Positions 1 through 64,000 of a stretch of 64,000 bases of DNA are shown here, in pieces. A model generated the notes under the pieces. That model was not told the origin of the DNA, ran no database searches, and worked only from the letters and a program-made list of their open reading frames with translations. Every line of letters begins with the position of its first letter. Within the stretch, counting starts at the first letter, position 1. The stretch spans positions 1 through 64,000 of the forward strand of contig MEDY01000138.1 of assembly GCA_001724265.1 (NCBI GenBank), written 5' to 3'. Made by a program: the position numbers and the translations under genes. The DNA is from Rhizaria sp. SCN 62-66 (lineage: Eukaryota).

Positions 1-450
1 CTGACCATCAACATAACGCCCCTTAATGGAATGTTAACGGGTTTGACTGGTGCCCATAGCTTTTTACGTTCAAATATGTACGGTTTTGTGCGGTTTCAGA
101 AGCTTTGTCGCGCTCTATGATCAGATGTGAAATCTTCTTGGCGAATACAGGTCTCTTGCATTGTTGGTCACGCATTTTTCGGAACCCAGGAGGGGAGTAG
201 TGTTTTTTGTTGGTGGTGAGTCGATGCTGGCGGATAAGATGAGGCCTCATTTGATGTACTGTTCGTTCATAGAATGTATTTTTTCAGGGTGTCCACATCA
301 AAATGTGTGTTTTACACGTAGCCTGCTAATTATATCTCATGCGAGCGCGTATATCCTGCCTTACCACCTTGCTTCTGTCGCCCCTTCGACCCTCAAAAAG
401 CACGCCTGCCCTCCCTCCCCTCAGTGCGCCGCGCCGATTCCCTTGCAACC

Positions 451-2874
451 ATGTCTCTCGCTTTCGCGCCCAGCGGCAGCAACGATGTGTTTGTGTCTAC
501 GGCAAGCACTGATGCAGCGAAGCCAACCGTTGTGTTCCTCAAGGAGTCGCACACCGGCACCCCCGTTGACCCCTACGAGCAAGTACGTCATCTCCCTCCC
601 ATATAATCACGCAGTAATTGCCATTAACAATCAATATTGGTGAAAATCCTCTGCCGTGACTAACTAATAGTGTTCGCTAATAATGTATTACACTTTTGGT
701 TGGCTCATTGTGTATCCTTGTTGTTATATCTCTGCTTTCTGGTCCCAGCTGTTTGCCGCCGCGGGCTACAACGTGCGTTTCCTGCCCGTGCTGCGCTTCG
801 ACCACGGCGGCATCTCGCAGGCCCTGAAGCTCACGCACGCGCTTTTTGCGCCCGCAGCGAGCTACAGCGGCGTTGTTTTTACTTCAGCGACCGGGGTCGC
901 CTCGTGCGGCCACGCACTGACGCTGGCGACCGCCTCCACCGCCAACGAGGTCTCATTCCACCACATCGACAACCGCGGCAGCAATGTCAACAGTACGAAT
1001 ACGAGCTGTGGCACTGGGAGCAACGGCGATGCTGCTGCTGCTCACAGCAGGCACACGGCGCACCACAGCTACGGCTGCCCTGTCCTGGCAGCTTTGGCCG
1101 CCGCTGCTGCCTCTGATTCCAGTACGAGCTCTAGCTCTAGTTCTGACTCTGGCTCCGGCTCTGGCTCCGGCTCTGGCTCTGGCTCCGATGCCTCTGGCTC
1201 TAGCTCGCAGTCGCTGTCGCAGCGATTTCTTGGAGCGACCGTGCCATGTTTCACGGTGGGGCCTGCGACCTTCGCCGCTGCCAAGGCCTTCAAGTGGCAG
1301 CTGCCCGCGATGAGCGCCGCCAAATCTAAGGGGCAGCAGCAGCAGCAGCTGCTGCAGTCTAAGAGGGGTCATGATGTCACAACTGCAGACACCAAGGAGT
1401 CTAAGGGCGACGGTGACAACCGCACTTCCGCCACCGACCCCGATTTCGTGTCGTTTTCGGTCGTGAAGGAGCCCCCCGAGGCGAAGCATGACGCTATCGC
1501 CCTTGCCAAGTACTTAGACCTCGTGTGGAAACTAAGTACCCACGCTGGCGGCGGCGAGCTACTGATTCAAGAGCCAGAGCAAGAGAATTCTGTCACTTCA
1601 AAGAGCACCGTCCACGTTACTGCCGTCAATACTGCAAGCAACAACAGCGGCAACAACGACGACCCCAGCGCGGCTAGCCTCACCCTCGACGCCGGCAGCA
1701 ACACCGCCGTAGACAACTCAGCTGACGTTAGCACCGACAACAGCACCAGCGGCGGCCGTCAGCGGTGCGCAGTGCGCAGCATCGTGTTGTCGCCCGCGCC
1801 GTCGCTGGTCTTCGCCATGAGCGAGAGCGAGGGCGGCGGCATGGAGGCCGCGCGCACGCAGGCGCTGCCGCTGTGCCTGTCGCCTCCGCTCGCGGGCTGC
1901 AAGCCCCCCGCAGTCGCGGCCGCGGTTGCGGGCGGCGAAGACAACAAGAATTGTATGAGCACGGGCGCGAGTGCGAGTGAGTTGGAGTCGTTTTCGCTCG
2001 ATAACAGCAACAACACGAGCAAGATCACTATGACGACTGCAAATGCTCGCTCGAAGGGCGCTGGCTCTAGTTCGAACAGTTCGTGTGTGAATGCGGTTGA
2101 TTTCAGTCGGTACACGTATGTTAAGTCGCTTCCTATCGATTATAAGCCGTCACGGCTTGTCTTGGAGGCCGCTGCCACTGCTGGCATCCCTTTCACATCT
2201 CACGCCAACAGCCCCTTAGCCGGCGATCCAAGTACCTCTGCTCACAGTCACTTTGCGAGCGTGCCATTAGTGGACGTCAGGCGGCCGCTGCTGCTGCTGC
2301 TGGCCTCGGCGCGCCTCAAGACGCTGCCAGACGCACTCACGAAGCTCAATATCCCCTTTGTCGTACGTCTCAAGATCTATCGATATTCATGCCGCTTTTT
2401 CGAGACTGTCGTATTCTGTTTGAAAACACAATTTTCCCCCCAAATCGATCTCTGACTCACATTATTTCTCTGTATTATTTCGCATCGATTTCATTGCAAC
2501 CCTGTGCTATGTACCCCGCATTCTCGCCTTGCAGGAGCACTTCGTGTACGACACGGTCCCCAACCTCAACCTCTGGCACGCCCTCACCACCCTACCCCAC
2601 CCTACCACTGACGCCGCCGCCACTGCGAGTACGAGTGCCAGTGACGCAGGGGTGCCCCCTCTGACGTTCTGCTACTTCTCGCCCTCTGGCGTGCGCGCCC
2701 TGGCCGCCCACGTGGCCACGGCTGCGCAGGCGGTTGGCGCAGTCGCCGCCGCGGCCCCCGCCCGGCTCACGCCGCTCAGTATGAGCTCCGGCGTCGGGCT
2801 CGGGCCGCCGGTCGGCGGACACGCCGCCGCTCACGGTCACTTGGCCCACAGTCACTTGGCTCACGGTCACTCTG

Positions 2875-2906
<32 letters not shown>

Positions 2907-3464
2907 AATACTGATGCGCACGGTGGCATGATGAATACAAGTGCGAGCGTGAATGCGATTGCTAGCCACGCTGTGCTGCCGTCGCCGTTGCCGTCGCCGT
3001 CGCCGCGTTCGCAGTCTGAGTCTGGATCGGAGTCCCCGGTCTCTTCAGCCGCCGCAGCAGCCGCCGCTGCAACTGCTGCTGCTCCTGCCGCAGCTCCAGT
3101 CTCAGTCCCGAACTCAGCCTCAGCTTCTGCTTCGGCTTCGGCGACTACGACTGCGACGGGGACGGCGGCAACGTCCGCGGCGGCGGCTTCCGCCCCCGTC
3201 TCCGTGGCAGTGCCCGCGCCGAGCCTGGAGACTGCGGCGGCCGTGCTGGCCCTGCTGCGGCGCGCGCGGCACGTGTCGATCGGCGCAACCACCGCCCGCA
3301 GCCACCCTTTGCGGCCGGTGCGCGGCGATGGCGCCGCGTGGGCCGGCGTCGCCGCCGCCGCAACGCCCCAGGGGCTGCTCGACGTCATTGCCAAAGCGCA
3401 CGGCAGCAGCAGCGGGCTCGGCGGCGGCAGCGGCGGCGGCGAGTTAGAGCGACTGGAGAACTGA
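451..3464 (+). CDS. UROS: Uroporphyrinogen-III synthase (HemD/UROS), ~891 aa with large low-complexity insertions; exons 451-582, 749-2362, 2535-3464
   Basis: HemD motifs in order: DPY..LF...G...LPVLRF, YSGVVFTS, VGPAT, PLLLL...TLPDAL...IP, VYDT, YFSPSGV, SIGATTA, ATPQGL. GTACGT..AG introns keep the frame. Ends in TGA. Confidence 0.85.
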
Positions 3465-3870
3465 GACCACAGCACAGTGATACTGACTTGTTTTTGATGT
3501 TAGAGGATAGCGACATTGTTTACGTGTCAAAGAAAGATATTTAGTAATTTATTGGTTTATTTAGTAATTAAAACGCTTTGCATAATACAAAAAATGCGGA
3601 TTTTATCTCTGAAAACGCTACGTTCTCTGTTCTGTGGTTTTTGTGACTCTTCGGTTGGCAGGTTGGCGCCTGGCCATCCGATCGTTCCTTCGTTGGCCCA
3701 AATGAATCTTGATGTAAAATGATGGAACTTCCGTTAATTGCGAATTCCTCTTAAAAGCGAAAGCTAAATTAGCCACTGCACTATATTATCTTATTAAATC
3801 TCATATGGTTTCTATTTTGTTGTGATATAGCCCGACTTAATCTTTCCCGCGCAAAGCGAAAGTTGGAGCC

Positions 3871-5977
3871 ATGTCCTCTCCTCCCCACGGACCCACCAAG
3901 CCCCCAGCCGCTCTGCCCAGCGCAAGCGCTCACCCCACAGCTACATCCGCGAGCGCCGCGCCGTCGGATCTCTCCACACTCCGGATGACTGACGCGGACG
4001 CCTACGCTGCCGCGCTGGACGAGCACGCAAGCAGCGGTGCCGGCGCCGACAGCAGCGCCCGCCGCCGGCGCCGCCCGGCCGCCGCGTCGGCCGCCGCGGC
4101 CAACACGAGTCTCGTCTCGTCTAACTTCGTCAAGAACAACTACAAGCGCTCCATGCGACACGCGCGCAAGTCCGTTTCGGCGCTCGAGAAGGGGCTCGGC
4201 GCCCGGTACCGCAACGGCGTGCTCAAGTCCAGCTTCCGGCAGTCGCGGCGCGAGGCCGCGGCGACGGCGGCAGGGCACGAGAACAACGTGCTGTACCACG
4301 ACCTGCTCGACAGCGACGAGCTGGAGCTGATGCGCATCCACCAGGAGCTGCTCCGCGGCGAAAACAACAGCCGTTACAGTCGCAACTCGAACAATAACAA
4401 CAACAGTGCCGGCCACGGCAGCGCTGCGCGTCGCAATAGCCTGAGCTTGAGCGCGCACGCAGTCGTTGCCAGCGTGCTCGCCAGCGCAGAAGGCACCGCT
4501 TCCGCTGCCACTACTGCTGCCAACGCCGCGGCGACTGCGACGACGGTTGGCCGCGGCGTAACTTGCGGCGGCCTAACTTCAGGCGGCGGCCGGTCGGGCG
4601 CGCGCGCTCACAGCCACTCCCTGTCGTTCGACAGCCTGCACTCGGCGGCGGCCCACGCCGACAGCGCGACGCTGCTGCTCTCGGCGATGACCGGCGCGGG
4701 CGCGACTCTGGCTGTCATGGCCGCGGGCGCCAGCGAGGGCGAGCGTGCCGCCGCCGTGGCCGCCGCGGCCAGGGCGCGGAAGCAGGGGCTCGGGGTGAGC
4801 GAGGAGGTGACTGTGAGCGACCGCGCGCGGCTTAACTTGTTCGAGAGGCGGCTTGAGGAGATGAGCGAGCAGGAGCTCAGGGCGCAGTCTAAGGGGTACT
4901 TAGGCGCGTTTAAGGGCATTGGTTGGGGCAGTGTCAGTAAGCAAAACAGCAGCGGCACCAGCAGCAGCAACAGTAGCACATGCACGGCAAACGCGAACGT
5001 TAGCAATGATGCGACTCGTCCTGCTGCTCGTGCCAGTGCGACCGCGAGTGCGAATGCTATGAGCGACAACGACAATGGGCAGGGCTGTGGCGACGGCAAC
5101 GGCGACGACTGTGACGATGCCAGCGCTGCCGAGGCAGACTTGCGAGAGGACGATGACGATAACGAAGACGATTATGATCAGTATGAGTGCGATGATGGCG
5201 ACGAAGACGATCATGGCGATGAGGACGAGGACGACGAGGAGGGTTACAGCGGTGAGGACGCTGAGCTGGACATTGAGCAAACAGTGAACTCTGCCGACTC
5301 GTCGTCGCATGGAACACAGGGCGGCTTAAATTCTTCTTGCCCCGGCGGCTTGGCTTTGATGACGGAGGCCGAGGCGGCTATGCTCGACGACCTGTCAGGC
5401 CTCAGCGACCTCTCTGGCATCAGTGACTGTGAGCAGGGTGACGAGCAGGATGACTGTGCGCACGGACAGGAGCAAGAGCAGGAGCAAGAGTTCCGCGACT
5501 GTGAGCAGAAGCAGCAGAGCGCAAGTGACCGCGATCAGCAGCAGCGGCTCCAACGCAACGACGCCAGCAGTGACCGTGCTAATGACGGTGGCGACGGCAA
5601 CGGCAACGGCAGCGACGGTGGCTGCAACAGCGACAGCACAAGCGACAGTGACATTGAACTAGTCTTCCTTCCTAGCAGAGCTAGCAATAGTATCGTGGCC
5701 ACGGATGGCAACGCTTTGCTGACTGCCGGTGTGCGTAAGGTGACTGAGAAGTATGAGAAAGTCACAAGTTCCAACATCTTCAGTGTTTATAGTCAAGCCG
5801 CCAACTCGCGCCGCCCCCGCACAGCGGCCAGCGCGGCGGCCGCGAGTGCTGACGATGGCGCGGGTGTCACAAGTACCGCGGCGGCGGCTAAGGGGAAGGC
5901 AGGTAAGGGTACCTACATCGACACGAGTAACCCTTACCTGGACAAGAGCGACGCGTCACACCTCTTTTCACAGCAGT

Positions 5978-6039
<62 letters not shown>

Positions 6040-9000
6040 CAACAACAAGATCCTAACAGTCCCGCTAACAGCAGCTTGCAACCCAAGCCTGCATTTGTGG
6101 CGCCTAGCCCCTTTACTACAGCCACGCCTGCGGCCTCTGCCACCTCTGCAACGCTGCACAAGGCACTCAAGTCAGTCTTCGGCCACTCGACTTTCAACCC
6201 TGGTACGTTGCGAGAACGCAGTTGTTTGGCAATAAGAACATGCTGATTTAGATGCGTTGTAGTATTTCTATTTTTCCGTTTTATTGATATTCTTACACTT
6301 CATCTGGTATCAGCTCACACGTTGTTTACTTCATGCTATTGTTTGTTTCGCACTTTGCATTCACAGGCCAGCAAGAAGCAGTGTCGAATGTCTTACGCGG
6401 CAAATCAACCCTGCTTATCTTGCCGACTGGTGCGGGTAAATCGCTCTGTTACCAGCTGCCGTCGCTGTTTTTGCCCGGCTTAACTTTGGTGATCACGCCT
6501 CTGATCTCGCTGATGTTCGATCAACTGGCCCACTTACCACCCTCACTGCCAGGTACGTACTTACACAACTCCACTTTAACTAGTATTTGACGAGCTAAAA
6601 AAAGCTCAATTTGGCGTTCCACTCACTTATTCGTAATTTAATCATACGAGGCACGTTTCTGACGCACTACTAGCCTCTAAATTCATACTATGCATGTTAT
6701 ATACTCCGTTTTGTGCTATTTCACAGGCGCCGTGTGGTCCTCGGTGGCGACCCCGGCTGAAACGACCGCGCTAATGTCCCGGCTCCGCGCTGGCCTCATC
6801 AAAATCCTCTATCTCTCCCCCGAGCGCCTGCTCTCCCCGGGCTTCCTGCGCTTCGCCTCGCTGTCCCTGCCGGCCCCCGGCGTGTCGCTAGTCTGCGTGG
6901 ACGAGGCGCACTGCCTCTCTGAGTGGTCGCACAACTTCCGCCCAGGTACGCACTTATATCTCACATATCTGCCCAAAACATATCCAATCAGGTATATAAT
7001 ATGTACTCGTTTTGCTACACGGGCCATTCAATTCTTACCACTAGGTGCTCACATATCGCCCATTTACATAACGCTTTGTGTTGTTACGCTGATCTTCTTC
7101 ATAGGCTACTTGCGGCTGACACACCCGATTTTCTCGGTTTTGCGCGCCAAATGCGTGTTGGCGCTGACCGCAACGGCGACCCGGCTCACCGAGGACGTCA
7201 TTTGCCGCACACTGCGCATCGATGTCAAGCCGCCTAGCGACGAGGAGAGTGCTGGTGCGAGCTGCGTGCTGCGCGCTGCGGTGGGGCGGCCTAACTTGCT
7301 GCTCACGGCGAGCCTGGTTGACGGCGACGGCGACGGCAGCGGCAGCGGCAGCGGCAGCAGCTTCGGCGGCCTCCGCGTCAGCGAAATTCTCGCCATCTTG
7401 CAGTCCAAACAAGTCGCCTCCATCACCACGAAAGCCACCACGGACGGCGACGCTAAGACGAAGGCGGCGGCCGCAGCGACCAAATCAACCAAGGGCGGCG
7501 GCGTCAGGGCGAGCGAAGTGCCGAGCAGCATTGTGTACGTCGCGACGCAGTTCCTGGCTGAGCGCGTGGCGACTGAGCTCTCCACCGCGGGGGTCCGCGC
7601 CGAGCCCTACCATGCCGGGCTGACGGCCGCGCAGCGCCAGGCCACGCAGGCGCGCTTCATGGCCGGGAAGGCCCGCGTCGTCGTCGCCACCATCGCGTTC
7701 GGCATGGGGCTGGACAAGTCCGACGTGCGGGTTGTGATCCACCACTCGCTGCCGCGCACACTAGAGAACTACGTGCAAGTACGTCGCATTCTAGGATTTC
7801 TGTAATCGCAATTTGACAAGAAGCTATTTTTTCGCCATGTATCACTGTTGTATTTACGCTTATCAATGATGATTCCCTGATTTATAATGTTCTTATTGAT
7901 ATAATTCTTGCTATCTTGTGTTGCTTCTATTTTCCACGTGCGTCACAACAGGAAATCGGCCGTGCCGGCCGCGACGGTAGGCCCTCGCTGTGCCACGTGC
8001 TCTACTCCTCCGCGGACGCGCACCGCTCCCGGTCACTTGCGCACTCGGACGGCTTCGACCAGGCCACCGTGCTTCGCATTCTCACCGCGCTCTTCCCGCC
8101 GCAAAGCAGCGCGAGCAACACGAGTCGCCATATCGAACGCGACCGCAGTATCGGCGACAGCAGCGGCGACCACGGCGACCACAGTGACGATGGCTCTGCT
8201 GAGGCGGTGCTGTCCCCGTTCCACTTCACGGCTCTGAGCCACGCCGAGTACGAGAACACGCACGACCTCAAGGAGCTGGTGCTAGCGACCATTCTCACGC
8301 AGCTGGAACTTGTGCCCGTGAGTGCCGTCGAGAGCTTTCTCACCGCGTTCGACTGCGTTGTCGACGACGGTACTTACATTCCGGATCTTGCGTCTAAGGG
8401 GGGTGACCGCCGGACTGGTACTGACACGCTGGCTAAGCGCCCCCCGCTCCCGCGCGACTGGTGCCGTCTGTTCCACTTACACCTGATCACGTCCTACCCC
8501 GCGAATGTAAGTACCCCTTACGCGCGGCTAACCTCGTCCTTCCATGACAAGTGCACCCTTACATTCCTTTCGCAAACCCCTGAGGCTGCGGCTCTCAAGA
8601 GTGTCGTCATCAAGGAGGCACTTAAGCAAGCAGGAGTGCATCTAAGTGCCTTTGAGAATGAAGGCAGCAACAGCAATACCACTAACAATGGTCTAAGTAT
8701 CCCGAGTCTCAACACCTTGCCTTTCGCTAATAGTAGCACTCACTCGCACACAAGTGGCGGCACTAACTCGACTGTCGTAACTGTGACAAGTCAGGCCACT
8801 TTCACCGGTACATACACGTCCGCACTCACGGCCCGCAAAAGCAACGGCACCAACGCAGTCGCCGGGGTTGGCGACGATGCTATTGTGACTACTGGCGGCT
8901 ACTTTGGCCCGAAGCAACGCGGCACTTACACCGGCGGCGCTTACAGTCGTGGCGGCGGCCGCGGCGGCTTCCGCGGCCGCGGCGGCTACGGCAAAGGAGG

Positions 9001-10922
9001 CCATAACAGTGGCAGTCACTACCGCTCCAAAGCGGGCTTCAACTCGTACTCTTCGTCGAAACCCGGCAGTTACTACAGCAACAGCGGCGGCGGAGGCGGA
9101 GCACATGGGTCCGGCGGCCGGCGGTTTGGCGCGGCTAACACGCGCGGCAGCGTCACGTGTTCCATCAGTTCCCTCGCGCGCGCGCTGTGCTGGCACGTGT
9201 CGGACGTGCAGCGCGCGCTGATGCAGCTGCGCATGGACGGCGTCATCGGCACCGACTGGAGCGAGATGTCGGCCTGCGTGCACTCGATCGTCTCGCCGGG
9301 CCGCACAGTCACCCTTACAACGGATCTAAGTACCACAGAGTCAGACGCGAACGCAAACACAAGCGCGAACGCGCCGGGCGTGCGGCACGCCAGTGTCCTT
9401 GTGCGCGTGCGCGTGCGCTTGCACGCGGCGCGGGTGCTGTCACGGCTGGCCGAGTATCTGACTTGGCGTATGACGACGCTGGAGCAGGCGGGCGTGCGCA
9501 AGGTCGACATTGTGGAGAAGGCGCTCTCGCTCGTCGCCGTGCCCAGCGCGGGGCTGGCGCTGAAGCAGTTCGAGGGAATGAAGGCCGCGTTTGAAGAGCA
9601 AACTCAGGCCGCCAAGTCTAGCAAGAGCAGCGCGAGTACGAACTCTGGCGCTGTCTTGCAGAGTATTATTGGTGCGTATTTCGATGCGATTGACGATGAA
9701 AGCTTTCGGACTGCTCTACTCTCGATTAAGAACAAGAGCATCATCAAGAACAAAAGCCCTTGTCTCAGTCTCTCTGAAGCCACTAATGATGATGATGATG
9801 TAAGTTGCGCTGCTGTGACGGAGGTAGAGCCTTTGCAAGTGACCGTGAACAGAGTTCTTCGGGCAGCAAACGCGCGCGCAGCTGAGGCCGCCGCGGCCGC
9901 CCTCGCGACGACCCGCAGCCTCCGCCACAGCCTCAGTCTGAACGCTCTCAGTGCCCCCGTCGCCGCGGACGTCGGCGTGAGCGGGTACTACGAAGAGCGG
10001 AAGCCGACTGTGGCGAGTGTTGTGATCCGGATGCCGGACCAGGCTAAGGGGGCACTTACATCCAGCGTTATCGACGACAGCGGTGACAGCAACAATAACT
10101 CAAGCGCTCACACAAAGAGCCGCGAGGCTGTAACCGCAGCTCGTACTAATGCTGCCGGTATCCTGAGTGCTGCGAATGCCGCCGTTGCTGCCGATGCGCT
10201 GAGCTCGCCAGTCATGTCGACGATTGCGCCAACGATTGCGCCGTTTGCGGCTGCCCCCGAGTCCGAGTCGTGGCGCTCGCACCCGACCCTTACACTCGAC
10301 AACGCGACCTACTTAGACCTCACGTCGTCTCTCTTCGCCTTCGTCAAGCAGCACGTGCTGCCCGCGCTCGACAACCACAGGAAGCAGCTCCGGCGGCACG
10401 CCCGGGGGCAAGTCGCATCTGCAACCGCGAGCGGCACGGCGTCGAGCGGCACGGTGTCGAGCGGCACGGCGCCGAGCGGTGTGATAATGACCGCGCGGAC
10501 CGTGGCCCGCGTGTTCCACGGGCTCCCGTCCCCGGCGTTCCCGCTCGAGGCGTGGAGGCGGACCGGCGAGTGGGGGCAGTGGGTGCGCGTGCCGTTCGAG
10601 GCGGTGCTGTGCGCGGCCGAGACGGCTATGGAACGCGCCGGGGCTGGCGAATGGGCGCGAGGCGGACTGACCGTGGGGCGCGGGGGCGGCCTAACTTTGG
10701 GCGCTGAGGGCGGGGCGGCGGGGCTTCCAGTTGCGGGCGAGGCTGGCGACGCCGCTTTGCGCAAGAGTAAGAGTAAGAGCAGGAGTCACGGTACGAAACG
10801 GAGTAAGGCTGGTGATGATGGTGATGCTGCTGTTCCGCCTCAACACAAGTCGAGGTCAAAGTCAAAGAATAAGGGGAAGGAGAAGGGGGCATCCAAGTGG
10901 GAGGACTTAAACTCCTTTGTTG

Positions 10923-10956
<34 letters not shown>

Positions 10957-11365
10957 CGACGATGATAATGACGGTGATGACTGCAATGCCTCAGAGTCCG
11001 ATGGTGCGATTCACAGTGACTCCGATGACGCCGTTCGCCGCAGCCGAGGGACATCTAAGGGTGGTGCAAGTAAGGGCCTCGCGAGCGTCAGTGGCTCGTC
11101 GTCTAAGGGTGTCAAGAAGGCTCGCCTGAGTAACACGACGACAGTTGATGATGCTGCTGTTATCGCCGACAGCGACGATGAGATTGATGTTGACGCTCGC
11201 GCTGTCGACTCTGGGGCCGCGGTCTCCCACGCACCTATTGTTGACGACGACGATTTCACGAGCGGTAACGCGACGACTCGCACACAGCAACAGCAACAGC
11301 CACACAGTGAGGCAGCTGATGTGGACGATGATGACGATGAAGTCTCGCAGTTGTTGGGGTTCTAA
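3871..11365 (+). CDS. RECQL4: RECQL4-like DNA helicase, ~2274 codons; exons 3871-6202, 6367-6552, 6727-6945, 7105-7778, 7952-11365; contains an in-frame TAG at 5977-5979
   Basis: RecQ motifs [74 protein letters not shown]4-type N-terminal NFVKNN and C-terminal [14 protein letters not shown]. Ends in TAA. Confidence 0.88.
5971..6048 (+). repeat. (CAG)n(CAA)n polyglutamine tract interrupted by one TAG
   Basis: Reads CAG CAG TAG (CAG)17 (CAA)6, in frame with the RECQL4 start at 3871. Confidence 0.95.
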
Positions 11366-11643
11366 CACGATACGTACCAATGCTAAAGCAAAAACCTAAC
11401 ACTCAATGATAATTAGTTCTTTATATTTAGTCAATCATTCGAATACAAACCAATGATGTTCATACATTTCACAATTATGTATTTTCTACTTTGATATCTA
11501 CGCACAACTGGCCATATCAATCATAACAAGACAACAAGACATCATTATTTAAAACTAAAATGTCACTTGGTTCTTCAACTTAAACTCTCCTCCCACACGT
11601 GTAAGGACGTCCCCTACTTAGATTCCCCCGCACGCACTGGCGC

Positions 11644-14129
11644 TCATCCGCGGTGGTCCGCAGCGAGCACAGTCTTGCAGTGACGACACGTCTTGCTGAC
11701 CAGGTCCCAGTCGAGGCCGCCCGCATGCTCAGCACACGCCCCCGCGCCCGCAGCGCCAGGGCCAGCGCCAGCGCCAGTGCCAGCGGCGGCGCCAGCGGTG
11801 GCGGCAGAGGCGCCACCGCCGGGCTTGTTGGCGGCCATGGCAGAGCTGTTGCCGAGCGTGTTTGACGCCCCCGAGAAAAGCTTGACGCCGTATCTAGTAG
11901 CCCAGTCGGCCTTCTCGGCGCGCGCCTTGTCGGCCGCGGCCTGCTGCTGCTGCTGCTGAGTGGCGACGTTGACGCGGACCTGGTCCAGAAGCGTCTGCTG
12001 CGCCTTGGCGACGGTGCGGACTGCGACGGGCGGGACCGAGATGACGAAGCCGTGTGACGCGAGGGTCACAAGCGCGTGCCCGTTGGCCGCGCCGAACATG
12101 TACGCTGAGCGGAGGAACGACAGAGGCGGGTCGAAGAGGGTCTCGTGCAGCGACGTGATGCGCTCGTGGCTACGTTAGAATACAAATAGTAGAACACGAA
12201 GAGAGGAGATGTGAGACGAAAAAAAGAATTTAATTAAACAAAAGCAATAATAAGCAGTTTAGTTAAGAATTACTTCATTTCAAGGATATTTTAAACATTC
12301 TGACTCCTCGCAAACCAATGCCAGTCGACGTACCGCGTGGTGTCGTTGACGGTGACCGTAAGGTGCGCCTGCAGCACGTTGCGGTTGTGCACCCGCAGCA
12401 GCATGCGCTCCTTGACCGTCATCTCCTCCTCCTTGCGTTGGCGACGCAGCCGCGTGGCTTCGTCTTCGTCGCTCGTGTTTCCGCCGTCCGGGTCGCTGCT
12501 GTCATCGCTGGCACTGTCGCTGCCGCTGCCGCGGCGCCGCTTGCCGTCCGCGTCGTCGCCGTCGTCGTCGTCGCTGTTGTTGGCGTCGTCGCTGTCGTCG
12601 TGGTCGCTGTCAAACTCGCTCAGCTGGCCCAGCCCCTTGGACGACTTGCCCCCCTTCGACTTGCCTTTCTTGCCGCCCTTAGACTTCTTCCCCTTGCCGC
12701 CGCCGCCACCCTTGCGCTCGTCCTCCTCCTCCTCGTCGTCAGAGTAGTAGTCGTTGGGCCCCTTGTTGAGTCCGCCCAGCTTCCGCGCCGCACGCCGCGC
12801 CTGCCGCGCCGCCCGCAGCATCTTCTTCTTCCGGCTCATGCCGATCTTGCTCTTCTCCTCGGCCGCCGCCGCCGCCGCCGCCTCGGCCGCCTCGGTCTCG
12901 GTGTCGAGCGCGACAACACCTGCGTCCTTGCGCTTCTTCGGGGCGAAGTCGGCGGGGTTGAGGTTCAGCACGGGGTCGGGCGCGTCCCCGGCGGCGGCCA
13001 GCACCAGCGCCATGAGGTCTGACACTTTGGTGACTGCTGTGCCCCCAGTACCGTCGGTGATCGGCAGCGAAACCTCGCCACGGTTGCCCTTGGCGGCCGT
13101 CTGGTCCGCGGGCGGCACGTTCACCCAGTCACAAAACCGGTCCTGGTCGGAGAAGGTCCACTTCTTGACGCGGCGGAAGCAGAAGCGCACAGGCTCCGGC
13201 GGGGGCGGAGGAGCCTGCAGCAACACACAAACAAAGGAAAGGAAAGAGATGTTTGTTTGTGAGTATATTATATTGACTTTTTAAATCTAAAACAAAAGCA
13301 AAACGATGCGATTTAATGCAATTTACACGAGTAGATTAATCAGCTTTCGCTCGCATATCCTATAGGTGAGATATTCTCTGTTTAATTGTCGTACCTGCGG
13401 GGCCTCCTTGAAGCGCTTGATCGAGACGACCTCTACGGTGAGCGCGGCGTCGTCGCCGACCGGGCGGCCTTTCTTGTCAAGCAGCGGAATCTTGAGCGGC
13501 TGGCCGTGCAGCCGCACCACGCGCACAAGCGCGAAGTCGACGGAGCCGTAGAGAGTGGCGCCCTTGAGGATCGAGCCGGTTTTATCGGACACGTCCCAGA
13601 TGTCGAACTTGACTTGCTGGCGGCGGCGCGCGCTGAAGACGAGCTCGAACGTGCGGTGGAAAGACGGGTTCGGCTCGTCGATCACGACCTCCGTGCGCCC
13701 CACGCTCTCCCAGGGCCGCTCGGGTGTCTGGCGGATAGAGACGTAGGTACAGGACACGGCCTGTGTGAAGCGAAAAAAACGCGCAGCAACAAAGAAAGAA
13801 AGAAAGCGTGTTGGATTAGGCATTGTTTGAAGACATGTACGTCTTTGTTTTACAGTAGAAGTAGAGTTTATCACCATGCAGGATCCGTATATTAGTATGT
13901 CGAGCTTTTCGAGCGAAATGTTTTTGTTAATCGATTAAAAGGTGCGTACCTGAATGTTAGGGTAGAGGCGCGGCAGGTCCGAGCACTTGAGCGCGAGCGT
14001 CACGTGCGCCAAGTGCGAGGTCGAGCCCGCGGGGCGCTTGTTGGCCTTGGCGTTGGCGTTGCCGCCACCGCTAGCGTCGAGCTGCGCGTCGTCGGCGGCC
14101 GACGTGAGGTCGTTGATGATGGCCGCCAT
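11644..14129 (-). CDS. C2-domain (copine-like C2A) protein, ~650 aa, no VWA domain seen; exons 14129-13950, 13760-13395, 13214-12334, 12169-11644 (alternative ATG at 14180)
   Basis: Copine-like C2 sequence LKCSDLP...WESVGRTEVVIDEPNPSF..FEL.F..QQVKFDIWDV. Frame-consistent GT-AG introns. Ends in TGA. Confidence 0.7.
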
Positions 14130-15083
14130 GTTGCTGTTGGTCGGCGGCAGCAGCGACAGGGAAAGCGAGGGACGGGACATTTTGACTCACAAGGGTGTCG
14201 TATACACACGCGGGATGTAGGAAATGCAGTCACAAAGCTGGTGAGATGAGAGGGTCAGAGGTGGCTCTGCACTGAAAGTCACAGAAGGGCTTACAGCAGA
14301 GGCAGGAGCGAAGACTTCAAGGGCTTCAAGGCAAAGCTTAAGCAAAGCTGGGAAACGGCTGGCAGAAGCGCAGTTAGAGCTGAGCTGCAGTGAGTATCCA
14401 CACCAAGCAAGAGCTAGAGCTAGTGCAGCTAGAGCTTGGAGGCTGGAGCTTAGCAGAGGGCAGCCAGTTGCGACCGGGGTGCTTTGAGGGAGAGTAAGGG
14501 AGGCAGCAGCTAGCGCGCTGTTCTAAGCCTATGAGAGAAATGTAGAGCAGTAATACCGTAGAGTAACACGTTGGCAGTACTGTTGTTCTGCGATAGAGCC
14601 TTGTGAAAAAGGCCTGGGGCTCTGGGGGTGGACAAAGAGGAGGCAACAAGGTAGTGCACAAGAGCGGGGAGGAGAGGATGAGCGGGAGGGAAATGCAAGG
14701 GATAGTCGTTAATTGATACACTTCGAAAATAAAGATAAAGAAAAACCTGCGCGGGTAATCCATAAATCGCATTGATTTTGCACTATAACGACGGGAAAGT
14801 CCCTTATGACCGCCCTTAACATCACCGAAACAAGACAGCTCAAAAAACGGTCGGGCTGCTCTGCGGCCCACAGTCACCGGACTGGACTGTAGTCCCAGCC
14901 AACCACCACTAGAACGGAGCAAGCGACGAAGTCCTAAAGTGCGTCCGCCTCACGTTTCACTTGCTTGACGCACTTTAGATCGTCAAAACAACACATGCTC
15001 AGATTATGAGATAGGAACTCACTTAATCTCCTTAATATGCAATTTTTGTTTGTCCAGACTTCGTTCTTGTTTGTCCTCGACCG

Positions 15084-15613
15084 ATGTCCGCTAGGCACTC
15101 CGCCGCCGCGTTTAGTAAACTCTTGCCCGTCGTTGCGCCGCCCTCCCTGTCCCCGCCCCCCCTCTCCGGCCCCGTCTCGGCCCCGCGCACGCTTGCGCCC
15201 GCCGCCGCAGCGGCCGCCCAGCCCGCCGCGTCGCCCAAGTCGTCCAGCGGCCGCTCTCTGAGCTCGACAATGTCCTCCCCTCACCACTCGCCCCACTCGC
15301 AGGCGCAGGCGCAGGCGCAGGGTCAGGGCCAGGCGCAGCGCCAGCAGCAACACCAGCAGCAGCAGGGACCGGGGCAGCAGGCGCAGTTGGCCTTCGGCTC
15401 CGCGTCTCCCCCCGCCCCAGCCTCGACTGCAGCCGCAGCCGCTGCGGCGACGGCTTCGTTCTACGCCCTCCCGTTCGCCACCGCCTCGGCCGCCACCGCC
15501 GCCGCCACCGGGTCTGCCTCTGGCCCCGTCGCTGCCCCCGGCCCCGGCTCTGGCGCTGGCACTGGCTCGGGCTCTATGAACACTGGCCGTGGCAACAGCA
15601 ACAACAGCAACAA

Positions 15614-15670
<57 letters not shown>

Positions 15671-16775
15671 GAGCAGCAGCCGCAGCGGCCGCAATGCGGG
15701 CAATCCCAACAGCAACAACAACAACCGTGGCCGCAACAACAACAACACCAACACCAACAGCACCAACTCGACTGCTGCCACTACTGCTGCTGCCGCTGCT
15801 AACGCTCATGGCAACCCTGCTCTCAGCAACCTCGGCCTCAGCTTCGTCACCGCTGTTGCGACGACGACCCACACCACTGGCAGCAACACGAACATGACTG
15901 GCTCCGGCGCCAGCAGCGTCAACGCCAACGGCGGGGTCGCCACTCCGTCCTCTTTGTCACTCGCCGACCGAGTCAGCGCCGCCGGCGGCAGTCCAAGTAC
16001 CCCCGCGGTCGCTGCGGCTGCTGCTGGTTCGAGTGTAAGCAGCGCTAGTCCCCCTTACACCGCGACCAGCAGCGGCAGCGGCAGCGGCGGCGGTGGCAGC
16101 GGCGCCCCGGCCGCGGCAACGACGGCGGCGGCGGGTGCGGCTGCCCCTTACAATGTAAGTAGCTACGCGCAATCGCGCTCAGCGCACGCCGCGGCGTCCT
16201 TCTTCCCGGTCCCGGCCTCCGCGCTGGCTGCGGCAGGGCTGATCGTCGTCCCTTTGGCCTCCGCCTCAGCCTCAGCATCCACAGCCTCAGCCACAGCGGG
16301 AGCAGGAGCGAGTGCGAACGCAAGCGACGTTGCTGCGGCGACTGGGAGTGAGGCGCTTTCGTTCTCCTCGCTGTCGCTCATGCAGCCGCTGGCTACCGGG
16401 CACACCAGTGCCGCCGGCGCCGCGGGCAGCGTTGTCGCGGGCAGCGGCAACAGCGGCAACAAAGCCCAGAACCAGAGCCAGAGCCAGAGCCAGAGCTCCG
16501 TGGTCGCCGCTGTCGTCAACGGTCTTAGTGTAAGTACCCCGCTCAAGAGCGCTCTGCGGGCCAAAGTGACCCCGTTTGTGCCGTCCCGGGGCTTCGCCGC
16601 CTCCGTCGCCGCCGCCGCTGCCGCTGCCACTGCCGCCGCCGCGGCGAACAATGCCAATCATAACAACGCTACTGGGCACAACAGCAACAACAACAGCAGC
16701 AGCAGTAGTACTGGCAGTCAGGCGAGCATGGGTACCGGCAGTTTCACCGCAGTCGGCACCCGTGGCGGCTCTAGC

Positions 16776-16815
<40 letters not shown>

Positions 16816-19800
16816 GCACGAGTAACGGCCGCGGCGACAAGTTAGGCCGCTTCCCCTTTGGCGGCGCACAGTCACCCTTGAATACCAACAACAACACCAG
16901 CAACAGCAACAGCAATAACGCTGCCCAGAGCAACACTGTGAGTAATTCTAGCCAGAGCGTCAGTGCTGCGTTGCTGAACGGCAGCAACAAGGCGAACAGC
17001 AGGGCTAGCAACAACAACAACAACAACAACAACAGCAACAACAATTCTGCTGTGAACCCTCGCGGCGCCCCCAACACTCCGATGAAGCGCGGTACCTCTG
17101 GCGGCCTAAGTTCCGCGTCGGGCGGCTTAACTTCAGCTCTCGGCGTCCTGTCACTTACGACCCGTCCTCTCAGCACATCCGCCATGGATGCTCAAAGCGG
17201 CAGCAGCAGTAACAACATCGTCAATGCCGCTTCGACGAACAGCAACGCTGCGTTTGTCGCGGCTGACTCGAGCGCTCTCGATGCTGCGACTGACATGATG
17301 GATCCCGACCCCACCGACGCCGTGGCCGCTGCCGCCGAGGCCGAGGCCGCGCTGGCCCTGGGCAGCGTCGTCCTGGTCTCGCGCCGCACCGCCGCGCTCT
17401 ACGACGCCGACTCGTCGCAGGAGGCGGCGTTGGATTCGTACTTCACCGCCACCGCCACCGCGGCCGCCGGTGTGACGGACGTCTCGCTGCCGCCGCCGCT
17501 GCCGCTCGCCAGCCTACTCAGCAACAGCAGCAGCAACAACAACAACAACAACAACAACAGCCTCAATCTCAATAACAACAGTCTCACTGGTAGCTCAAGC
17601 AGCGCGAGCGCGAGCGCGAGTGGCGGCTATTTGCCGCCGGTGCCGCTGCCGTTGGCGACTGCGACTCTTTTAGCAAATGGCAATATCAGCGGTCACGGCA
17701 ATAGCGACGTTGGCTCGAGCGCGAACAGTGTCAGGGCCAGTGCCGTTGATGGCGGGGATCTAAGTAGCAGTCGCGCCGGTCTAAGTACTCTCGTGAGCAG
17801 CAACAGCGCCGCTGGCGTCTACTTAGACAACGTACTTACCGCATCTAAGTACCACGCCATCGCACGCAACACTGTACCTGTTACTAGCGTTACTGAAACC
17901 AATGTAAGTGGCGACAACATGAACAACAACAGCAGCATTGTGCCCATTTCGCTTCCTGCACCCACCACCAACAGCTACAGCAACTACAACGCTACCGGCC
18001 TCGAGGCTGCTGCGTTTGATACTGCTGCTGCTGCCGGCGCCGACTGGCTCAGTCTAAGTACCCCCTTAGCGCTGGCGGGCGACCCCAGCGGCCTTGCGCT
18101 GCCGCTGCCGTCGCCGCTGCCGCCGCACCTGCTGGTGGCGGACCCGCGTCTTACGCTCACGGTCTCGACGCCCGACGAGCTGGCGTTCGTGATGCCCACT
18201 CTGGCCGCGGCGGCGTCGCTGGCGCTGGACCTGGAGTTCAGCACGTACCCTCGCTACAGGCCCGCGCTGGAACTCATGCAGATCGCAACGCCGCCGCCCG
18301 CGCTGCCGCATGCCGTGTCCGCCGAGTCTGCTACTGCTGGCGCTGGCGCTGGGTCTGCGTCTGGGTCTGCGAACGCCACTGGCGACAGCGGCGGTGACCT
18401 AGACGCTGACGGGGCCCAAGGGGGCACGTATGAGGGCCACGTGCGGACCCTGCGTGGCCGCGGCCGCGCCGCTGCCCGCCGCCTGGGGCTGTTGCGCGTG
18501 CGCCGCGCCGTCCGCGAGACGCTGCTGCACTGCAGGGCGAACCATAGTAACGAGGCGGGAACGGGGGCCGCGCCGCTGCAGGCGCTCGAGGGCGAGGCCG
18601 GCACCGAGAGCGTGCTCAGCAACGTCTTTTTCGACTCTTACATCAACAGCGGTAGCAACAGCAACGACAGCAGTGTCGAAAACACGAATGCTCCGACTGC
18701 TCATGCTCATGTTCATGCGAGTGCGCGTGTTGTGAGCTTCCCTGTTGATCTAAGTGCTGCTGCGATGGCGCTTACATTCCCGAACGTGCCCGCTTCTGCT
18801 ATCAGTATCAATCAAGAACAGCAACATCAGCCCTTAGATGGTCTAAGTAGCACCGAGGTTTGGGTGCTGCAGGCTCTGCTCGGCGACGAGGCGCTCGGCC
18901 CTTACACCAACGGTCTAAGTACCCCCTTAGTCGACGTCGACGAGGTTAGCTTAGACGAGGATCTCAGCATCTCCTCGGTGCTCTTGCCGCCCCGCCTGCC
19001 ACCGCTAGAGCCCCTGCCTCTGTTCTTCCACACCGCGAGCCAGAATAGCGGTGACGATCTAAGTACCCCATCAAGCGCCGGTTCAAGTGCTTCGTCCCGC
19101 GCCGTCCTCGCCGCGTTGGCCCGCAGCCCCCTGGTGGCGGCCGCGGCCTCCGCGCTGGCAACGGCAGACGCCGCCGCCGCCGCCGCCGCGCGGCTGGACC
19201 TGGCCGAGGCCGCCGTGGCCGCCGCCGCCGCCGAGGCCGCCGCGGCCGGTCTGGGCGCCGCCGCGCCCGCGACTTTAGCCGCCGCGGCCGCGCGGGCCGC
19301 GGCGGCGGCGACCGACGCTGAGGCGCTCGGCGCGCTCGTCGCGCTCGCTAAGGGGGTACTTAGTGCGGGTAAGTACTCCGGCGTTGCGCTCGTGCGCCTG
19401 TGTAGCGCCGATAGTGATCCGACGACGAGTGATTCGTTGTTTGCCAGTGTAGTCAGCAGTCTCATCGGTGTGGACAACGCGGACAACAACAACAACAACA
19501 GCAGCAGCGACAATACCTCCACCCACGTGGCCCTGAACGGCGCTGTGAGTGCCTTGCTGGAGTCCATTGTTAGTACCACAGGTCTAAGTACCGCTCCTAA
19601 CAACAACGGCAACACCAACATCGAGAGCGGGCGTCTTATCTTAACGCAGATCTACCCCGCCCTCAGCCCTGCTTGCCGCCTCAAGAGCGACTGGGGCCTT
19701 CCTCTCTTTGCTAGCAACAACAGCAAGAGCAACAGTAACAGTAACAACAACAACAGCAACGCCAAGCGCAGTTTGAGCCACGCGAACGTCAACGACGATG

Positions 19801-21404
19801 CGACTGCCTCTGCTGCTGGCGGCAGCGCAGCCGTGGCCGCGGCGCTGGCGCAGCGGGGCGTGTCCGTGGTGATCGACTGCCAGGCGCTGGCGGGCCACCT
19901 GCGGCCGTTGCTGCGCCTACTGAACCGCAAGGAGTGTCTGCTGCACGGCTCCGCGGTCGACCTACAGGTGTTGCAGGAGCTCGAGGCAGAGTATCAGGGC
20001 GAGAACGGCACTCCGGGCCGCCTCGTCGACACGCAGCTCGCGGCGGCGTTCGCGGCAGGGGTCGGCAGCGACGCCGCCGCCAGGTCACACGTCGTCGCCA
20101 ACGTCGCCAAGCACTCGCGCGCACTTACAGCGCTAAGTGCCTCGCTCCTCAGCAGCGGCGGCGACCCACCCGCGGCCCCCGCCTCGTCCGTAGTAGCCGT
20201 CACCGATGCCGCGGCGCCGTATCTCTTCCGCGGCGCGTGCGCTGGGCTCCCCGACGCCGCGGGCTCTGCGCTTTCCCTCGGCTCCCTGGCCTACGCCGCG
20301 CTGGGGTTGACACTGGCCAAGGGGCTCGGCGGCAGCGACTGGGCGCGGCGCCCGCTCTCGGCCGAACAGCTGCAGTACGCCGTCGACGACGTGCGCTGGC
20401 TGCACCAGATCCGCTGGCGCTTGGTGGCTCTGCTAGAGACGCTGCCGCCTGTTGCGCGGACCAGTCCTCTCTTCACAAACAACAGCAACCCCGCCAACAG
20501 CACTGCCAGCACGGTCAACGTGGGCTTTCTTTCGCGCTCGTCGCTGCTGCGCGCCGAGTCCGAAGTGCTGCGCTTGTCCCGCCGCGAGCCGCCCGCGCCG
20601 CACCTGGCGTGGCTTTCCCTCCGCGGCCGGCCGACCCCCGCGCCCGCCTTTCCCCCCCCCGCCGCCGCCGCCGCCGGCTCCGCGGGCGGCTACACTCTCG
20701 CGCTGCCCCCCGCGATTGCGGCGGCGCGCTTCGTCGACACGCGCCTCCGCGTCTTGGCTCAGTGGCGCGAGCTCGAGGCCATCCGCCAGCAGCGCGACCC
20801 CCGCTTCCTGCTTAAGGACGAGGTCGTCGTCGCCCTCGCGCGGCGCCCGCCCGCCACCGTGGGCGACGTGGACGCGCTGGGGTACCACGCAGCCTTCGCG
20901 CAGCGCCACGCGGAGGTCGTGCTGCGGCTCATCGCGGCCGCCGACGCTGAGACCCACGCGAGCAATCAGAACCCGGAGTATACCGGGCAACAAGTCGCCG
21001 CCGCCGCCGCCGCGAGTGCCGCCGGCGCGGGCGGCGGCGGCGGCGGCTTCGGCAGCAGCATCACAGGAGGCGGCGGCGGCGGTGGTGGTTTCGCTTCGCC
21101 GGTGGTGAGCGGCCAGGACAGCAAGACGGCACAGGCCGCGTTGCTGCACCTGTGCGCCGCCGTGGCCGCCGCGGCCGCGCGCGCGTGCGGGCTGGCCTCT
21201 GAGCTGCTGGCGCCGCCCGCCGAGCTGCGCGCGTTTGCGCTGGCGGCGTCGGCCGAGGAGGAGGCCACTACGGCCGTCGCACTCGGCTTCCGCAGGGAGC
21301 TGGTCGGCGGCCCGCTGCGCGCCGCCAAGCGGGGCGCAACCGTGAGCATGCGCTGGGACAGCAGCGAGGGCGCGCTCGTTATTGCAGGCATCCAGCAGCA
21401 GTGA
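15084..21404 (+). CDS. Ribonuclease D-like DEDDy 3'-5' exonuclease with HRDC domain; intronless, ~2100 aa (start could be ATG 15270)
   Basis: ExoI LALDLEF...LMQIAT, ExoII LHGSAVDL, DTQLAA, ExoIII SDWARRPLSAEQLQYAVDDV, HRDC LAQWRELEA..RDPRFLLKDE, C-terminal GFRRELVG. Ends in TGA. Confidence 0.85.
15593..15680 (+). repeat. (AAC)/(AGC) trinucleotide tract encoding poly-Asn/poly-Ser
   Basis: Long run of AGC repeats in the RNase D N-terminal extension. Confidence 0.9.
18054..18069 (+). repeat. Representative copy of the dispersed exonic hairpin CTAAGTACCCCCTTAG
   Basis: 5-bp inverted repeat CTAAG/CTTAG around TACCCC. Identical copy at 18915-18930; reverse copies at 19348-19363, 28178-28193 and 29730-29745. 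Confidence 0.85.
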
Positions 21405-22117
21405 CGCGCGCAGCAGCAGTCACGGTGGCAGGAAGGAGTTACGAGAACAGTGACTTGTTAAGCTGACATGACACGATGTCATTTGTTATTTGACCTTTAT
21501 TTAGTTTGTTAAATAGTTTGTTTGTTTGAGTGATATTTTTTGATCATGCATGTAGATAATACATCGTATATACGGACGCAGTCTCCAGTTTTATACTCAG
21601 TAGTTGTTCAGCCTGAGCATGAGCAAACTCTGACTGAGCAATCGCCAAATCGATCTCTTTCTCAGCCAAAGCGTCCGCCCGATCAAGCTTGCACTGGGCC
21701 ATATGCATTTTATCACCAACATCATTCAATTGCGCAGCATAACCGCTGGTGGCTTCGCAGTTGTAGAGTAACCAAAATGATAACCTGCTGTGCTGTACAC
21801 CAGGAGCGAGACCATGCATTCATGGCTATCAATTCACTTCGAACTGGCGATACAAACTCCGTGCATATCGGAGGAGAAATAATGAGACGGAGTTGTGTGT
21901 ACATGATGCGCATACATATTATGGCTATCATTGAAGCATATCGCTACTGTTGTTTCTGAACGCCTCCGCGGCACCGGCTCCAGGTGTGATAGTGGTGACT
22001 GAACGAGACGACGAGTAATGGATATAAAGTCTTTCCTTTGTATTCTAATCACATAAAAACACCACCAAACCGCACAACACACACACAACACTTAATAAAA
22101 CGAAGATCGTCAGGAGC

Positions 22118-22149
22118 GAGAGAGAGATCGAGAGAGAGAGAGAGAGAGA
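22118..22149 (+). repeat. (GA)n microsatellite downstream of the CTH stop codon
   Basis: gagagagagatcgagagagagagagagagaga. Confidence 0.85.
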
Positions 22150-22226
22150 AAAGCTTAGTCAATCAACACACAAAGCGTCGGCGACATCGCAGTCCTACAC
22201 TTCATGTACAATCGGCTTCGCCGCGT

Positions 22227-23595
22227 TTAGATCTGGGCGAGGGCCTGAGTGAGGTCGGCGAGCAGGTCGGCCTTGTCCTCGACACCGACGCTGAGGCGGA
22301 GCATGTTGTCGGCGATACCCAGCTTGGCGCGCATCTCGGCGGGCACGGACGCGTGGGTCATGAGAGCGGGGTGCTCAGAGAGCGACTCGACGGCGCCCAG
22401 CGACTCGGCGCACGCGAAGAGCTTGAGCGCGCCCAGGAAGACCTTGCTCTCCTCGAGCCCGCCCTTGAGGTAGACGGTGATCATGCCGCCGTGGCCCGAG
22501 GTCTGCTTGCACGCAATGGCGTGCTGCGGGTGCGACTTGAGCCCAGGGTACACGACCTTCTCGACCTTGGGGTGCGCCTCGAGCAGCTCGGCGACGGCCT
22601 GCGCGTTCTCGGCGTGCGCCTTCATGCGCAGCGCGAGCGTCTTGACGCCGCGGAGCGCCATGTACGAGTCGAAGGGGGAGAGGATGGCGCCGAGACCGTT
22701 CTGGAGGAACTTGAACTTGGTGTTGAGCTCGGCCGAGTTAGTGACGATAACGCCACCGACGACGTCCGAGTGGCCGTTGATGTACTTGGTGATCGAGTGG
22801 ATGACAACGTCCGCGCCGTGGTTCAGCGGGTTCTGGAAGTAGGGCGTCATGAAGGTGTTGTCGACGACCATGAGGATGCCGCGCGCCTTGCAGATCTTGG
22901 ACACAGCCTCCATGTCCGTCACCTTGAGGGTCGGGTTAGTGGGAGTCTCGAGCCACACGAGCTTGGTCTTGGGCGTGATGGCGGCCTCGAACGCGCCCTC
23001 AACGTTGAAGTCGAGGAACGTGAAGGACAGGTTGTTGGTGACCGAGGCGATGCGGTTGAAGTAGCGCTGGGTGCCGCCGTAGACGTCGTCGACGGTGATG
23101 ACATGGGAGCCCGACTCGAGGAGGTGCAGCACCGTCGCGATGGCAGAGGAGCCAGAGGCGAAGGCGAGGCCGAACTTGGCCTGCTCGCACGCGGCGATGC
23201 ACGTCTCGAAGGCCTCACTGGGGGGGCACGAAACCACGTCGAAAGGAGAAAATGCATTTGCACAAAATGCATTGTGGTGGAAACGGAGAAAAAGATATCG
23301 CACAGTGAGATAGATGCATGTAAGAAAAAAACCAAAAGATACAGAGAGATGCATGCGTTGAGTATATGCACAAAGTATATTTATAGTGCTGACAAGTGTT
23401 TATGAACATGAAACTTGAGTGTGGGGCGTACCGAGTGGGGTTGCCAGTGCGAGAGTACTCGTACTCGCCGGCGACGCCGGGGACCTTCTGGGCGAAAGTG
23501 GTGGCGAGAGAGATGGGGACGGCGACGGCGCCGGTGCGGGGGTCGGGCTCCTGGCCGGCGTGGATAGCAGTGGTGCTGAAACCCTGGGAAGACAT
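22227..23595 (-). CDS. CTH: Cystathionine gamma-lyase, 384 aa; exons 23595-23432, 23217-22227
   Basis: TTAIHAGQ, YEYSRTGNPTR, DDVYGGT, WLETPTNP, VDNTF, PLP-lysine motif HSITKYINGHSD, AESLG, RLSVGVE. Strong codon bias and no insertions. Ends in TAA. Confidence 0.96.
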
Positions 23596-24274
23596 ACGGG
23601 GGAAGACTTCTAAAGAGTGGAAGCAGAGCGAGATGTGATGATGTGAGCGAGGCCGATTTGAAGACAAGATTAAACGGGAAAGTTCGCCATATTTCCATGA
23701 ATAATTAATGCAGACGGACAGTAGTATTGATTGAATTTCCCGTAATATGTGTCTTTTACTCAGATGAAGGTACGAATATGACGAATATCTCACATTCCGA
23801 AAGCGCGTTTTGGTCCTCTTCTGGAGCCGGACGACGAGGACAAGCCTGCGATCCGGCCAAGTCTACGTCCCACGGTCACGGGAGGCCTAACTTCCTCTCC
23901 GACAAAGACAAAACAAGCAATTATAACAATCTAATCAAGTCTTAGTGCAAATAAAACCAATACATAATCGTACTAAATGTATTCTTATACCATAAAATCG
24001 TGCAATAAATACCTCAAACCTTACATATCCTTCTCATATCGACGCAAACATGGGACCGTGACGCTGCATACAACACTGATACATCCATTAAACCACTGCA
24101 TATCTCGCGCATATAAACTCCTATGACGTTATAGCTTGACCAGCGCACCAATAAATACCCCCTGTAGCACATACTCTACCCAGTCGCTATCTCGCTTGAT
24201 CTTCGGACACAGACACAGGACTCCATACAACTACAGTGTTTTAGCTGTTTAAACTCAAGTCTTACAAGTCACAC

Positions 24275-24684
24275 TCAGTAGCGTCCAAGGACGCGCCACA
24301 CCTCATCCTCGACCTCTCCCAGCGGCACAGTTTTCTCAGTCCTGCCCCGCATGTCCTTGACGACCGCCAACCCGGCCCTGGCTTCGTTCTCCCCGACTAC
24401 CACGGCGACCGGTGCACGGGTTTCCGCGGCGCCCGCGGCGGCCAGCTGCGACCGCCAGGGCCGAGCGGGCGTCATCAACACCCTTAGGCCACCGGCGCCG
24501 CCGCCGCCGCGGGTGAGTACCCCCCTAAACGACGGCGGCGACAGATCCGCATCAGCGTCAGCGTCAGCGTCAGCATCGGCATCAGCCTCGTTGTGGGTAA
24601 GTACCCCCTTAGTCGAGCGGCGGAGGGTCTCTGAGAGGCGCAGCGCCACAGCAACCACGCTCGCACTGTTCACATTACTATTAG

Positions 24685-24722
<38 letters not shown>

Positions 24723-26911
24723 TTGTCGTTGTCATTGCTCGCAATGCTAAGAGAGTTCGTCAACGCAGCATAGTACTCAACCACCGGGCTCTCGGTGTTC
24801 ACCGCATTGTTAGCGCTGTTATTATTGTTCGTGATTGTGGTGGGCAGCGGCTGCGTCATCGTCACGATCACGACGTCGGCCTGGCTGGGGGCCTCGGGGG
24901 CCAAGCCCCGCTCCTCGAGCTGTAAGATAAGCCGCTCCAGCCCAGCCGCCCAGCCGATCGCCGCGAACGACGGGTCAAAGATCGCGCTCGCACTCGCCGT
25001 GTTGTTGCCGTTGCTGTTTTTGGGCTGTTTTGCTGGCGGGACAAAACGCGCGCTCAGCCCGTCGTATCGACCGCCCGACAGCACGGCGAGCCCTTTCATC
25101 GGCCCGTTGGCAACGACGAACTCGAAGGCTGTGTGGCAGTAGTAGTCAAGCCCGCGGAACAACAGCGGGTCAGGCACGAACGCGATGCCCAGAGCGCCGA
25201 GCGCGGCGGCGACGGCGCCGTGGCGGGCTAGAGAGAGCGGGGACAGAGGGAAGGCGGGGACGCCCAGGGGCGGCCAGGGCGGGGATGCCACCGGATCCAC
25301 AGTCTTTGCCGCAGCCTCAGCCATAGTCGCAGTCTCCGCAGGCTCAGAAGGCCGGAGTGAGGCGGGGCGCTCAGGGGAGAGGAAAATGGGGTCGATTTCG
25401 ATGCCCTCTTCCTGTTATGACAACATAAATAGGTAAATAAAGCAAATATACAAGTTAAGAATAGAGACACGATTTGTTGTTGTGAGAAGTAGATGTGTTT
25501 AAGTCGTAAAAGTAAAGTAATCTCACTGAGTCGAATAGCACAGTAACAGTTTACAATCAGACGTTGATGTTGCTGCGTGTCACGATGCGGGCGTACCTTG
25601 GCCTTCTCGAGCCCGAGGCACATGACGCGGTCACCGGGGGCCTTGCAGTCGAGGATGCGCAAAGGCGCCCCCGCCGCGAGGCGGGCCTTGGACTCGGCCG
25701 AGAGCAGCGACTCGTAGGGACGGAAATACTCGACCAAGATCTACGCGGTGCGATAGAAAACAAAAACAAAAACAAGATAAAAGTAGATATCCTCTAAGTG
25801 AGATTTAATGAAAAATCAAGTTAAATTTTTGTTAAGGTTGCATATGGCGGAGGTATCGTACCTTTTGGTAGTTGTCGCGGTCCTGGGCGTCGCCCAGACT
25901 GTTGAGCCTCAGCTCCACGGCGTCCGGGCCGAGTCCCAGCGCGTCTAGCCCGGCGCGCGCGGCGGCGATGGCAACGGCGTCCTCGGTCGGGTCGCTGGGA
26001 CCCACGGACTCGAGCCCGAACTGCGTGAACTGCCGTAGCCGCCCCGCCTGCGGCCGCTCGCGCCGGAACATAGGGCCGCAGTAGTAAAACCGGTCGGGGT
26101 ATCCCTCCAACGCCCCGTTACCACTGCCCCCGCCGTCATCCTTGTCTTTGGAGGCGGCGGAGGCCTTAGCAGACTTTCCGCTCAGGACAGCGCCGTCTTT
26201 GCTGCCATCCTTGGCGTTGTTGTTGCTCATTTGCGCCGTGATCTGGGCCAGCTCGTGCGCCTTGGCGCCGCGCTTGACCAAGGAACGCATGACCCCAGCG
26301 GTTCCCTCCGGCCGCAGCACCGTCAGCGTGCCGTGGTCGTCAAAGCAGTACGTCTGCTTCTGCACCACCTCGCTGTCGGCGCCCAGCGTCGCCGTGAACA
26401 CATCCGCGTGCTCCAAAACGGGCGACCTGACTTCTGATGTGAAGCCGTACTGGGCGATGGCGCGGGTAAGGGTGCGTTCGATGTGGCTGAACAGACGAGA
26501 CTGCGGGGGCATCACGTCGCGCAGGCCGCGCAGGGGCTGCGTGGGAGGCGTCTTGGCCGCTGCGGAGGGCTTGGGAGCGGGCTTAGCGGCAGCGGCAGCA
26601 TCTGAAGTCGTCACAGCGGCAGCAGTCGCAGAAGTCTTAGAGGTCTCAGCAGACGCGGTGGCGGAGGTCTTGCCTTTGGCACCGCTGCACTTCTCGGGGC
26701 ACTTGGGGGGCAGGTTGACAAAGCGGGCGGGCGCGGCAGTGACTCTGGGCAGTGCCACAGCAGCGGCCGTCGTCGCAGTGCCCGACAGAGCAAAGAGCTG
26801 CTTGGATGTCGCTGTGGCAGTGCGACGGGTGCTGCCGTTCAGCGCAGCGGCAGCGGAAAGTGCGCTGCGCGTGGCGCGGAAAGCAATGCGGGAGGTGGCG
26901 CGCGAGAGCAT
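24275..26911 (-). CDS. HARS2: Histidyl-tRNA synthetase, probably mitochondrial, ~776 aa; exons 26911-25862, 25740-25597, 25411-24275
   Basis: RGLRD, LRPEGTA, FRRERPQAGRLRQFTQ, RGLDYY, GGRYDGL, GLERL, anticodon domain VVGENE..VKDM. Arg/Ala/Ser-rich N-terminal presequence. Ends in TGA. Confidence 0.92.
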
Positions 26912-27552
26912 GGGCGTCCGCAGGTCCTGCTGCAGCTGCTGGGGGCGCAGAGAGAAGAAGTGGGGAGCAAGGGCTGGGCTGGCAAACTCCGGGGTTGCTG
27001 CGGTGCTCTGATGGCGAAATATAGAACATAACCAAACAGGAAGAAAGTATAATAAAGAGATATTATATTTTAGTATTTTTTAATGACCGGTAGCTAACCT
27101 ATTGTGGTATTGACGATCTCATGCACGAGATTGCCGCAATTCAAAGATGGTCTTGCTTTCATCTCATCGCCCCACGCCGCACTCCTCTGTCAACCTCACT
27201 TTGCACAAATTATAAGATATGCAGACATAGATTATAGCAACAGGAAACGAAATTAAAATGAATGACTCAATGTTGCATTTTTCATCTTTGGGTCAAGTTC
27301 TCATTAATGCACTCCAATTATTCCAGATAAAATGCATGCAAATGTGTCTAGTAGTAATCGTGACACAAGTACAAAAGTCGTTGTTTATCTTGACAAATCA
27401 AATCAAAACAGTGTAAAATCAATCTACTACATGATAGTCATACATATCTACCATATAACATAAGTTCAGATCCAAATTCTTTTTGTCTTCGTTAAATACC
27501 GTTTCCCAGTGCAAGTTCTGGTCTACACTTGCGAAGCGAAAAACTGCACTGT

Positions 27553-30500
27553 TCAGTCGTAGATCTCATCGTCCTCGTCGTCCTCAGGCTGCGCAACATA
27601 GAACAGCATGTTGTTCCCCTTGTCGTCCTTGCCGATGTGCGCTGTCGTCGTCCCGGGCCGGCCCAAAGTCACCGGCATGCCTCCAGTCGCCGTCGTCGCC
27701 GTCGTGGCCGTCGTGGCCGTCGGCGCACTTGCATTCGCACTTGCAGTGTTGGATGCGGTGCTTGCTGAGGCGGTGTGAAACGATGACTGTGGAGCAGTGG
27801 GAGCGGTTAGGACTTCCAGTGCACTGCTACCGTCGACGCTGGCGTTGTGGCCACTGGCGGTGGTGGACTGCTGATGCTGCGCCAGCTGCTGCAGCTTGTT
27901 AGTGACGTCTGCGACAACGCCAGCAGCAGCCTCCGCCGTCGCCGTCGCCGCCGCCACTGCCGCAGCCGCCGCCGCCGCAGCAGCAGCAGTAGCAGCGGTG
28001 GCGTCACTGTTGTCACTAGCGTTGGGAGCGCAAAGAGTGGCTAGGTGGCTAAGGGTGGCGAGAGAGGTACTTAGAGCCGGGGCAACGTCCTCAAAGGCAA
28101 TCTCAAGCGCGGCCGTTGTGATGGCGGCGGGCGCGCTGGCGAGCACTTCCTCGACGCTAAGGGCGCCCTTAGACTGGCTAAGGGGGTACTTAGACGAGGA
28201 AGCCGCAGGGATCGATGCGATGTTGGCAACGCTCTTCGTGGCGAGGTCGATAATAGTGATGATTTGCTGCATTTCAGTCGACATCAGCTCAATCAATTCA
28301 TAATCGACACCGTCGCTCTGGTCGTTCGCAAAGTGACTGTGGGCGTAGTCCGCAACTCCCAGCAGCTGCGCCGAGTGGCCTGACTGGGCCGAGAGCACGG
28401 CTCCAACCAGATCGTAGTCGTTCTCAATGAACGCCGACACGTCTAAGGGGGTGCTTACACTGGCGCTGGCGTTCCCGCCTGTGAGGGGGTACTTAGACTT
28501 GGAGGTCATGTTGAGGACGGCGCCCGCAGCAGCCGCAGTCGCCACATGGGACAGAGGCAGGTTCTGCTGCTGCTGTTGCTGCTGCTGTTGTTGCTCAGCC
28601 TCAGTCGCAGTTTCAGGGTTGTCGTTATCGTTGTGATGACTGTGCGAGTGCAAGTGGACGAACCCCGAGTGCCCGTGCGCAAGGATAAGACTAAACACGT
28701 GGTGTGTCTTGTTGGCAAAGGCCGCGGCCCTGAACTGGTCGCTGCGGCACAGGTTGCCCAGCGCGCGGCTCGCTTCGGTGAGCATCTCGGAGAGCAGCGG
28801 CGCGAGCGCCGCGTAAGTACTCTGCGCGATGTAAGTACCCTCTGCACCAGCCCCGGCCCCGCTATTGGCGGGGTACTTAGACCCCGGCCCCGGGTAAGTG
28901 GGGCTGGAGAGCAGGGTCGTTGCGGTGACCGTGAGCAGACGCAGCGGGGTCAGGTACGCCGAAGTTAAGCCGCCATCCTCGCTGGCGCCCCCCTTCGGGC
29001 CTGCAGTGGCGATGAGCAGCGGCAACGTCTGAATCTCCGCAGCAGCAGCAGCAGTTGTTGTGTGTGTTGTGGTGGTGTAGAATGAGAGGTTGCTGATACA
29101 GGCGACGGCGAACAAGGCCAACTCACCGTAATACCCCAAGCCACTACCACCACTGCCACTAGAGCTTGCTGTCGTCATCGTCGTCGTCGTCGTTGCAGTA
29201 GCAACGGTGGTGGTGAGGGCAGTCGCGGCGGCGGCGACGCCCGTGGCCGCCACGGCCGCGACCGCCGCCACGGCCCGCTTGAGCCCGGCGTCACTGGCCA
29301 AGAGCACGCCCACTGCGGGCTCCAGCGCGAGGTTGGCGATCAGGCGCAGCGCCTTGGCCACGCCGTCCGACCCCGCGCTGGCGGCTGAGGGGGCACTTAC
29401 GCTCGCACTGCTGTCGGCGGTCGAGGGCGGTGTAAGGGTGTCAACCCAGGCTGTAAGTAGCTTGCTCAAGTCTCGGCACAGCGCAGCGGCGCCGCCGACA
29501 GCCGCCACAAAGCCCTCCGCCACCGAGACGCCGCCGCTGCTGGCGTTGTCATTATCGTCGTTGTTGTTGACGGGGATAAGCGAGGCCGAGCCCAGGTGGT
29601 AGCAGACACGCGTCACAAGCAGCGCGTCTCTGGGCACAGCCGCCGCGGATTTAAAGCAAGCCGCCTGTCGCTTCGCGCTGTACGCCAGCAGCATGCCCCG
29701 CACCACGGGGTCCACGTCCGCGCCCGCGTCTAAGGGGGTACTTAGAGCGTAGGCCGCGGCGAACTCGTCGACCTTGCCGATGGCGCGGACGGCAGCGAAC
29801 CAATGCGCGGGCGCCTCGGGGACCGTGTCGACGCGTTGAGTACTTGAAGTCTGGCTGGTGGAGGAGCCAGAAGTAGGCCGCTGCTGTTGTTGTTGTTGTT
29901 GCTGTTTTGAAGTGGCAATGATGACGCGGCCGCCGGCGCGGGGCGCGCCCCCTCCACTTACAATCGTGGGCCCCTTAGACGGCGCCGACTCGCCCGCACT
30001 CGCGGCGTTGTTACCATTGCCATTGCTGTTGTTGTTGTTGTTGTTGTTGTTGGCGGCAGCGACGGCGGCGGCGGCGTCCGCGTCCGAGGCCGGCAGCACG
30101 CCTGCCGCGGCGTCGGCGGCGGCGGCGGCTGCGAGGGCGAACGCGGTGCGGGCGCGCAGCGAGAGGACCACGCCGGCAGCTGAAACGCGGGATTGGGGGG
30201 AATTTATGCGCGAGCGGTGAGATGGAGATGAAATTACAAATGAAATAGTGCTGCAGATTCATTGAAATGAAAGTTCATTTCAAAATTATATTAATTCAAT
30301 GTGATGCATTCAACCGAAGTTATAACGACACAGAACAAGAAAGTTGGTCGTCAGCGTTGATTCGTTTCATATTTCAATAATACCCAAACAAGTGATATAT
30401 TGCGTACCTGCGACTGCCAGCGCCGCCGCCTCGGCCCCAGTGCCGCCCGCGTTGGCGCTGAGAGCGTTGACGACCACACGACTCACGACCGTGCCAGTGC

Positions 30501-33264
30501 CAGAGCCAGAGCCAGAGCCAGCGCCAGAGCTGTTGTTGCTATTGCTAGCGGTGAGTGTGGTCAGGGCGCCGCAGGCCGCGGCGGTCAGTGAGCCGATCAG
30601 AGCGAGCGTCTGCGTCAGCAGCGGCAGCGGCTTGAGTTCGACGCCGCTCGTGTAAGTACCGTTCGTGTAAGAACTCCACAGCGTCGGGCTAATCACAAAG
30701 CCAGAGTTCTTGTTCTGAGAGCTGTTGTTGTTGCTATGGTTATACGTCGCCGCTGCGGAGCCGGTGACGGCGGCCAGAAGCCCCATGACATCCGGAGACA
30801 CGATCGCCGCGAACAGAGCTTTCCGGCCGCTGGCACTGGCACTGTGCGCACCCGCACTCGCACTCGCGCTCGCGCTCGCATTCACAACGGAATTAGCGTT
30901 GGCGCCCGCGTTGTTCAGCGAGAATGCGTGCTGCGAGAGCGTGCCGATGGTCCGGATCGAGCTGGTTACGGCGGTGCAGATGGCTCCCGAGGCGCTCGAC
31001 AGCGACATCAGCGGCGCCACACTAGCATCCCCGTCTAAGAGCGCGGGAGTACTTACATCGGGCCCGACGCTGTTCGACCGTGTAAGTGCGCGGGTAAGCG
31101 CCGGGAGGGTGAGCTGCGCCAGCGCGGCCGCCAGCGCGGCCAGGGGGCTGACTGTGGCGGCCGTGGCCGCAACCACGCTCTCAGACCGGGCCAACACCGA
31201 CGCCGACGCCGCCGCAGCAGCTGTCGCAGCCGCTGTCGCAGCATTGGTCTCGGCACTCGCACTGGCGCTTGCGCTGGCACTGGCGCTGGCGCTACTGGAC
31301 TGAGACTGAGACTGCTGTTGGAGGGCCGTCGTGAGCAAGATACGCATACGGCCGGCCGCCAGCGCGGCGAGCGAAAGCGGGGAACACGCGGGGGGCATAG
31401 GTACCTGTGAGTGACCGTGGGCATCACGCGTACTCACAGTCACGCTGGCATCAGCACTTAGAGGTGTGAGGAGCAGGGTAAGGGCCTCGACGCCCACGTC
31501 GACGCCGCTAGAGGCAGAGGTACTTACACTCGTTGTCGTGGCGGTTGTGGCCCAGGGGGCGAGCACCCTGAGCGCGAGCGCGCAGCCCCAGAGTAAGTAC
31601 CTCGCAGGCAGCACTAAGGGGGTCGTGTTAGGTGTACTGTGCGTATTCGCACCGTTGTTGTTGTTGTTGCTAGACGGAGGTGCAGGTGTTGTGGGGGCCA
31701 GGAGCGCGGCTAAGGGGGGCACGAGCGATGTAAGTACCCCCTTAGTCACGATCGGGGGCAGCACCGACAGCGACGGCAACACAGGCAGCTGCGGGGCCGG
31801 GGTACTTACAATCGCGCCCGCGCTACTTAGACTGAGCAGAGGCGCCTTGGTGTAAGGGACCAGGGCGTTGAGAGTCAAGATCAACCAGTCTAAGGGGCTA
31901 CTTGCTGCCGCACTCGCACTCGCCGTCGCAGTAGAAGGAGCAGCAGCAGGAGCAGCGGCGGCAGCAGCGGCGGCGGCGGCGGCGGCGGAAGCAACAACAG
32001 CACTCGCAGTCTCCGTCTCAGTCACGCTGCTGCTTGATGTGGCTGTGACCGTGTTAGAGCTCGCCAAGTGGTCCACCGCCACAGCCCTCCTCGCTGCAGA
32101 GCCGGGACGCACGGTACTTACACCAGGGGTAGTTACACCGGGGGTACTTACATCGCCTGCCGAGGCGGCGGCGGCGGTACCGGTGACGGCACGAGTGACC
32201 GTGCGCGCAGTGAGTTTGCGGCCGTAGTTGGGCGACGGCACAGCGCGGTGCAAAATTAAGCCGCGCGTCGAAGAAGTTAAGCCGCCACCCGATGTGACAG
32301 AGGTCTGGCCGCTGCCCCCATCGTCATCGTCATCATCTGTCGTGATGTTAGCATCATCGTCATCGTCGTCGTCATCGTTGTCGTTGTCGTTGGCATAGAT
32401 GCCCATGTCAGCATCGTTGGCGTCACTGATGAGCACTTCGCTGCCAACGGCGACGCTAGTGCTCGGCCGCGACCCGTACGCTGCGTGCCCACTCGCGCTC
32501 GCAGTCGCGCTGCCGCCGGCGCCGGCGCCGGCGCTGGCGCGGTCGAAGCTGGCGCTGACGCGGGGGGTGAAGGGACGGGACGGCCTGGCCAGCGACACCG
32601 CAGCAGCAGCGTGAACAGCATTCGCATTAGGATTAACAGCGTCGGTGCCGTCAGCGTTGGCGTTGAGCGGGGGCGGGTGCGGGGCGAAGCGGGCTCCAAC
32701 TCCGCTCCTGCTGTTGTTGTTGCTACCGCTGATGCTACTAGACGGGGCCATGGGGGGGCGGCTACTTACACTCGAGGTACTTACACCCGCGGCAGGGGTT
32801 CCAGTGTTGTTGATGTTGCTGTTCGGGGGCGAGGGGTACTTAGAGTACCCGCTACTTAGACTGCCCGTGAGTGCCGCCAGTGGCAGCGCCATGACGGGGC
32901 CGCCGGAACGCGAGGCGGCTAGACTTTGCAGCGGCGCGGCGGAAGAGGCGGCTTGACTTTGGCCCGGCATCGGGGCACGGCGCAACGAGCTGGGTAAGCC
33001 ACCGCCGCCGCCGCCGCCGCTGCCGACACTGAGGCTGCCGCTGCCCCCCAATCGGGGATATGCTCCCGAGCCAGAGCTAGAGCCAGAGCCAGAGCCGGAC
33101 AATTGCGCGCGTGCGGCCTGGATGGTGTCGCGGATTGTGGAGCGTGTGGACAGCATCGCGTCAGCACCAGTGACAGGAGCAGTGGAGGAGGAGGTGGGGG
33201 CAGAGGCGGAGTTCGAGCTGAGGCTGCCAGTGCCACCCAGAGTGGGGCGGGGGGGCTGCTGCAT
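27553..33264 (-). CDS. ARMC2: Armadillo-repeat protein, ARMC2-like (flagellar), ~1827 aa; exons 33264-30408, 30179-27553
   Basis: RPFTP motif plus ARM segments KALRLIANLAL.P.VG, ISNLSFY, EASRALGNL, AGAVLNMT, matching my recollection of ARMC2. Ends in TGA. Confidence 0.72.
28157..28193. repeat. Tandem pair of hairpin elements: perfect palindrome CTAAGGGCGCCCTTAG followed by CTAAGGGGGTACTTAG
   Basis: Read directly from the sequence; lies in ARMC2 exon 2 and encodes SKYPLSQSKGALS. Confidence 0.85.
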
Positions 33265-34013
33265 ACTCACGGCAGCAGTAGAGGCGCGGGAAAGCGGCGC
33301 AAACGCAGGAGATGCGCCAAGGTAGCAGGAGGCTGTTGTCGGGGTTGTTCCTCTGAGGGCGAGGTTCTATTGTCTGTCAGAGATAGAGAGAACGAGAGTT
33401 AGAGCTGTTGAGGATATGGGGCGAAGCGAGAGTAAGATAGAAAAAGATGAATATTAAGCGTGAGGTCGGCTTTGTAAGGATAAAGAGAAATAATGTAGCA
33501 ACAAAACAATAAGAAAAAAAGGGAAATCGTGTGGCATTTCTGTTAACGGAAACAGCGAGGCATCCCAGAGGCAAATAGCACCGCCCTCGTTTGAATCTCT
33601 CGGACACTCGCCCCCTCACCTTCCAACCGCACAGCGCATCACATTCACAGATTTAGGAGACACAGCAAATAAATCACGCAATTCCCGCCATAGTTAATTG
33701 CTATATTTCAACGTTACCCCTATCAACGGACTCCACACCCTTCCACGCTTCCTCAAAACTAAGCACGCACCAAACGGAAATGCTTTCGCTGTGGCGCAGT
33801 CGCACTACACCTGTTGACAAGACACACACTTTAAGAGAGTATAAGCACGTTTACTCACTTAACTCGCGCAAAAATGTCGACAAACTATAAATTATACTCT
33901 TTATTTACACAAATACCTCAACAATAACCCCCAAAAATCCACGCACATAGATATATATCATGCTTAAAAACAGAAACACAGAAAACACCTTAACTCAATC
34001 AACGCGCGCGCGC

Positions 34014-37000
34014 TTACTCCTTGTCACCGTCGTTGTCATCGTCACCGTCGCCGTTTTCGTCCCCCTCCTTAGGGTCCAGGAGCGCCAGCAGCGACGCCTT
34101 CTCTGCGGCGTCAACCATCAGCCCCACGGACACGTTGGTCCGCCAGGCGGCGCACAGCACGTCACCCGCCGTCACGCCCGCGGGCAGCTGCGCGCGCGGC
34201 AGGCGCAGCACGCACGAGCCCAGGGCCACGCCGCCGCACGCCGCCGAGGCCGCCGCCGCCACGTCCACGGCCGCGGCCGCGCGGGCCGTAGCGGCGGCCG
34301 CGGCGGCCGCGGCGGGCGTGCGCGCGGTGTCGTTGGCCAAGCTCTGCGCAAGCGTGGCCGTGGTGGCGATAACCTCGGCCGCCTTGGCCTCGGCGGCGGC
34401 CGCGGCGGCCGCGGCGGCGGCGGCCGGCAGCGCCTGTCCGGGGGCGATGGCCGGTACAGTGAGCAGCAGCGGCTTAACTTCGGGCGAGAAGTCGACCGTC
34501 TTAAGCCCCTGCGGATCCCGCAGCAGCGCCAGCATGTCGGCCAGAGTGACGTTCACGAGCTGGCGGCGCATCGAGGGCGCCAGGAAGGCCACCGCGTCCT
34601 GGGACAGCCGGTACGCGTGGTTGCTCGCGGCGGTATCCCCGGTACTCGTGGCATTTACAGCCGCGCTCGAGCTCGCGCTGGCGTTGGCGTTCATGCGGTG
34701 CGACGCCGAGGTCGAGGCGCCCTCGAAGACCTTGAGGCCCGAGTGGACAATCTTGAGACGGTAGTTCTCCTTGGTGCGCAGCAGCTCCGCCGAGGCCGGG
34801 GAGACGTAATACACGCGGCGGCCAACGGACTGCGCGGCCTCGGAACGGGAGAAGAGCCGCGACGGGTCGAAGGCAAAAGGGAAGGCGCCCGCGCCGGGGA
34901 TCGAACTCTGCGCCGCGGCGGCCGCGGTCTCGGGCAGCGACGTGGTGCCGGCGGTGGCGAGGCCGAAGTCTGTCGCCAGCTGCTGAGTGAGGCCCTCGTC
35001 GAGCGGCGTGAAGGGGAAGTCGTTCCACAGCTTGTCCAGCGGCTTCTTACTATTGGCGGGGGCGGGGGTGTCGGCCGTGGCCGTGATCGCGGCCAGCTTC
35101 TGCTTGTCGTGGTTGGCGCTGGCGACGGTGTCCGCCCCCGCGGCAGCGGTGGCGAGGGCCTCGATAGACTCGGTGGCCGCGTCAGTGCCGTTGGTCTCGG
35201 CGGAAGCAGCGCTGGCGTCGGTGGACAGGCTGCCGTCCTCAGCGGTGGCGGCGCCGCTCGCGGGGTTGTTGATGTCCCAGTTGGGCAACGGCGCGATCTT
35301 CTCGATCAGGGTGATGAAGAAACCACCGGTGTCCTAAAGCAGGTCAGAGCAAGGAAGGTTGGGAGATTATGGGATATTTCGGGATGGCATGCGTGAGTTG
35401 TGATTGAAAACAAATAAATACAAGTCGCTACTATAAAACACAACAAACATCCCACAGACAAAGTAGTCTCAGTCCAAGAATGTTCTTTGCTAAAGCCTTT
35501 CAGAGACAACGTACCTGGCGGTGGGGCAGAATGCGGACGCAGTGGCGCAGCCCCAGCTGCTCGCCCGTCGGCGCGTCGCTCCCGGCCGCGGGGCCGTGGA
35601 GCATCGTGCTCGGATACTGGCTGAGGTTGCGGCCGAAGGGCGGGAGGCGGGCACTGAGCCCGGCCTCGACCGCGGCGGCGTGGGCCTCGGCCTCCTCCTC
35701 CGTCGCGCCCTCCTTGGCCGCGGGGCGCTTCTTGCCGCCCTTGGGGTTCGCCTTGCCGCCCTTCCCGTTGCCGCTGCCGTTGGCGGCGGCGTAGCCATTA
35801 CTGCTATGGCTGCCCTTGCCCTTGATGCCCTGGTAGGCGTTCGCAGCGGAAGAAGCAGCGGTGGCGTTAGCGTCATTGTGCGTGATGCCGGCGGCGGCCT
35901 CTGCGAGCGCCTCCGCCTTCATCGTCGCGATCGTGGTGGGGCAGCACAGCGACAGACGCAGACGGCGCTTCTGCGCGAACCAGAGCGAGTCGACGACCTT
36001 GAGCGAGTTGACGTCGCACATCGTCACATCCGCCGCCGTGGTCACTACAGAGCCCGGCACAGGGGCGAGCAGACGGGCAGCCTCGGCCGTCGCGGCGGCG
36101 GCGTCGGCGGCGGCCTGGGCCTCGGCCGCGGCGGCCTTGTCGGCGTCGGTGGCACCCTCGGCCGCGGCCTTGGCGGCGGCCTCGGCGGCGGCGGCGGCCA
36201 GCGTTGCGGCCGTAGCGGCGGCGGCTTTGTAGGCGACCTTGCGCGACTGGCGCGTCTCCTGCGTCACGTCGACGTTGCAGGGCCACGACTCCATGCCGGG
36301 CTCGCGGAGCAGGCCGGGCAGCTTGTCGCTGACATCGACGACGCGCAGTGCGCCGCGCGAGTGACGGATCAGCTCGGCGACGACAGCCTCGTTCTCAAAC
36401 GGGTTCAACGAGCACGTCGAGTAGACAAGCCGGCCGCCAACCTTGAGCAGCTGCGCGGCGCGCCACGCGATTGAGAGCTGCAGCGGGTGGAGCCCGATGG
36501 CGCCGCCGAGCGACCAGAGGCGCCAGATATTTGAGTTCTTGCGGATCGTGCCGTCGCCGGAGCAGGGCACGTCGCACAGGATGCGGTCGAACAGCAGCGG
36601 CACGGGGCGCGGGACGCTGGCGGGCGCCGCAGAGTCGGTCATAGCAGTCGCCGTGGCATCCGCGGGCTTGAAGAGGTTGGGGAAGAACTGGCCCTAAACA
36701 CGGGTGGGAATGAAAAACAAGGTATATATGTGAGATAGAGAAATATGAATATAAATTATATATACAATCGTTATTATTAACACATTATAACATAAAACTC
36801 CTAAAAAATAGCAACACCTCACCGAGATATACACTATAACAAAGATCTCATGTCACAGAACTACAACATACTTGGTGCGTGGAGACAAGGAAGGCGGGCG
36901 ACCCGAGGCGCTTGAGCTGGTGCACGAGCATGTACGCGCGCTTGTGGTCCGCGTCGTTGGCGATGACAAGGCCCGACGGCACAATCGCAGGCCCCTCGGC

Positions 37001-37898
37001 GTGCAGCGCCTCAAGCAGCTGCGCCGTCTTGGATCCGGGCGCGGCGCACATGTCGAGCACATAGTGGTGCGGCTTAACTTCGAGCAGCTGCGGAGGGATC
37101 ATGGACACGGCCTCCTGGCGTGTGATGTTGCCCTGGCGGTCTTCGCGCATAAGGAACTCGCGGAACTTGCGCACTGCAGGCACGCGCCGCATTGTGCGCT
37201 TGCCCATCTCGAGCTGCCACGCGTAGTTGGCCTGCGAAACAGTAAAATGCAATATTTATCACACAAACAAAAGAATACAATAAAAATAGTTAGAATATAG
37301 TTAGAACGCAACATTTTAATATGATTGTAACAATTAGAACTTGGCAGAAGTTAGTTTGAGTAAAATATATCCTGTTAAAGTTCAAGACACGTACAGGCGT
37401 GTACCAAGGCATGGGTGTGGGGGCCTGGATGGTGACCGCGAACGCTGGGTCGCGGTCAGTGGCCGGCAGATGAAACACCGTGGGCTCGCGGGGCAGCCCA
37501 AAGCAGTCACCCTTGAGGCGCTCGAGGAGTTGCTCGTCGAGCCCGTTAATCGCGGAGAGCCGGAACGAGACTGGGAGAATGCGCCGCATGGCGTCGATGA
37601 AGGCGTCCCACTGGTCGTCGGGCACGATGTGTCCGCGGTAGTAGGCCTCGAGACGCGGGTTGTACATGCCGTCCTTGGTCACGCGCGAAACAAACCAGCC
37701 GCGCGCCTTGTCGTCCGCGCTCATCTCGCCAGTCGCGACACCGCGACTCGCAGTCGCAGTGGCAGGTGCAGTCTCGGTAGTCTCAGCCGCAGTTGCAGTA
37801 GACTCGGTGGCGGAGGCCACGGCTGCGGTGGAGGCGTCGGCAGCGCGGGAGCGCTTGGGGTCGACGGGCTCGGCGTCGGCGGGAGCGTTGCGCTTCAT
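34014..37898 (-). CDS. NSUN2: tRNA (cytosine-5) methyltransferase NSUN2/Trm4, ~1120 aa; exons 37898-37395, 37231-36872, 36693-35515, 35333-34014
   Basis: RQEAVSMIPP, VLDMCAAPGSKTAQL, ANDAD, FDRILCDVPCSGDG, YSTCSLNPFENEAVV, RILPH.QDTGGFF, KIVHSGLKVF. Ends in TAA. Confidence 0.95.
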
Positions 37899-38477
37899 GC
37901 TGTTCAGGCGGAAAGCAACGTCTATGGAAAGGTGCGAGGAGAGGGTGATAAGAGGCGCGGGGCAAGGCAGCGGACGGCGATCGGGTTGTGTGAGGCAGGA
38001 ACGGCAACGCGTGAGAAAAAGAAAAATATTCGCTAAACAAAACCGCATGTTGCCACGTGTAAGGGCAATAACAAAAACAATGACGATCCACTACGAGAGA
38101 GATTCACCTGTAAATTGACGCCATTTTTCTTGTGGTCGACAGTCGCTTTTGCCGAGCCGATCTATGCGAATACTAAAAGGATTACTTCCTCAGAGTCTCG
38201 TTCGTGGTTGACGAGCCCGGCGGCTTGACTTGGCTCAGTCAGCCAGCGACCGAGCGACCGACCGACTGACCGACCGAGTGGGGGTGATTGACAGAGGGCT
38301 TGGAAGGTTTTGTTGCGGGCTTTGAAAGGGATATTCGCGTCACCGTTTTGCGCTGTAGTTGATGAGATTAAATTGCATGTGGGGTTTTCTAGTTTGTGTC
38401 CTTATTACTTATCCGCTCACTTTCGTCTGTGCCTTGTTTTACCCGCTCTGATTCCACCGCCCTTACAGTTAGCAGAG

Positions 38478-38846
38478 ATGTCTTTCTTCCGTGCCATCAA
38501 CATGACCTACCTCCAGTTCGTCAACCGGTACGTCCCCTTTGTCTTTACCTTCACACTTACCACACCTTCTTCTACCTACTGCTATCCTCCGCACTGTATT
38601 TGCCCTCGTGTGTCCACTCTGTGAATCCTCTTTCTGATCCATCTTCGCTCACTCTTCCTCTCGCTTCTTGCTTCGTTTGCATTCACGCCTCGCGCTCACA
38701 GCTCCACCACTGCGGCTCGCTCCGTTGTTAAGGACGCCGTCAAGTCCAAGTACGACGCTAAGGAGCAGTTCCACTTCATCCGCCAGAAGTGGAATGCCGG
38801 CAAGTTCGAGCCCAAGACCACCAACTCCAACATCGTCACCCACTAA
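38478..38846 (+). CDS. ATP5F1E: Mitochondrial F1-ATP synthase epsilon subunit, 64 aa; exons 38478-38527, 38702-38846 (not a single ORF in the supplied track)
   Basis: The spliced product MSFFRAINMTYLQFVNRSTTAARSVVKDAVKSKYDAKEQFHFIRQKWNAGKFEPKTTNSNIVTH fits the epsilon pattern (R..mtYl..n....aR..K....W..GK). High-expression codon bias. Ends in TAA. Confidence 0.82.
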
Positions 38847-39987
38847 ATGCCCCATCCGCGCTAACAAGTCACTCGTACAAGCGTCAATGACAGCGTGCAT
38901 GCGTGACATATATCACGCGACGAGGCTGGTTATGAGTCTAGCGAGTGGACAGAACAACGCGCTGTCGCAGTAGCGAGCTTGCTTGCATCTAGCTTCAGTG
39001 CTTCGCCTTGTTCGTTCGCTTGCTGCCGATGCCGTGTGAAGACAGATTCGAGATAACCACAGGACTTGGCCGTTTGCCTACCCTGTCTACTCTCTATTTC
39101 TGTTGCAACTCACACGCATATGCGCATCATCTTTTACTCTCTCGTGTGCTGCCAACTCACAACGCGACACACTCTGGAGCACTCTGTTGGTTTCATCCCG
39201 TCTCAGGCGTCTCGTCTCGCTGGCTCTCCCGCCACAGACAAGGCGCCACAGCGACTCGAACTGACTAAAGGACTTTTACTCGCTCGCGCGTCTACTATCT
39301 AAATCAGTTTTCTTTTTCTCACCTTTTTGGGGCGACAACGGAGCGCGTTGCCGTCTTGCGATGCTCCTTGGTTCTCTTGTAGCCCAGGGCAAAGCGGACA
39401 GATATGCGTGCACCACTTCCCAAATACACTAAAACAGTACATCTCAATGAATTTTGCCTTAGATTCACTAAATCGGACTTTTTGTACATCATGTCACAAC
39501 AATCAGGGCGATTCGTGCGTGGACTCGCGTGAAGACATGCATTGTCAGTAAGATGATTCTAATGTTGTTGACGTTTTATTGTTGTTAGGAGAAGATATGA
39601 AAACTATAAAGGGTATAAAACGTTCATATAAAGGCATACTTTGACGTATTTGATCAAACAAACACAATTCACACGCAATATGCTCTTTTGATGAACGCGA
39701 TTCAAAATCGGGAACAAAACATGAACGCATGTGTCGCGAATATGCGATTAAACATCGCGACATTTCACAGAGACATTACTATCTACACACACATATCTAA
39801 GCTACTCAAAGTCAGAAGCTGCGGCCCTGAGATGATTTGACTATCTAACATTCATGGAGCAAAAGGCTCATCGTAACAAACGCGTATACGCATGATACAA
39901 CCTCCAAGCCTGGCTTCACGTATTTATCCCGCCCGAGCGACACAGACCAGGAACGTCCGCGGTTTGACTTAAGCGCTGGGCTCAAGC

Positions 39988-40642
39988 TCAATCGTCGCTG
40001 GACTCGAAGTCGGCGTTGGCGAGGCTGCGACCCACAAACACCGCCGGGCCCTGGCCGTTGCCGCCGCCGCTGTACGCGCCGTAGCCGCCGTCCCCGGCCC
40101 CCGCGCCGCCGCCGCCGATGCCGACGCCAACGATACCGTCGTCGCTGCTGGAGTCGTCGTCGCCGTGGCCCAACCCCGCGCCGGCGTGCGCGTGTGCGTT
40201 CGGGACCCCGTGGCCGCGGCCGTGGCTGTGCGCAGAGCCAGCGACGACGACGGACGAAACCCAGCCGTAGCCGTGCGCGCCGCCGAGCCGCGCGCGCCGG
40301 TCTGCCGTGGCTTGGGCTTCCTCCAGAGTCTGGTCCTTGCCGTCCAAGCACGAGCGCTCGAACTTCTGCGCCTGCGCCTGCACGCCCGTCTTGGCGCCAC
40401 CAGAGCTGCCGCTGCTGCTGTTGTTGTTGCGGTGGCTGCCGAGGAGCTCGGTCTCGGTCTCATCGAGGCCGCTGGGGGAGAGGAAACGAGGTTTGGCAAA
40501 AACAGGAAAATGTAAATGAGGTTAATGATCGACAATATAGCTTCAACAAACGGATATCTATCAATGAAGTAGTGGAATGTGTTGTGATCCAAAGATATTG
40601 CAGTCTGGTGATAAATAAGGCCTCCATCGTAGCGTCTAGGTG

Positions 40643-40677
<35 letters not shown>

Positions 40678-42000
40678 AATTGATTTGATTGTGCGCCTGT
40701 TTTGCTTCGCTTGGCGACATACCTGAGGTCGCTGTTGTTGTTGTAGCCGGCGGGGCGCGGGAGCGGCACCGAGGAGGCGGACCCGCCGTGGCCGTGCGCG
40801 CTGGCATTGCTGCGGCCGTGGGTCATGGTGCGGATCGTGGGGCGGTACACGCGTCGCCCGTGGGACAGAAGGATTACTCCCGTGACGGTGATGGTGACGC
40901 CCAGGAAGAAGAGGCACAGCTGAGGGATGTCCATCGTGGCGTACTCGCGGTAGAAAATCATGCCAGAAGTCACCGACAAAACGACCCAGAACGCCTGAGA
41001 TATTAGATAGATGTGACAAAACAACGGGAGGAAGTAGAAATGTTAGTGATAAGATAAAACGAGAGATATGAAGCATAAGATGCAAACACAAGTTATTGAA
41101 AATAAGATATCAGAGAAAATCAGTAGTAAGAAACAATGGACTCGATCACTATTACTTAGATTGCATATATGAAGGGCTAGAACGGACCTGGAAGACGGGG
41201 ACCTCGAAGGACGCGTCGAAGCGCAGGAGGCCGTCGTTGAGCCACTTGATTTGCAGCACGATACACGCAATCAGGGCCAAGATAATGAGGTAAGACTGCC
41301 AGCGGACCCAGAAGCGCGACTTAGGCGAGTGCACGGCGTCGACGATCATCTCGACGAGGCACTTTGCGAAGAGCACGGACTGCGCGCCGATGGTACCGGA
41401 GAGGGCGGGGTAGGCGAGGCGGTGCCAGGACTCCTTGCCGGGCGTGTAGCGAACGGGGTCGTTCTCGATCTTCTCGAAGTGGAGGATGGCAATAAAGACG
41501 ACGATCATGAACGCAATGACGGCGGCGGCGTAGACGAGGAACGCGGTGCGGTAGAAGGACGCGAAGAGCTGGTCCAGCTCGTGGACGCCGTTGTCGTGCG
41601 ACGCGAAGGCGACGGCGACGATGCAGCCAGAGACGATGGTGAGCGTGGCAATGATGTCGCGCATGGTGACGACCTCCTTGAGGATAATTGGCGACAGGAT
41701 GATGTTCGAGACGAGCGTCAGCGAGCCCAGCGGCGCGACGAGCGACTGTGGGGCGAAAGTCAGCGCGGCGAAGTCGGCGATGGCGCCGAAGACGATGAGC
41801 AACAGGCCCAGCCACCAGAGGGCGAACTTGTGGTAGCCCTCGCGCACGTTCGAGGCCTTGGACTGGTTGCGGAGGTGGAGCAGCTTCTGGAGGTTGAGGC
41901 CCAGGTTGGAGATGAAGCAGGACAGAGTGGCGAGGATGACTCCGAGGAACCAGAGGGAGCTCAGCGCGTCGCGCGAGTCCGCGCCCATGGTCATCGGCAT
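39988..42000 (-). CDS. NIPA-family magnesium transporter, ~522 aa; exons 42000-41188, 40994-40723, 40471-39988
   Basis: GLNLQK, WWLG, DFAALTFAPQSLVAPLGSL, SVLFAK, LNDGL..FD...VP, SGMIFYREY; multiple hydrophobic TM segments. Ends in TGA. Confidence 0.92.
40644..40690 (+). repeat. (TTGA)n tetranucleotide microsatellite in a NIPA intron
   Basis: ttgattgattgattgattgattgattgattgatt. Confidence 0.9.
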
Positions 42001-42765
42001 CGCGCGCGAATGCACTGAATCCGCAATGTAAAGATAGACACAAGCACGAAATTCCGTATTGTTGAGTTTTGAAGCGAAATGGCAAAGTGAGAGAGTGTGA
42101 CAGTGAAAGGAAACGGAGGCGGGTGGTTGAGAGCGAGAGGAGGCAAGAGGACGAAAACGGGACGAGATACAACGCAGGTTCAACTGCAGAAGCAAAAGCA
42201 CTAATAAAGCCACCACGTAAAATGCGTATCAAATAAGCCAGCACGCGTGCCAAACCGCTATTAAACTCGATATACTCCTGCTTTCGAGATGGCCAACAAG
42301 GAGGCTGTTCGACTCTATCTCAACCCTAGCCAAACGCCACAAATCTCGAGCAAGCTGCTCGACTGGCAGCCGTCACTTTTTGACCGTGGGTGGACTGAGC
42401 TGACGAGAGCAAGCACACACAGTCTCAAAATGCGACTCCAGGCATAGGCGTGCTGCGGCGTCGCTGTCCATACAGTGCGCATATGACTCACTTCTAGATA
42501 TTCATGTTTAGTTTCATTAACGATTTTTGAAATTATATTCCTCACATCGACTCCTATCCCTCCCGCCGCCCCCTGTTGCGCAGCCCCTCGCCGCCCGTTC
42601 GGCTCTCTTCTCGCGCTCTCCTCTCCGCGCCGCCCCGGCTCCTCCCCGTTCCTGCATCTTGCCAGGACACCTTCCTATCCTTTAACCCTAGCTTTAACGC
42701 CTTGTCCGTGCGCGCCGTGCCGTTTGCGCATGTCTCTCGCGTCGCACCGCTCTCTCGCGGGCGCA

Positions 42766-45700
42766 ATGCTCCGCACGAGCACCGCCGCCGCCACCGCCGC
42801 CGCCACCGCTGCTGCTATGGCAGGTGCAGCAACGGCCGTGAGCGCCAACACCTTGACAGCTACTGCGGTTAGCGGCAACGCCATCGTTTTCGGTCCGCTC
42901 CGCTCGCTCTCTTCCCAGTCCAAGCCTTCCGCTAACAACGCCAGCGGCAGCACCCATGATGCCGCCGCCGCCGCCGCGAGCGCGAGTGCTAACGCCGGCA
43001 CCGCCAAGAAGACTCGCTTTCGCTTTCCCTCGAAGACGGCGGACCCGGTGTTCGGCGTGTTCGAGAAGCCCGCACACGTGCCGCTGCCGCCCACCGCTGC
43101 CGAGACCGAGGCCAAGGCCGCCGCGCGCGCCGCCGCGCTCGACACGAGGCCGCGCATCTCGCCCTTCTCGGCGTCGCTGCTCGCGTTGGCGACGGAGGAC
43201 CCGCTGTTGGGATTGGCCGGCACTGCGGGCGAGGCCACCGCCAACAACAACAACAACAATAACAGCAGCGCACGCTTTGTCAGTGTGCCCGCTTCTTCTG
43301 CTTCCGCTTCTACAGCAAGCGCGAGTGCGAGTGGTAGTTTGACTAAGGAGCAGCGGCAGGCCGAGCTGGAGGCCATGCAGATCGCGCCGGACTGGGACGT
43401 TCCCGACAACGTCAACGCCAGCGCGACTCCTTCCACCACGAGCCTCGCCAGTCAGACTACTAACTCCGCTGCCACTGCGACTGCGGGTGGCCAGAAGGAC
43501 ACCTTGCTGGGCGCATACAAGCCCAACGGCGACGTTGCCGCGACCGCGACTGCCGCCGCTGCCGCGCTGCCGTACATCGCGAACCTGCCCGCGGACGTCG
43601 CGGCGCTGCGGGCGCGGGCCGCGCGCGGCGAGCTGCTGAGCCGCGCAGAGGTGACGCGCCTCAGCCCCTTCGTGCCCGGTATGTTGGACCTTGAATAGAC
43701 GCGACGTACCAGTTTTCAGGAATAATAATGCGATTTTAGAGCAATATCTATGGTTTCCTCACGTTTCTCTCACTTTTTCAACTTCTCTGACCTTTATCTA
43801 CCTACTGTATTCCCACCTCCGTTGTTATTCTCTTGATGTTTAACTCTCGCGCACACTCACTCCCGCAGGCTCCGAGGTGCCGCTGCCGCGCGAGCTGCTC
43901 GAGGGCGAGGGCGCGCTGGCCCACCTCTCGCGCGAGGACATCGCCGCCGCCGAGGCCGCCGCCAAGGACGTGGCCAAGATGGCCTTCTTCGAGGTGCACG
44001 CCCGTCAACCTTTCGACACGGTCAGCAAGGTCGTTAAGGCGCGACAGGTACGTCGTCTTTAGCTTTATACATTGCGCCAAATCAGGGCACACAACTTTAA
44101 GACAATTATTACGTTAGAGGTCACATTTAACGCTCTTCTCTCGCTTTCAACTCACCATCAATCCCTCCTTTAATATTTGTTGCTTTCTTTCTACTGCTTC
44201 TGCCTGACCGCTTGCGCTTATTCAGGAGGACCTGCCGCTGGACAAAGAGGCCTTTTTCCGCGCCCTCGGCATGGCGGGACGCCCCACAGCCAAGGGCTAC
44301 CACCGTTACCTCCGCCTGCAGGCTGCCCACGGCTCCCCCGGGCGCGCGCTCGAGGCGCTCAACGATATGAAGCGCAACGTACGTCGGGACTCAACACGAG
44401 ATATCTCGGCGACCTAAAATATTATTCAAGCGAGATTCGATATTCCGATGTGTTTTGTCATAGTTTAACAGCATGTATTGTTGTTGTTTTTTCTCAGACC
44501 TCACATATACCCCCCATTCCCGCGTTTTATACAAGCACAGGGCATGACGCTGACGCTGCACACCTACACCGACGCCATCGCGGCGTGCGCGCGCCCGCTG
44601 GCGGGTCCCGAGGAGGAGGCCGAGGTGCTGCAGCACATGCGGCTGAACCCACCCAACGTCGCCGCCGCCGTGCGGTACCCGCCCCCGCCCGTCGAGTCGG
44701 CGCGCTTCGCGTCCCTGGCGCCGCTGCCGCCCTCGCCGACGCAGCCCCCGCGCGGCGCGCCCGCGGGTGCCACAGTCGCGAGTACCGCCCCCACGGGTAC
44801 CGGCGCCATGAGTACCACGGGTAGTCTGGCCGTCGCTGTTGCGAGTGCCGGCGCCGAGGCGGTGCTGCCGTTGCTCTCAGTGGCTCCGCAGTTCGCGTCG
44901 TACGGAACTCCTGGGACCCGCGGCGCGTACGCCCCCGCCGTGGAGCTGGCCTTCTACCTCTTCGAGGAGGCGCGGTCCGCTGGTCTGGCGCCGGACCGCG
45001 TGGCGTACACGGCGCTGATGGGGGCGTGCGGCGCGCACAGGCAGGTGGAGCGCGCGCTGAGCGTGTTTGAGCTGTTCCGGCAGCACGGCGCCAGCGGCGT
45101 GCTCGTGCCCAACAACCCCGCGTCCAAGCAGCAGCAGCAACAGCAGCTGCAACAGCAACAGCAGGAGAGCCAGAACCAGGATGCGAGCTCTCACGTCGCA
45201 ACTACCGCCGCGAACGCATGCGCAAGTGTCTCCTCCGAGATCACTGCCACCAACGACGTGCACAGTGCGAGCGTGATCGGCATCGCGGACCGCAGCGCGG
45301 CGCATTCGGCCACGTCGGTGCTGACACACGGTGTGGACCGCGGGTACCAGCCCAACGCGCGCACTGTTGCCCTGAGCGAGGCCGCGGCGGGGGACCGAGT
45401 GCGCGGAATGGAGGTGGACCGCATCGTGGTGATGAAGCTCATGCAGAGCTGTTGGAAGGCCCACCAGTACGAGCTGGCAGAGGACCTCATGCACGACATG
45501 TGGATGGAGGAGGGCGTGCAGCCGGACGCGCCCATGTACAACCTCATGATCCGCATCGCCGCCGAGACAGCGCAGGTACGTCATACTTTTACGACAAAAC
45601 AAAAGCAAAACAAACGCAATATGATATCGACCGTCTTTATAGTTCACTTTCGTTGAGCACTAAGATCGTCATTAAACATTTCAAACTTAAAAGAATTCAT

Positions 45701-47581
45701 ACTAAATGCATTTAATATTGATGTAATTTTTTTTCTCACCAATGTGTGATATACCCTCCCTAATCTCGAACTGTAGGTCGAGAAGGCGTTCATGTACTTT
45801 GAGCAGCTGCAACACTTCGGCTTCACCCCTTCTCTGGTGACGTACACGGCGCTGATCCACGCGTGCATCCAGCCGCAGCGGCCCGAGTTCTACGCCAAGG
45901 CCTTCGAGGTCTTCCGCGAGTGCGTCAACCAAGGCTTCCACCCCAACATCCAGATGTACAACACTCTGCTGCACGCGTGCGCCGAGCAGGTCGACCTCAA
46001 CAACGGGCTGCTCGTGTGGCGCTCGCTGTCGACGCACCACGCGCACCTGCGCGACTCGGCCGTGTTCGAGACGATGATGCGCCTCATCCGCAAGACGATG
46101 CACTCGCCGCGGCTGCCGGGACACGGTGGCGCAGTCACCGTCACTGGTACGCATTGCGATTGATATCATGCTCGAAAGTTTCATTATGCTATCGATAGAG
46201 TCAAATCGGAGACACACTGTTACTTTATAGGGTTTATTATTAAATATTTCCATGTTTCATCACTTGTTATTTATTTATTCACAACACAGCTCACTTTATC
46301 ATTATACTTCAACTCTTTCGCTTTGTTATATCCCTGCCCAGGCTCTGCGTCGCTGTACGCGCCGCCGCCGGACCAGCTGGCCAAGGACGCGGCGTTGGGG
46401 CTGGCGGACGCCACGGGCACCTTCGAGCTCTCGCGCGAGAACCGCATTCGCATGGCCGAGGCTCTATACGCCGAGGCGAAGCTGCTCGCCGCGGGTGCGG
46501 AATCGCAGGGCGGGCGCAACTCGGCCGGCGTAGGCGTCGTGCAGCTGCGGCAGCGCCTGTTCGACGAGCTGGTGGGCGTGTACGCGCACGCCATGGTCGG
46601 CGTCACCATGTATGAGCGACAGGTATGTATGCGCTTGCCTTCATGTTTGCTCATCCAGAACAAAACGTGGTTTGCTAAGCTTTGTTAATTTGAGCTGTAT
46701 TTAGCTAATAATGTTCATATTACTCACCTAAACTCTTGTACTATATCCTCTATCGCAACTGTGCTCTCTCTGATGGCATTACAGGAGGAAGAGGAGGGCC
46801 GCGGCGACTCCGACCTGCCGATCACGGTCGAGGTTCTCACCGCGATGGTCGACCGCACGTGGCAGCGCGTCAAGCAGCTCAAGGAGCTCCACCCGGACTC
46901 GTTCACGCTGTCTGAGTTTAGTTACTCCTTCATCATCGACATGTACGGCGCGTCGCAGCGCATGTCGCAGGCGTGGGGGCACTTCAACCACATGATCCAA
47001 GACCTCCACATCCGCCCCACCTACACTGTCTTCAACCAGCTCCTCCACTGGGCCAGGTACGCGCGAGTATCATAACCTCTATAACAATCTAATCATAACA
47101 GTACACAGTGATCGACTGAGATAGTTTGGACTCAAATAGTCACACATACTGTGATCTTGCATTTTTCTTCACTTTTTCTTTATTACTTGCTCTTGTTTGC
47201 TCATATTTGCCTTGGTTTGCTCTTTTTTGTTTTGCTTTTTCCTTTCCCAGGGTAAACCGCAACCTGGACGCGGGTCTGCGGTGCATCCGCGAGATGGCTC
47301 GCTGCGGCAAGCCCGCCAAGCGCGAGGACGTGCTCTTCTTCCGCGCGATGCAGCGCGCCGTGGAGACGCCGATCCTGGGCAACACGTTCCCGCGCCAGGT
47401 GATCGACTACACCAACACGGACGAGCGTGAGCAGCAGTTCATGAACAGGCCGAAGCTGGAGCGCGAGAACAAGCGCGAGCGCGGGCGTAACGACCGCGGC
47501 GACCGCCGGCACGGCGAGGCGGGCTTCCAGAAGAGGGCGATGCACCCCAACGACTACCAGTCCTCGTACAAGGAGTGGTAA
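42766..47581 (+). CDS. Pentatricopeptide-repeat protein, probably mitochondrial, ~1177 aa; exons 42766-43678, 43869-44047, 44226-44378, 44541-45575, 45777-46146, 46342-46622, 46785-47056, 47251-47581 (alternative ATG at 42730)
   Basis: PPR repeats GLAPDRVAYTALMGACG, GVQPDAPMYNLMI, GFTPSLVTYTALIHAC, GFHPNIQMYNTLLHACA. Presequence-like N-terminus. Seven frame-consistent introns. Ends in TAA. Confidence 0.88.
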
Positions 47582-48221
47582 GCGCAGCAAGTGTGTCGTG
47601 TTTTTTTTTGCGCTGTTCGACTGGGCAGGCGAGTGACTGTGAAAACTCGGCTGCGAACTTGCAAACAAATTGAAAAACAGAGTCTGCTGAAGTTGAGGAT
47701 ATGAAAGAAGAAATGTATTTATTTTAATTTATTATTATGATGAGATGTTGTAAACTTACGCTGTTAAAGAGCGTTATGTCTATGTAGGTAATGATAGTGT
47801 AGCATGCACGCTTAGTGTTTGACGAACAACTTTTGATGATGCATACAGTAAATCGATTGCCAAATTAAAGCACGTAATTAAGTTTGCTCGTGTCATTATG
47901 TTTGCAGATGCATTTATATCTTCTTCAATTCCGTTTGAGTATCGTGCGTGGAGCTCTCCGCTCGATTTTCAAGTTGTATAAATGTGTATGTTGTGAAATC
48001 CTGATCATTCTAATGAAATCAGATAGATTCTAGAATTATAGTGAATATATATGTAACGTTATCATAGTTTTAGTCATAGTCTTTGCGTTATTATTCTAAT
48101 TGTAGTTATATCGTCGTCATATAAGCACGTCATGCAGTTGGTCACACAAGCAGCCAAACGGCATTGATTCTGTGCGATATGAGCAAGCAGTGTTTTGTGT
48201 TGCTTGTCGTCTTCGTATTTT

Positions 48222-51200
48222 TCACCACTCCTGCTGCTCCTCTTCATCCCCGTCACCAGTCGACTCGCCGTGGTTGTTGTTGTGCGCCACCGACGGCACC
48301 GGCAGGTCCACGTCGTCAATCCCGCTCGCGCCAGTACTCGCGGGGTGACTCTCGGGGTGACTCGCGGCGGGGCGGTCCCGGGGCGTGTTGCCGTTGCGCG
48401 GGGTCGGCGGGCCAGGGGCGAAAATGACAGACTCGTCCGACAGCCCCAGCGGCAGCCCGAGGCCCACGTCGGCCGCGGTGACAGAGCCCGCGCTGGTGAG
48501 GTCTACGACGTCGCCGACCGCACCCGCGCCGTTATCGCCGCCGCCGCTGTGGTGCTGCCCGTGGGGGTGGTGCTGAAGGCCAGCGTGACTGGCGCTGTCG
48601 TGGCCGTGGCCGTGGGCAGACGCGGTCTTGTTTCTCCCACTTGCAGCGCTGCTGCTGTTGGCGGTGTGGCCGTTAGCCTGGCCGTGCGACAGCGGCTGCC
48701 CGGAGTGGGCCGCGAACGGCGACAGTCCGCTCGGCGGCGGCGCAGGCCTGCGCACCGGGCTCGTGTTCGCGACGGCGGTGCCAGCAGCGGGCCTGATGTT
48801 GTTGTTGTTCGCAGCAGGGGCAGCAGCGGCGGCGGCGGCGGCGGCGGCGCGGGAGGCCTTGGCGCGTTCTGCCAAGCGGGCCGTGACGGCGGCGGCGGCG
48901 CGGCTGGGCGTTGCGCTCGCGCTCGCGGTGCCGCTAGAGCCGGCTCCGGCCGCAGCGCCTCCCGCGTTGTTACTATGGGAGATGAAGGAGCGGCGGCGGG
49001 CGGGGGTGGTGTTGGCGGACACGCTGCCAGCGCCAGCGCCAGTCGCCGCACCTGCACTGGTGGCAACAGCACCGGCAGCGGATGGCTGACTCGTGGCATT
49101 GTGACTGTCGTTCGCGGCGGCGGCCGCGGCGGGGGCTCTAGCGTTGTTAGAAACCTTTCTAGGGCTCGCGTACGCGTTGTTGTGGCCGTTGCCGTTGCCG
49201 CCGGCGTAGTTGTGCGAGCTGCTGGCCATACTGAGCGCGCGGGGGGTGATGGCCATGTTGAAGTCGTCGCTGGAGAGCGCGTCGTCGAACAAATCGTCCG
49301 CGCCGACCACGCTGTCGCCACTCGGGGGGTTGTTGTTGTTGGCATTGCTCGCGGCAGCAGCAGGGGCGCTGGCGTCCTTCTCAGCAGCAGCAGCAGCAGC
49401 AGCAGGGTGGCCATGTGCGGCGTCTGTCACAACAGTTGTATTGGTCGATGCGACCGACGACGACGGAGACAGCACGACCGTGAGCGCATACTGACCACCA
49501 GCAGCAGCAGCGCTTGCGTTGTTGTTGTTGATGTTGTGGATAAGCGAGGGCACTGGAAGCTCAGTCACGACGTCGCCCTCCTCCGCGTCAATACCACCGG
49601 CACCGCGACCGCTCGCAGCACTCACGGCGCTCACACTCGCCGTGCTCGCGTGGCTACTGCCGCCGCCGCCGTTGGAATTCGCGCTGTTGCTGTGACGGTT
49701 GGTGCTGTTGGCGAGGGGCGTGACGGTGCGCGAGTACGCTGGGGGTGCGCCAGAGCAGTCCCGCGGCGACCCGAAGCGACTGCTGTTACTCGCAGTACTG
49801 GCGTTCAGGTCGTGCTCTGTCGACGCCGCGACCGCGTTCAGCGTCAGCGCGTCGCTGCCGCCACTGCCGGTACCGGCGACGGAGGCGCTGCTGAGGGCCT
49901 TGCTGCAGACAGCCGTGCTGATGCTGGTCGCGGGGGCGGCCACGATCTCATCGTCGTCGTCGTCACCGTGATACTCGCCGAACGGCGACAGCTTCGCGTG
50001 GCGCGGGCTCTCAATGGCGGGGCACAGGCCGGCGCCGCTGCCGCTGTCGACGTCGACGTCGACGAGGCTGTGCTCAGCAAACGACAGACTAGCCAACTGC
50101 GACTGCGGCTGCAAGTGCGCGTGCGAGTGCGAGGCGTTGGCAAACGCGGCGGCAGCGACGGGGGTGAGAGTCGGAGCGACGATCTCGTCACAGTCATCGT
50201 CGTCGTCGTCGGCAACGGCGGGCGCGGCCGCGTTGAGCGCGTGCACCTCGACGGTGGGGCTAGCAGTGACAACAACAGCAGCAGCAGCAGAGGCTGGGAC
50301 AGGAGTGCTCGCAGTGGCCGCAGGCTTCGGCTTAGCTGCAGCGGCGACGCCAGGGGAGCCAAACGAGTACCGAGTCTTCGCATTCGCACCGGCACCGGCA
50401 GCAGCGCCCGCGCCCGCCTTCGTACTATGGGCAGGGCTCGCCATAATGCTCCCCGTGCTCTGGCGGCTTAACTTCTTCGCCCCCGCCGCCGCGGCCGCGG
50501 GCGACACGAGTCCGGTGCTGCTCAGAGTGGTGCGCGTCGAGGGGGACGCTGGGGGCAGCCCGGTCATCGTGGTGCGCCGCGACAGCTTGCTGCCGCTGCC
50601 GGGGCCCGTATTGGCGACGGCGTTGGAGGGCGACGTGAGGCTGCCCTTGACGCGCACCGACGGCGACGGCGACGGCGACATGGCACTGACGGCGCCCGCG
50701 TTAGCGCTGCTGCTGCTGCTACCACCGCCCGCGGCGGCGGCGGCCTTTTTGGCCTGCTTGAGTTTGTATTCGCGCAGGCGCTGGCGTGCAGCGTCAGAGG
50801 CCGACAAGCCCGCGCCTGCGCCGGCGGCCGCGGTCGTCGTCGGAGTCGGCGGCGGCTGAAGCAGCAACGCCGTGCCCGCCACGTTGGCCTCACCGGCGGC
50901 GCTGGCATTGGCGGCGTTGTTTGTGACTGAGGAGCGGCGCGAGCGCGGTAGCGATGACGACATCAGCGGCGTCGCAGCATTGGCAGTCGCGGTGGGCGAG
51001 GGCGCCGTAACCGCGAGTGTGATTGAGGGCGAAGTCAGCGAGGCGGACGTGCGCGACTGCGCGGGCTTCGGAGGAGGCGTCATGAACGGAGAGTCCGCCG
51101 TGGCGGGGGATGAGGGCGCAAGATATGGAGAGGGCGGCGCTGGCGGAGGGATCAGAGACGCCTTCGTCTGCGCTGCTGTCGCTGGGGCCGCAACGGGCAG

Positions 51201-54200
51201 GGGCACGACAACTGCAGCGAGCTCTGGCTCAGGCTCAGGCTCGGCCTCAGTCGGTGTCCCCGGCTCGGTGTTCGCTTCGCCGCTCAAGTTGTTATCAGCA
51301 GAGAGGCGGAACGACTCCAAGCTATTGCTGTTGCTGTTGCTGTTGCTGCTAATGTCGGTCTCCTGCTTAGACTGCGCAATTCTCCCTCTCTCTCCATCCC
51401 TGTCCCTGTCCTTGTTGGCGAGCGCCAGCGCGATGAGCGGGCTGCCAGTGGCCAGCGCAAGCATCGTCGGCGTCACGACGGCTGACACGGCGGCGCAGCG
51501 GCACTTGCAGTTATCCGCCGCCCCCGCACTTGCATCGCCGGCGTCCACGTCTAAGGGGGTCGTGCTGAGACCGCTGTCCGCATTGACGGCGGCGCTGACG
51601 GGGGGCTTGGGACGCGGGTGGGCCGCGGCGACGAGCGTGCGCAGCGCCTCCCGCAGCTGCTTGATCTGCGCGTCCTTCAGCATCAGCACCGCGTTGTTCG
51701 GTGGCGGCGCTGCGTGTGCATGCGGGTGCAAGTGCGCGTTCCCGTGGTACGGCGAGCCAGAGCCAGAGCCGGCGCTGGCGCTGTGTTGGGTGAGCGCTGC
51801 CAGCGAGGGGGAGCGCGGCACTGCGCCGGAGATGCGCAGACTCGCGCTGGCGCTGCCAGCCGTACTCGCACTCGCTCCAGCAGTGTTGGTGGCGCTTACG
51901 CTGTGGCCGGGGCTTGAGGTCGCAGCAAGCGCGTTGCTGCCCGCGCTGCTGCTGCTGCTGCGCGCTGCTTTCGTGGCGGCGGCGAGACGCGTTGTGAGGT
52001 CGTCGATACGGCTCTTGTGGATGACGGCGTCACGGTTCTAAATGATATGAAACAAACATATATGCAGCATACAGCACAAATTAGCCAAAATTAGAGTGCA
52101 ATATAACTGTCTTTTACACATCGTTTTACTTGAAAGCACACACACATCACTCGTTATTGACAAGTGTGCCACATTTCACTAAATTCACTCGATGTCACTT
52201 TGTTCTACAGTCATCACAGTTCACGTACCCTGTCAATTTGCAGCTGCGCAAGCTTACTCTCCGCAGCCTCCCTCTCCCTGATCGCGTCCTTGGTCGCCTG
52301 CTGCTCCTTCTTCAGCAGCGCCGCCGCCGCCGCCCCCGCTACGCCCGCAGCGCCCGCGCCACCGGAAGCACTGTTTGTTTTCTTGTCAGCGAGCTGCTGT
52401 GCGCGCCAGAGCTCGCGCTTGAGCTCGTCCGTCTCCTTGGCCTTAGCCGCCGCAGTGACGGAGGCCTCTTTGAGCTTAGCCGCGGCGTCCGCGCGGGCTT
52501 TTTCGACCTGCTCGGCCTTGTCGGCGACCTAGAAAATGTCGTGAAACACGAATCAAAGAAAAGGTGGGATTAGGCCAAAAGTGATATGAATATGATAAAA
52601 TACTGTGAGTAAGATGTAATGGAGCATTGAATTATAAGAACAATACAAGGTTGACAGAAAGCAACTTGTTGTTATCTTAGAGACATATGTAGCCCCGCGT
52701 ACCTGTGCTTCGAGCGCCTTGATGGTCTTGAGCGCGGCCCTCTGCGCCGCCGCATGCTTCGCGCTGGCCTCCTCCAGCAGCAGCTTAAAGCGCAGCGCGG
52801 CGCCGGCGTCAGCGTTGGCGGTGGCCGCCGCGGGGAGACGGACCGTGCGGACGCGGCGCGCAAACAGCAGCGTTGAATGGGACTCGAACTGGTGCACCGC
52901 GCTCGGGGACAGAGTGACAATGAGCGCAGTCTTGCTGTTGCCGCCCAGCGAGTCCTGCAGCAGGTACGTCAGCTTGCTGTTGCGATACGGCACGTGCTGG
53001 CCCTGCTGCTGCTGCTCAGAGTTAGCGGCTGCGTTCGCAGTAGAGCCAGTCGTCACAGCGTTCGAGTTGGTATTCGCATTGTTATTGTTGCTGTTGTTAT
53101 TATTGGAGGCGGTGGCGAGTGCTTGGAAGACGTCCGACAACGCCGCAAGCGATTTTCCGATGTGCGCCGCCTCAACAAGCCTGATGCCCTGCGCACCGGT
53201 CTTGGCCACGCGCTCCGAGCCCGCCAGGTCGACCAGCGTGAGCTTGCCGAAGGTGCGCGCGCGCGTCGCCCGGTTGTGGCCCACCAGCGACAGCTGCAGG
53301 ATCACGTGCGAGCGCGTTGAGTGCTCGTTCATGCCCGTCGCGCCCACCGCCCTGTTGTTGACGCCGCGGTCGATCACGGCCAGCGCGTGCGCCGCGGTCG
53401 GACACAGCGCGCGCGTGGAGCCGGCGACGAACATACCGTGGCGACCGCGCCGCACGCGCAGGTCCGTCGACTCGGCGGCGGCGGCGGCCGCGGCCGCGGC
53501 GGCCGCGGCAGTCGCTGTCGCGGAGGTCAGCGTCATATTCTGGAGTAGCAGAGCAAATATGCAAGTTTTCGAGACATAAAATAGTGTTTTTAAAATATAA
53601 ATCAATGTTATTAGTGACATATTTGAGTTTAGGCTGGCGTCAGCAGTGCATAGTTCATCAAATATCCTTGTTATACAAATATCAATTTAGACTTGCAAGT
53701 CAGGTCACAATGCTCTTGACCACTTCATCTTGGAAGGACGTACGCTGAGAGTGCGCGCCGGGAACGGCGACCCCATGCCGCCGCCAGTCGCCGCCGCAGC
53801 GGAGCTGACTGCGCGGTTCAGCGCGGGGGACCCCACCGTGCCGGCAGTGTTGGCGTTGCCGCTGCCGCCGGCGCCGGCACCGGTGCTAGGATGGCGTCGG
53901 GGCTTGAGGCCGGAAGTCGCAGGCGAACCCAGTTGCTGCTGCGACTGCTGCTCTTTGTTCGCACCAGCAGCAGTGCTGTTTCCGGTCGCGCTCGCGTTCG
54001 CCGCGTCAATGACCGCGCTAGAGCTGCTGGCGCTAGCGTTGTTGTTGTTGCTGTTGCTGCTGCTGCTGCTGCTGTCGGCGTTAAGATTGAGGTCGAGGAA
54101 CAGATCGTCGTCGTCGGTGCCCTCAGCGCTCCACCGAGTGAAGCGAGCCTGCGTCAACAGCTGCGTTTGAGTCAGCCCATCAACAACAACGCCGCCAGCG

Positions 54201-57200
54201 ACGTTAGAATTCGCGTCGGGTTGACTCGGGGCGGTGGCAACAAGCGTCATGTTGGCGTTACCAGTGTTGGCGGCCACGTTGTTGGCGCTAGCGTGGGACG
54301 GCAGGCGGGAGAACACCGCCGCTTCGGCCGCGACGGGCGCGAGCAAGTCGCGGATCGTCTCGTTGTAGATCTCCAGCAGCGACACGTGCAGCTTATACTC
54401 GAATCCTTCGTCGTCGCTGCCGCTGGCGACACCGCTGTTCGCGTTACCATCGCCATTCTCATCAATGGACGCAGCTGCGAGAGCGTTGGCGAAGTTGTTG
54501 CTATTGCTGCTACCGCGGGCGAGTGCGGCGGCGACCATTGCGTGCACGGCCCTGGGGGCGACGCCGGGATCCCCGCCGCTGCCGAACATCGTGTGGGTCT
54601 TGCCGGATCCGGTCTGTCCGTACGAGAACACGCACGCGTTGAATCCCTCCAGCACCTCAGTCACCAGGTCCCCGACCTGCGCGTACACGTCCGCCTGCGA
54701 GTCCAGAGGCGTGAGCACGCGATCCAGCGAGAAGAGCGAGTAGCTGGCAGGGTCGCGAATGTGGCTCGGCAGCGCCGCTAATGCAGCCGTCGCATTCTCG
54801 CCCGCACCGACAAGCGCGTCCGTGTTGTCGCCGCCGTCGGCAAGGGCGAGGGCGCTGTCGCCGTCAGGTGCAGGGACCGTGAGCGCGGGGGTCGCGACTC
54901 CGTCAGCGCTGTTGGAGTTTGAGTCGGCCCCACCCGCAGCACCGCTAGCAGTAGCGGCCGCAGCGGTAGCGTTGGTGGATGGCGCGACAGCGCCGGGTTT
55001 CAACACCGCGACTTGCTTGATATTGACGAACTCAACCGTGGTCAAGCCGCCCGCAAATGCAGTTGCAATCTCGAGCTGGCCCTTAGACGGCAGGGGAGCA
55101 CTTACATTAGCGAAGTTGAAGCCAGCAGCGTTCGCCGCGCGCGGCGTACTTACACTCAGCGCGCGGGGAGTCCCACTCGTACTTACTCCCTGCTGCTGCT
55201 GCTGCTGCTGCTGCTGTTGTTGTTGTTGCAGTAAATACATCTGCTGCTGTTGCTGCTGCTGTTTGAGCGACAGTAGCCGCGCCTTGACCGCGGCCTGCTG
55301 CGCCAGCGGCCGCGGCGCCTGCTTCTGCTCCGCGGTGGACAGCGGCCGGACACGGGCCAGCACCCGGATGCTGCCAAACGTGCCGGCAAAACCGCCGTTG
55401 TTGCCGCCGATGAGGCCGGCGACGAAGCTGTTAGGGTTGAACGCAGCGGAGGCGTTGCTGGTATGATCGGGCATAAAGGGGAGCGACGCCGTGCGGTTGT
55501 AGCTCACCATAGGCATACTGGTACTGTTGCTGTTGTTGCTGCTGTTGCTGTAGAACTGCGCCGAGGAGGGCGTGAGGGGCGGCGATACAGGGAGCACGAT
55601 CGGCGCGCATCTGTTGCTGTTGGCGCCGCTGTTGACAGCAAACGCAGGCGTGTTGAGGTTGATCGTGGTCTCACCGTCGGCCGGAGCAACGCTGCTGCTT
55701 GCAATCGCGCTCGCGTTCGCGCTTGCCTTCGCCGCCTCAGCCTCCGCCTTGGCCTCAGCCGCCGCCTTGACCTCAGCCTCCGCCTTGGCCTCGGCCGCAG
55801 CCGCGGCCGCAGTGGCAGCGGCGGCCTCCGCCCTGGCCTTCTCCAGCTCCTTCTTGAGCGCTCCCTCCGCCGCCGCGCTGGCGCTGATCGCTGCCGCCAC
55901 CGCCGCCGCGACGGCCGCTGCGCGCTTCTTGTCCCCCTCGTCGTTCGCAGCTGCCACGGCGGCGGCCACGGCGGCGGCGGTCTTGCTGTCGGCGTCGGCG
56001 GCAGCGGCGGCCGCGGTGGCATCGGCCTCGGCGCGCATGCCTTGGAGCGCCACGGCGTTGGTCTCAGCGATCGACGCGCGCTGCACCGACTGTGCGCACG
56101 CGGCCTGACTTTCGACGAGCGCGGCCTCGAGCTCAGCGATACGAGCATTAGCAGTGACACTGTCAGTGTTAGTTTCGTTGTCGTTGTCAGTGTCGGTCTT
56201 AGTCTCGGTTGCAGTCACGGTGTTGTTGCTACTGTTCTTTGCATTTGCTTCTGCTTCAGACTTTGCAGCAGCAACAGCAGCAGCTATGGCAGTTTCCCTC
56301 TCTGCCTTAGCTTCAGCCTGAGCCTGAGCCCTCGCTTCAGCGACAGCCTTCGCAGTCGCGGCCTCCGCCTCCGCCGCAGTCACGCTGGTCTCGGGTGTCG
56401 CGCTTGCAGTTGCAGCTGTCGCGGCAGCGGCAGCGGCAGCGGCGGCGGTGGCGGCGGCGTGTCGAGACGCCTCGGCCTCGAACGCGGCCGCGTCCCTCTC
56501 GGCCACGAGCGCCTCGCACTGCGCCTGCAGGCTGTCGCGGGTACCCGTGAGGAGCTCGCGCTCCGCCGCAGCCAGGTCGCGCTCTGCCACGGCCGCGTCG
56601 AGCTCGGTGCGAGTGGCCTCCGCGAGCGCAGTCGCCGCGGCAAGCTGTGCGCTTGCGTCGTGCAGATGTGCGCTCGTGTCCCGCAGTTTCTCACTGGCTG
56701 CAGAGAGCTGGGCGGAGTAGTCGTCGCGCTCGGCCTCGGAGATCTCGAGTCTTTCCTCCAGATCCTTGGCTTTGGCTTCAGACGCCTTGGCCTGCGAGGC
56801 AAGCTCCGCAGTCTTGGCTTCCAGATCCTTCGTTTTAGCTTCGAGCTCGGCTGATGTGGCACGCAGAGCCGCGAGCTCGGCGTTGGCAGCCTCTGCGGCA
56901 GCCTGCGCCTCCGCAAGCGCCTTCTTGAGCTGCTCACAGTCACTCTCAGACGGCGCACTTGCAGGTGCAGTCACCGTCGCCGTCGCGTCGCTGTCAGTGC
57001 TAGTTGACTGTCGCGCAGCGAGCTGTAGCTGCACGGTGGCCAACTGCGCGGCCGCAATCTCCGCCTTGGCCTCGGCCTCCTCTTTCTCAGCTTTCGCGAC
57101 CTCGAGTCTCTCTACGGCGTTCTCGGCCACATCGTGCGCCTCGTCTCGCTCCCGCTCCGCCGCCGCCAGGGACGCGGCTGCGCGCTGCCGCTCGCGGGCC

Positions 57201-57577
57201 TCGCGGTCCGCCGCGTCCTCGGCCGCGCTCAGCCGCGCGCGCAGCGCAGCCAGGGCCTCGCTGTTGGCCGCAGCCGCAGTCGCGGTCGCAGTGGCAGCGG
57301 CGAGTTGAGACTCGTGTTCGGCGAGTGTGATGAAGCCTTCGCCAGGAGAGCCAGCGGTAGTACTGTTAGAGCTATTGTCGGTAGAGCTCGCGTTGGATAG
57401 AGCTTGAGCACGCGCATCGGCGAGCTGTGCTGTGAGCGTGGAGACTTCGCTTTCCAGCTCGTCCTCAATGGTTTTGCTGCTTTCCTCAAGCTCTTTGAAC
57501 TCTCTCTCGAGCACGCGGTAGCGGGCCTCCCAGTCGCCGCTCTCCGCAGTGGGCGCGAGCGGGGACGGGGAGCTCAT
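48222..57577 (-). CDS. Kinesin-14-like motor protein, ~2928 aa, with N-terminal coiled coil, internal motor and long C-terminal tail; exons 57577-53744, 53539-52703, 52528-52229, 52037-48222
   Basis: Neck GSIRVLARVRP, P-loop YGQTGSGKTHTM, LEIYNETIRDLL, switch I NEHSTRSH, switch II LVDLAGSER, HVPYRNSKLTYLLQDSLGGNSKT. Ends in TGA. Confidence 0.88.
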
Positions 57578-58278
57578 GATGGAGACGGTTCAGGCTAGGA
57601 ATGGGGGGGATTTGGGCTCTTGTTGCTGAAGGCTAAGCTGAAGTACAGTGGGATCCGTTGGCGAACCGGGGGGTTGGAAACACAAGAGAGGATTTAGTGA
57701 GCTATATAACGAAATTTAAGACTAAAATTCAATATTACTGAGTACATACAGACGCAATATTCCTAAAATTGCACATTTAATGCTAAATGAAGCTGGAATT
57801 GATGATGTCGGCGGGGCGAAATGAACAGTGACAAAGCGTTAAGATCAATGACACGCGCCCGTCGCGCCGATAGCCTGCGCAAGGGGTATGTAGTAAAATC
57901 TCAAAGAGAAATTAAGTTATAATATAAATCACACACTTGTTTGTTCAGCTCACAAACTTGTATCTCTCTTGACGATCAATGGGCAGTGCTAGATTGCGAG
58001 AAAGTTGCATCGGCAATGGCTTCGTCCAATAACGGTGGTGACTGCGGTCCTAGTCCACATCCCAAGCAGGCCCACCAAGTCATCGATGTACTGACATGAT
58101 TTGATCGTCAACTAACACCAAACTTAGTTCATAGCAGATCAGTACCGCGATCTCACCGAATTTCTTTTTATACCCTACCTCGCGCGTTTTGTGTCTCTCT
58201 ACACAGCTTTCCCGTCCCAAAGTTCCTCTGTTCAGTAAGAGCCGTTGAGACTATCCCCCGCCGTCCGCCCGCGCCGAA

Positions 58279-59109
58279 ATGGACGCGCCCCCGTCCCCCG
58301 CCCTGTCTGCCGCGACAGCGTAGCCGGCGAACCACAGCGCTTAGTGGGACCGCATGTACGCGCAGGCTTCGGCCTCCGAGGCCGCCGCAGCCGAGGCCAA
58401 GGCTGCCAGGGACTCCCACAACTCCCGCGACTCCCGCGATGCACGCGACTCGAGGGACTCCCGCGACTCGCAGCGGCGTTCGGTTGACTCGTCTTCTCAC
58501 GGTTCCAGCTCTAGCTCCCGCTCCGGGTCTAGTAGCTCCAGCTCTGGCTCCTACCGGTCAGGCTCTGACGGTCGCTCATCGTCATCATCGTCGTCATCGT
58601 CATCATCTTCATCGTCATCATCGTCGTCAAACCGTGACCGTGGTCATGACCGTGACCGTGACCGTGACCGTGAGCGTGGTTATGAGCGCAGCAGTCGTGA
58701 GCGTGACCGCAGCAACCGTGACTTTGACCGGGATCGCGACCGGGATCGCACTGAGCGAACTGACCGCACTGACCGTGACCGTGAGCGCGACCGTGAACGT
58801 GACCGCACCAGTGAACGTGGGTACCGGAGTGACCGTGAACGCAGCGACCGTGACCGTAACCGTGACCATGACCGCGACCGCGAGCGTGACCGTGACCGTG
58901 ACCGCGGCCGAGACTACTCCTCTCGGAGTGACCGTGACCGTGATCGCAACCATGACGGTGACCGTGACCGTGACCGGAGTTACCGTGAGAGCGAACGTAA
59001 TGACCGTGGTCGTGATCGTGAACGTAATGACCGTGACCGTGACCGTGACCGCGATCGCAATCGTGACCGTGACCGCAGTGACCGTGCTGATCGTTCCGCT
59101 CCTGAGCAA

Positions 59110-59141
<32 letters not shown>

Positions 59142-60051
59142 GCAACAAGCTCAAGGCGCCCAGGAGCAAGATCAGGAGCAGCAGAAACCTCCCCCGCAGC
59201 CCATTTTCACCACCTCCGGCCTTCTCTCGTCCTCCGCCAACAACAGCAACAGCTTCCGGTCTGCCGCCAACGCCGCTGCTGCCGCTGGCGCTGGCACTGG
59301 TGGGAGCGGGGGTGGCCTTGCAGCGAAGCAACAGCTTCTGGCCCCCGCGGCGGCGCTGCTTGCTGCCGCCGGTTCCGGCTACCGTAGCACTGCAGACACT
59401 GCTTCCCTGCTCTCTGCACTCGCCTCCGCGCCCACCGCGGAGAATGGCGTCGGCGGCGGCACAGTCACAGGTGCCGCAGGCTCCGTCACAGGTACTGGCA
59501 TGGGTTCTGGTACTATTTCCGCGGGTGCTGTGCAGCCAGCGGCGTTCGAGAAGGGCGACCAGTACGCGGAGCCTGCGGATGCGCGCAAGCCGACGAGCAA
59601 GTGGCGCTGCTACATCTTCCCCAAGCAGCCCGCCGCTACTATGGGTGGGGCGGGGGCCGCGAGCAAGGCGCCAGAGGCGACGCTGCACCTGCACCGGCAG
59701 AGCGTGTACAAGTTAGGCCGCCGCGCGGACGCGGCCGTGTGCGACATCCCGCTCGACCACGAGTCCTGCGCGGGCGCTCACGCCGTGCTACAGTACCGTG
59801 TGCGGCCCGTGACCGGCGCGGACGGGGTGGTGCGACCGGAAGTTAAGCCATACCTCATGGACCTCAGCGTCATGAACTTGAGCAGCAATAACAATAGCAA
59901 CAGCTCGAATGCGAGTGGGAGTGTTGTTGTGGGAGGAACGCGGATCGGGGGGGTGTTGATGCAGCCGTGTAAGTACTACGAGGTACTTAGTGGCGATACG
60001 GTCGAGTTCGGCGATTTGAAGAAGGAATTTGTCTTCATGAAAGTGGACTGA
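58279..60051 (+). CDS. SNIP1: SNIP1/Pml1/DAWDLE-like FHA-domain splicing factor with Arg-Asp repeat region; start is ATG 58354 under the standard code, or ATG 58279 if TAG is sense
   Basis: YAEPADARKP..WRCYIF, LHLHRQSVY.LGR, DIPLDHESC..HAVLQYR, VKPYLMDL, YYEV..GD...FG...EFV. Ends in TGA. Confidence 0.88.
58632..59090 (+). repeat. (GACCGT)n hexanucleotide repeat encoding RD/RE dipeptides
   Basis: Degenerate tandem gaccgt array. Confidence 0.9.
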
Positions 60052-60254
60052 GAAACAAGTCATGCGAAGACACATGTACCATTACATATAACGAGTCTTT
60101 TAGATAAAAATAAAAAACAATTTATTTTAATTTCAATTAATTGTTCTTTATTATAAACTTAAATCACAGAAAGTCGCACACTATATAAAGATATCCATTC
60201 ATTTCAAGTTTACTCATCACAAGCCAAAAAAGTCTTCACAGACAGCAGTTACTC

Positions 60255-63200
60255 TTATTGCTGCTCTTGCTGTTGCTGGTGGTGGTGGTCCTCGTCGTTA
60301 ATGCCCATGTGGTCGTCGAAGTCGTCCTGGAACTGCAGCGGGTCCAGCGACGCGCCGGGCGGCCGCACCGCGCCCAGCGCCGCAGTCTCGGCCGCGACTT
60401 GCAGCGCGCCGGGGGGCGCGCCCGCGGCGCCCTCTTGCGAAAGGAACAGCAGGTGGTGCTGCTGGGACGGGAGTAGTGACAGCGCCGGCTGCGGCTGCGG
60501 CGACTGCAGGGACTGAACCGGCGGCTGAACCTGCGACTGCGACTGCGTGTGTTGCTTGGGGAGCGACGCAGTCCCCGTTGCGAGACTGCTGCGGTCGTTA
60601 GAAGCCGCCGTTGATGCAGTCACGATGGCACCGACACTCTTGCGACCGCCTGCATTCCCAGCACTCTTTCTGTGCTCGTTGTGCGCAACGTCGTCAGAGG
60701 CCTCGTTGATCGCGTCGATGTTGGCGTCGATCTCTTGAGTGAGCGGGAACATGTCTTGACTGAGCATGTACGTCTGCTGCGGGAGCTCAAGGGTCGCAGG
60801 CGCGGTACTGTTTGCATTGGCGTTGGTTTTGGTATCATTAGAGCTGCTGCTCGTGGCCGAAGGAACATCAACAGTCGCGTTGTCACTAGACTTGCTGGCA
60901 TTAACGTTGCCGCTAGTGCTACTCGAACTAGAGCTCGAGCTCGAGCTCGAGCTGGAGCTTGAGCTACTACTGCTGCTACTGTTGCTGTACTTGGTCGACA
61001 CTGGCGGCTTGGCCGCCGACACAGACCGCACGGCCATCAGCTGCACGTGCTGCGGCTGGCCCGCCACGCCAGCGCCGCCGCTACCACGTGGGGCGCCGCC
61101 ACCGTTACTCCTGTTCGTCGCCGCAGCAGCTGTCGATCCAGATCCAGCGGCAGTCCCGTTCTGCGTCTGAGTCTGCGTGTGAGCTTGCCCGCCTTGCGCA
61201 GTATACGCAGTCAGACTGAGCCCGAAGCCCAGCCCCGGCCCTAGCGCCGCCCCCGGCAACACCGCTGGTCCAGCCGAGCCAGCGCCAGCGCCAGCGCCAG
61301 CGCCAGCGCCAGTGCCAGTGCCACTGCCCAAAGCGCCACTGATGGCGCCGTCGTGCGCGGCTGCCGCGGACAGCAGCGGGGTCGGAGCCAGCAGCCCGCT
61401 GTTGGCGCCACCGCCGGCGCGGCCACTGCCCAGCGCAGCCATAGCGCTGCTGCTGCTGTTGCTGCTGCTGTTGCTGGGAGCGCTGGCAAAGACGTTTGCG
61501 CCGCCGGTGTAGCTCCGCGCCGGCGCGCTCCCACCGAGCGCCGTGGTGACGCTACTTAGATTGGATGTAAGGGACATCCCGAGCGAGGGCGTCGGCGCGG
61601 GCGCGAGCGCGGGCGTTTGAACCCGTGAGCCAGCAGCAGCCGCGGCCACTGCTGCTGTTGAGGCTGCTGAGGCGAAGAAGGCTGAGGCCGCTGATGGCGT
61701 CACAGAAGAGGGCGCCGCGGGTCCCAGCGAGCCACGGACACCGCCCAACAAGTGGCTGTGGCTGTGGCCGACCGAGAGGTGGCTGTGCGCACCGTGACCG
61801 TGGCCGTGGCCGTGCGCGAGAGCGTGGCCGTTGCTGTAGATCGCGGTGAGGCTGGGGGCGCGCGACGGGGGGCTGATCACAGTACTGCTGCTGGCGCCGA
61901 CACTGGTGACTGCGTTGTTACTGCTATTAGTACTGCTGCTGTTGTGGGAGGCTGTGGGCAAGGTGTCGACGCGGCTGAGCCTACTTACATTGCTGCCGGT
62001 GCTACTTACACTGACGCCGCTCGCGTTCGAGTGCGTGGCGCTCACCACGCCCGTCATGGACGCCACCGACAGCACGCCCGAGCCGGCGCCGCTCGAGCCG
62101 AGAGTCATACTGTTGGCAGTGGTCAGAGTCCCGCCGTTGCCACAGTTGCCGCCGTTGCCATTACCGTTGGCGCTGCTGTTGGCAGCGAGGCTGGGGCCGA
62201 GACCGGAGGACGACCGGACGAGTCCGCTGGCACCAAGACCGTCGGGGACACCTAGCCCCGCGGCACTTAGTCCCGCGGAACTTAGACCGGCGGGGGTACT
62301 TAGTCCCGACGCAGGGCGCTGCACGCCGAGCCCGACGGCATTCGTGTTGATGCTGAGGTTGGTGCCGTTTGCGGCCGTGCGCGGGCGCTTGACGGAGTAA
62401 TCGAACCCGCCGGCTGTCGTCATCACGCTGCCGTTCATTGCGACCGGCCCGATGTTGCCCCCGCTGCCGCTGCCACTGCCGCCGTAGCTGTTGACCCCGT
62501 TGCCGTGGCCGTGGCCGCTGCTGCTCTCGGCGAGACGCTTGAGATGCTGCGACTGTAGGTAGCCCTGGCTGCTCTGCATCGCCGGCGGCGTTGTCATCGT
62601 GCTAAGCTTGCTTGCATACGCACCGCCGCCGCTGTTCGCGTTGGCGCTCGCGCCGCCGACGACGAGCGCGGCAGCGGCCATGTTCGCGAGCACAGAACCG
62701 CCGTTCGCACCAGCACCACCGCCGCCGCCGGTGCCGGTGGCAGTGTTCGAGGGTGGGGGCGAATGGGAGAGTCCCAGTGAAGCCCCCGCGAGGTTGGCGC
62801 CCGCGCCGCCACTGTAGAGGCTCGAGAGCGGGTGTTTGGGCTGCATGCGGCCGCCCGCAGCAGCCATGCCAGCGCCGGCGGCGAACTGCCCCGACTGCTG
62901 CTGCTGCTGCTGATGATGCTGCTGGTACTGCTGGTTGCGCGCGGCGCGGTCGTAGAGACTGTGGCTGCCGGCTCCCGCCGCCGCGACTGCGCCGCGCCTG
63001 TAGCCGGCGTGCACCTTGCCGAGCCCCACGGCAACAGCAGCAGTGCCAGCGTTGCCAACAGGACCGGTCGCGCTCGCGCCGGCGTCGGGGCTGAGCATCG
63101 CGGCCACAGCGGCGGCGGCCACGCCGTGCGGGTGGGGGCCGCCAGCTGTGGAGCCACCGCCGCGCCTGTGGGCGCCGTAGCCGTTGTAGCCACCTGTGAG

Positions 63201-64000
63201 GCCATCGGCGGTGTCTTCATTGCCATCGCTATACTCGTCATCGACGTCGTCGTTGTCGTCCTCGTCGCCGTCGTCATCATCGTCGCCAGTGCTCTCGTAG
63301 TCAAAGTCCAAGTCGGACTCGCCGACGTAGCCGCCCTCGCCGCTGCTCGCGCGCCCGCCGCCGATGGCGAGAAGGTCCCCATAGTACTCTGCGTCGCACT
63401 CGTACCGTGGAACCTGCTCCAGCTCGCGCATCAGCGTCATGTCAAACCCGTTCCACACGCTCGGCAGCGGCCGCTGCACCTGGGGCGGCAGCGCACTCCC
63501 CCTGCGTCCCCCAGAGCCCGCGCCCGCGCCCGCACCCGCGCCCGCGCCCGCGAGGAGGAGTTCGCGGACCTCGCGCGGCAGCGGGTGTTTCAGGGGGTCG
63601 GGAGTCAACAGCAGCGCCTCAGTGCCGCTGCGCAGCAGCAGCCCGTTGCCACCACAGGTCACATTCGCGGCGCCGGCGCTGAAGCCGAACGCGGCGTTGG
63701 CGCTGCTGTAGCCACTCGCAGTCGCACCACCACAAGCAGCAGCAGCAGTAGCAGCAGCAGCAGTGGCGTCAGCGCCGGTGCTCGCGGCGCTCGGAGGCAG
63801 CTTGGCGACGATGAGACCTGAGTTAATCATGGACCCGTAGCCGCCGCCACTGTTGCCGCCGCCGAAGAGGCTGGCGGCGTCGGCGGTCGCCGAGGCCGCG
63901 GCGAGAGATACCGGCGCGATGTCGTTGCGGCCGCCGCTGATGCTGCTGACGACGTTGTTCACGTCGGCGTCGACGTTGGCGGAGAGGATGACTGTGTGGC
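60255..64000 (-). CDS. 3' part (>1240 aa) of a low-complexity protein of unknown function, 5' end outside the window; C-terminal SQ/TQ motifs
   Basis: The frame is open from the window edge to TAA at 60255, with the same codon style as the other genes. No recognisable domain. Confidence 0.7.
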   Translation of the reverse strand, partial: HTVILSANVDADVNNVVSSISGGRNDIAPVSLAAASATADAASLFGGGNSGGGYGSMINSGLIVAKLPPSAASTGADATAAAATAAAACGGATASGYSSANAAFGFSAGAANVTCGGNGLLLRSGTEALLLTPDPLKHPLPREVRELLLAGAGAGAGAGAGSGGRRGSALPPQVQRPLPSVWNGFDMTLMRELEQVPRYECDAEYYGDLLAIGGGRASSGEGGYVGESDLDFDYESTGDDDDDGDEDDNDDVDDEYSDGNEDTADGLTGGYNGYGAHRRGGGSTAGGPHPHGVAAAAVAAMLSPDAGASATGPVGNAGTAAVAVGLGKVHAGYRRGAVAAAGAGSHSLYDRAARNQQYQQHHQQQQQQSGQFAAGAGMAAAGGRMQPKHPLSSLYSGGAGANLAGASLGLSHSPPPSNTATGTGGGGGAGANGGSVLANMAAAALVVGGASANANSGGGAYASKLSTMTTPPAMQSSQGYLQSQHLKRLAESSSGHGHGNGVNSYGGSGSGSGGNIGPVAMNGSVMTTAGGFDYSVKRPRTAANGTNLSINTNAVGLGVQRPASGLSTPAGLSSAGLSAAGLGVPDGLGASGLVRSSSGLGPSLAANSSANGNGNGGNCGNGGTLTTANSMTLGSSGAGSGVLSVASMTGVVSATHSNASGVSVSSTGSNVSRLSRVDTLPTASHNSSSTNSSNNAVTSVGASSSTVISPPSRAPSLTAIYSNGHALAHGHGHGHGAHSHLSVGHSHSHLLGGVRGSLGPAAPSSVTPSAASAFFASAASTAAVAAAAAGSRVQTPALAPAPTPSLGMSLTSNLSSVTTALGGSAPARSYTGGANVFASAPSNSSSNSSSSAMAALGSGRAGGGANSGLLAPTPLLSAAAAHDGAISGALGSGTGTGAGAGAGAGAGSAGPAVLPGAALGPGLGFGLSLTAYTAQGGQAHTQTQTQNGTAAGSGSTAAAATNRSNGGGAPRGSGGAGVAGQPQHVQLMAVRSVSAAKPPVSTKYSNSSSSSSSSSSSSSSSSSSSSSTSGNVNASKSSDNATVDVPSATSSSSNDTKTNANANSTAPATLELPQQTYMLSQDMFPLTQEIDANIDAINEASDDVAHNEHRKSAGNAGGRKSVGAIVTASTAASNDRSSLATGTASLPKQHTQSQSQVQPPVQSLQSPQPQPALSLLPSQQHHLLFLSQEGAAGAPPGALQVAAETAALGAVRPPGASLDPLQFQDDFDDHMGINDEDHHHQQQQEQQ

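Follow-up and report, generated by a model that had tools for sequence, protein, structure and literature searches.

In the window analyzed here (the whole stretch of DNA under study, 64 kb), the protein-coding exons of an uncultured wastewater protist, a microbial eukaryote, carry dozens of copies of one short word. This raises the questions of whether the word is kept as DNA, as peptide, or as a hairpin, and of how it came to be repeated. In its fullest form, the word is an imperfect palindrome of 16 to 20 bp, (G)T-S-TAAG-TACCCC-CTTA-S-A(C), in which both arms are the same 7-mer in inverted orientation and the center of the 16-nt core is an asymmetric 6 nt. The 7-mer, GTSTAAG, also occurs alone as a half-site followed by TACC(CC) or GGG, and single half-sites (GTSTAAGTACC and CCCTTASAC) are more numerous than full copies. 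All counts given here refer to this one 64-kb window.

Five copies are identical to CTAAGTACCCCCTTAG at 16 of 16 nt. Two of them are in sense on the plus strand and read LSTPL, one in an RNase D-like ORF (18054 to 18069) and one in the insert of about 590 amino acids that splits the exonuclease domain (18915 to 18930). A third, on the minus strand at 19348 to 19363, is antisense, with KGVL as its translation; the half-site GTAAGTAC follows it after 6 nt. The other two are minus-strand copies in sense, at 28178 to 28193 (SKYPL, ORF 27556-30258) and 29730 to 29745 (LSTPLD); the former follows a perfect palindrome variant, CTAAGGGCGCCCTTAG, at 28157 to 28172, and the two together span 28157-28193. 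Close variants include the 15-nt full form CTAAGTACCCCTTAG with four C (4889 to 4903, minus strand, antisense to ORF 3841-5976), the 15-nt GTAAGTACCCCTTAC (8507 to 8521, plus strand, sense in ORF 7817-11362, NVSTPY), and GTAAGTGCCCCCTTAG, a near-full copy with two mismatches (10044 to 10059, minus strand). The variant GTAAGTACCCCCTTAG occurs twice on the plus strand, antisense and read as KGVL both times: at 24597 to 24612, in a lineage-specific insert of the HisRS exon, and at 31730 to 31745, in ORF 30370-33366. Two further minus-strand copies are in sense, GTAAGCACCCCCTTAG at 28443 to 28458 (VSTPLD, with AGT changed to the commoner AGC) and CTAAGTACCCCCTCAC at 28481 to 28496 (SKYPLT). Many copies are degraded, with both DNA and peptide altered, such as CTAAGTACCCCATCAA (19059 to 19074, plus strand, LSTPSS), GTAAGTGCCCCCTCAG (29385 to 29400, minus strand), and GCAAGTAGCCCCTTAG (31890 to 31905, minus strand). 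At all 10 of the positions where the preliminary description had placed full or near-full copies, we found the sequences that it gave, and its dozens of half-sites and three dense zones (17760-19590, 28060-29980, and 31030-32860) are real.

The half-sites themselves form local groups. Six of them, in both orientations, are clustered at 17760 to 17911 (CTAAGTAGC, CTAAGTAC, CTACTTAG, GTACTTAC, CTAAGTACC, and GTAAGTGG), and four, direct and inverted, at 28813 to 28901. Half-sites are also carried by tandem units of 15 to 21 nt: the three 15-nt units at 32114 to 32157 (minus strand) each contain one (VSTPG/VTTPG/VSTVR) and show local duplication, and three degenerate half-sites (CTAAGTACC, CTAAGTTCC, and CTAAGTGCC) stand in tandem at 62263 to 62303 (minus strand). 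Gaps of 11 to 45 nt between neighboring sites numbered 42, compared with 12.9 +/- 3.1 for random placement, and the observed number was reached in 0 of 2,000 trials.

The excess of the word is far beyond what base composition or protein sequence would give. Allowing up to three mismatches to the full word, we counted 16 matches at 15 places against 0.13 expected, and 0 of 100 shuffles reached the observed count. Under an order-2 Markov model, TAAGTAC was found 40 times (2.35 expected), CCCTTAG 29 times (2.75 expected), and TAAGTACCCC 17 times (0.02 expected). The preliminary description had proposed a comparison with a shuffle preserving codons and amino acids, and in the 64-kb window the excess persists there as well: with protein sequence and codon usage held constant, TAAGTAC was found 39 times versus 3.8, TAAGTACCCC 17 times versus 0.56, and compact pairs 12 times versus 0.17, and the observed counts were reached in 0 of 300 synonymous-codon shuffles and 0 of 300 codon-order shuffles. 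Elsewhere the word is not common: prokaryote genomes totaling 596 Gb gave 62 single matches and IMG/VR gave 18, versus 7 in these 64 kb. An assembly artifact is countered by a DNA contig from an independent study (run X3) that covers 17575-19155 with zero differences.

The 40 TAAGTAC (A-arm) sites fall into 20 and 7 in two sense frames, 12 antisense, and 1 outside ORFs. Five frame/orientation classes are thus in use, with every stop-free frame and both orientations represented (LSTPL/VSTP, SKYPL, KGVL, and YL or GTY), as had been claimed. Because the word is read in several frames and in both directions inside exons, it is a DNA-level repeat and not a protein motif; it constitutes a genuine interspersed micro-repeat family. 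If [LV]STP(L)(D) were a short linear motif of the peptide, for instance a proline-directed phosphorylation or docking site whose DNA identity stems from recent duplication, this would account for the 20 of 40 sites that share the single frame yielding [LV]ST(P). It would also account for flanks that agree as peptide (GLSTPLVDVD, ALSTPLDAGADVD, VSTPLDVS, and GLSTTPLDVD) and for the minus-strand B half-site CCCTTAGAC at 51551 to 51574, which follows CTC AGC ACG ACC and so retains the peptide GLSTTPLD with its A arm in common codons. However, confinement to one reading frame, which the preliminary description had named as the sign of a peptide motif, was not found, since the other 20 sites lie in other frames or antisense or outside ORFs. 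Selection on the peptide would also favor preferred codons, yet 20 of 35 [LV]ST tripeptides are encoded by the rare-codon word STAAGTAC and 12 of 13 [LV]STP by STAAG(T/C)AC, the 12th being GTAAGCACC, which differs from the word by one synonymous base. In the window, CTA and TTA make up 5.3% and 4.5% of Leu codons, GTA 7.4% of Val, and AGT 16% of Ser, so the word does force uncommon codons. The shuffle that keeps every peptide loses the DNA word, which bears out conservation as DNA rather than as peptide. A peptide motif as the sole cause is already largely refuted, and we consider this reading decidedly improbable.

Does the hairpin matter? The folding energy of the core is about -2.5 kcal/mol for RNA and -1.3 kcal/mol for DNA, and its 5-bp stem is weak. 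Covariation of the stems, which had been suggested, was not borne out: outer bases match in 8 of 12 compact copies versus 7.5 expected from base frequencies, and among 21 independent pairs with a spacer of at most 30 nt they match in 11 and mismatch in 10. Flanks beyond the core pair no more than expected by chance (permutation P = 0.85). The commonest arm spacer is 6 nt (10 of the 36 pairs lying within 60 nt), 11 to 27 nt is also seen, and perfect palindrome variants lie at 28157 and 59969. Given the weak stem, the lack of covariation, the noncomplementary flanks, and the preponderance of half-sites over full copies, the hairpin is not supported as the selected feature.

The sites are nearly confined to coding DNA. 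In a comparison of coding with noncoding sequence, 84 of 87 strict sites lay within ORFs; the sequence outside ORFs, 24% of the window, contained only 3 (P = 4e-7). They are also regionally uneven, with 75 sites in ORFs of the 1- to 33.4-kb region versus 9 in those of 33.9 to 64 kb (P = 1e-12), a density about sevenfold higher in the first 33 kb. Exons of conserved enzymes lack the word. CTH and NIPA contain no sites, in agreement with the preliminary description, and neither do PPR and the downstream kinesin-motor exon at 52556-53686. That description had placed the copies in low-complexity insertions; this holds for lineage-specific, poorly conserved coding stretches, in which copies are concentrated (the RNase D and HisRS inserts), and the long disordered ORFs 48225-52037 and 60258-63998 are nearly copy-free. 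The copies add residues to proteins. RNA-library contigs, among those listed, bridge 29385-29400, 32114-32157, and 28813-28901 and retain the sites with no gap, while the five exact copies are not bridged. Judging from these contigs and the reading frames, copies are retained in the RNA and probably translated. We saw no presence/absence polymorphism; wherever DNA contigs of runs X3 and X4 cover copies, they show no difference.

We also weighed two other origins. An intron origin, whether as tiny spliceosomal introns or exitrons (GTAAGTAC...CCCTTAG) or as what remained after introns were deleted imprecisely, is suggested by the resemblance of GTAAGTAC to a strong 5' splice site and of CCCCTTAG to a pyrimidine tract plus AG, and by a unit of 18 nt in three copies when the preceding GT is counted. 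However, 19 of 40 half-sites start with CTAAG, 12 of 39 within ORFs are antisense, the 16-nt units sit in uninterrupted ORFs of 900 to 2,100 codons, and the bridging RNA-library contigs keep the sites. The three real introns seen are also unlike the word, being 150 to 215 nt long, AT-rich, and starting with GTACGC, GTACGT, or GTATGT, and we regard an intron origin as extremely unlikely. Excision footprints or minimal derivatives of a DNA transposon, in which excision would have left the last bases of its two inverted repeats, or a micro-MITE would explain inverted ends of 5 to 7 nt conserved around a variable interior of 5 to 27 nt, the two perfect palindromes, and dispersed copies in either orientation. 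Such footprints should be equally or more frequent in noncoding DNA, yet the word has almost no copies there, and no direct repeat (target-site duplication) flanks any of 17 copies. The longer parent elements with these termini that the preliminary description had thought worth seeking were not found in the 64-kb window: even with one mismatch tolerated per side, the sequence shared by any two of the 108 sites never exceeds 24 nt, so the repeated unit is at most about 20 nt, and no transposase-like ORF was noticed in the window. In addition, beyond 5 nt the two arms differ in the commonest form, and solitary half-sites predominate. A transposon-type origin therefore seems improbable.

Templated copying at the nucleic acid level combined with a selective filter may explain the word family, the likeliest of the readings but one that we hold tentatively; the copying mechanism itself we infer. 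DNA repair or recombination would copy the word by short templated insertion or micro gene conversion, and recopying nearby, direct and inverted, would give rise to the compact inverted pairs and the tight local clusters. The "hairpin" would then be a by-product of inverted copying and not a functional unit. Since the core length of 16 nt cannot be divided by three, an inserted unit must be 15, 18, or 21 nt. The only copies to persist under selection would be those that keep the frame, contain no stop, and lie in protein segments that are tolerant and poorly conserved; the mildest peptide, [LV]STP, would survive best. A neutral process should leave at least as many noncoding copies, yet 3 of 87 are noncoding; copy-and-filter therefore needs an extra assumption, or the word has a function in exons. 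Possible assumptions of this kind are targeting of GC-rich or transcribed DNA and rapid decay in AT-rich spacers.

A function in exons would make the word a cis-element kept by selection and not by copying, either a site for a sequence-specific DNA- or RNA-binding protein (putatively the 10- to 11-nt single-strand-type GUSUAAGUACC or a dimeric CTAAG-N6-CTTAG) or a rare-codon pause signal. The near restriction to ORFs is consistent with such a role, as are the A-arm sense bias (27:12, P = 0.024), a half-site logo that is sharp across about 11 positions, the full identity of five copies, and the rare codons of which the word consists in all its frames; the regional enrichment, for its part, might reflect a domain of the chromosome. 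However, one-third of the copies are antisense, most genes in the window, long ORFs included, lack the word, and numerous copies are degraded in DNA and peptide alike. Structural conservation is absent, Rfam holds no family matching the word, and the tight clusters arising from 15- to 21-nt tandem duplication look mutational. We regard a selected cis-element as possible but doubtful. If the word is such a site, it defines an exonic cis-element of unusual length that is bound by an unknown factor.

If instead a copying process spreads the word, this would be a new way for proteins to acquire residues, and the word would mark a bias in repair or recombination that is not yet known. Overrepresented short words within coding sequence are familiar from bacteria; HIP1, uptake sequences, and Rickettsia palindromic elements (RPE) each revealed a molecular drive (uptake bias, methylation/repair bias, or mobility). 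HIP1 of cyanobacteria is a perfect 8-bp palindrome, GCGATCGC, that is common in coding and noncoding DNA, and its origin has been attributed to repair, methylation, or conversion bias. Our word resembles HIP1 in being short, hugely overrepresented in coding sequence in several frames, and without transposase, target-site duplication, or parent element, but it differs in being an imperfect palindrome of 16 to 20 bp, in having half-sites that stand alone, and in its nuclear, eukaryotic setting, its near restriction to exons, and its regional clustering. The uptake sequences USS/DUS of Haemophilus and Neisseria (9 to 12 nt, about 1 per kb) share with it both orientations, frequent inverted pairs, a preference for less conserved protein parts, and a frame bias, explained there by tolerated peptides. 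What drives those sequences is a bias in the uptake of DNA by naturally competent bacteria, and we know of no such process for this eukaryote. RPE are bacterial, selfish-looking, 100 to 150 bp long, and of stable secondary structure; like them, the word is a palindromic repeat in frame within ORFs that is presumably translated and adds residues at tolerant positions, but its unit of at most 20 bp with a marginal 5-bp stem differs in size and hairpin stability. The likeness to RPE and HIP1 drawn in the preliminary description thus holds in appearance, as overrepresented words or elements, and not for the hairpin as a selected feature. That the word is a self-amplifying palindromic micro-element of 16 to 20 bp in a eukaryotic nuclear genome, spread into transcribed coding DNA by repair or conversion, translated, and expanding lineage-specific proteins as a nuclear, exon-borne counterpart of HIP1, USS, and RPE, strikes us as speculative and somewhat unlikely. 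To our knowledge, it would be smaller than any known mobile element.

A literature search for interspersed, nontandem exonic words of this kind in eukaryotic nuclear genomes returned only primers and organellar and bacterial cases. The alveolate Eimeria has CAG and telomere-like repeats that favor coding sequence, where several frames of them are translated, and that are distributed in repeat-rich versus repeat-poor segments of the chromosomes (PMC4199364). These are likewise DNA-level repeats of a eukaryote, with a coding preference, multiframe translation, and regional unevenness, but they are tandem trinucleotides or heptamers, whereas our 16-mer is interspersed in single copies and has inverted arms. 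Mitochondrial genes of Nematomorpha are reported to embed translated inverted repeats in protein-coding sequence as well; those palindromes are perfect, up to 284 bp long, and locus specific, in contrast to one dispersed word (PMC6649704).

Strand and frame use among the coding copies was uneven. Sense copies outnumber antisense copies by about 2:1 (49 to 25, counting A plus B-only sites), and the preferred sense frame outnumbers the other by 20:7. Both biases would fit a selective filter and, equally, a role at the RNA or protein level.

The over-representation of the repeat in the window is confirmed and statistically robust, on a base of 64 kb. The preliminary description had listed full and near-full copies, and the sequence it gave was present at every coordinate. 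With up to three mismatches, the 16-mer matched 16 times (15 places) against 0.13 expected, a count equaled in none of 100 shuffles. Using an order-2 Markov model as the compositional null for word counts in the window, we observed TAAGTAC 40 times against 2.35 expected, CCCTTAG 29 times against 2.75, and TAAGTACCCC 17 times against 0.02. The enrichment also survived the codon- and amino-acid-preserving null that the preliminary description had called for, in which synonymous codons were permuted inside each of 24 ORFs of the window so that proteins and codon usage were preserved (300 shuffles). Within these ORFs there were 39 copies of TAAGTAC against 3.8 ± 1.8, 17 of TAAGTACCCC against 0.56, and 12 compact STAAG-N5-6-CTTAS pairs against 0.17; 0 of 300 synonymous shuffles equaled these counts, and a codon-order shuffle agreed. 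The degenerate 16-mer occurred 7 times in the 64-kb window, at 62 loci across prokaryote genomes totaling 596 Gb, and at 18 loci in IMG/VR viral contigs, with every prokaryotic and viral locus a single match. Half-sites were counted in the viral loci only (L056-L073), and no enrichment was found around these 18. An assembly artefact was ruled out by run X3 of an independent study, in which a DNA contig covers 17575-19155 and its three copies with zero differences.

The logo of 40 half-sites reads R-G-T-[C/G]-TAAGTAC-C-C-C. The base preceding TAAG was C in 19 of them and G in 21, never A or T, and 29 carried T at position -2. The solitary other arm (51 sites) reads C-CCTTA-[C/G]-A-C, which is the inverted 7-mer GTSTAAG. 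Both arms carry this 7-mer, in inverted orientation, giving a full form of (G)T-S-TAAG-TACCCC-CTTA-S-A(C). Consistent with these two sides, TAC came next in 40 and GGG in 22 of 197 STAAG sites. When STAAG and CTTAS lay no more than 60 nt apart (36 pairs), 10 pairs had a 6-nt spacer and 2 a 5-nt spacer; identical ends also enclose spacers of 11 to 27 nt. The preliminary description had suggested a search for a longer parent element with these termini. With one mismatch tolerated per side, no pair among 108 sites shared a stretch longer than 24 nt, so there is no such parent within the window. No target-site duplication was found beside 17 copies, and the output of an inverted-repeat finder on the window was mostly GC-rich low complexity.

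Next, we considered whether the conserved unit is DNA or peptide. All but one of the 40 TAAGTAC sites (39) lie inside long ORFs: 20 are read in sense as xTA-AGT-AC, giving [LV]ST, 7 in sense as AAG-TAC, giving KY, and 12 in antisense in three frames (VL, YL, and GTY), while frames of the word that yield TAA or TAG are necessarily unused. STAAGTAC spells 20 of the 35 [LV]ST tripeptides of the ORFs despite the scarcity of its codons in the window ORFs, where CTA makes up 5.3% of Leu codons, GTA 7.4% of Val codons, and AGT 16% of Ser codons. The peptides therefore follow from the DNA word. The preliminary description had argued for conservation as DNA, adding that copies confined to a single frame would indicate a peptide motif; because several sense and antisense frames are used, a peptide motif is contradicted by at least this direct test, and the repeat is a DNA word. 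The copy at 51551 retains the peptide GLSTTPLD with its A arm in common codons, and the one at 28443 has AGT changed to AGC; together, these two suggest a slow erosion of copies by synonymous change.

The same description had proposed a hairpin with co-varying stems, and that part of the reading is not supported. With 5 bp of stem and a loop of 6 nt, the fold is of marginal stability where flanks contribute nothing (RNA, about -2.5 kcal/mol; DNA, about -1.3), and some copies appear to have a longer stem. Folding of chimeras, in which the left flank of one copy was joined to the right flank of another, gave a mean of -7.3 kcal/mol against -6.5 for the real copies (permutation p 0.85), and chimeric flanks thus fold equally well. 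The outer S bases were complementary in 8 of 12 compact copies, with 7.5 expected, and among 21 independent pairs 11 were complementary and 10 were not. Since half-sites are more numerous than pairs, secondary structure is not the conserved feature. No Rfam family reached its gathering score.

Strict sites are concentrated in coding sequence: 84 of 87 fall in ORFs, which occupy 76% of the window (p 4e-7), and AT-rich introns and spacers are nearly devoid of them. The richest are two adjacent orphan ORFs on the minus strand, 27556-30258 and 30370-33366 (900 to 1000 codons each), with 5.5 and 5.3 sites per kb, followed by a RecQ-like ORF (3.4) and the RNase D-like ORF at 15036-21401 (2.7). No strict sites were counted in the ORFs for cystathionine gamma-lyase (CTH), NIPA, or PPR proteins, which bears out the earlier remark that no full copy was seen in CTH or NIPA. 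In the kinesin-motor ORFs, 52556-53686 has zero sites and 53708-57589 has three, and two other long disordered ORFs have merely 0.26 and 0.53 sites per kb. Of the ORF sites, 75 fall within the first 33.4 kb and 9 in the remainder, where the summed ORF length is similar (p 1e-12). The motif thus has a roughly 7-fold higher density in the ORFs of 1-33400 than in those of 33900-64000, although long disordered ORFs occur in both halves. Sites also cluster locally: 42 gaps between neighbors measure 11 to 45 nt, where random placement gives 12.9 ± 3.1 (42 reached in 0 of 2,000 placements). This clustering is due in part to 15- to 21-nt tandem duplication (32114-32157 and 62263-62303) and in part to inverted neighbors (17832/17845 and 19356/19369). 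The preliminary description had placed copies in insertions, and this holds where a conserved domain serves as a ruler. The copies at 18750-19585 lie inside an insert of the RNase D-like protein, in which E. coli RNase D residues 47 to 118 correspond to 665 residues, and the copy at 24597 lies inside an insert of about 100 amino acids in the anticodon-binding domain of histidyl-tRNA synthetase; both inserts are lineage specific. A single-sequence AlphaFold2 model of the orphan protein of 27556-30258 was of too low quality for use (mean pLDDT 39); 6 of 8 site clusters mapped to predicted loops, a placement that carries no evidential weight.

A unit of at most 20 bp occupies about 45 separate places, in both orientations and in many unrelated genes; it has been re-duplicated locally in direct and inverted form, and copies stand only where the protein is tolerant. 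Such a unit may have been copied at the nucleic acid level. In polymerase-theta end joining, short templated insertions copy nearby sequence, directly or as the reverse complement, and copying of this kind could give rise to clusters as well as to the compact inverted pair. The word might also pass from gene to gene by micro gene conversion; this would work best between neighbors, in keeping with the regional excess of sites. Selection would then purge copies that shift the frame, add stops, or disturb folded domains, and we propose this purging as the source of both the spectrum of frames and the 2:1 excess of sense copies. Antisense copies encode Lys/Arg-Gly via rare AGG and GGG codons. Self-propagation, one of the possibilities raised in the preliminary description, is unproven.

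However, copying and filtering under neutrality predicts copies in introns and spacers, and their near-absence there keeps a selected cis-element, such as a putative DNA or mRNA binding site or a rare-codon pause, as a substantial rival. Under the copying model, this near-absence could mean that copying is directed at GC-rich transcribed DNA or that copies decay faster in AT-rich DNA; an exonic role would also account for it. Transposon footprints fail at least one direct test, as the 17 copies lack target-site duplications and the window lacks a parent element. A telomere-like repeat was rejected because the word is not itself repeated end to end, a relict spliced leader because copies are found internally and run in either direction, and PIF/Harbinger TTA/TAA duplication because the arms are inverted, not direct. 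The copies are probably not spliced mini-introns either, a reading that likewise fails at least one direct test. They sit in unbroken ORFs of 900 to 2100 codons, half of them begin with CT instead of GT, and one third are antisense. Genuine introns of the window look different: the three visible ones are AT-rich, are 150 to 215 nt long, and start with GTACGC, GTACGT, or GTATGT; both of those whose 3' end was read finish in CAG, and CTAAC-like branch sites occur in the sole long intron read through. RNA library contigs are colinear across 29385-29400, 32114-32157, and 28813-28901, although their source could be DNA or pre-mRNA. None of the contigs listed bridges any of the five exact copies (18054, 18915, and, on the minus strand, 19348, 28178, and 29730), and one contig of the RNA library (X6, record 17) bridges 24597-24612 with three gaps of unplaced position and is therefore uninformative. 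The colinear contigs are weak evidence that the element is retained in the transcript and are still compatible with rare spliced forms. Near the CTH 5' end there is a 214-nt AT-rich GT..AG intron (23218-23431, minus strand; 5' site GTACGC), which is removed in a cDNA-type contig of X6.

HIP1, uptake sequences, and RPE are over-represented words and in-frame elements of bacteria, and in appearance these come closest to the repeat. It is a member of none of the systems compared (HIP1, RPE, Eimeria repeats, and MITE). HIP1 is a perfect palindrome, whereas the window element is not; for RPE, the element is too short and too weakly structured; and a MITE has the target-site duplication and parent that are missing here. 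The nearest eukaryotic likeness is in Eimeria, which has repeats in its coding sequences and a division into repeat-rich and repeat-poor segments (PMC4199364); those repeats are tandem, unlike the window word, and the translated trinucleotide runs of the window resemble Eimeria coding simple repeats. A literature search of open-access main texts turned up no comparable interspersed word among eukaryotic nuclear exons; the 10-mer matched only unrelated primers, and the in-frame palindromic elements that came up were organellar or bacterial.

The window is 61% G+C (exons, 59 to 72%), its genes are of nuclear eukaryotic type, and its DNA is present in bioreactor and wastewater metagenome runs from several studies. 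The genetic code looks standard; a ciliate code was rejected because CTH (22230-23399, minus strand) terminates at TAA where its Pfam profile ends. Among named sequences, CTH comes closest to a dinoflagellate transcriptome, at only 73% identity, and to Colponema, at 65%, from which the source is taken to be a microbial eukaryote, possibly an alveolate. In a search for orthologous loci among metagenome contigs anchored on CTH, only 2 of 55 loci were related: L001, with 84% nucleotide identity over 1.6 kb and flanks absent, and L052, from the same organism, which stops at window position 24478, short of the 24597 copy. The others were about 50% identical and apparently bacterial. Besides the NIPA transporter and PPR proteins, the window encodes an NSUN-type methyltransferase and, on the minus strand, a kinesin with a motor domain split over two ORFs and a very long low-complexity N-terminal part (52556-57589) and a bacterial-type histidyl-tRNA synthetase in two ORF pieces (24278-27079), which is probably organellar. 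The RNase D-like exonuclease (2122 codons) has an HRDC domain and is largely Ala/Ser/Asn/Gln-rich filler; compared with the E. coli enzyme, its DEDD exonuclease domain is split by an insertion of some 590 low-complexity amino acids (18285-20280). Word-index searches found no relatives of its residues 1000 to 2122 or of residues 140 to 760 of the 27556-30258 orphan. For the latter, an exhaustive HMMER search returned 0 proteins and an atlas look-up gave weak ARM/HEAT-like leads, all below 0.9; the 30370-33366 orphan had no Pfam match. Runs of CAG/GCA, CAA/AAC, GCC/GCG, and GAC, translated as poly-Q/S/A, poly-N/Q/T, poly-A, and poly-D, are strongly over-represented throughout the window. The second most over-represented word, GTGACC, is unrelated to the TAAGTAC element and was rejected as part of it; it belongs to a separate, imperfect hexamer tandem array (GTGACC/TGACCG, about 50 copies, 58630-59080) in an ORF ending with an FHA domain.

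Follow-up and report, generated by a model that had tools for sequence, protein, structure and literature searches.

The RecQ4-family gene and its in-frame TAG

Positions 3871 to 11365 of the 64,000-nt stretch of DNA analysed here (the window) hold, on the forward strand, a gene coding for a RecQ4-family (RECQL4/Hrq1-type) helicase. The organism is an uncultured microbial eukaryote with introns and a high GC content, known from metagenomes of bioreactors and wastewater. Exon 1 (3871-6202) codes for an N-terminal module, an acidic, low-complexity linker, a polyglutamine tract and the beginning of the helicase domain, and its frame is open from the ATG at 3871 except for a TAG at 5977-5979. Exon 2 (6367-6552) carries Walker A and the first part of the DEAD-box domain (Pfam PF00270, E = 3.8e-10), exon 3 (6727-6945) the DEAH box (PF00270, E = 4.1e-4), exon 4 (7105-7778) the helicase C-terminal lobe (PF00271, E = 8.1e-14) and exon 5 (7952-11365) motif VI followed by a long RecQ4-type C-terminal region ending with a TAA at 11363-11365. 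The four introns, at 6203-6366 (GTACGT…CACAG, 164 nt, AT-rich), 6553-6726 (GTACGT…CACAG), 6946-7104 (GTACGC…CATAG) and 7779-7951 (GTACGT…AACAG), all have GTACG donors, and each restores the reading frame. With the TAG position included, the full-length frame has 2,274 codons, of which 1,570 are intact 3′ of the TAG, and codes for a very long protein with many low-complexity tracts. No in-frame ATG occurs between the TAG and Walker A.

This architecture bears out what a first-pass annotation of the locus had described. The ORF from 3871 ends at a CAG-flanked TAG, and the same frame runs on through 23 glutamine codons to a GTACGT donor at 6203 and resumes after the acceptor at 6366 with GQQEAV...LPTGAGKS. 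The ORF upstream of the TAG has the NFVKNN motif as its residues 85-90, and the downstream helicase is undamaged, as judged from the Pfam matches on exons 2 to 4 and the frame-restoring introns.

The SF2 RecQ core is complete with the motifs PTGAGKS, DEAHC and EIGRAGRDG. Among solved structures, exon 4 matched human RECQL4 best (5lst_A, E = 2e-18), with a narrow lead over RECQ1 (E = 2e-17), and the sole match of exon 5 was a weak one to 5lst_A (E = 0.0067). The 702-aa N-terminal ORF matched no Pfam family at E ≤ 0.01, the Sld2 family included. Its only part with detectable relatives is a conserved motif region (4111-4365; 59% identity to residues 62-146 of the protein P0001), and the N-terminal module may resemble the ‘NYVRLNMK’ region of RECQL4. 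A profile search with this motif against 1.84 billion representatives found five proteins, including two fragments (P0124, 95 aa; P0126, 111 aa). The three that reach the helicase and are therefore informative (P0001, 1011 aa; P0125, 327 aa; P0127, 511 aa) all carry motif and helicase in one unbroken ORF, with no stop codon in the linker, indicating that the TAG is a break inside one gene. Since these relatives have no polyglutamine there, the tract is a variable linker, and it appears to separate a lineage-specific N-terminal module from the helicase core. Searched against protein databases, the 702-aa ORF had one relative in a near-length search and none in a longer-length search, and its exact sequence was absent from a 15-billion protein collection. 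In the ESM Atlas it is present letter for letter, in an entry that may stem from the same assembly, which means that TAG 5977 has served as the end of at least one gene call; its feature and structure neighbours there were meaningless (TM ≤ 0.37).

The TAG is one C>T transition away from CAG. It is preceded by two CAG codons (5971-5976) and followed by 17 CAG (5980-6030) and six CAA (6031-6048), so that 5971-6048 is a glutamine-codon tract reading CAG CAG TAG (CAG)17 (CAA)6. Tandem Repeats Finder reported 5971-6032 as a repeat of period 3 with 20.7 copies and 96% matches, and no CAG tract within the 64-kb window is longer. A TAG trinucleotide somewhere in a 2,274-codon frame is unremarkable; this one stands out because coding sequence lies on either side of it and relatives have the homologous sequence in one single ORF. 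With 11 matches compared to 1.9 expected, the pattern CARTAGCAR is over-represented in the window. Apart from the match at TAG 5977, however, each lies either antisense or out of frame, within Ser, Ala or Leu repeats, so that these 10 add no further sense TAGs.

Stop-codon usage across the window

The 14 genes with a visible end terminate in TGA (eight) or TAA (six) and never in TAG, in agreement with the first-pass annotation. Were TAG normally the terminator of 10-20% of genes, no TAG end among 14 would have a probability of 0.23-0.04; the sample is small, and the absence, though real, is weak as evidence and only slightly favours the view that UAG is no normal stop here. Within the conservatively delimited, curated coding pieces of the window (15,767 codons, 14 genes), TAG 5977 is the one and only in-frame TAG. 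The earlier count of about three candidates did not survive this curation, as the other ORF-bounding TAGs are non-coding: the TAG at 52040(-) belongs to the TTTAG acceptor of a kinesin intron, that at 43696 lies 17 nt past a GTATGT donor, and that at 33369(-) lies in a 5′ UTR upstream of an ATG at about 33262. We rejected all three as sense codons.

These counts bear on whether UAG has ceased to be an efficient terminator in this genome and is read as glutamine, the agent being either an altered eRF1 or a tRNA-Gln(CUA). Usage would still be low and the change recent, with CAG>TAG mutations only starting to supply TAG codons. The absence of TAG from gene ends is what such a change would leave, as is a sole in-frame TAG set between glutamine codons in an otherwise intact gene, and UAG-only reassignment is documented in nuclear genomes (PMC5304391, PMC11687900). 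However, known UAG-only lineages have 1.6-5.4 in-frame UAGs per gene (204 in 126 genes for Iotanema, 384 in 71 genes for the rhizarian exLh; PMC5304391), and a density like that of Iotanema predicts about 22 where we found one in 15,767 codons and 14 genes. Instead of many in-frame UAGs at conserved glutamine positions, there is this one in a non-conserved tract, and because the site is not conserved no residue is inferable by alignment. Glutamine with glutamine on both sides accounts for only 98 of the 542 glutamine positions (18%) in the curated coding pieces, so that a randomly placed Gln-type TAG would fall in such a context about one time in five and more often elsewhere. No tRNA gene of any kind and no Rfam match were found in the 64-kb window, and eRF1 is not among its genes. 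We consider a genome-wide reassignment unlikely. Part of the earlier proposal, in which UAG is a rarely used sense codon (probably for glutamine) or is read through, nevertheless stands: the break falls inside a single gene, as P0001, P0125 and P0127 indicate, glutamine is the expected residue if the codon is decoded, and none of the 14 genes ends in TAG. What finds no support is a genome-wide sense meaning, given a single TAG in all these codons and the non-coding nature of the further candidates.

It is doubtful that the window captures an activated-sludge protist at the earliest stage of UAG capture as glutamine, with UAG gone from gene ends, tRNA-Gln reading it frequently enough for CAG>UAG to be tolerated first in polyglutamine tracts and the RecQ4 gene as a snapshot of the process. 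To our knowledge, an incipient stage of UAG-only reassignment has not yet been caught in nature. Should TAG prove never to terminate genes and to recur in frame genome-wide, this would be an important case of exactly that.

Read-derived contigs at the tract

A further possibility is that the TAG arose as an artefact of assembly or sequencing or represents a minority allele, in which case the majority sequence is CAG and the gene intact. The T would then have entered the consensus within a 78-nt trinucleotide repeat with k-mers that are found again elsewhere in the genome. The repeat is the longest of its kind in the window, and 31-mers such as A(CAG)10 and TAG(CAG)9 recur at 15616(+), 24720(-) and 2890-2908(-); CAGTAGCAG has six occurrences across the window, which lie in other frames or on other strands. 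We aligned Logan contigs of runs X1, X2, X4 and X9 to 3600-11600, with 5967-6057 masked as repeat. The contigs of three runs all end inside the tract and none bridges it, extending 34 (X1), 32 (X2) and 14 (X4) letters past 5966, and the right-hand contigs end at 6019 and 6021. From a k=31 graph built on the window only, the left-hand end is predicted 33 letters past 5966 for the C allele compared to 40 for the T allele, and the right-hand end at 6003. The end of the 35x X1 contig is thus nearer the C-allele expectation, which is a weak hint at most; the geometry is an exact fit to neither allele and is influenced by loci not seen here. With values matching neither allele and related k-mers at other loci, we rejected any inference of the allele from contig ends. 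Substitution errors are rare in a 35x consensus, and the identical 702-residue entry in the ESM Atlas, even if possibly from the same assembly, likewise speaks against an artefact. We consider an artefact or minority allele to be a realistic possibility, though rather an unlikely one.

Run X2 represents a slightly different strain. Its 12 listed substitutions fall in intron 4 (eight, together with one deletion) or the 3′ UTR (three), with a single exonic one at a contig end, a pattern that may hint at continuing constraint on the gene. Run X9, which we guess to be RNA, yielded one piece of 217 nt (6497-6713), which includes intron sequence, and otherwise only short pieces located in repeats. 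A scan of metagenome contigs with the N-terminal motif alignment gave 595 pattern matches, none of which was confirmed. Scanning with the adjacent cystathionine gamma-lyase (CGL) gene gave 80 loci; the only near relative (L001; 86% identity, 1,585 nt) has a gene ending in TAA, the locus L002 (68% identity, 52% GC) belongs to a different organism, and no further copy of the window's species was found among these loci. The CGL protein of the window is itself present in the 15-billion collection (P0002, four contigs, the longest of 397,483 nt), and its nearest named sequences come from a dinoflagellate transcriptome record (73%), Colponema (65%), Planoprotostelium (65%) and oomycetes (61-64%).

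Possible decoding of the TAG and comparison with known systems

We lean, with some reserve, towards the standard code, under which TAG 5977 would be a single C>T nonsense change of a CAG in the non-conserved polyglutamine linker and probably a leaky one. The majority of ribosomes would then terminate at the TAG and release the 702-residue N-terminal fragment, and a few percent would take the near-cognate tRNA-Gln(CUG), insert glutamine and complete the full-length 2,274-residue helicase. Such an allele would be hypomorphic, not null, which would account for its coexistence with the intact downstream codons and four intact introns. It may also be that the variant arose only recently or is carried by just one of the two alleles in a diploid. 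With four introns still to follow, a nonsense codon in the first exon would be expected to provoke nonsense-mediated decay, which counts against this reading. The caveat attached to the first-pass annotation, that a sequencing error, a null allele or local readthrough might be involved, turned out to be the better reading, with one TAG in 15,767 codons located in a non-conserved tract.

The leaky behaviour proposed here has its precedent in yeast, for which passages of a recent preprint (PMC13192750) report that premature UAG or UAA codons between glutamine codons and with a C at +4 gave 2-8% full-length protein, that read-through of CAG-TAG-CAA was 1.6% in ADE2 and 4.7% in SNF5, that glutamine was inserted according to mass spectrometry and that growth was wild-type-like. 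The context of TAG 5977 is of this kind, namely CAG-TAG-CAG with a C at 5980 (+4). As the ancestral codon was CAG and tRNA-Gln is a near-cognate reader of UAG (PMC13192750), glutamine is the residue expected if the TAG is decoded at all. The same passages state that high read-through scaled with transcript-wide glutamine contents of 7-20%, whereas glutamine makes up only 88 of the 2,274 residues (3.9%) of the whole RecQ4 protein, in spite of 25 glutamine codons locally around the TAG, and that CAG flanks conferred only a small increase relative to CAA flanks (PMC13192750).

Read-through might also be selected and programmed, so that one gene provides two products, much N-terminal protein of the replication type and little full-length helicase, in functional analogy to yeast, where Sld2 and Hrq1 have a gene each. 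The stop does sit exactly in the linker between both modules, and the ORF downstream of it is intact; however, the linker is free of stops in all three informative relatives. Programmed read-through signals of the tobamovirus type have the motif UAG-CAR-YYA, and those of the gammaretrovirus type combine UAG with a pseudoknot. Positions +4 to +9 of TAG 5977 are CAGCAG, so that CAR is present and +7 to +9 is CAG instead of YYA. We found no stimulatory RNA structure downstream either, the fold of 5977-6110 having z = 0.19 compared to shuffles and comprising only a generic CAG hairpin. The context with CAG on either side and a C at +4 is leaky by the yeast data as far as the preprint's passages go (PMC13192750), and Sld2 and the RecQ4-type helicase, which are separate proteins in yeast, are fused in human RECQL4 (PMC4227796, PMC7718736). 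On this evidence we judge programmed read-through to be quite improbable.

Removal of the TAG from the mRNA deserves very little credence. It would involve either U-to-C editing or an unconventional in-frame intron of 84 nt (28 codons) at 5976-6059, which would delete the whole polyglutamine tract. We know of no nuclear U-to-C editing in comparable systems. The candidate intron starts with GT, ends with AG and keeps the frame on removal (CA|T = His). However, its donor is GTAGCA, whereas all 26 introns accepted in the window by our own curation start with GTA[CT]G, measure about 150-250 nt and have a GC content of 0.28-0.45. The segment is moreover a GC-richer, coding-type repeat, with CTAAC only 2 nt ahead of the AG.

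If the favoured reading of a leaky nonsense variant under the standard code is true, the locus holds a natural nonsense change inside a polyglutamine tract, a useful field case and no surprise. Passages of the recent yeast work predict that such changes are unusually tolerable because of read-through by tRNA-Gln (PMC13192750). For scans of genetic codes, the caution is that a lone in-frame TAG in a CAG repeat should not count as a code change.

Compared with known systems, the gene resembles metazoan RECQL4 in a helicase core closest to the human protein (5lst) and in the non-helicase N-terminal module fused to it in this clade; it differs from RECQL4 and from Sld2 and Hrq1 in that this module has no Pfam match and that the protein, at 2,274 aa, is very long and rich in low-complexity tracts. 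With Iotanema spirale (UAG=Gln) and the rhizarian exLh (UAG=Leu) it shares TAA and TGA terminators and an in-frame TAG in an intact gene, and no TAG was seen at gene ends in any of the three (0/14 here, 0/119 and 0/71 in the Iotanema and exLh lineages); in contrast, UAGs in those lineages often occupy conserved sites, while here there is one in 14 genes, in a non-conserved repeat (Panek et al. 2017, passages of PMC5304391). Nonsense alleles that are heterozygous or young, as met in draft genomes of protists, likewise present a single premature TAG where glutamine is expected in an otherwise intact gene. The yeast QXQ alleles snf5-Q225X, snf5-Q267X and cyc8-Q648X, as described in passages of Leslie et al. 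(2026 preprint, PMC13192750), are alike in having CAG/CAA>TAG/TAA in a glutamine-rich low-complexity region, with a glutamine codon on either side and a C at +4. The variant described here differs from them in being a natural one of an uncultured protist, known from sequence, with CAG flanks, a glutamine content of 3.9% and possibly nonsense-mediated decay in addition.

Structure of the RecQ4-family gene and position of the stop

The window has a compact, GC-rich, eukaryotic composition, with exons of 60-70% GC and introns and spacers of about 30-40% GC and 100-350 nt in length. From the ATG at 3871, an open frame runs to a TAG at 5977-5979, which lies in a glutamine-codon tract of the form CAG CAG TAG (CAG)17 (CAA)6 on the forward strand. 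The same frame resumes past the TAG and reaches a GTACGT donor at 6203. Removal of four forward-strand introns (6203-6366, 6553-6726, 6946-7104 and 7779-7951), each beginning with GTACG, yields from five exons a frame of 2,274 codons that contains exactly one internal stop and ends at TAA 11363, thereby confirming the claim of the first-pass annotation that an in-frame TAG sits inside the CAG tract of an otherwise intact RECQL4-type gene. DEAD and Helicase_C domains were found on exons 2-4. Human RECQL4 (5lst) was the best solved-structure match of exon 4 (E=2e-18), closely followed by RECQ1 (E=2e-17), and the sole, weak solved-structure match of exon 5 (E=0.0067). Since there is no in-frame ATG between TAG 5977 and the Walker A motif, an ordinary start of the helicase downstream of the stop is impossible. 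Splicing of an in-frame GT...AG segment at 5976-6059 (84 nt) would remove the tract along with the TAG; however, it differs in donor (GTAGCA), length and composition from the 26 accepted introns, all of which begin with GTA[CT]G, and we consider this event extremely unlikely.

Trinucleotide repeats (CAG/GCA/AGC, CAA, GAC and CGC) are very dense in the coding exons of the window (197 TRF rows in 64 kb; for example 15592-15686, 16775-16815, 10924-10962 and 24687-24719) and encode poly-Q, -S, -A, -N and -D tracts in most of its genes. Within the RecQ4 coding exons, a word resembling GGCCTAACTT (Gly-Leu-Thr) appears repeatedly, at 4553-4587, 7290-7300 and 10652-10713, and is included in the short 15-24-nt repeats reported by TRF.

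Relatives and other copies of the interrupted frame

Pfam assigned no family to the 702-residue upstream ORF. Its residues 81-165 share 59% identity with the metagenomic protein P0001, in which the motif and the helicase domain are contained within a single 1,011-residue ORF. When 1.84 billion representatives were searched with a profile, the motif was recovered in five proteins; two of them, of 95 and 111 aa, are short fragments. In all three informative relatives (P0001, P0125 and P0127), the motif is followed by a DEAD-box helicase with no intervening stop, indicating that the TAG of the window interrupts a one-ORF architecture. The linker between motif and helicase varies from about 130 to 450 residues and lacks polyglutamine in the relatives; the TAG thus falls within a non-conserved, low-complexity spacer. 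A selected read-through yielding two products is an attractive idea, as the stop lies exactly between two modules that, according to excerpts of PMC4227796 and PMC7718736, are the separate proteins Sld2 and Hrq1 in yeast. No relative shares the stop, and such a selected function is considered very unlikely.

Sequence of the window, in whole or in part, occurs in nine listed runs (7 studies). Every one of them is a bioreactor or wastewater metagenome, none is recorded as RNA, and four contain at least half of the window's words. We compared Logan contigs of four runs (X1, X2, X4 and X9) with the window after masking 5967-6057, so that base 5977 falls outside the comparison. Over the parts covered, which do not include 5977, contigs of X1 and X4 showed no differing letter, and all contigs of the compared runs end within the glutamine-codon tract. 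X2 represents a slightly different strain, with 12 listed substitutions: eight in intron 4 (7779-7951), which also carries one deletion and in which the changes are partly clustered at 7874-7913, three in the 3' UTR (region 11366-11600) and the last in an exon, at a contig end. Across the approximately 4.5 kb of exon covered in X2, a single doubtful change was seen, and synonymous sites also appear frozen. The 702-residue ORF is present letter for letter in the ESM Atlas, showing that at least one gene call terminated at TAG 5977, although this entry possibly derives from the same assembly as the window. In public assemblies, contigs of this organism reach 397 kb; two scans of metagenome contigs revealed no further copy of the species. 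Given the masked segment, the contig ends and the lack of a second copy, an assembly artefact or minor allele at 5977 has a low but appreciable probability.

TAG usage across the window

As a conservative set of coding pieces, we took long ORFs that lie within GC-rich segments and whose frame is set by homology or length. These pieces comprise 15,767 codons, including 436 CAG, 105 CAA and a single TAG, instead of the roughly three candidate sense TAGs proposed initially; the other TAGs bounding long ORFs are non-coding. TAG 43696 is located after a GTATGT donor, TAG 33369 (minus strand) lies within a 5' UTR, and TAG 52040 (minus strand) is an intron acceptor. This acceptor unites the kinesin motor ORFs (52553-53686 and 53705-57589) with the 1,271-codon ORF 48222-52037 into one minus-strand gene of about 3,000 codons (48222-57589, ending at TGA 48222), whose introns are GTACGC...TCTAG at 52529-52702 and GTACGT...TTTAG at about 52041-52228.

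As noted at first pass, TAG is absent from gene ends: the 14 visible ends are TGA (8) or TAA (6). With TAG as the usual terminator of 10-20% of genes, such an outcome would occur by chance with a probability of 0.23-0.04, which is suggestive but weak evidence against TAG as a normal stop. The count leaves out a candidate short ORF at 21544-21720 (minus strand), coiled-coil-like by eye and ending in TGA, between the 3' ends of the Rrp6/HRDC-like and cystathionine gamma-lyase genes, which converge here. The cystathionine gamma-lyase of a relative (L001, 1-1585; 86% identity) likewise ends in TAA and apparently lacks the 5' intron of the window's gene. Within a GC-rich stretch devoid of any long ORF, a small two-exon ORF (38478-38846, plus strand; ATG 38478, GTACGT intron 38528-38701, TAA 38844) gave no Pfam match; it may resemble mitochondrial ATP synthase epsilon.

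Excerpts of PMC5304391 describe in-frame UAGs of the two UAG-only nuclear codes as frequent and often at conserved positions, with 384 across 71 genes in exLh, a rhizarian, and 204 across 126 Iotanema genes. At the Iotanema density, the lower of the two, about 22 UAGs would be expected in 14 genes; the window has one, at a non-conserved site. Moreover, only 98 of 542 Gln positions (18%) have Gln on both sides, so that a TAG at a random Gln codon would mostly fall elsewhere. The window on its own thus rules out a mature UAG reassignment, and the earlier proposal of UAG as a rare sense codon, probably for Gln, found no support as a genome-wide reading. Neither tRNA genes nor Rfam matches were detected in the window. 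An incipient genome-wide UAG=Gln code at a very-low-usage stage, for which the absence of TAG from the 14 gene ends is the one remaining argument, seems improbable. Interest in the site is accordingly modest unless whole-genome data bring back the reassignment reading.

A probable, plausibly leaky nonsense variant

TAG 5977 is most likely a nonsense variant produced by one C>T change, whether real or assembly-level, in the polyglutamine linker of a RecQ4-family gene, and its context makes the variant plausibly leaky. No special RNA structure was predicted downstream of the TAG (z = 0.19). In excerpts of a 2026 preprint (PMC13192750), nonsense changes in Q-rich regions of yeast allow 2-8% read-through, Gln being specifically inserted at the stops as determined by mass spectrometry. 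There, snf5-Q225X supports wild-type-like growth, unlike a clean truncation, CAG-TAG-CAA is read through at 1.6% in ADE2 and 4.7% in SNF5, and nonsense-mediated decay factors restrain read-through. The permissive yeast context, a Gln codon on either side and C at +4, is matched in the window by CAG-UAG-CAG with C at +4; hence a CAG>TAG change at 5977 would be expected to be leaky and to restore the original Gln residue. The parallel is weakened, however, by the CAG flanks, which are weaker than CAA in yeast, by the rise of the yeast effect with transcript-wide Gln content of 7-20% (same excerpts), compared to 3.9% in the RecQ4 protein, and by the restraint through decay factors and the lack of a predicted downstream structure mentioned above.
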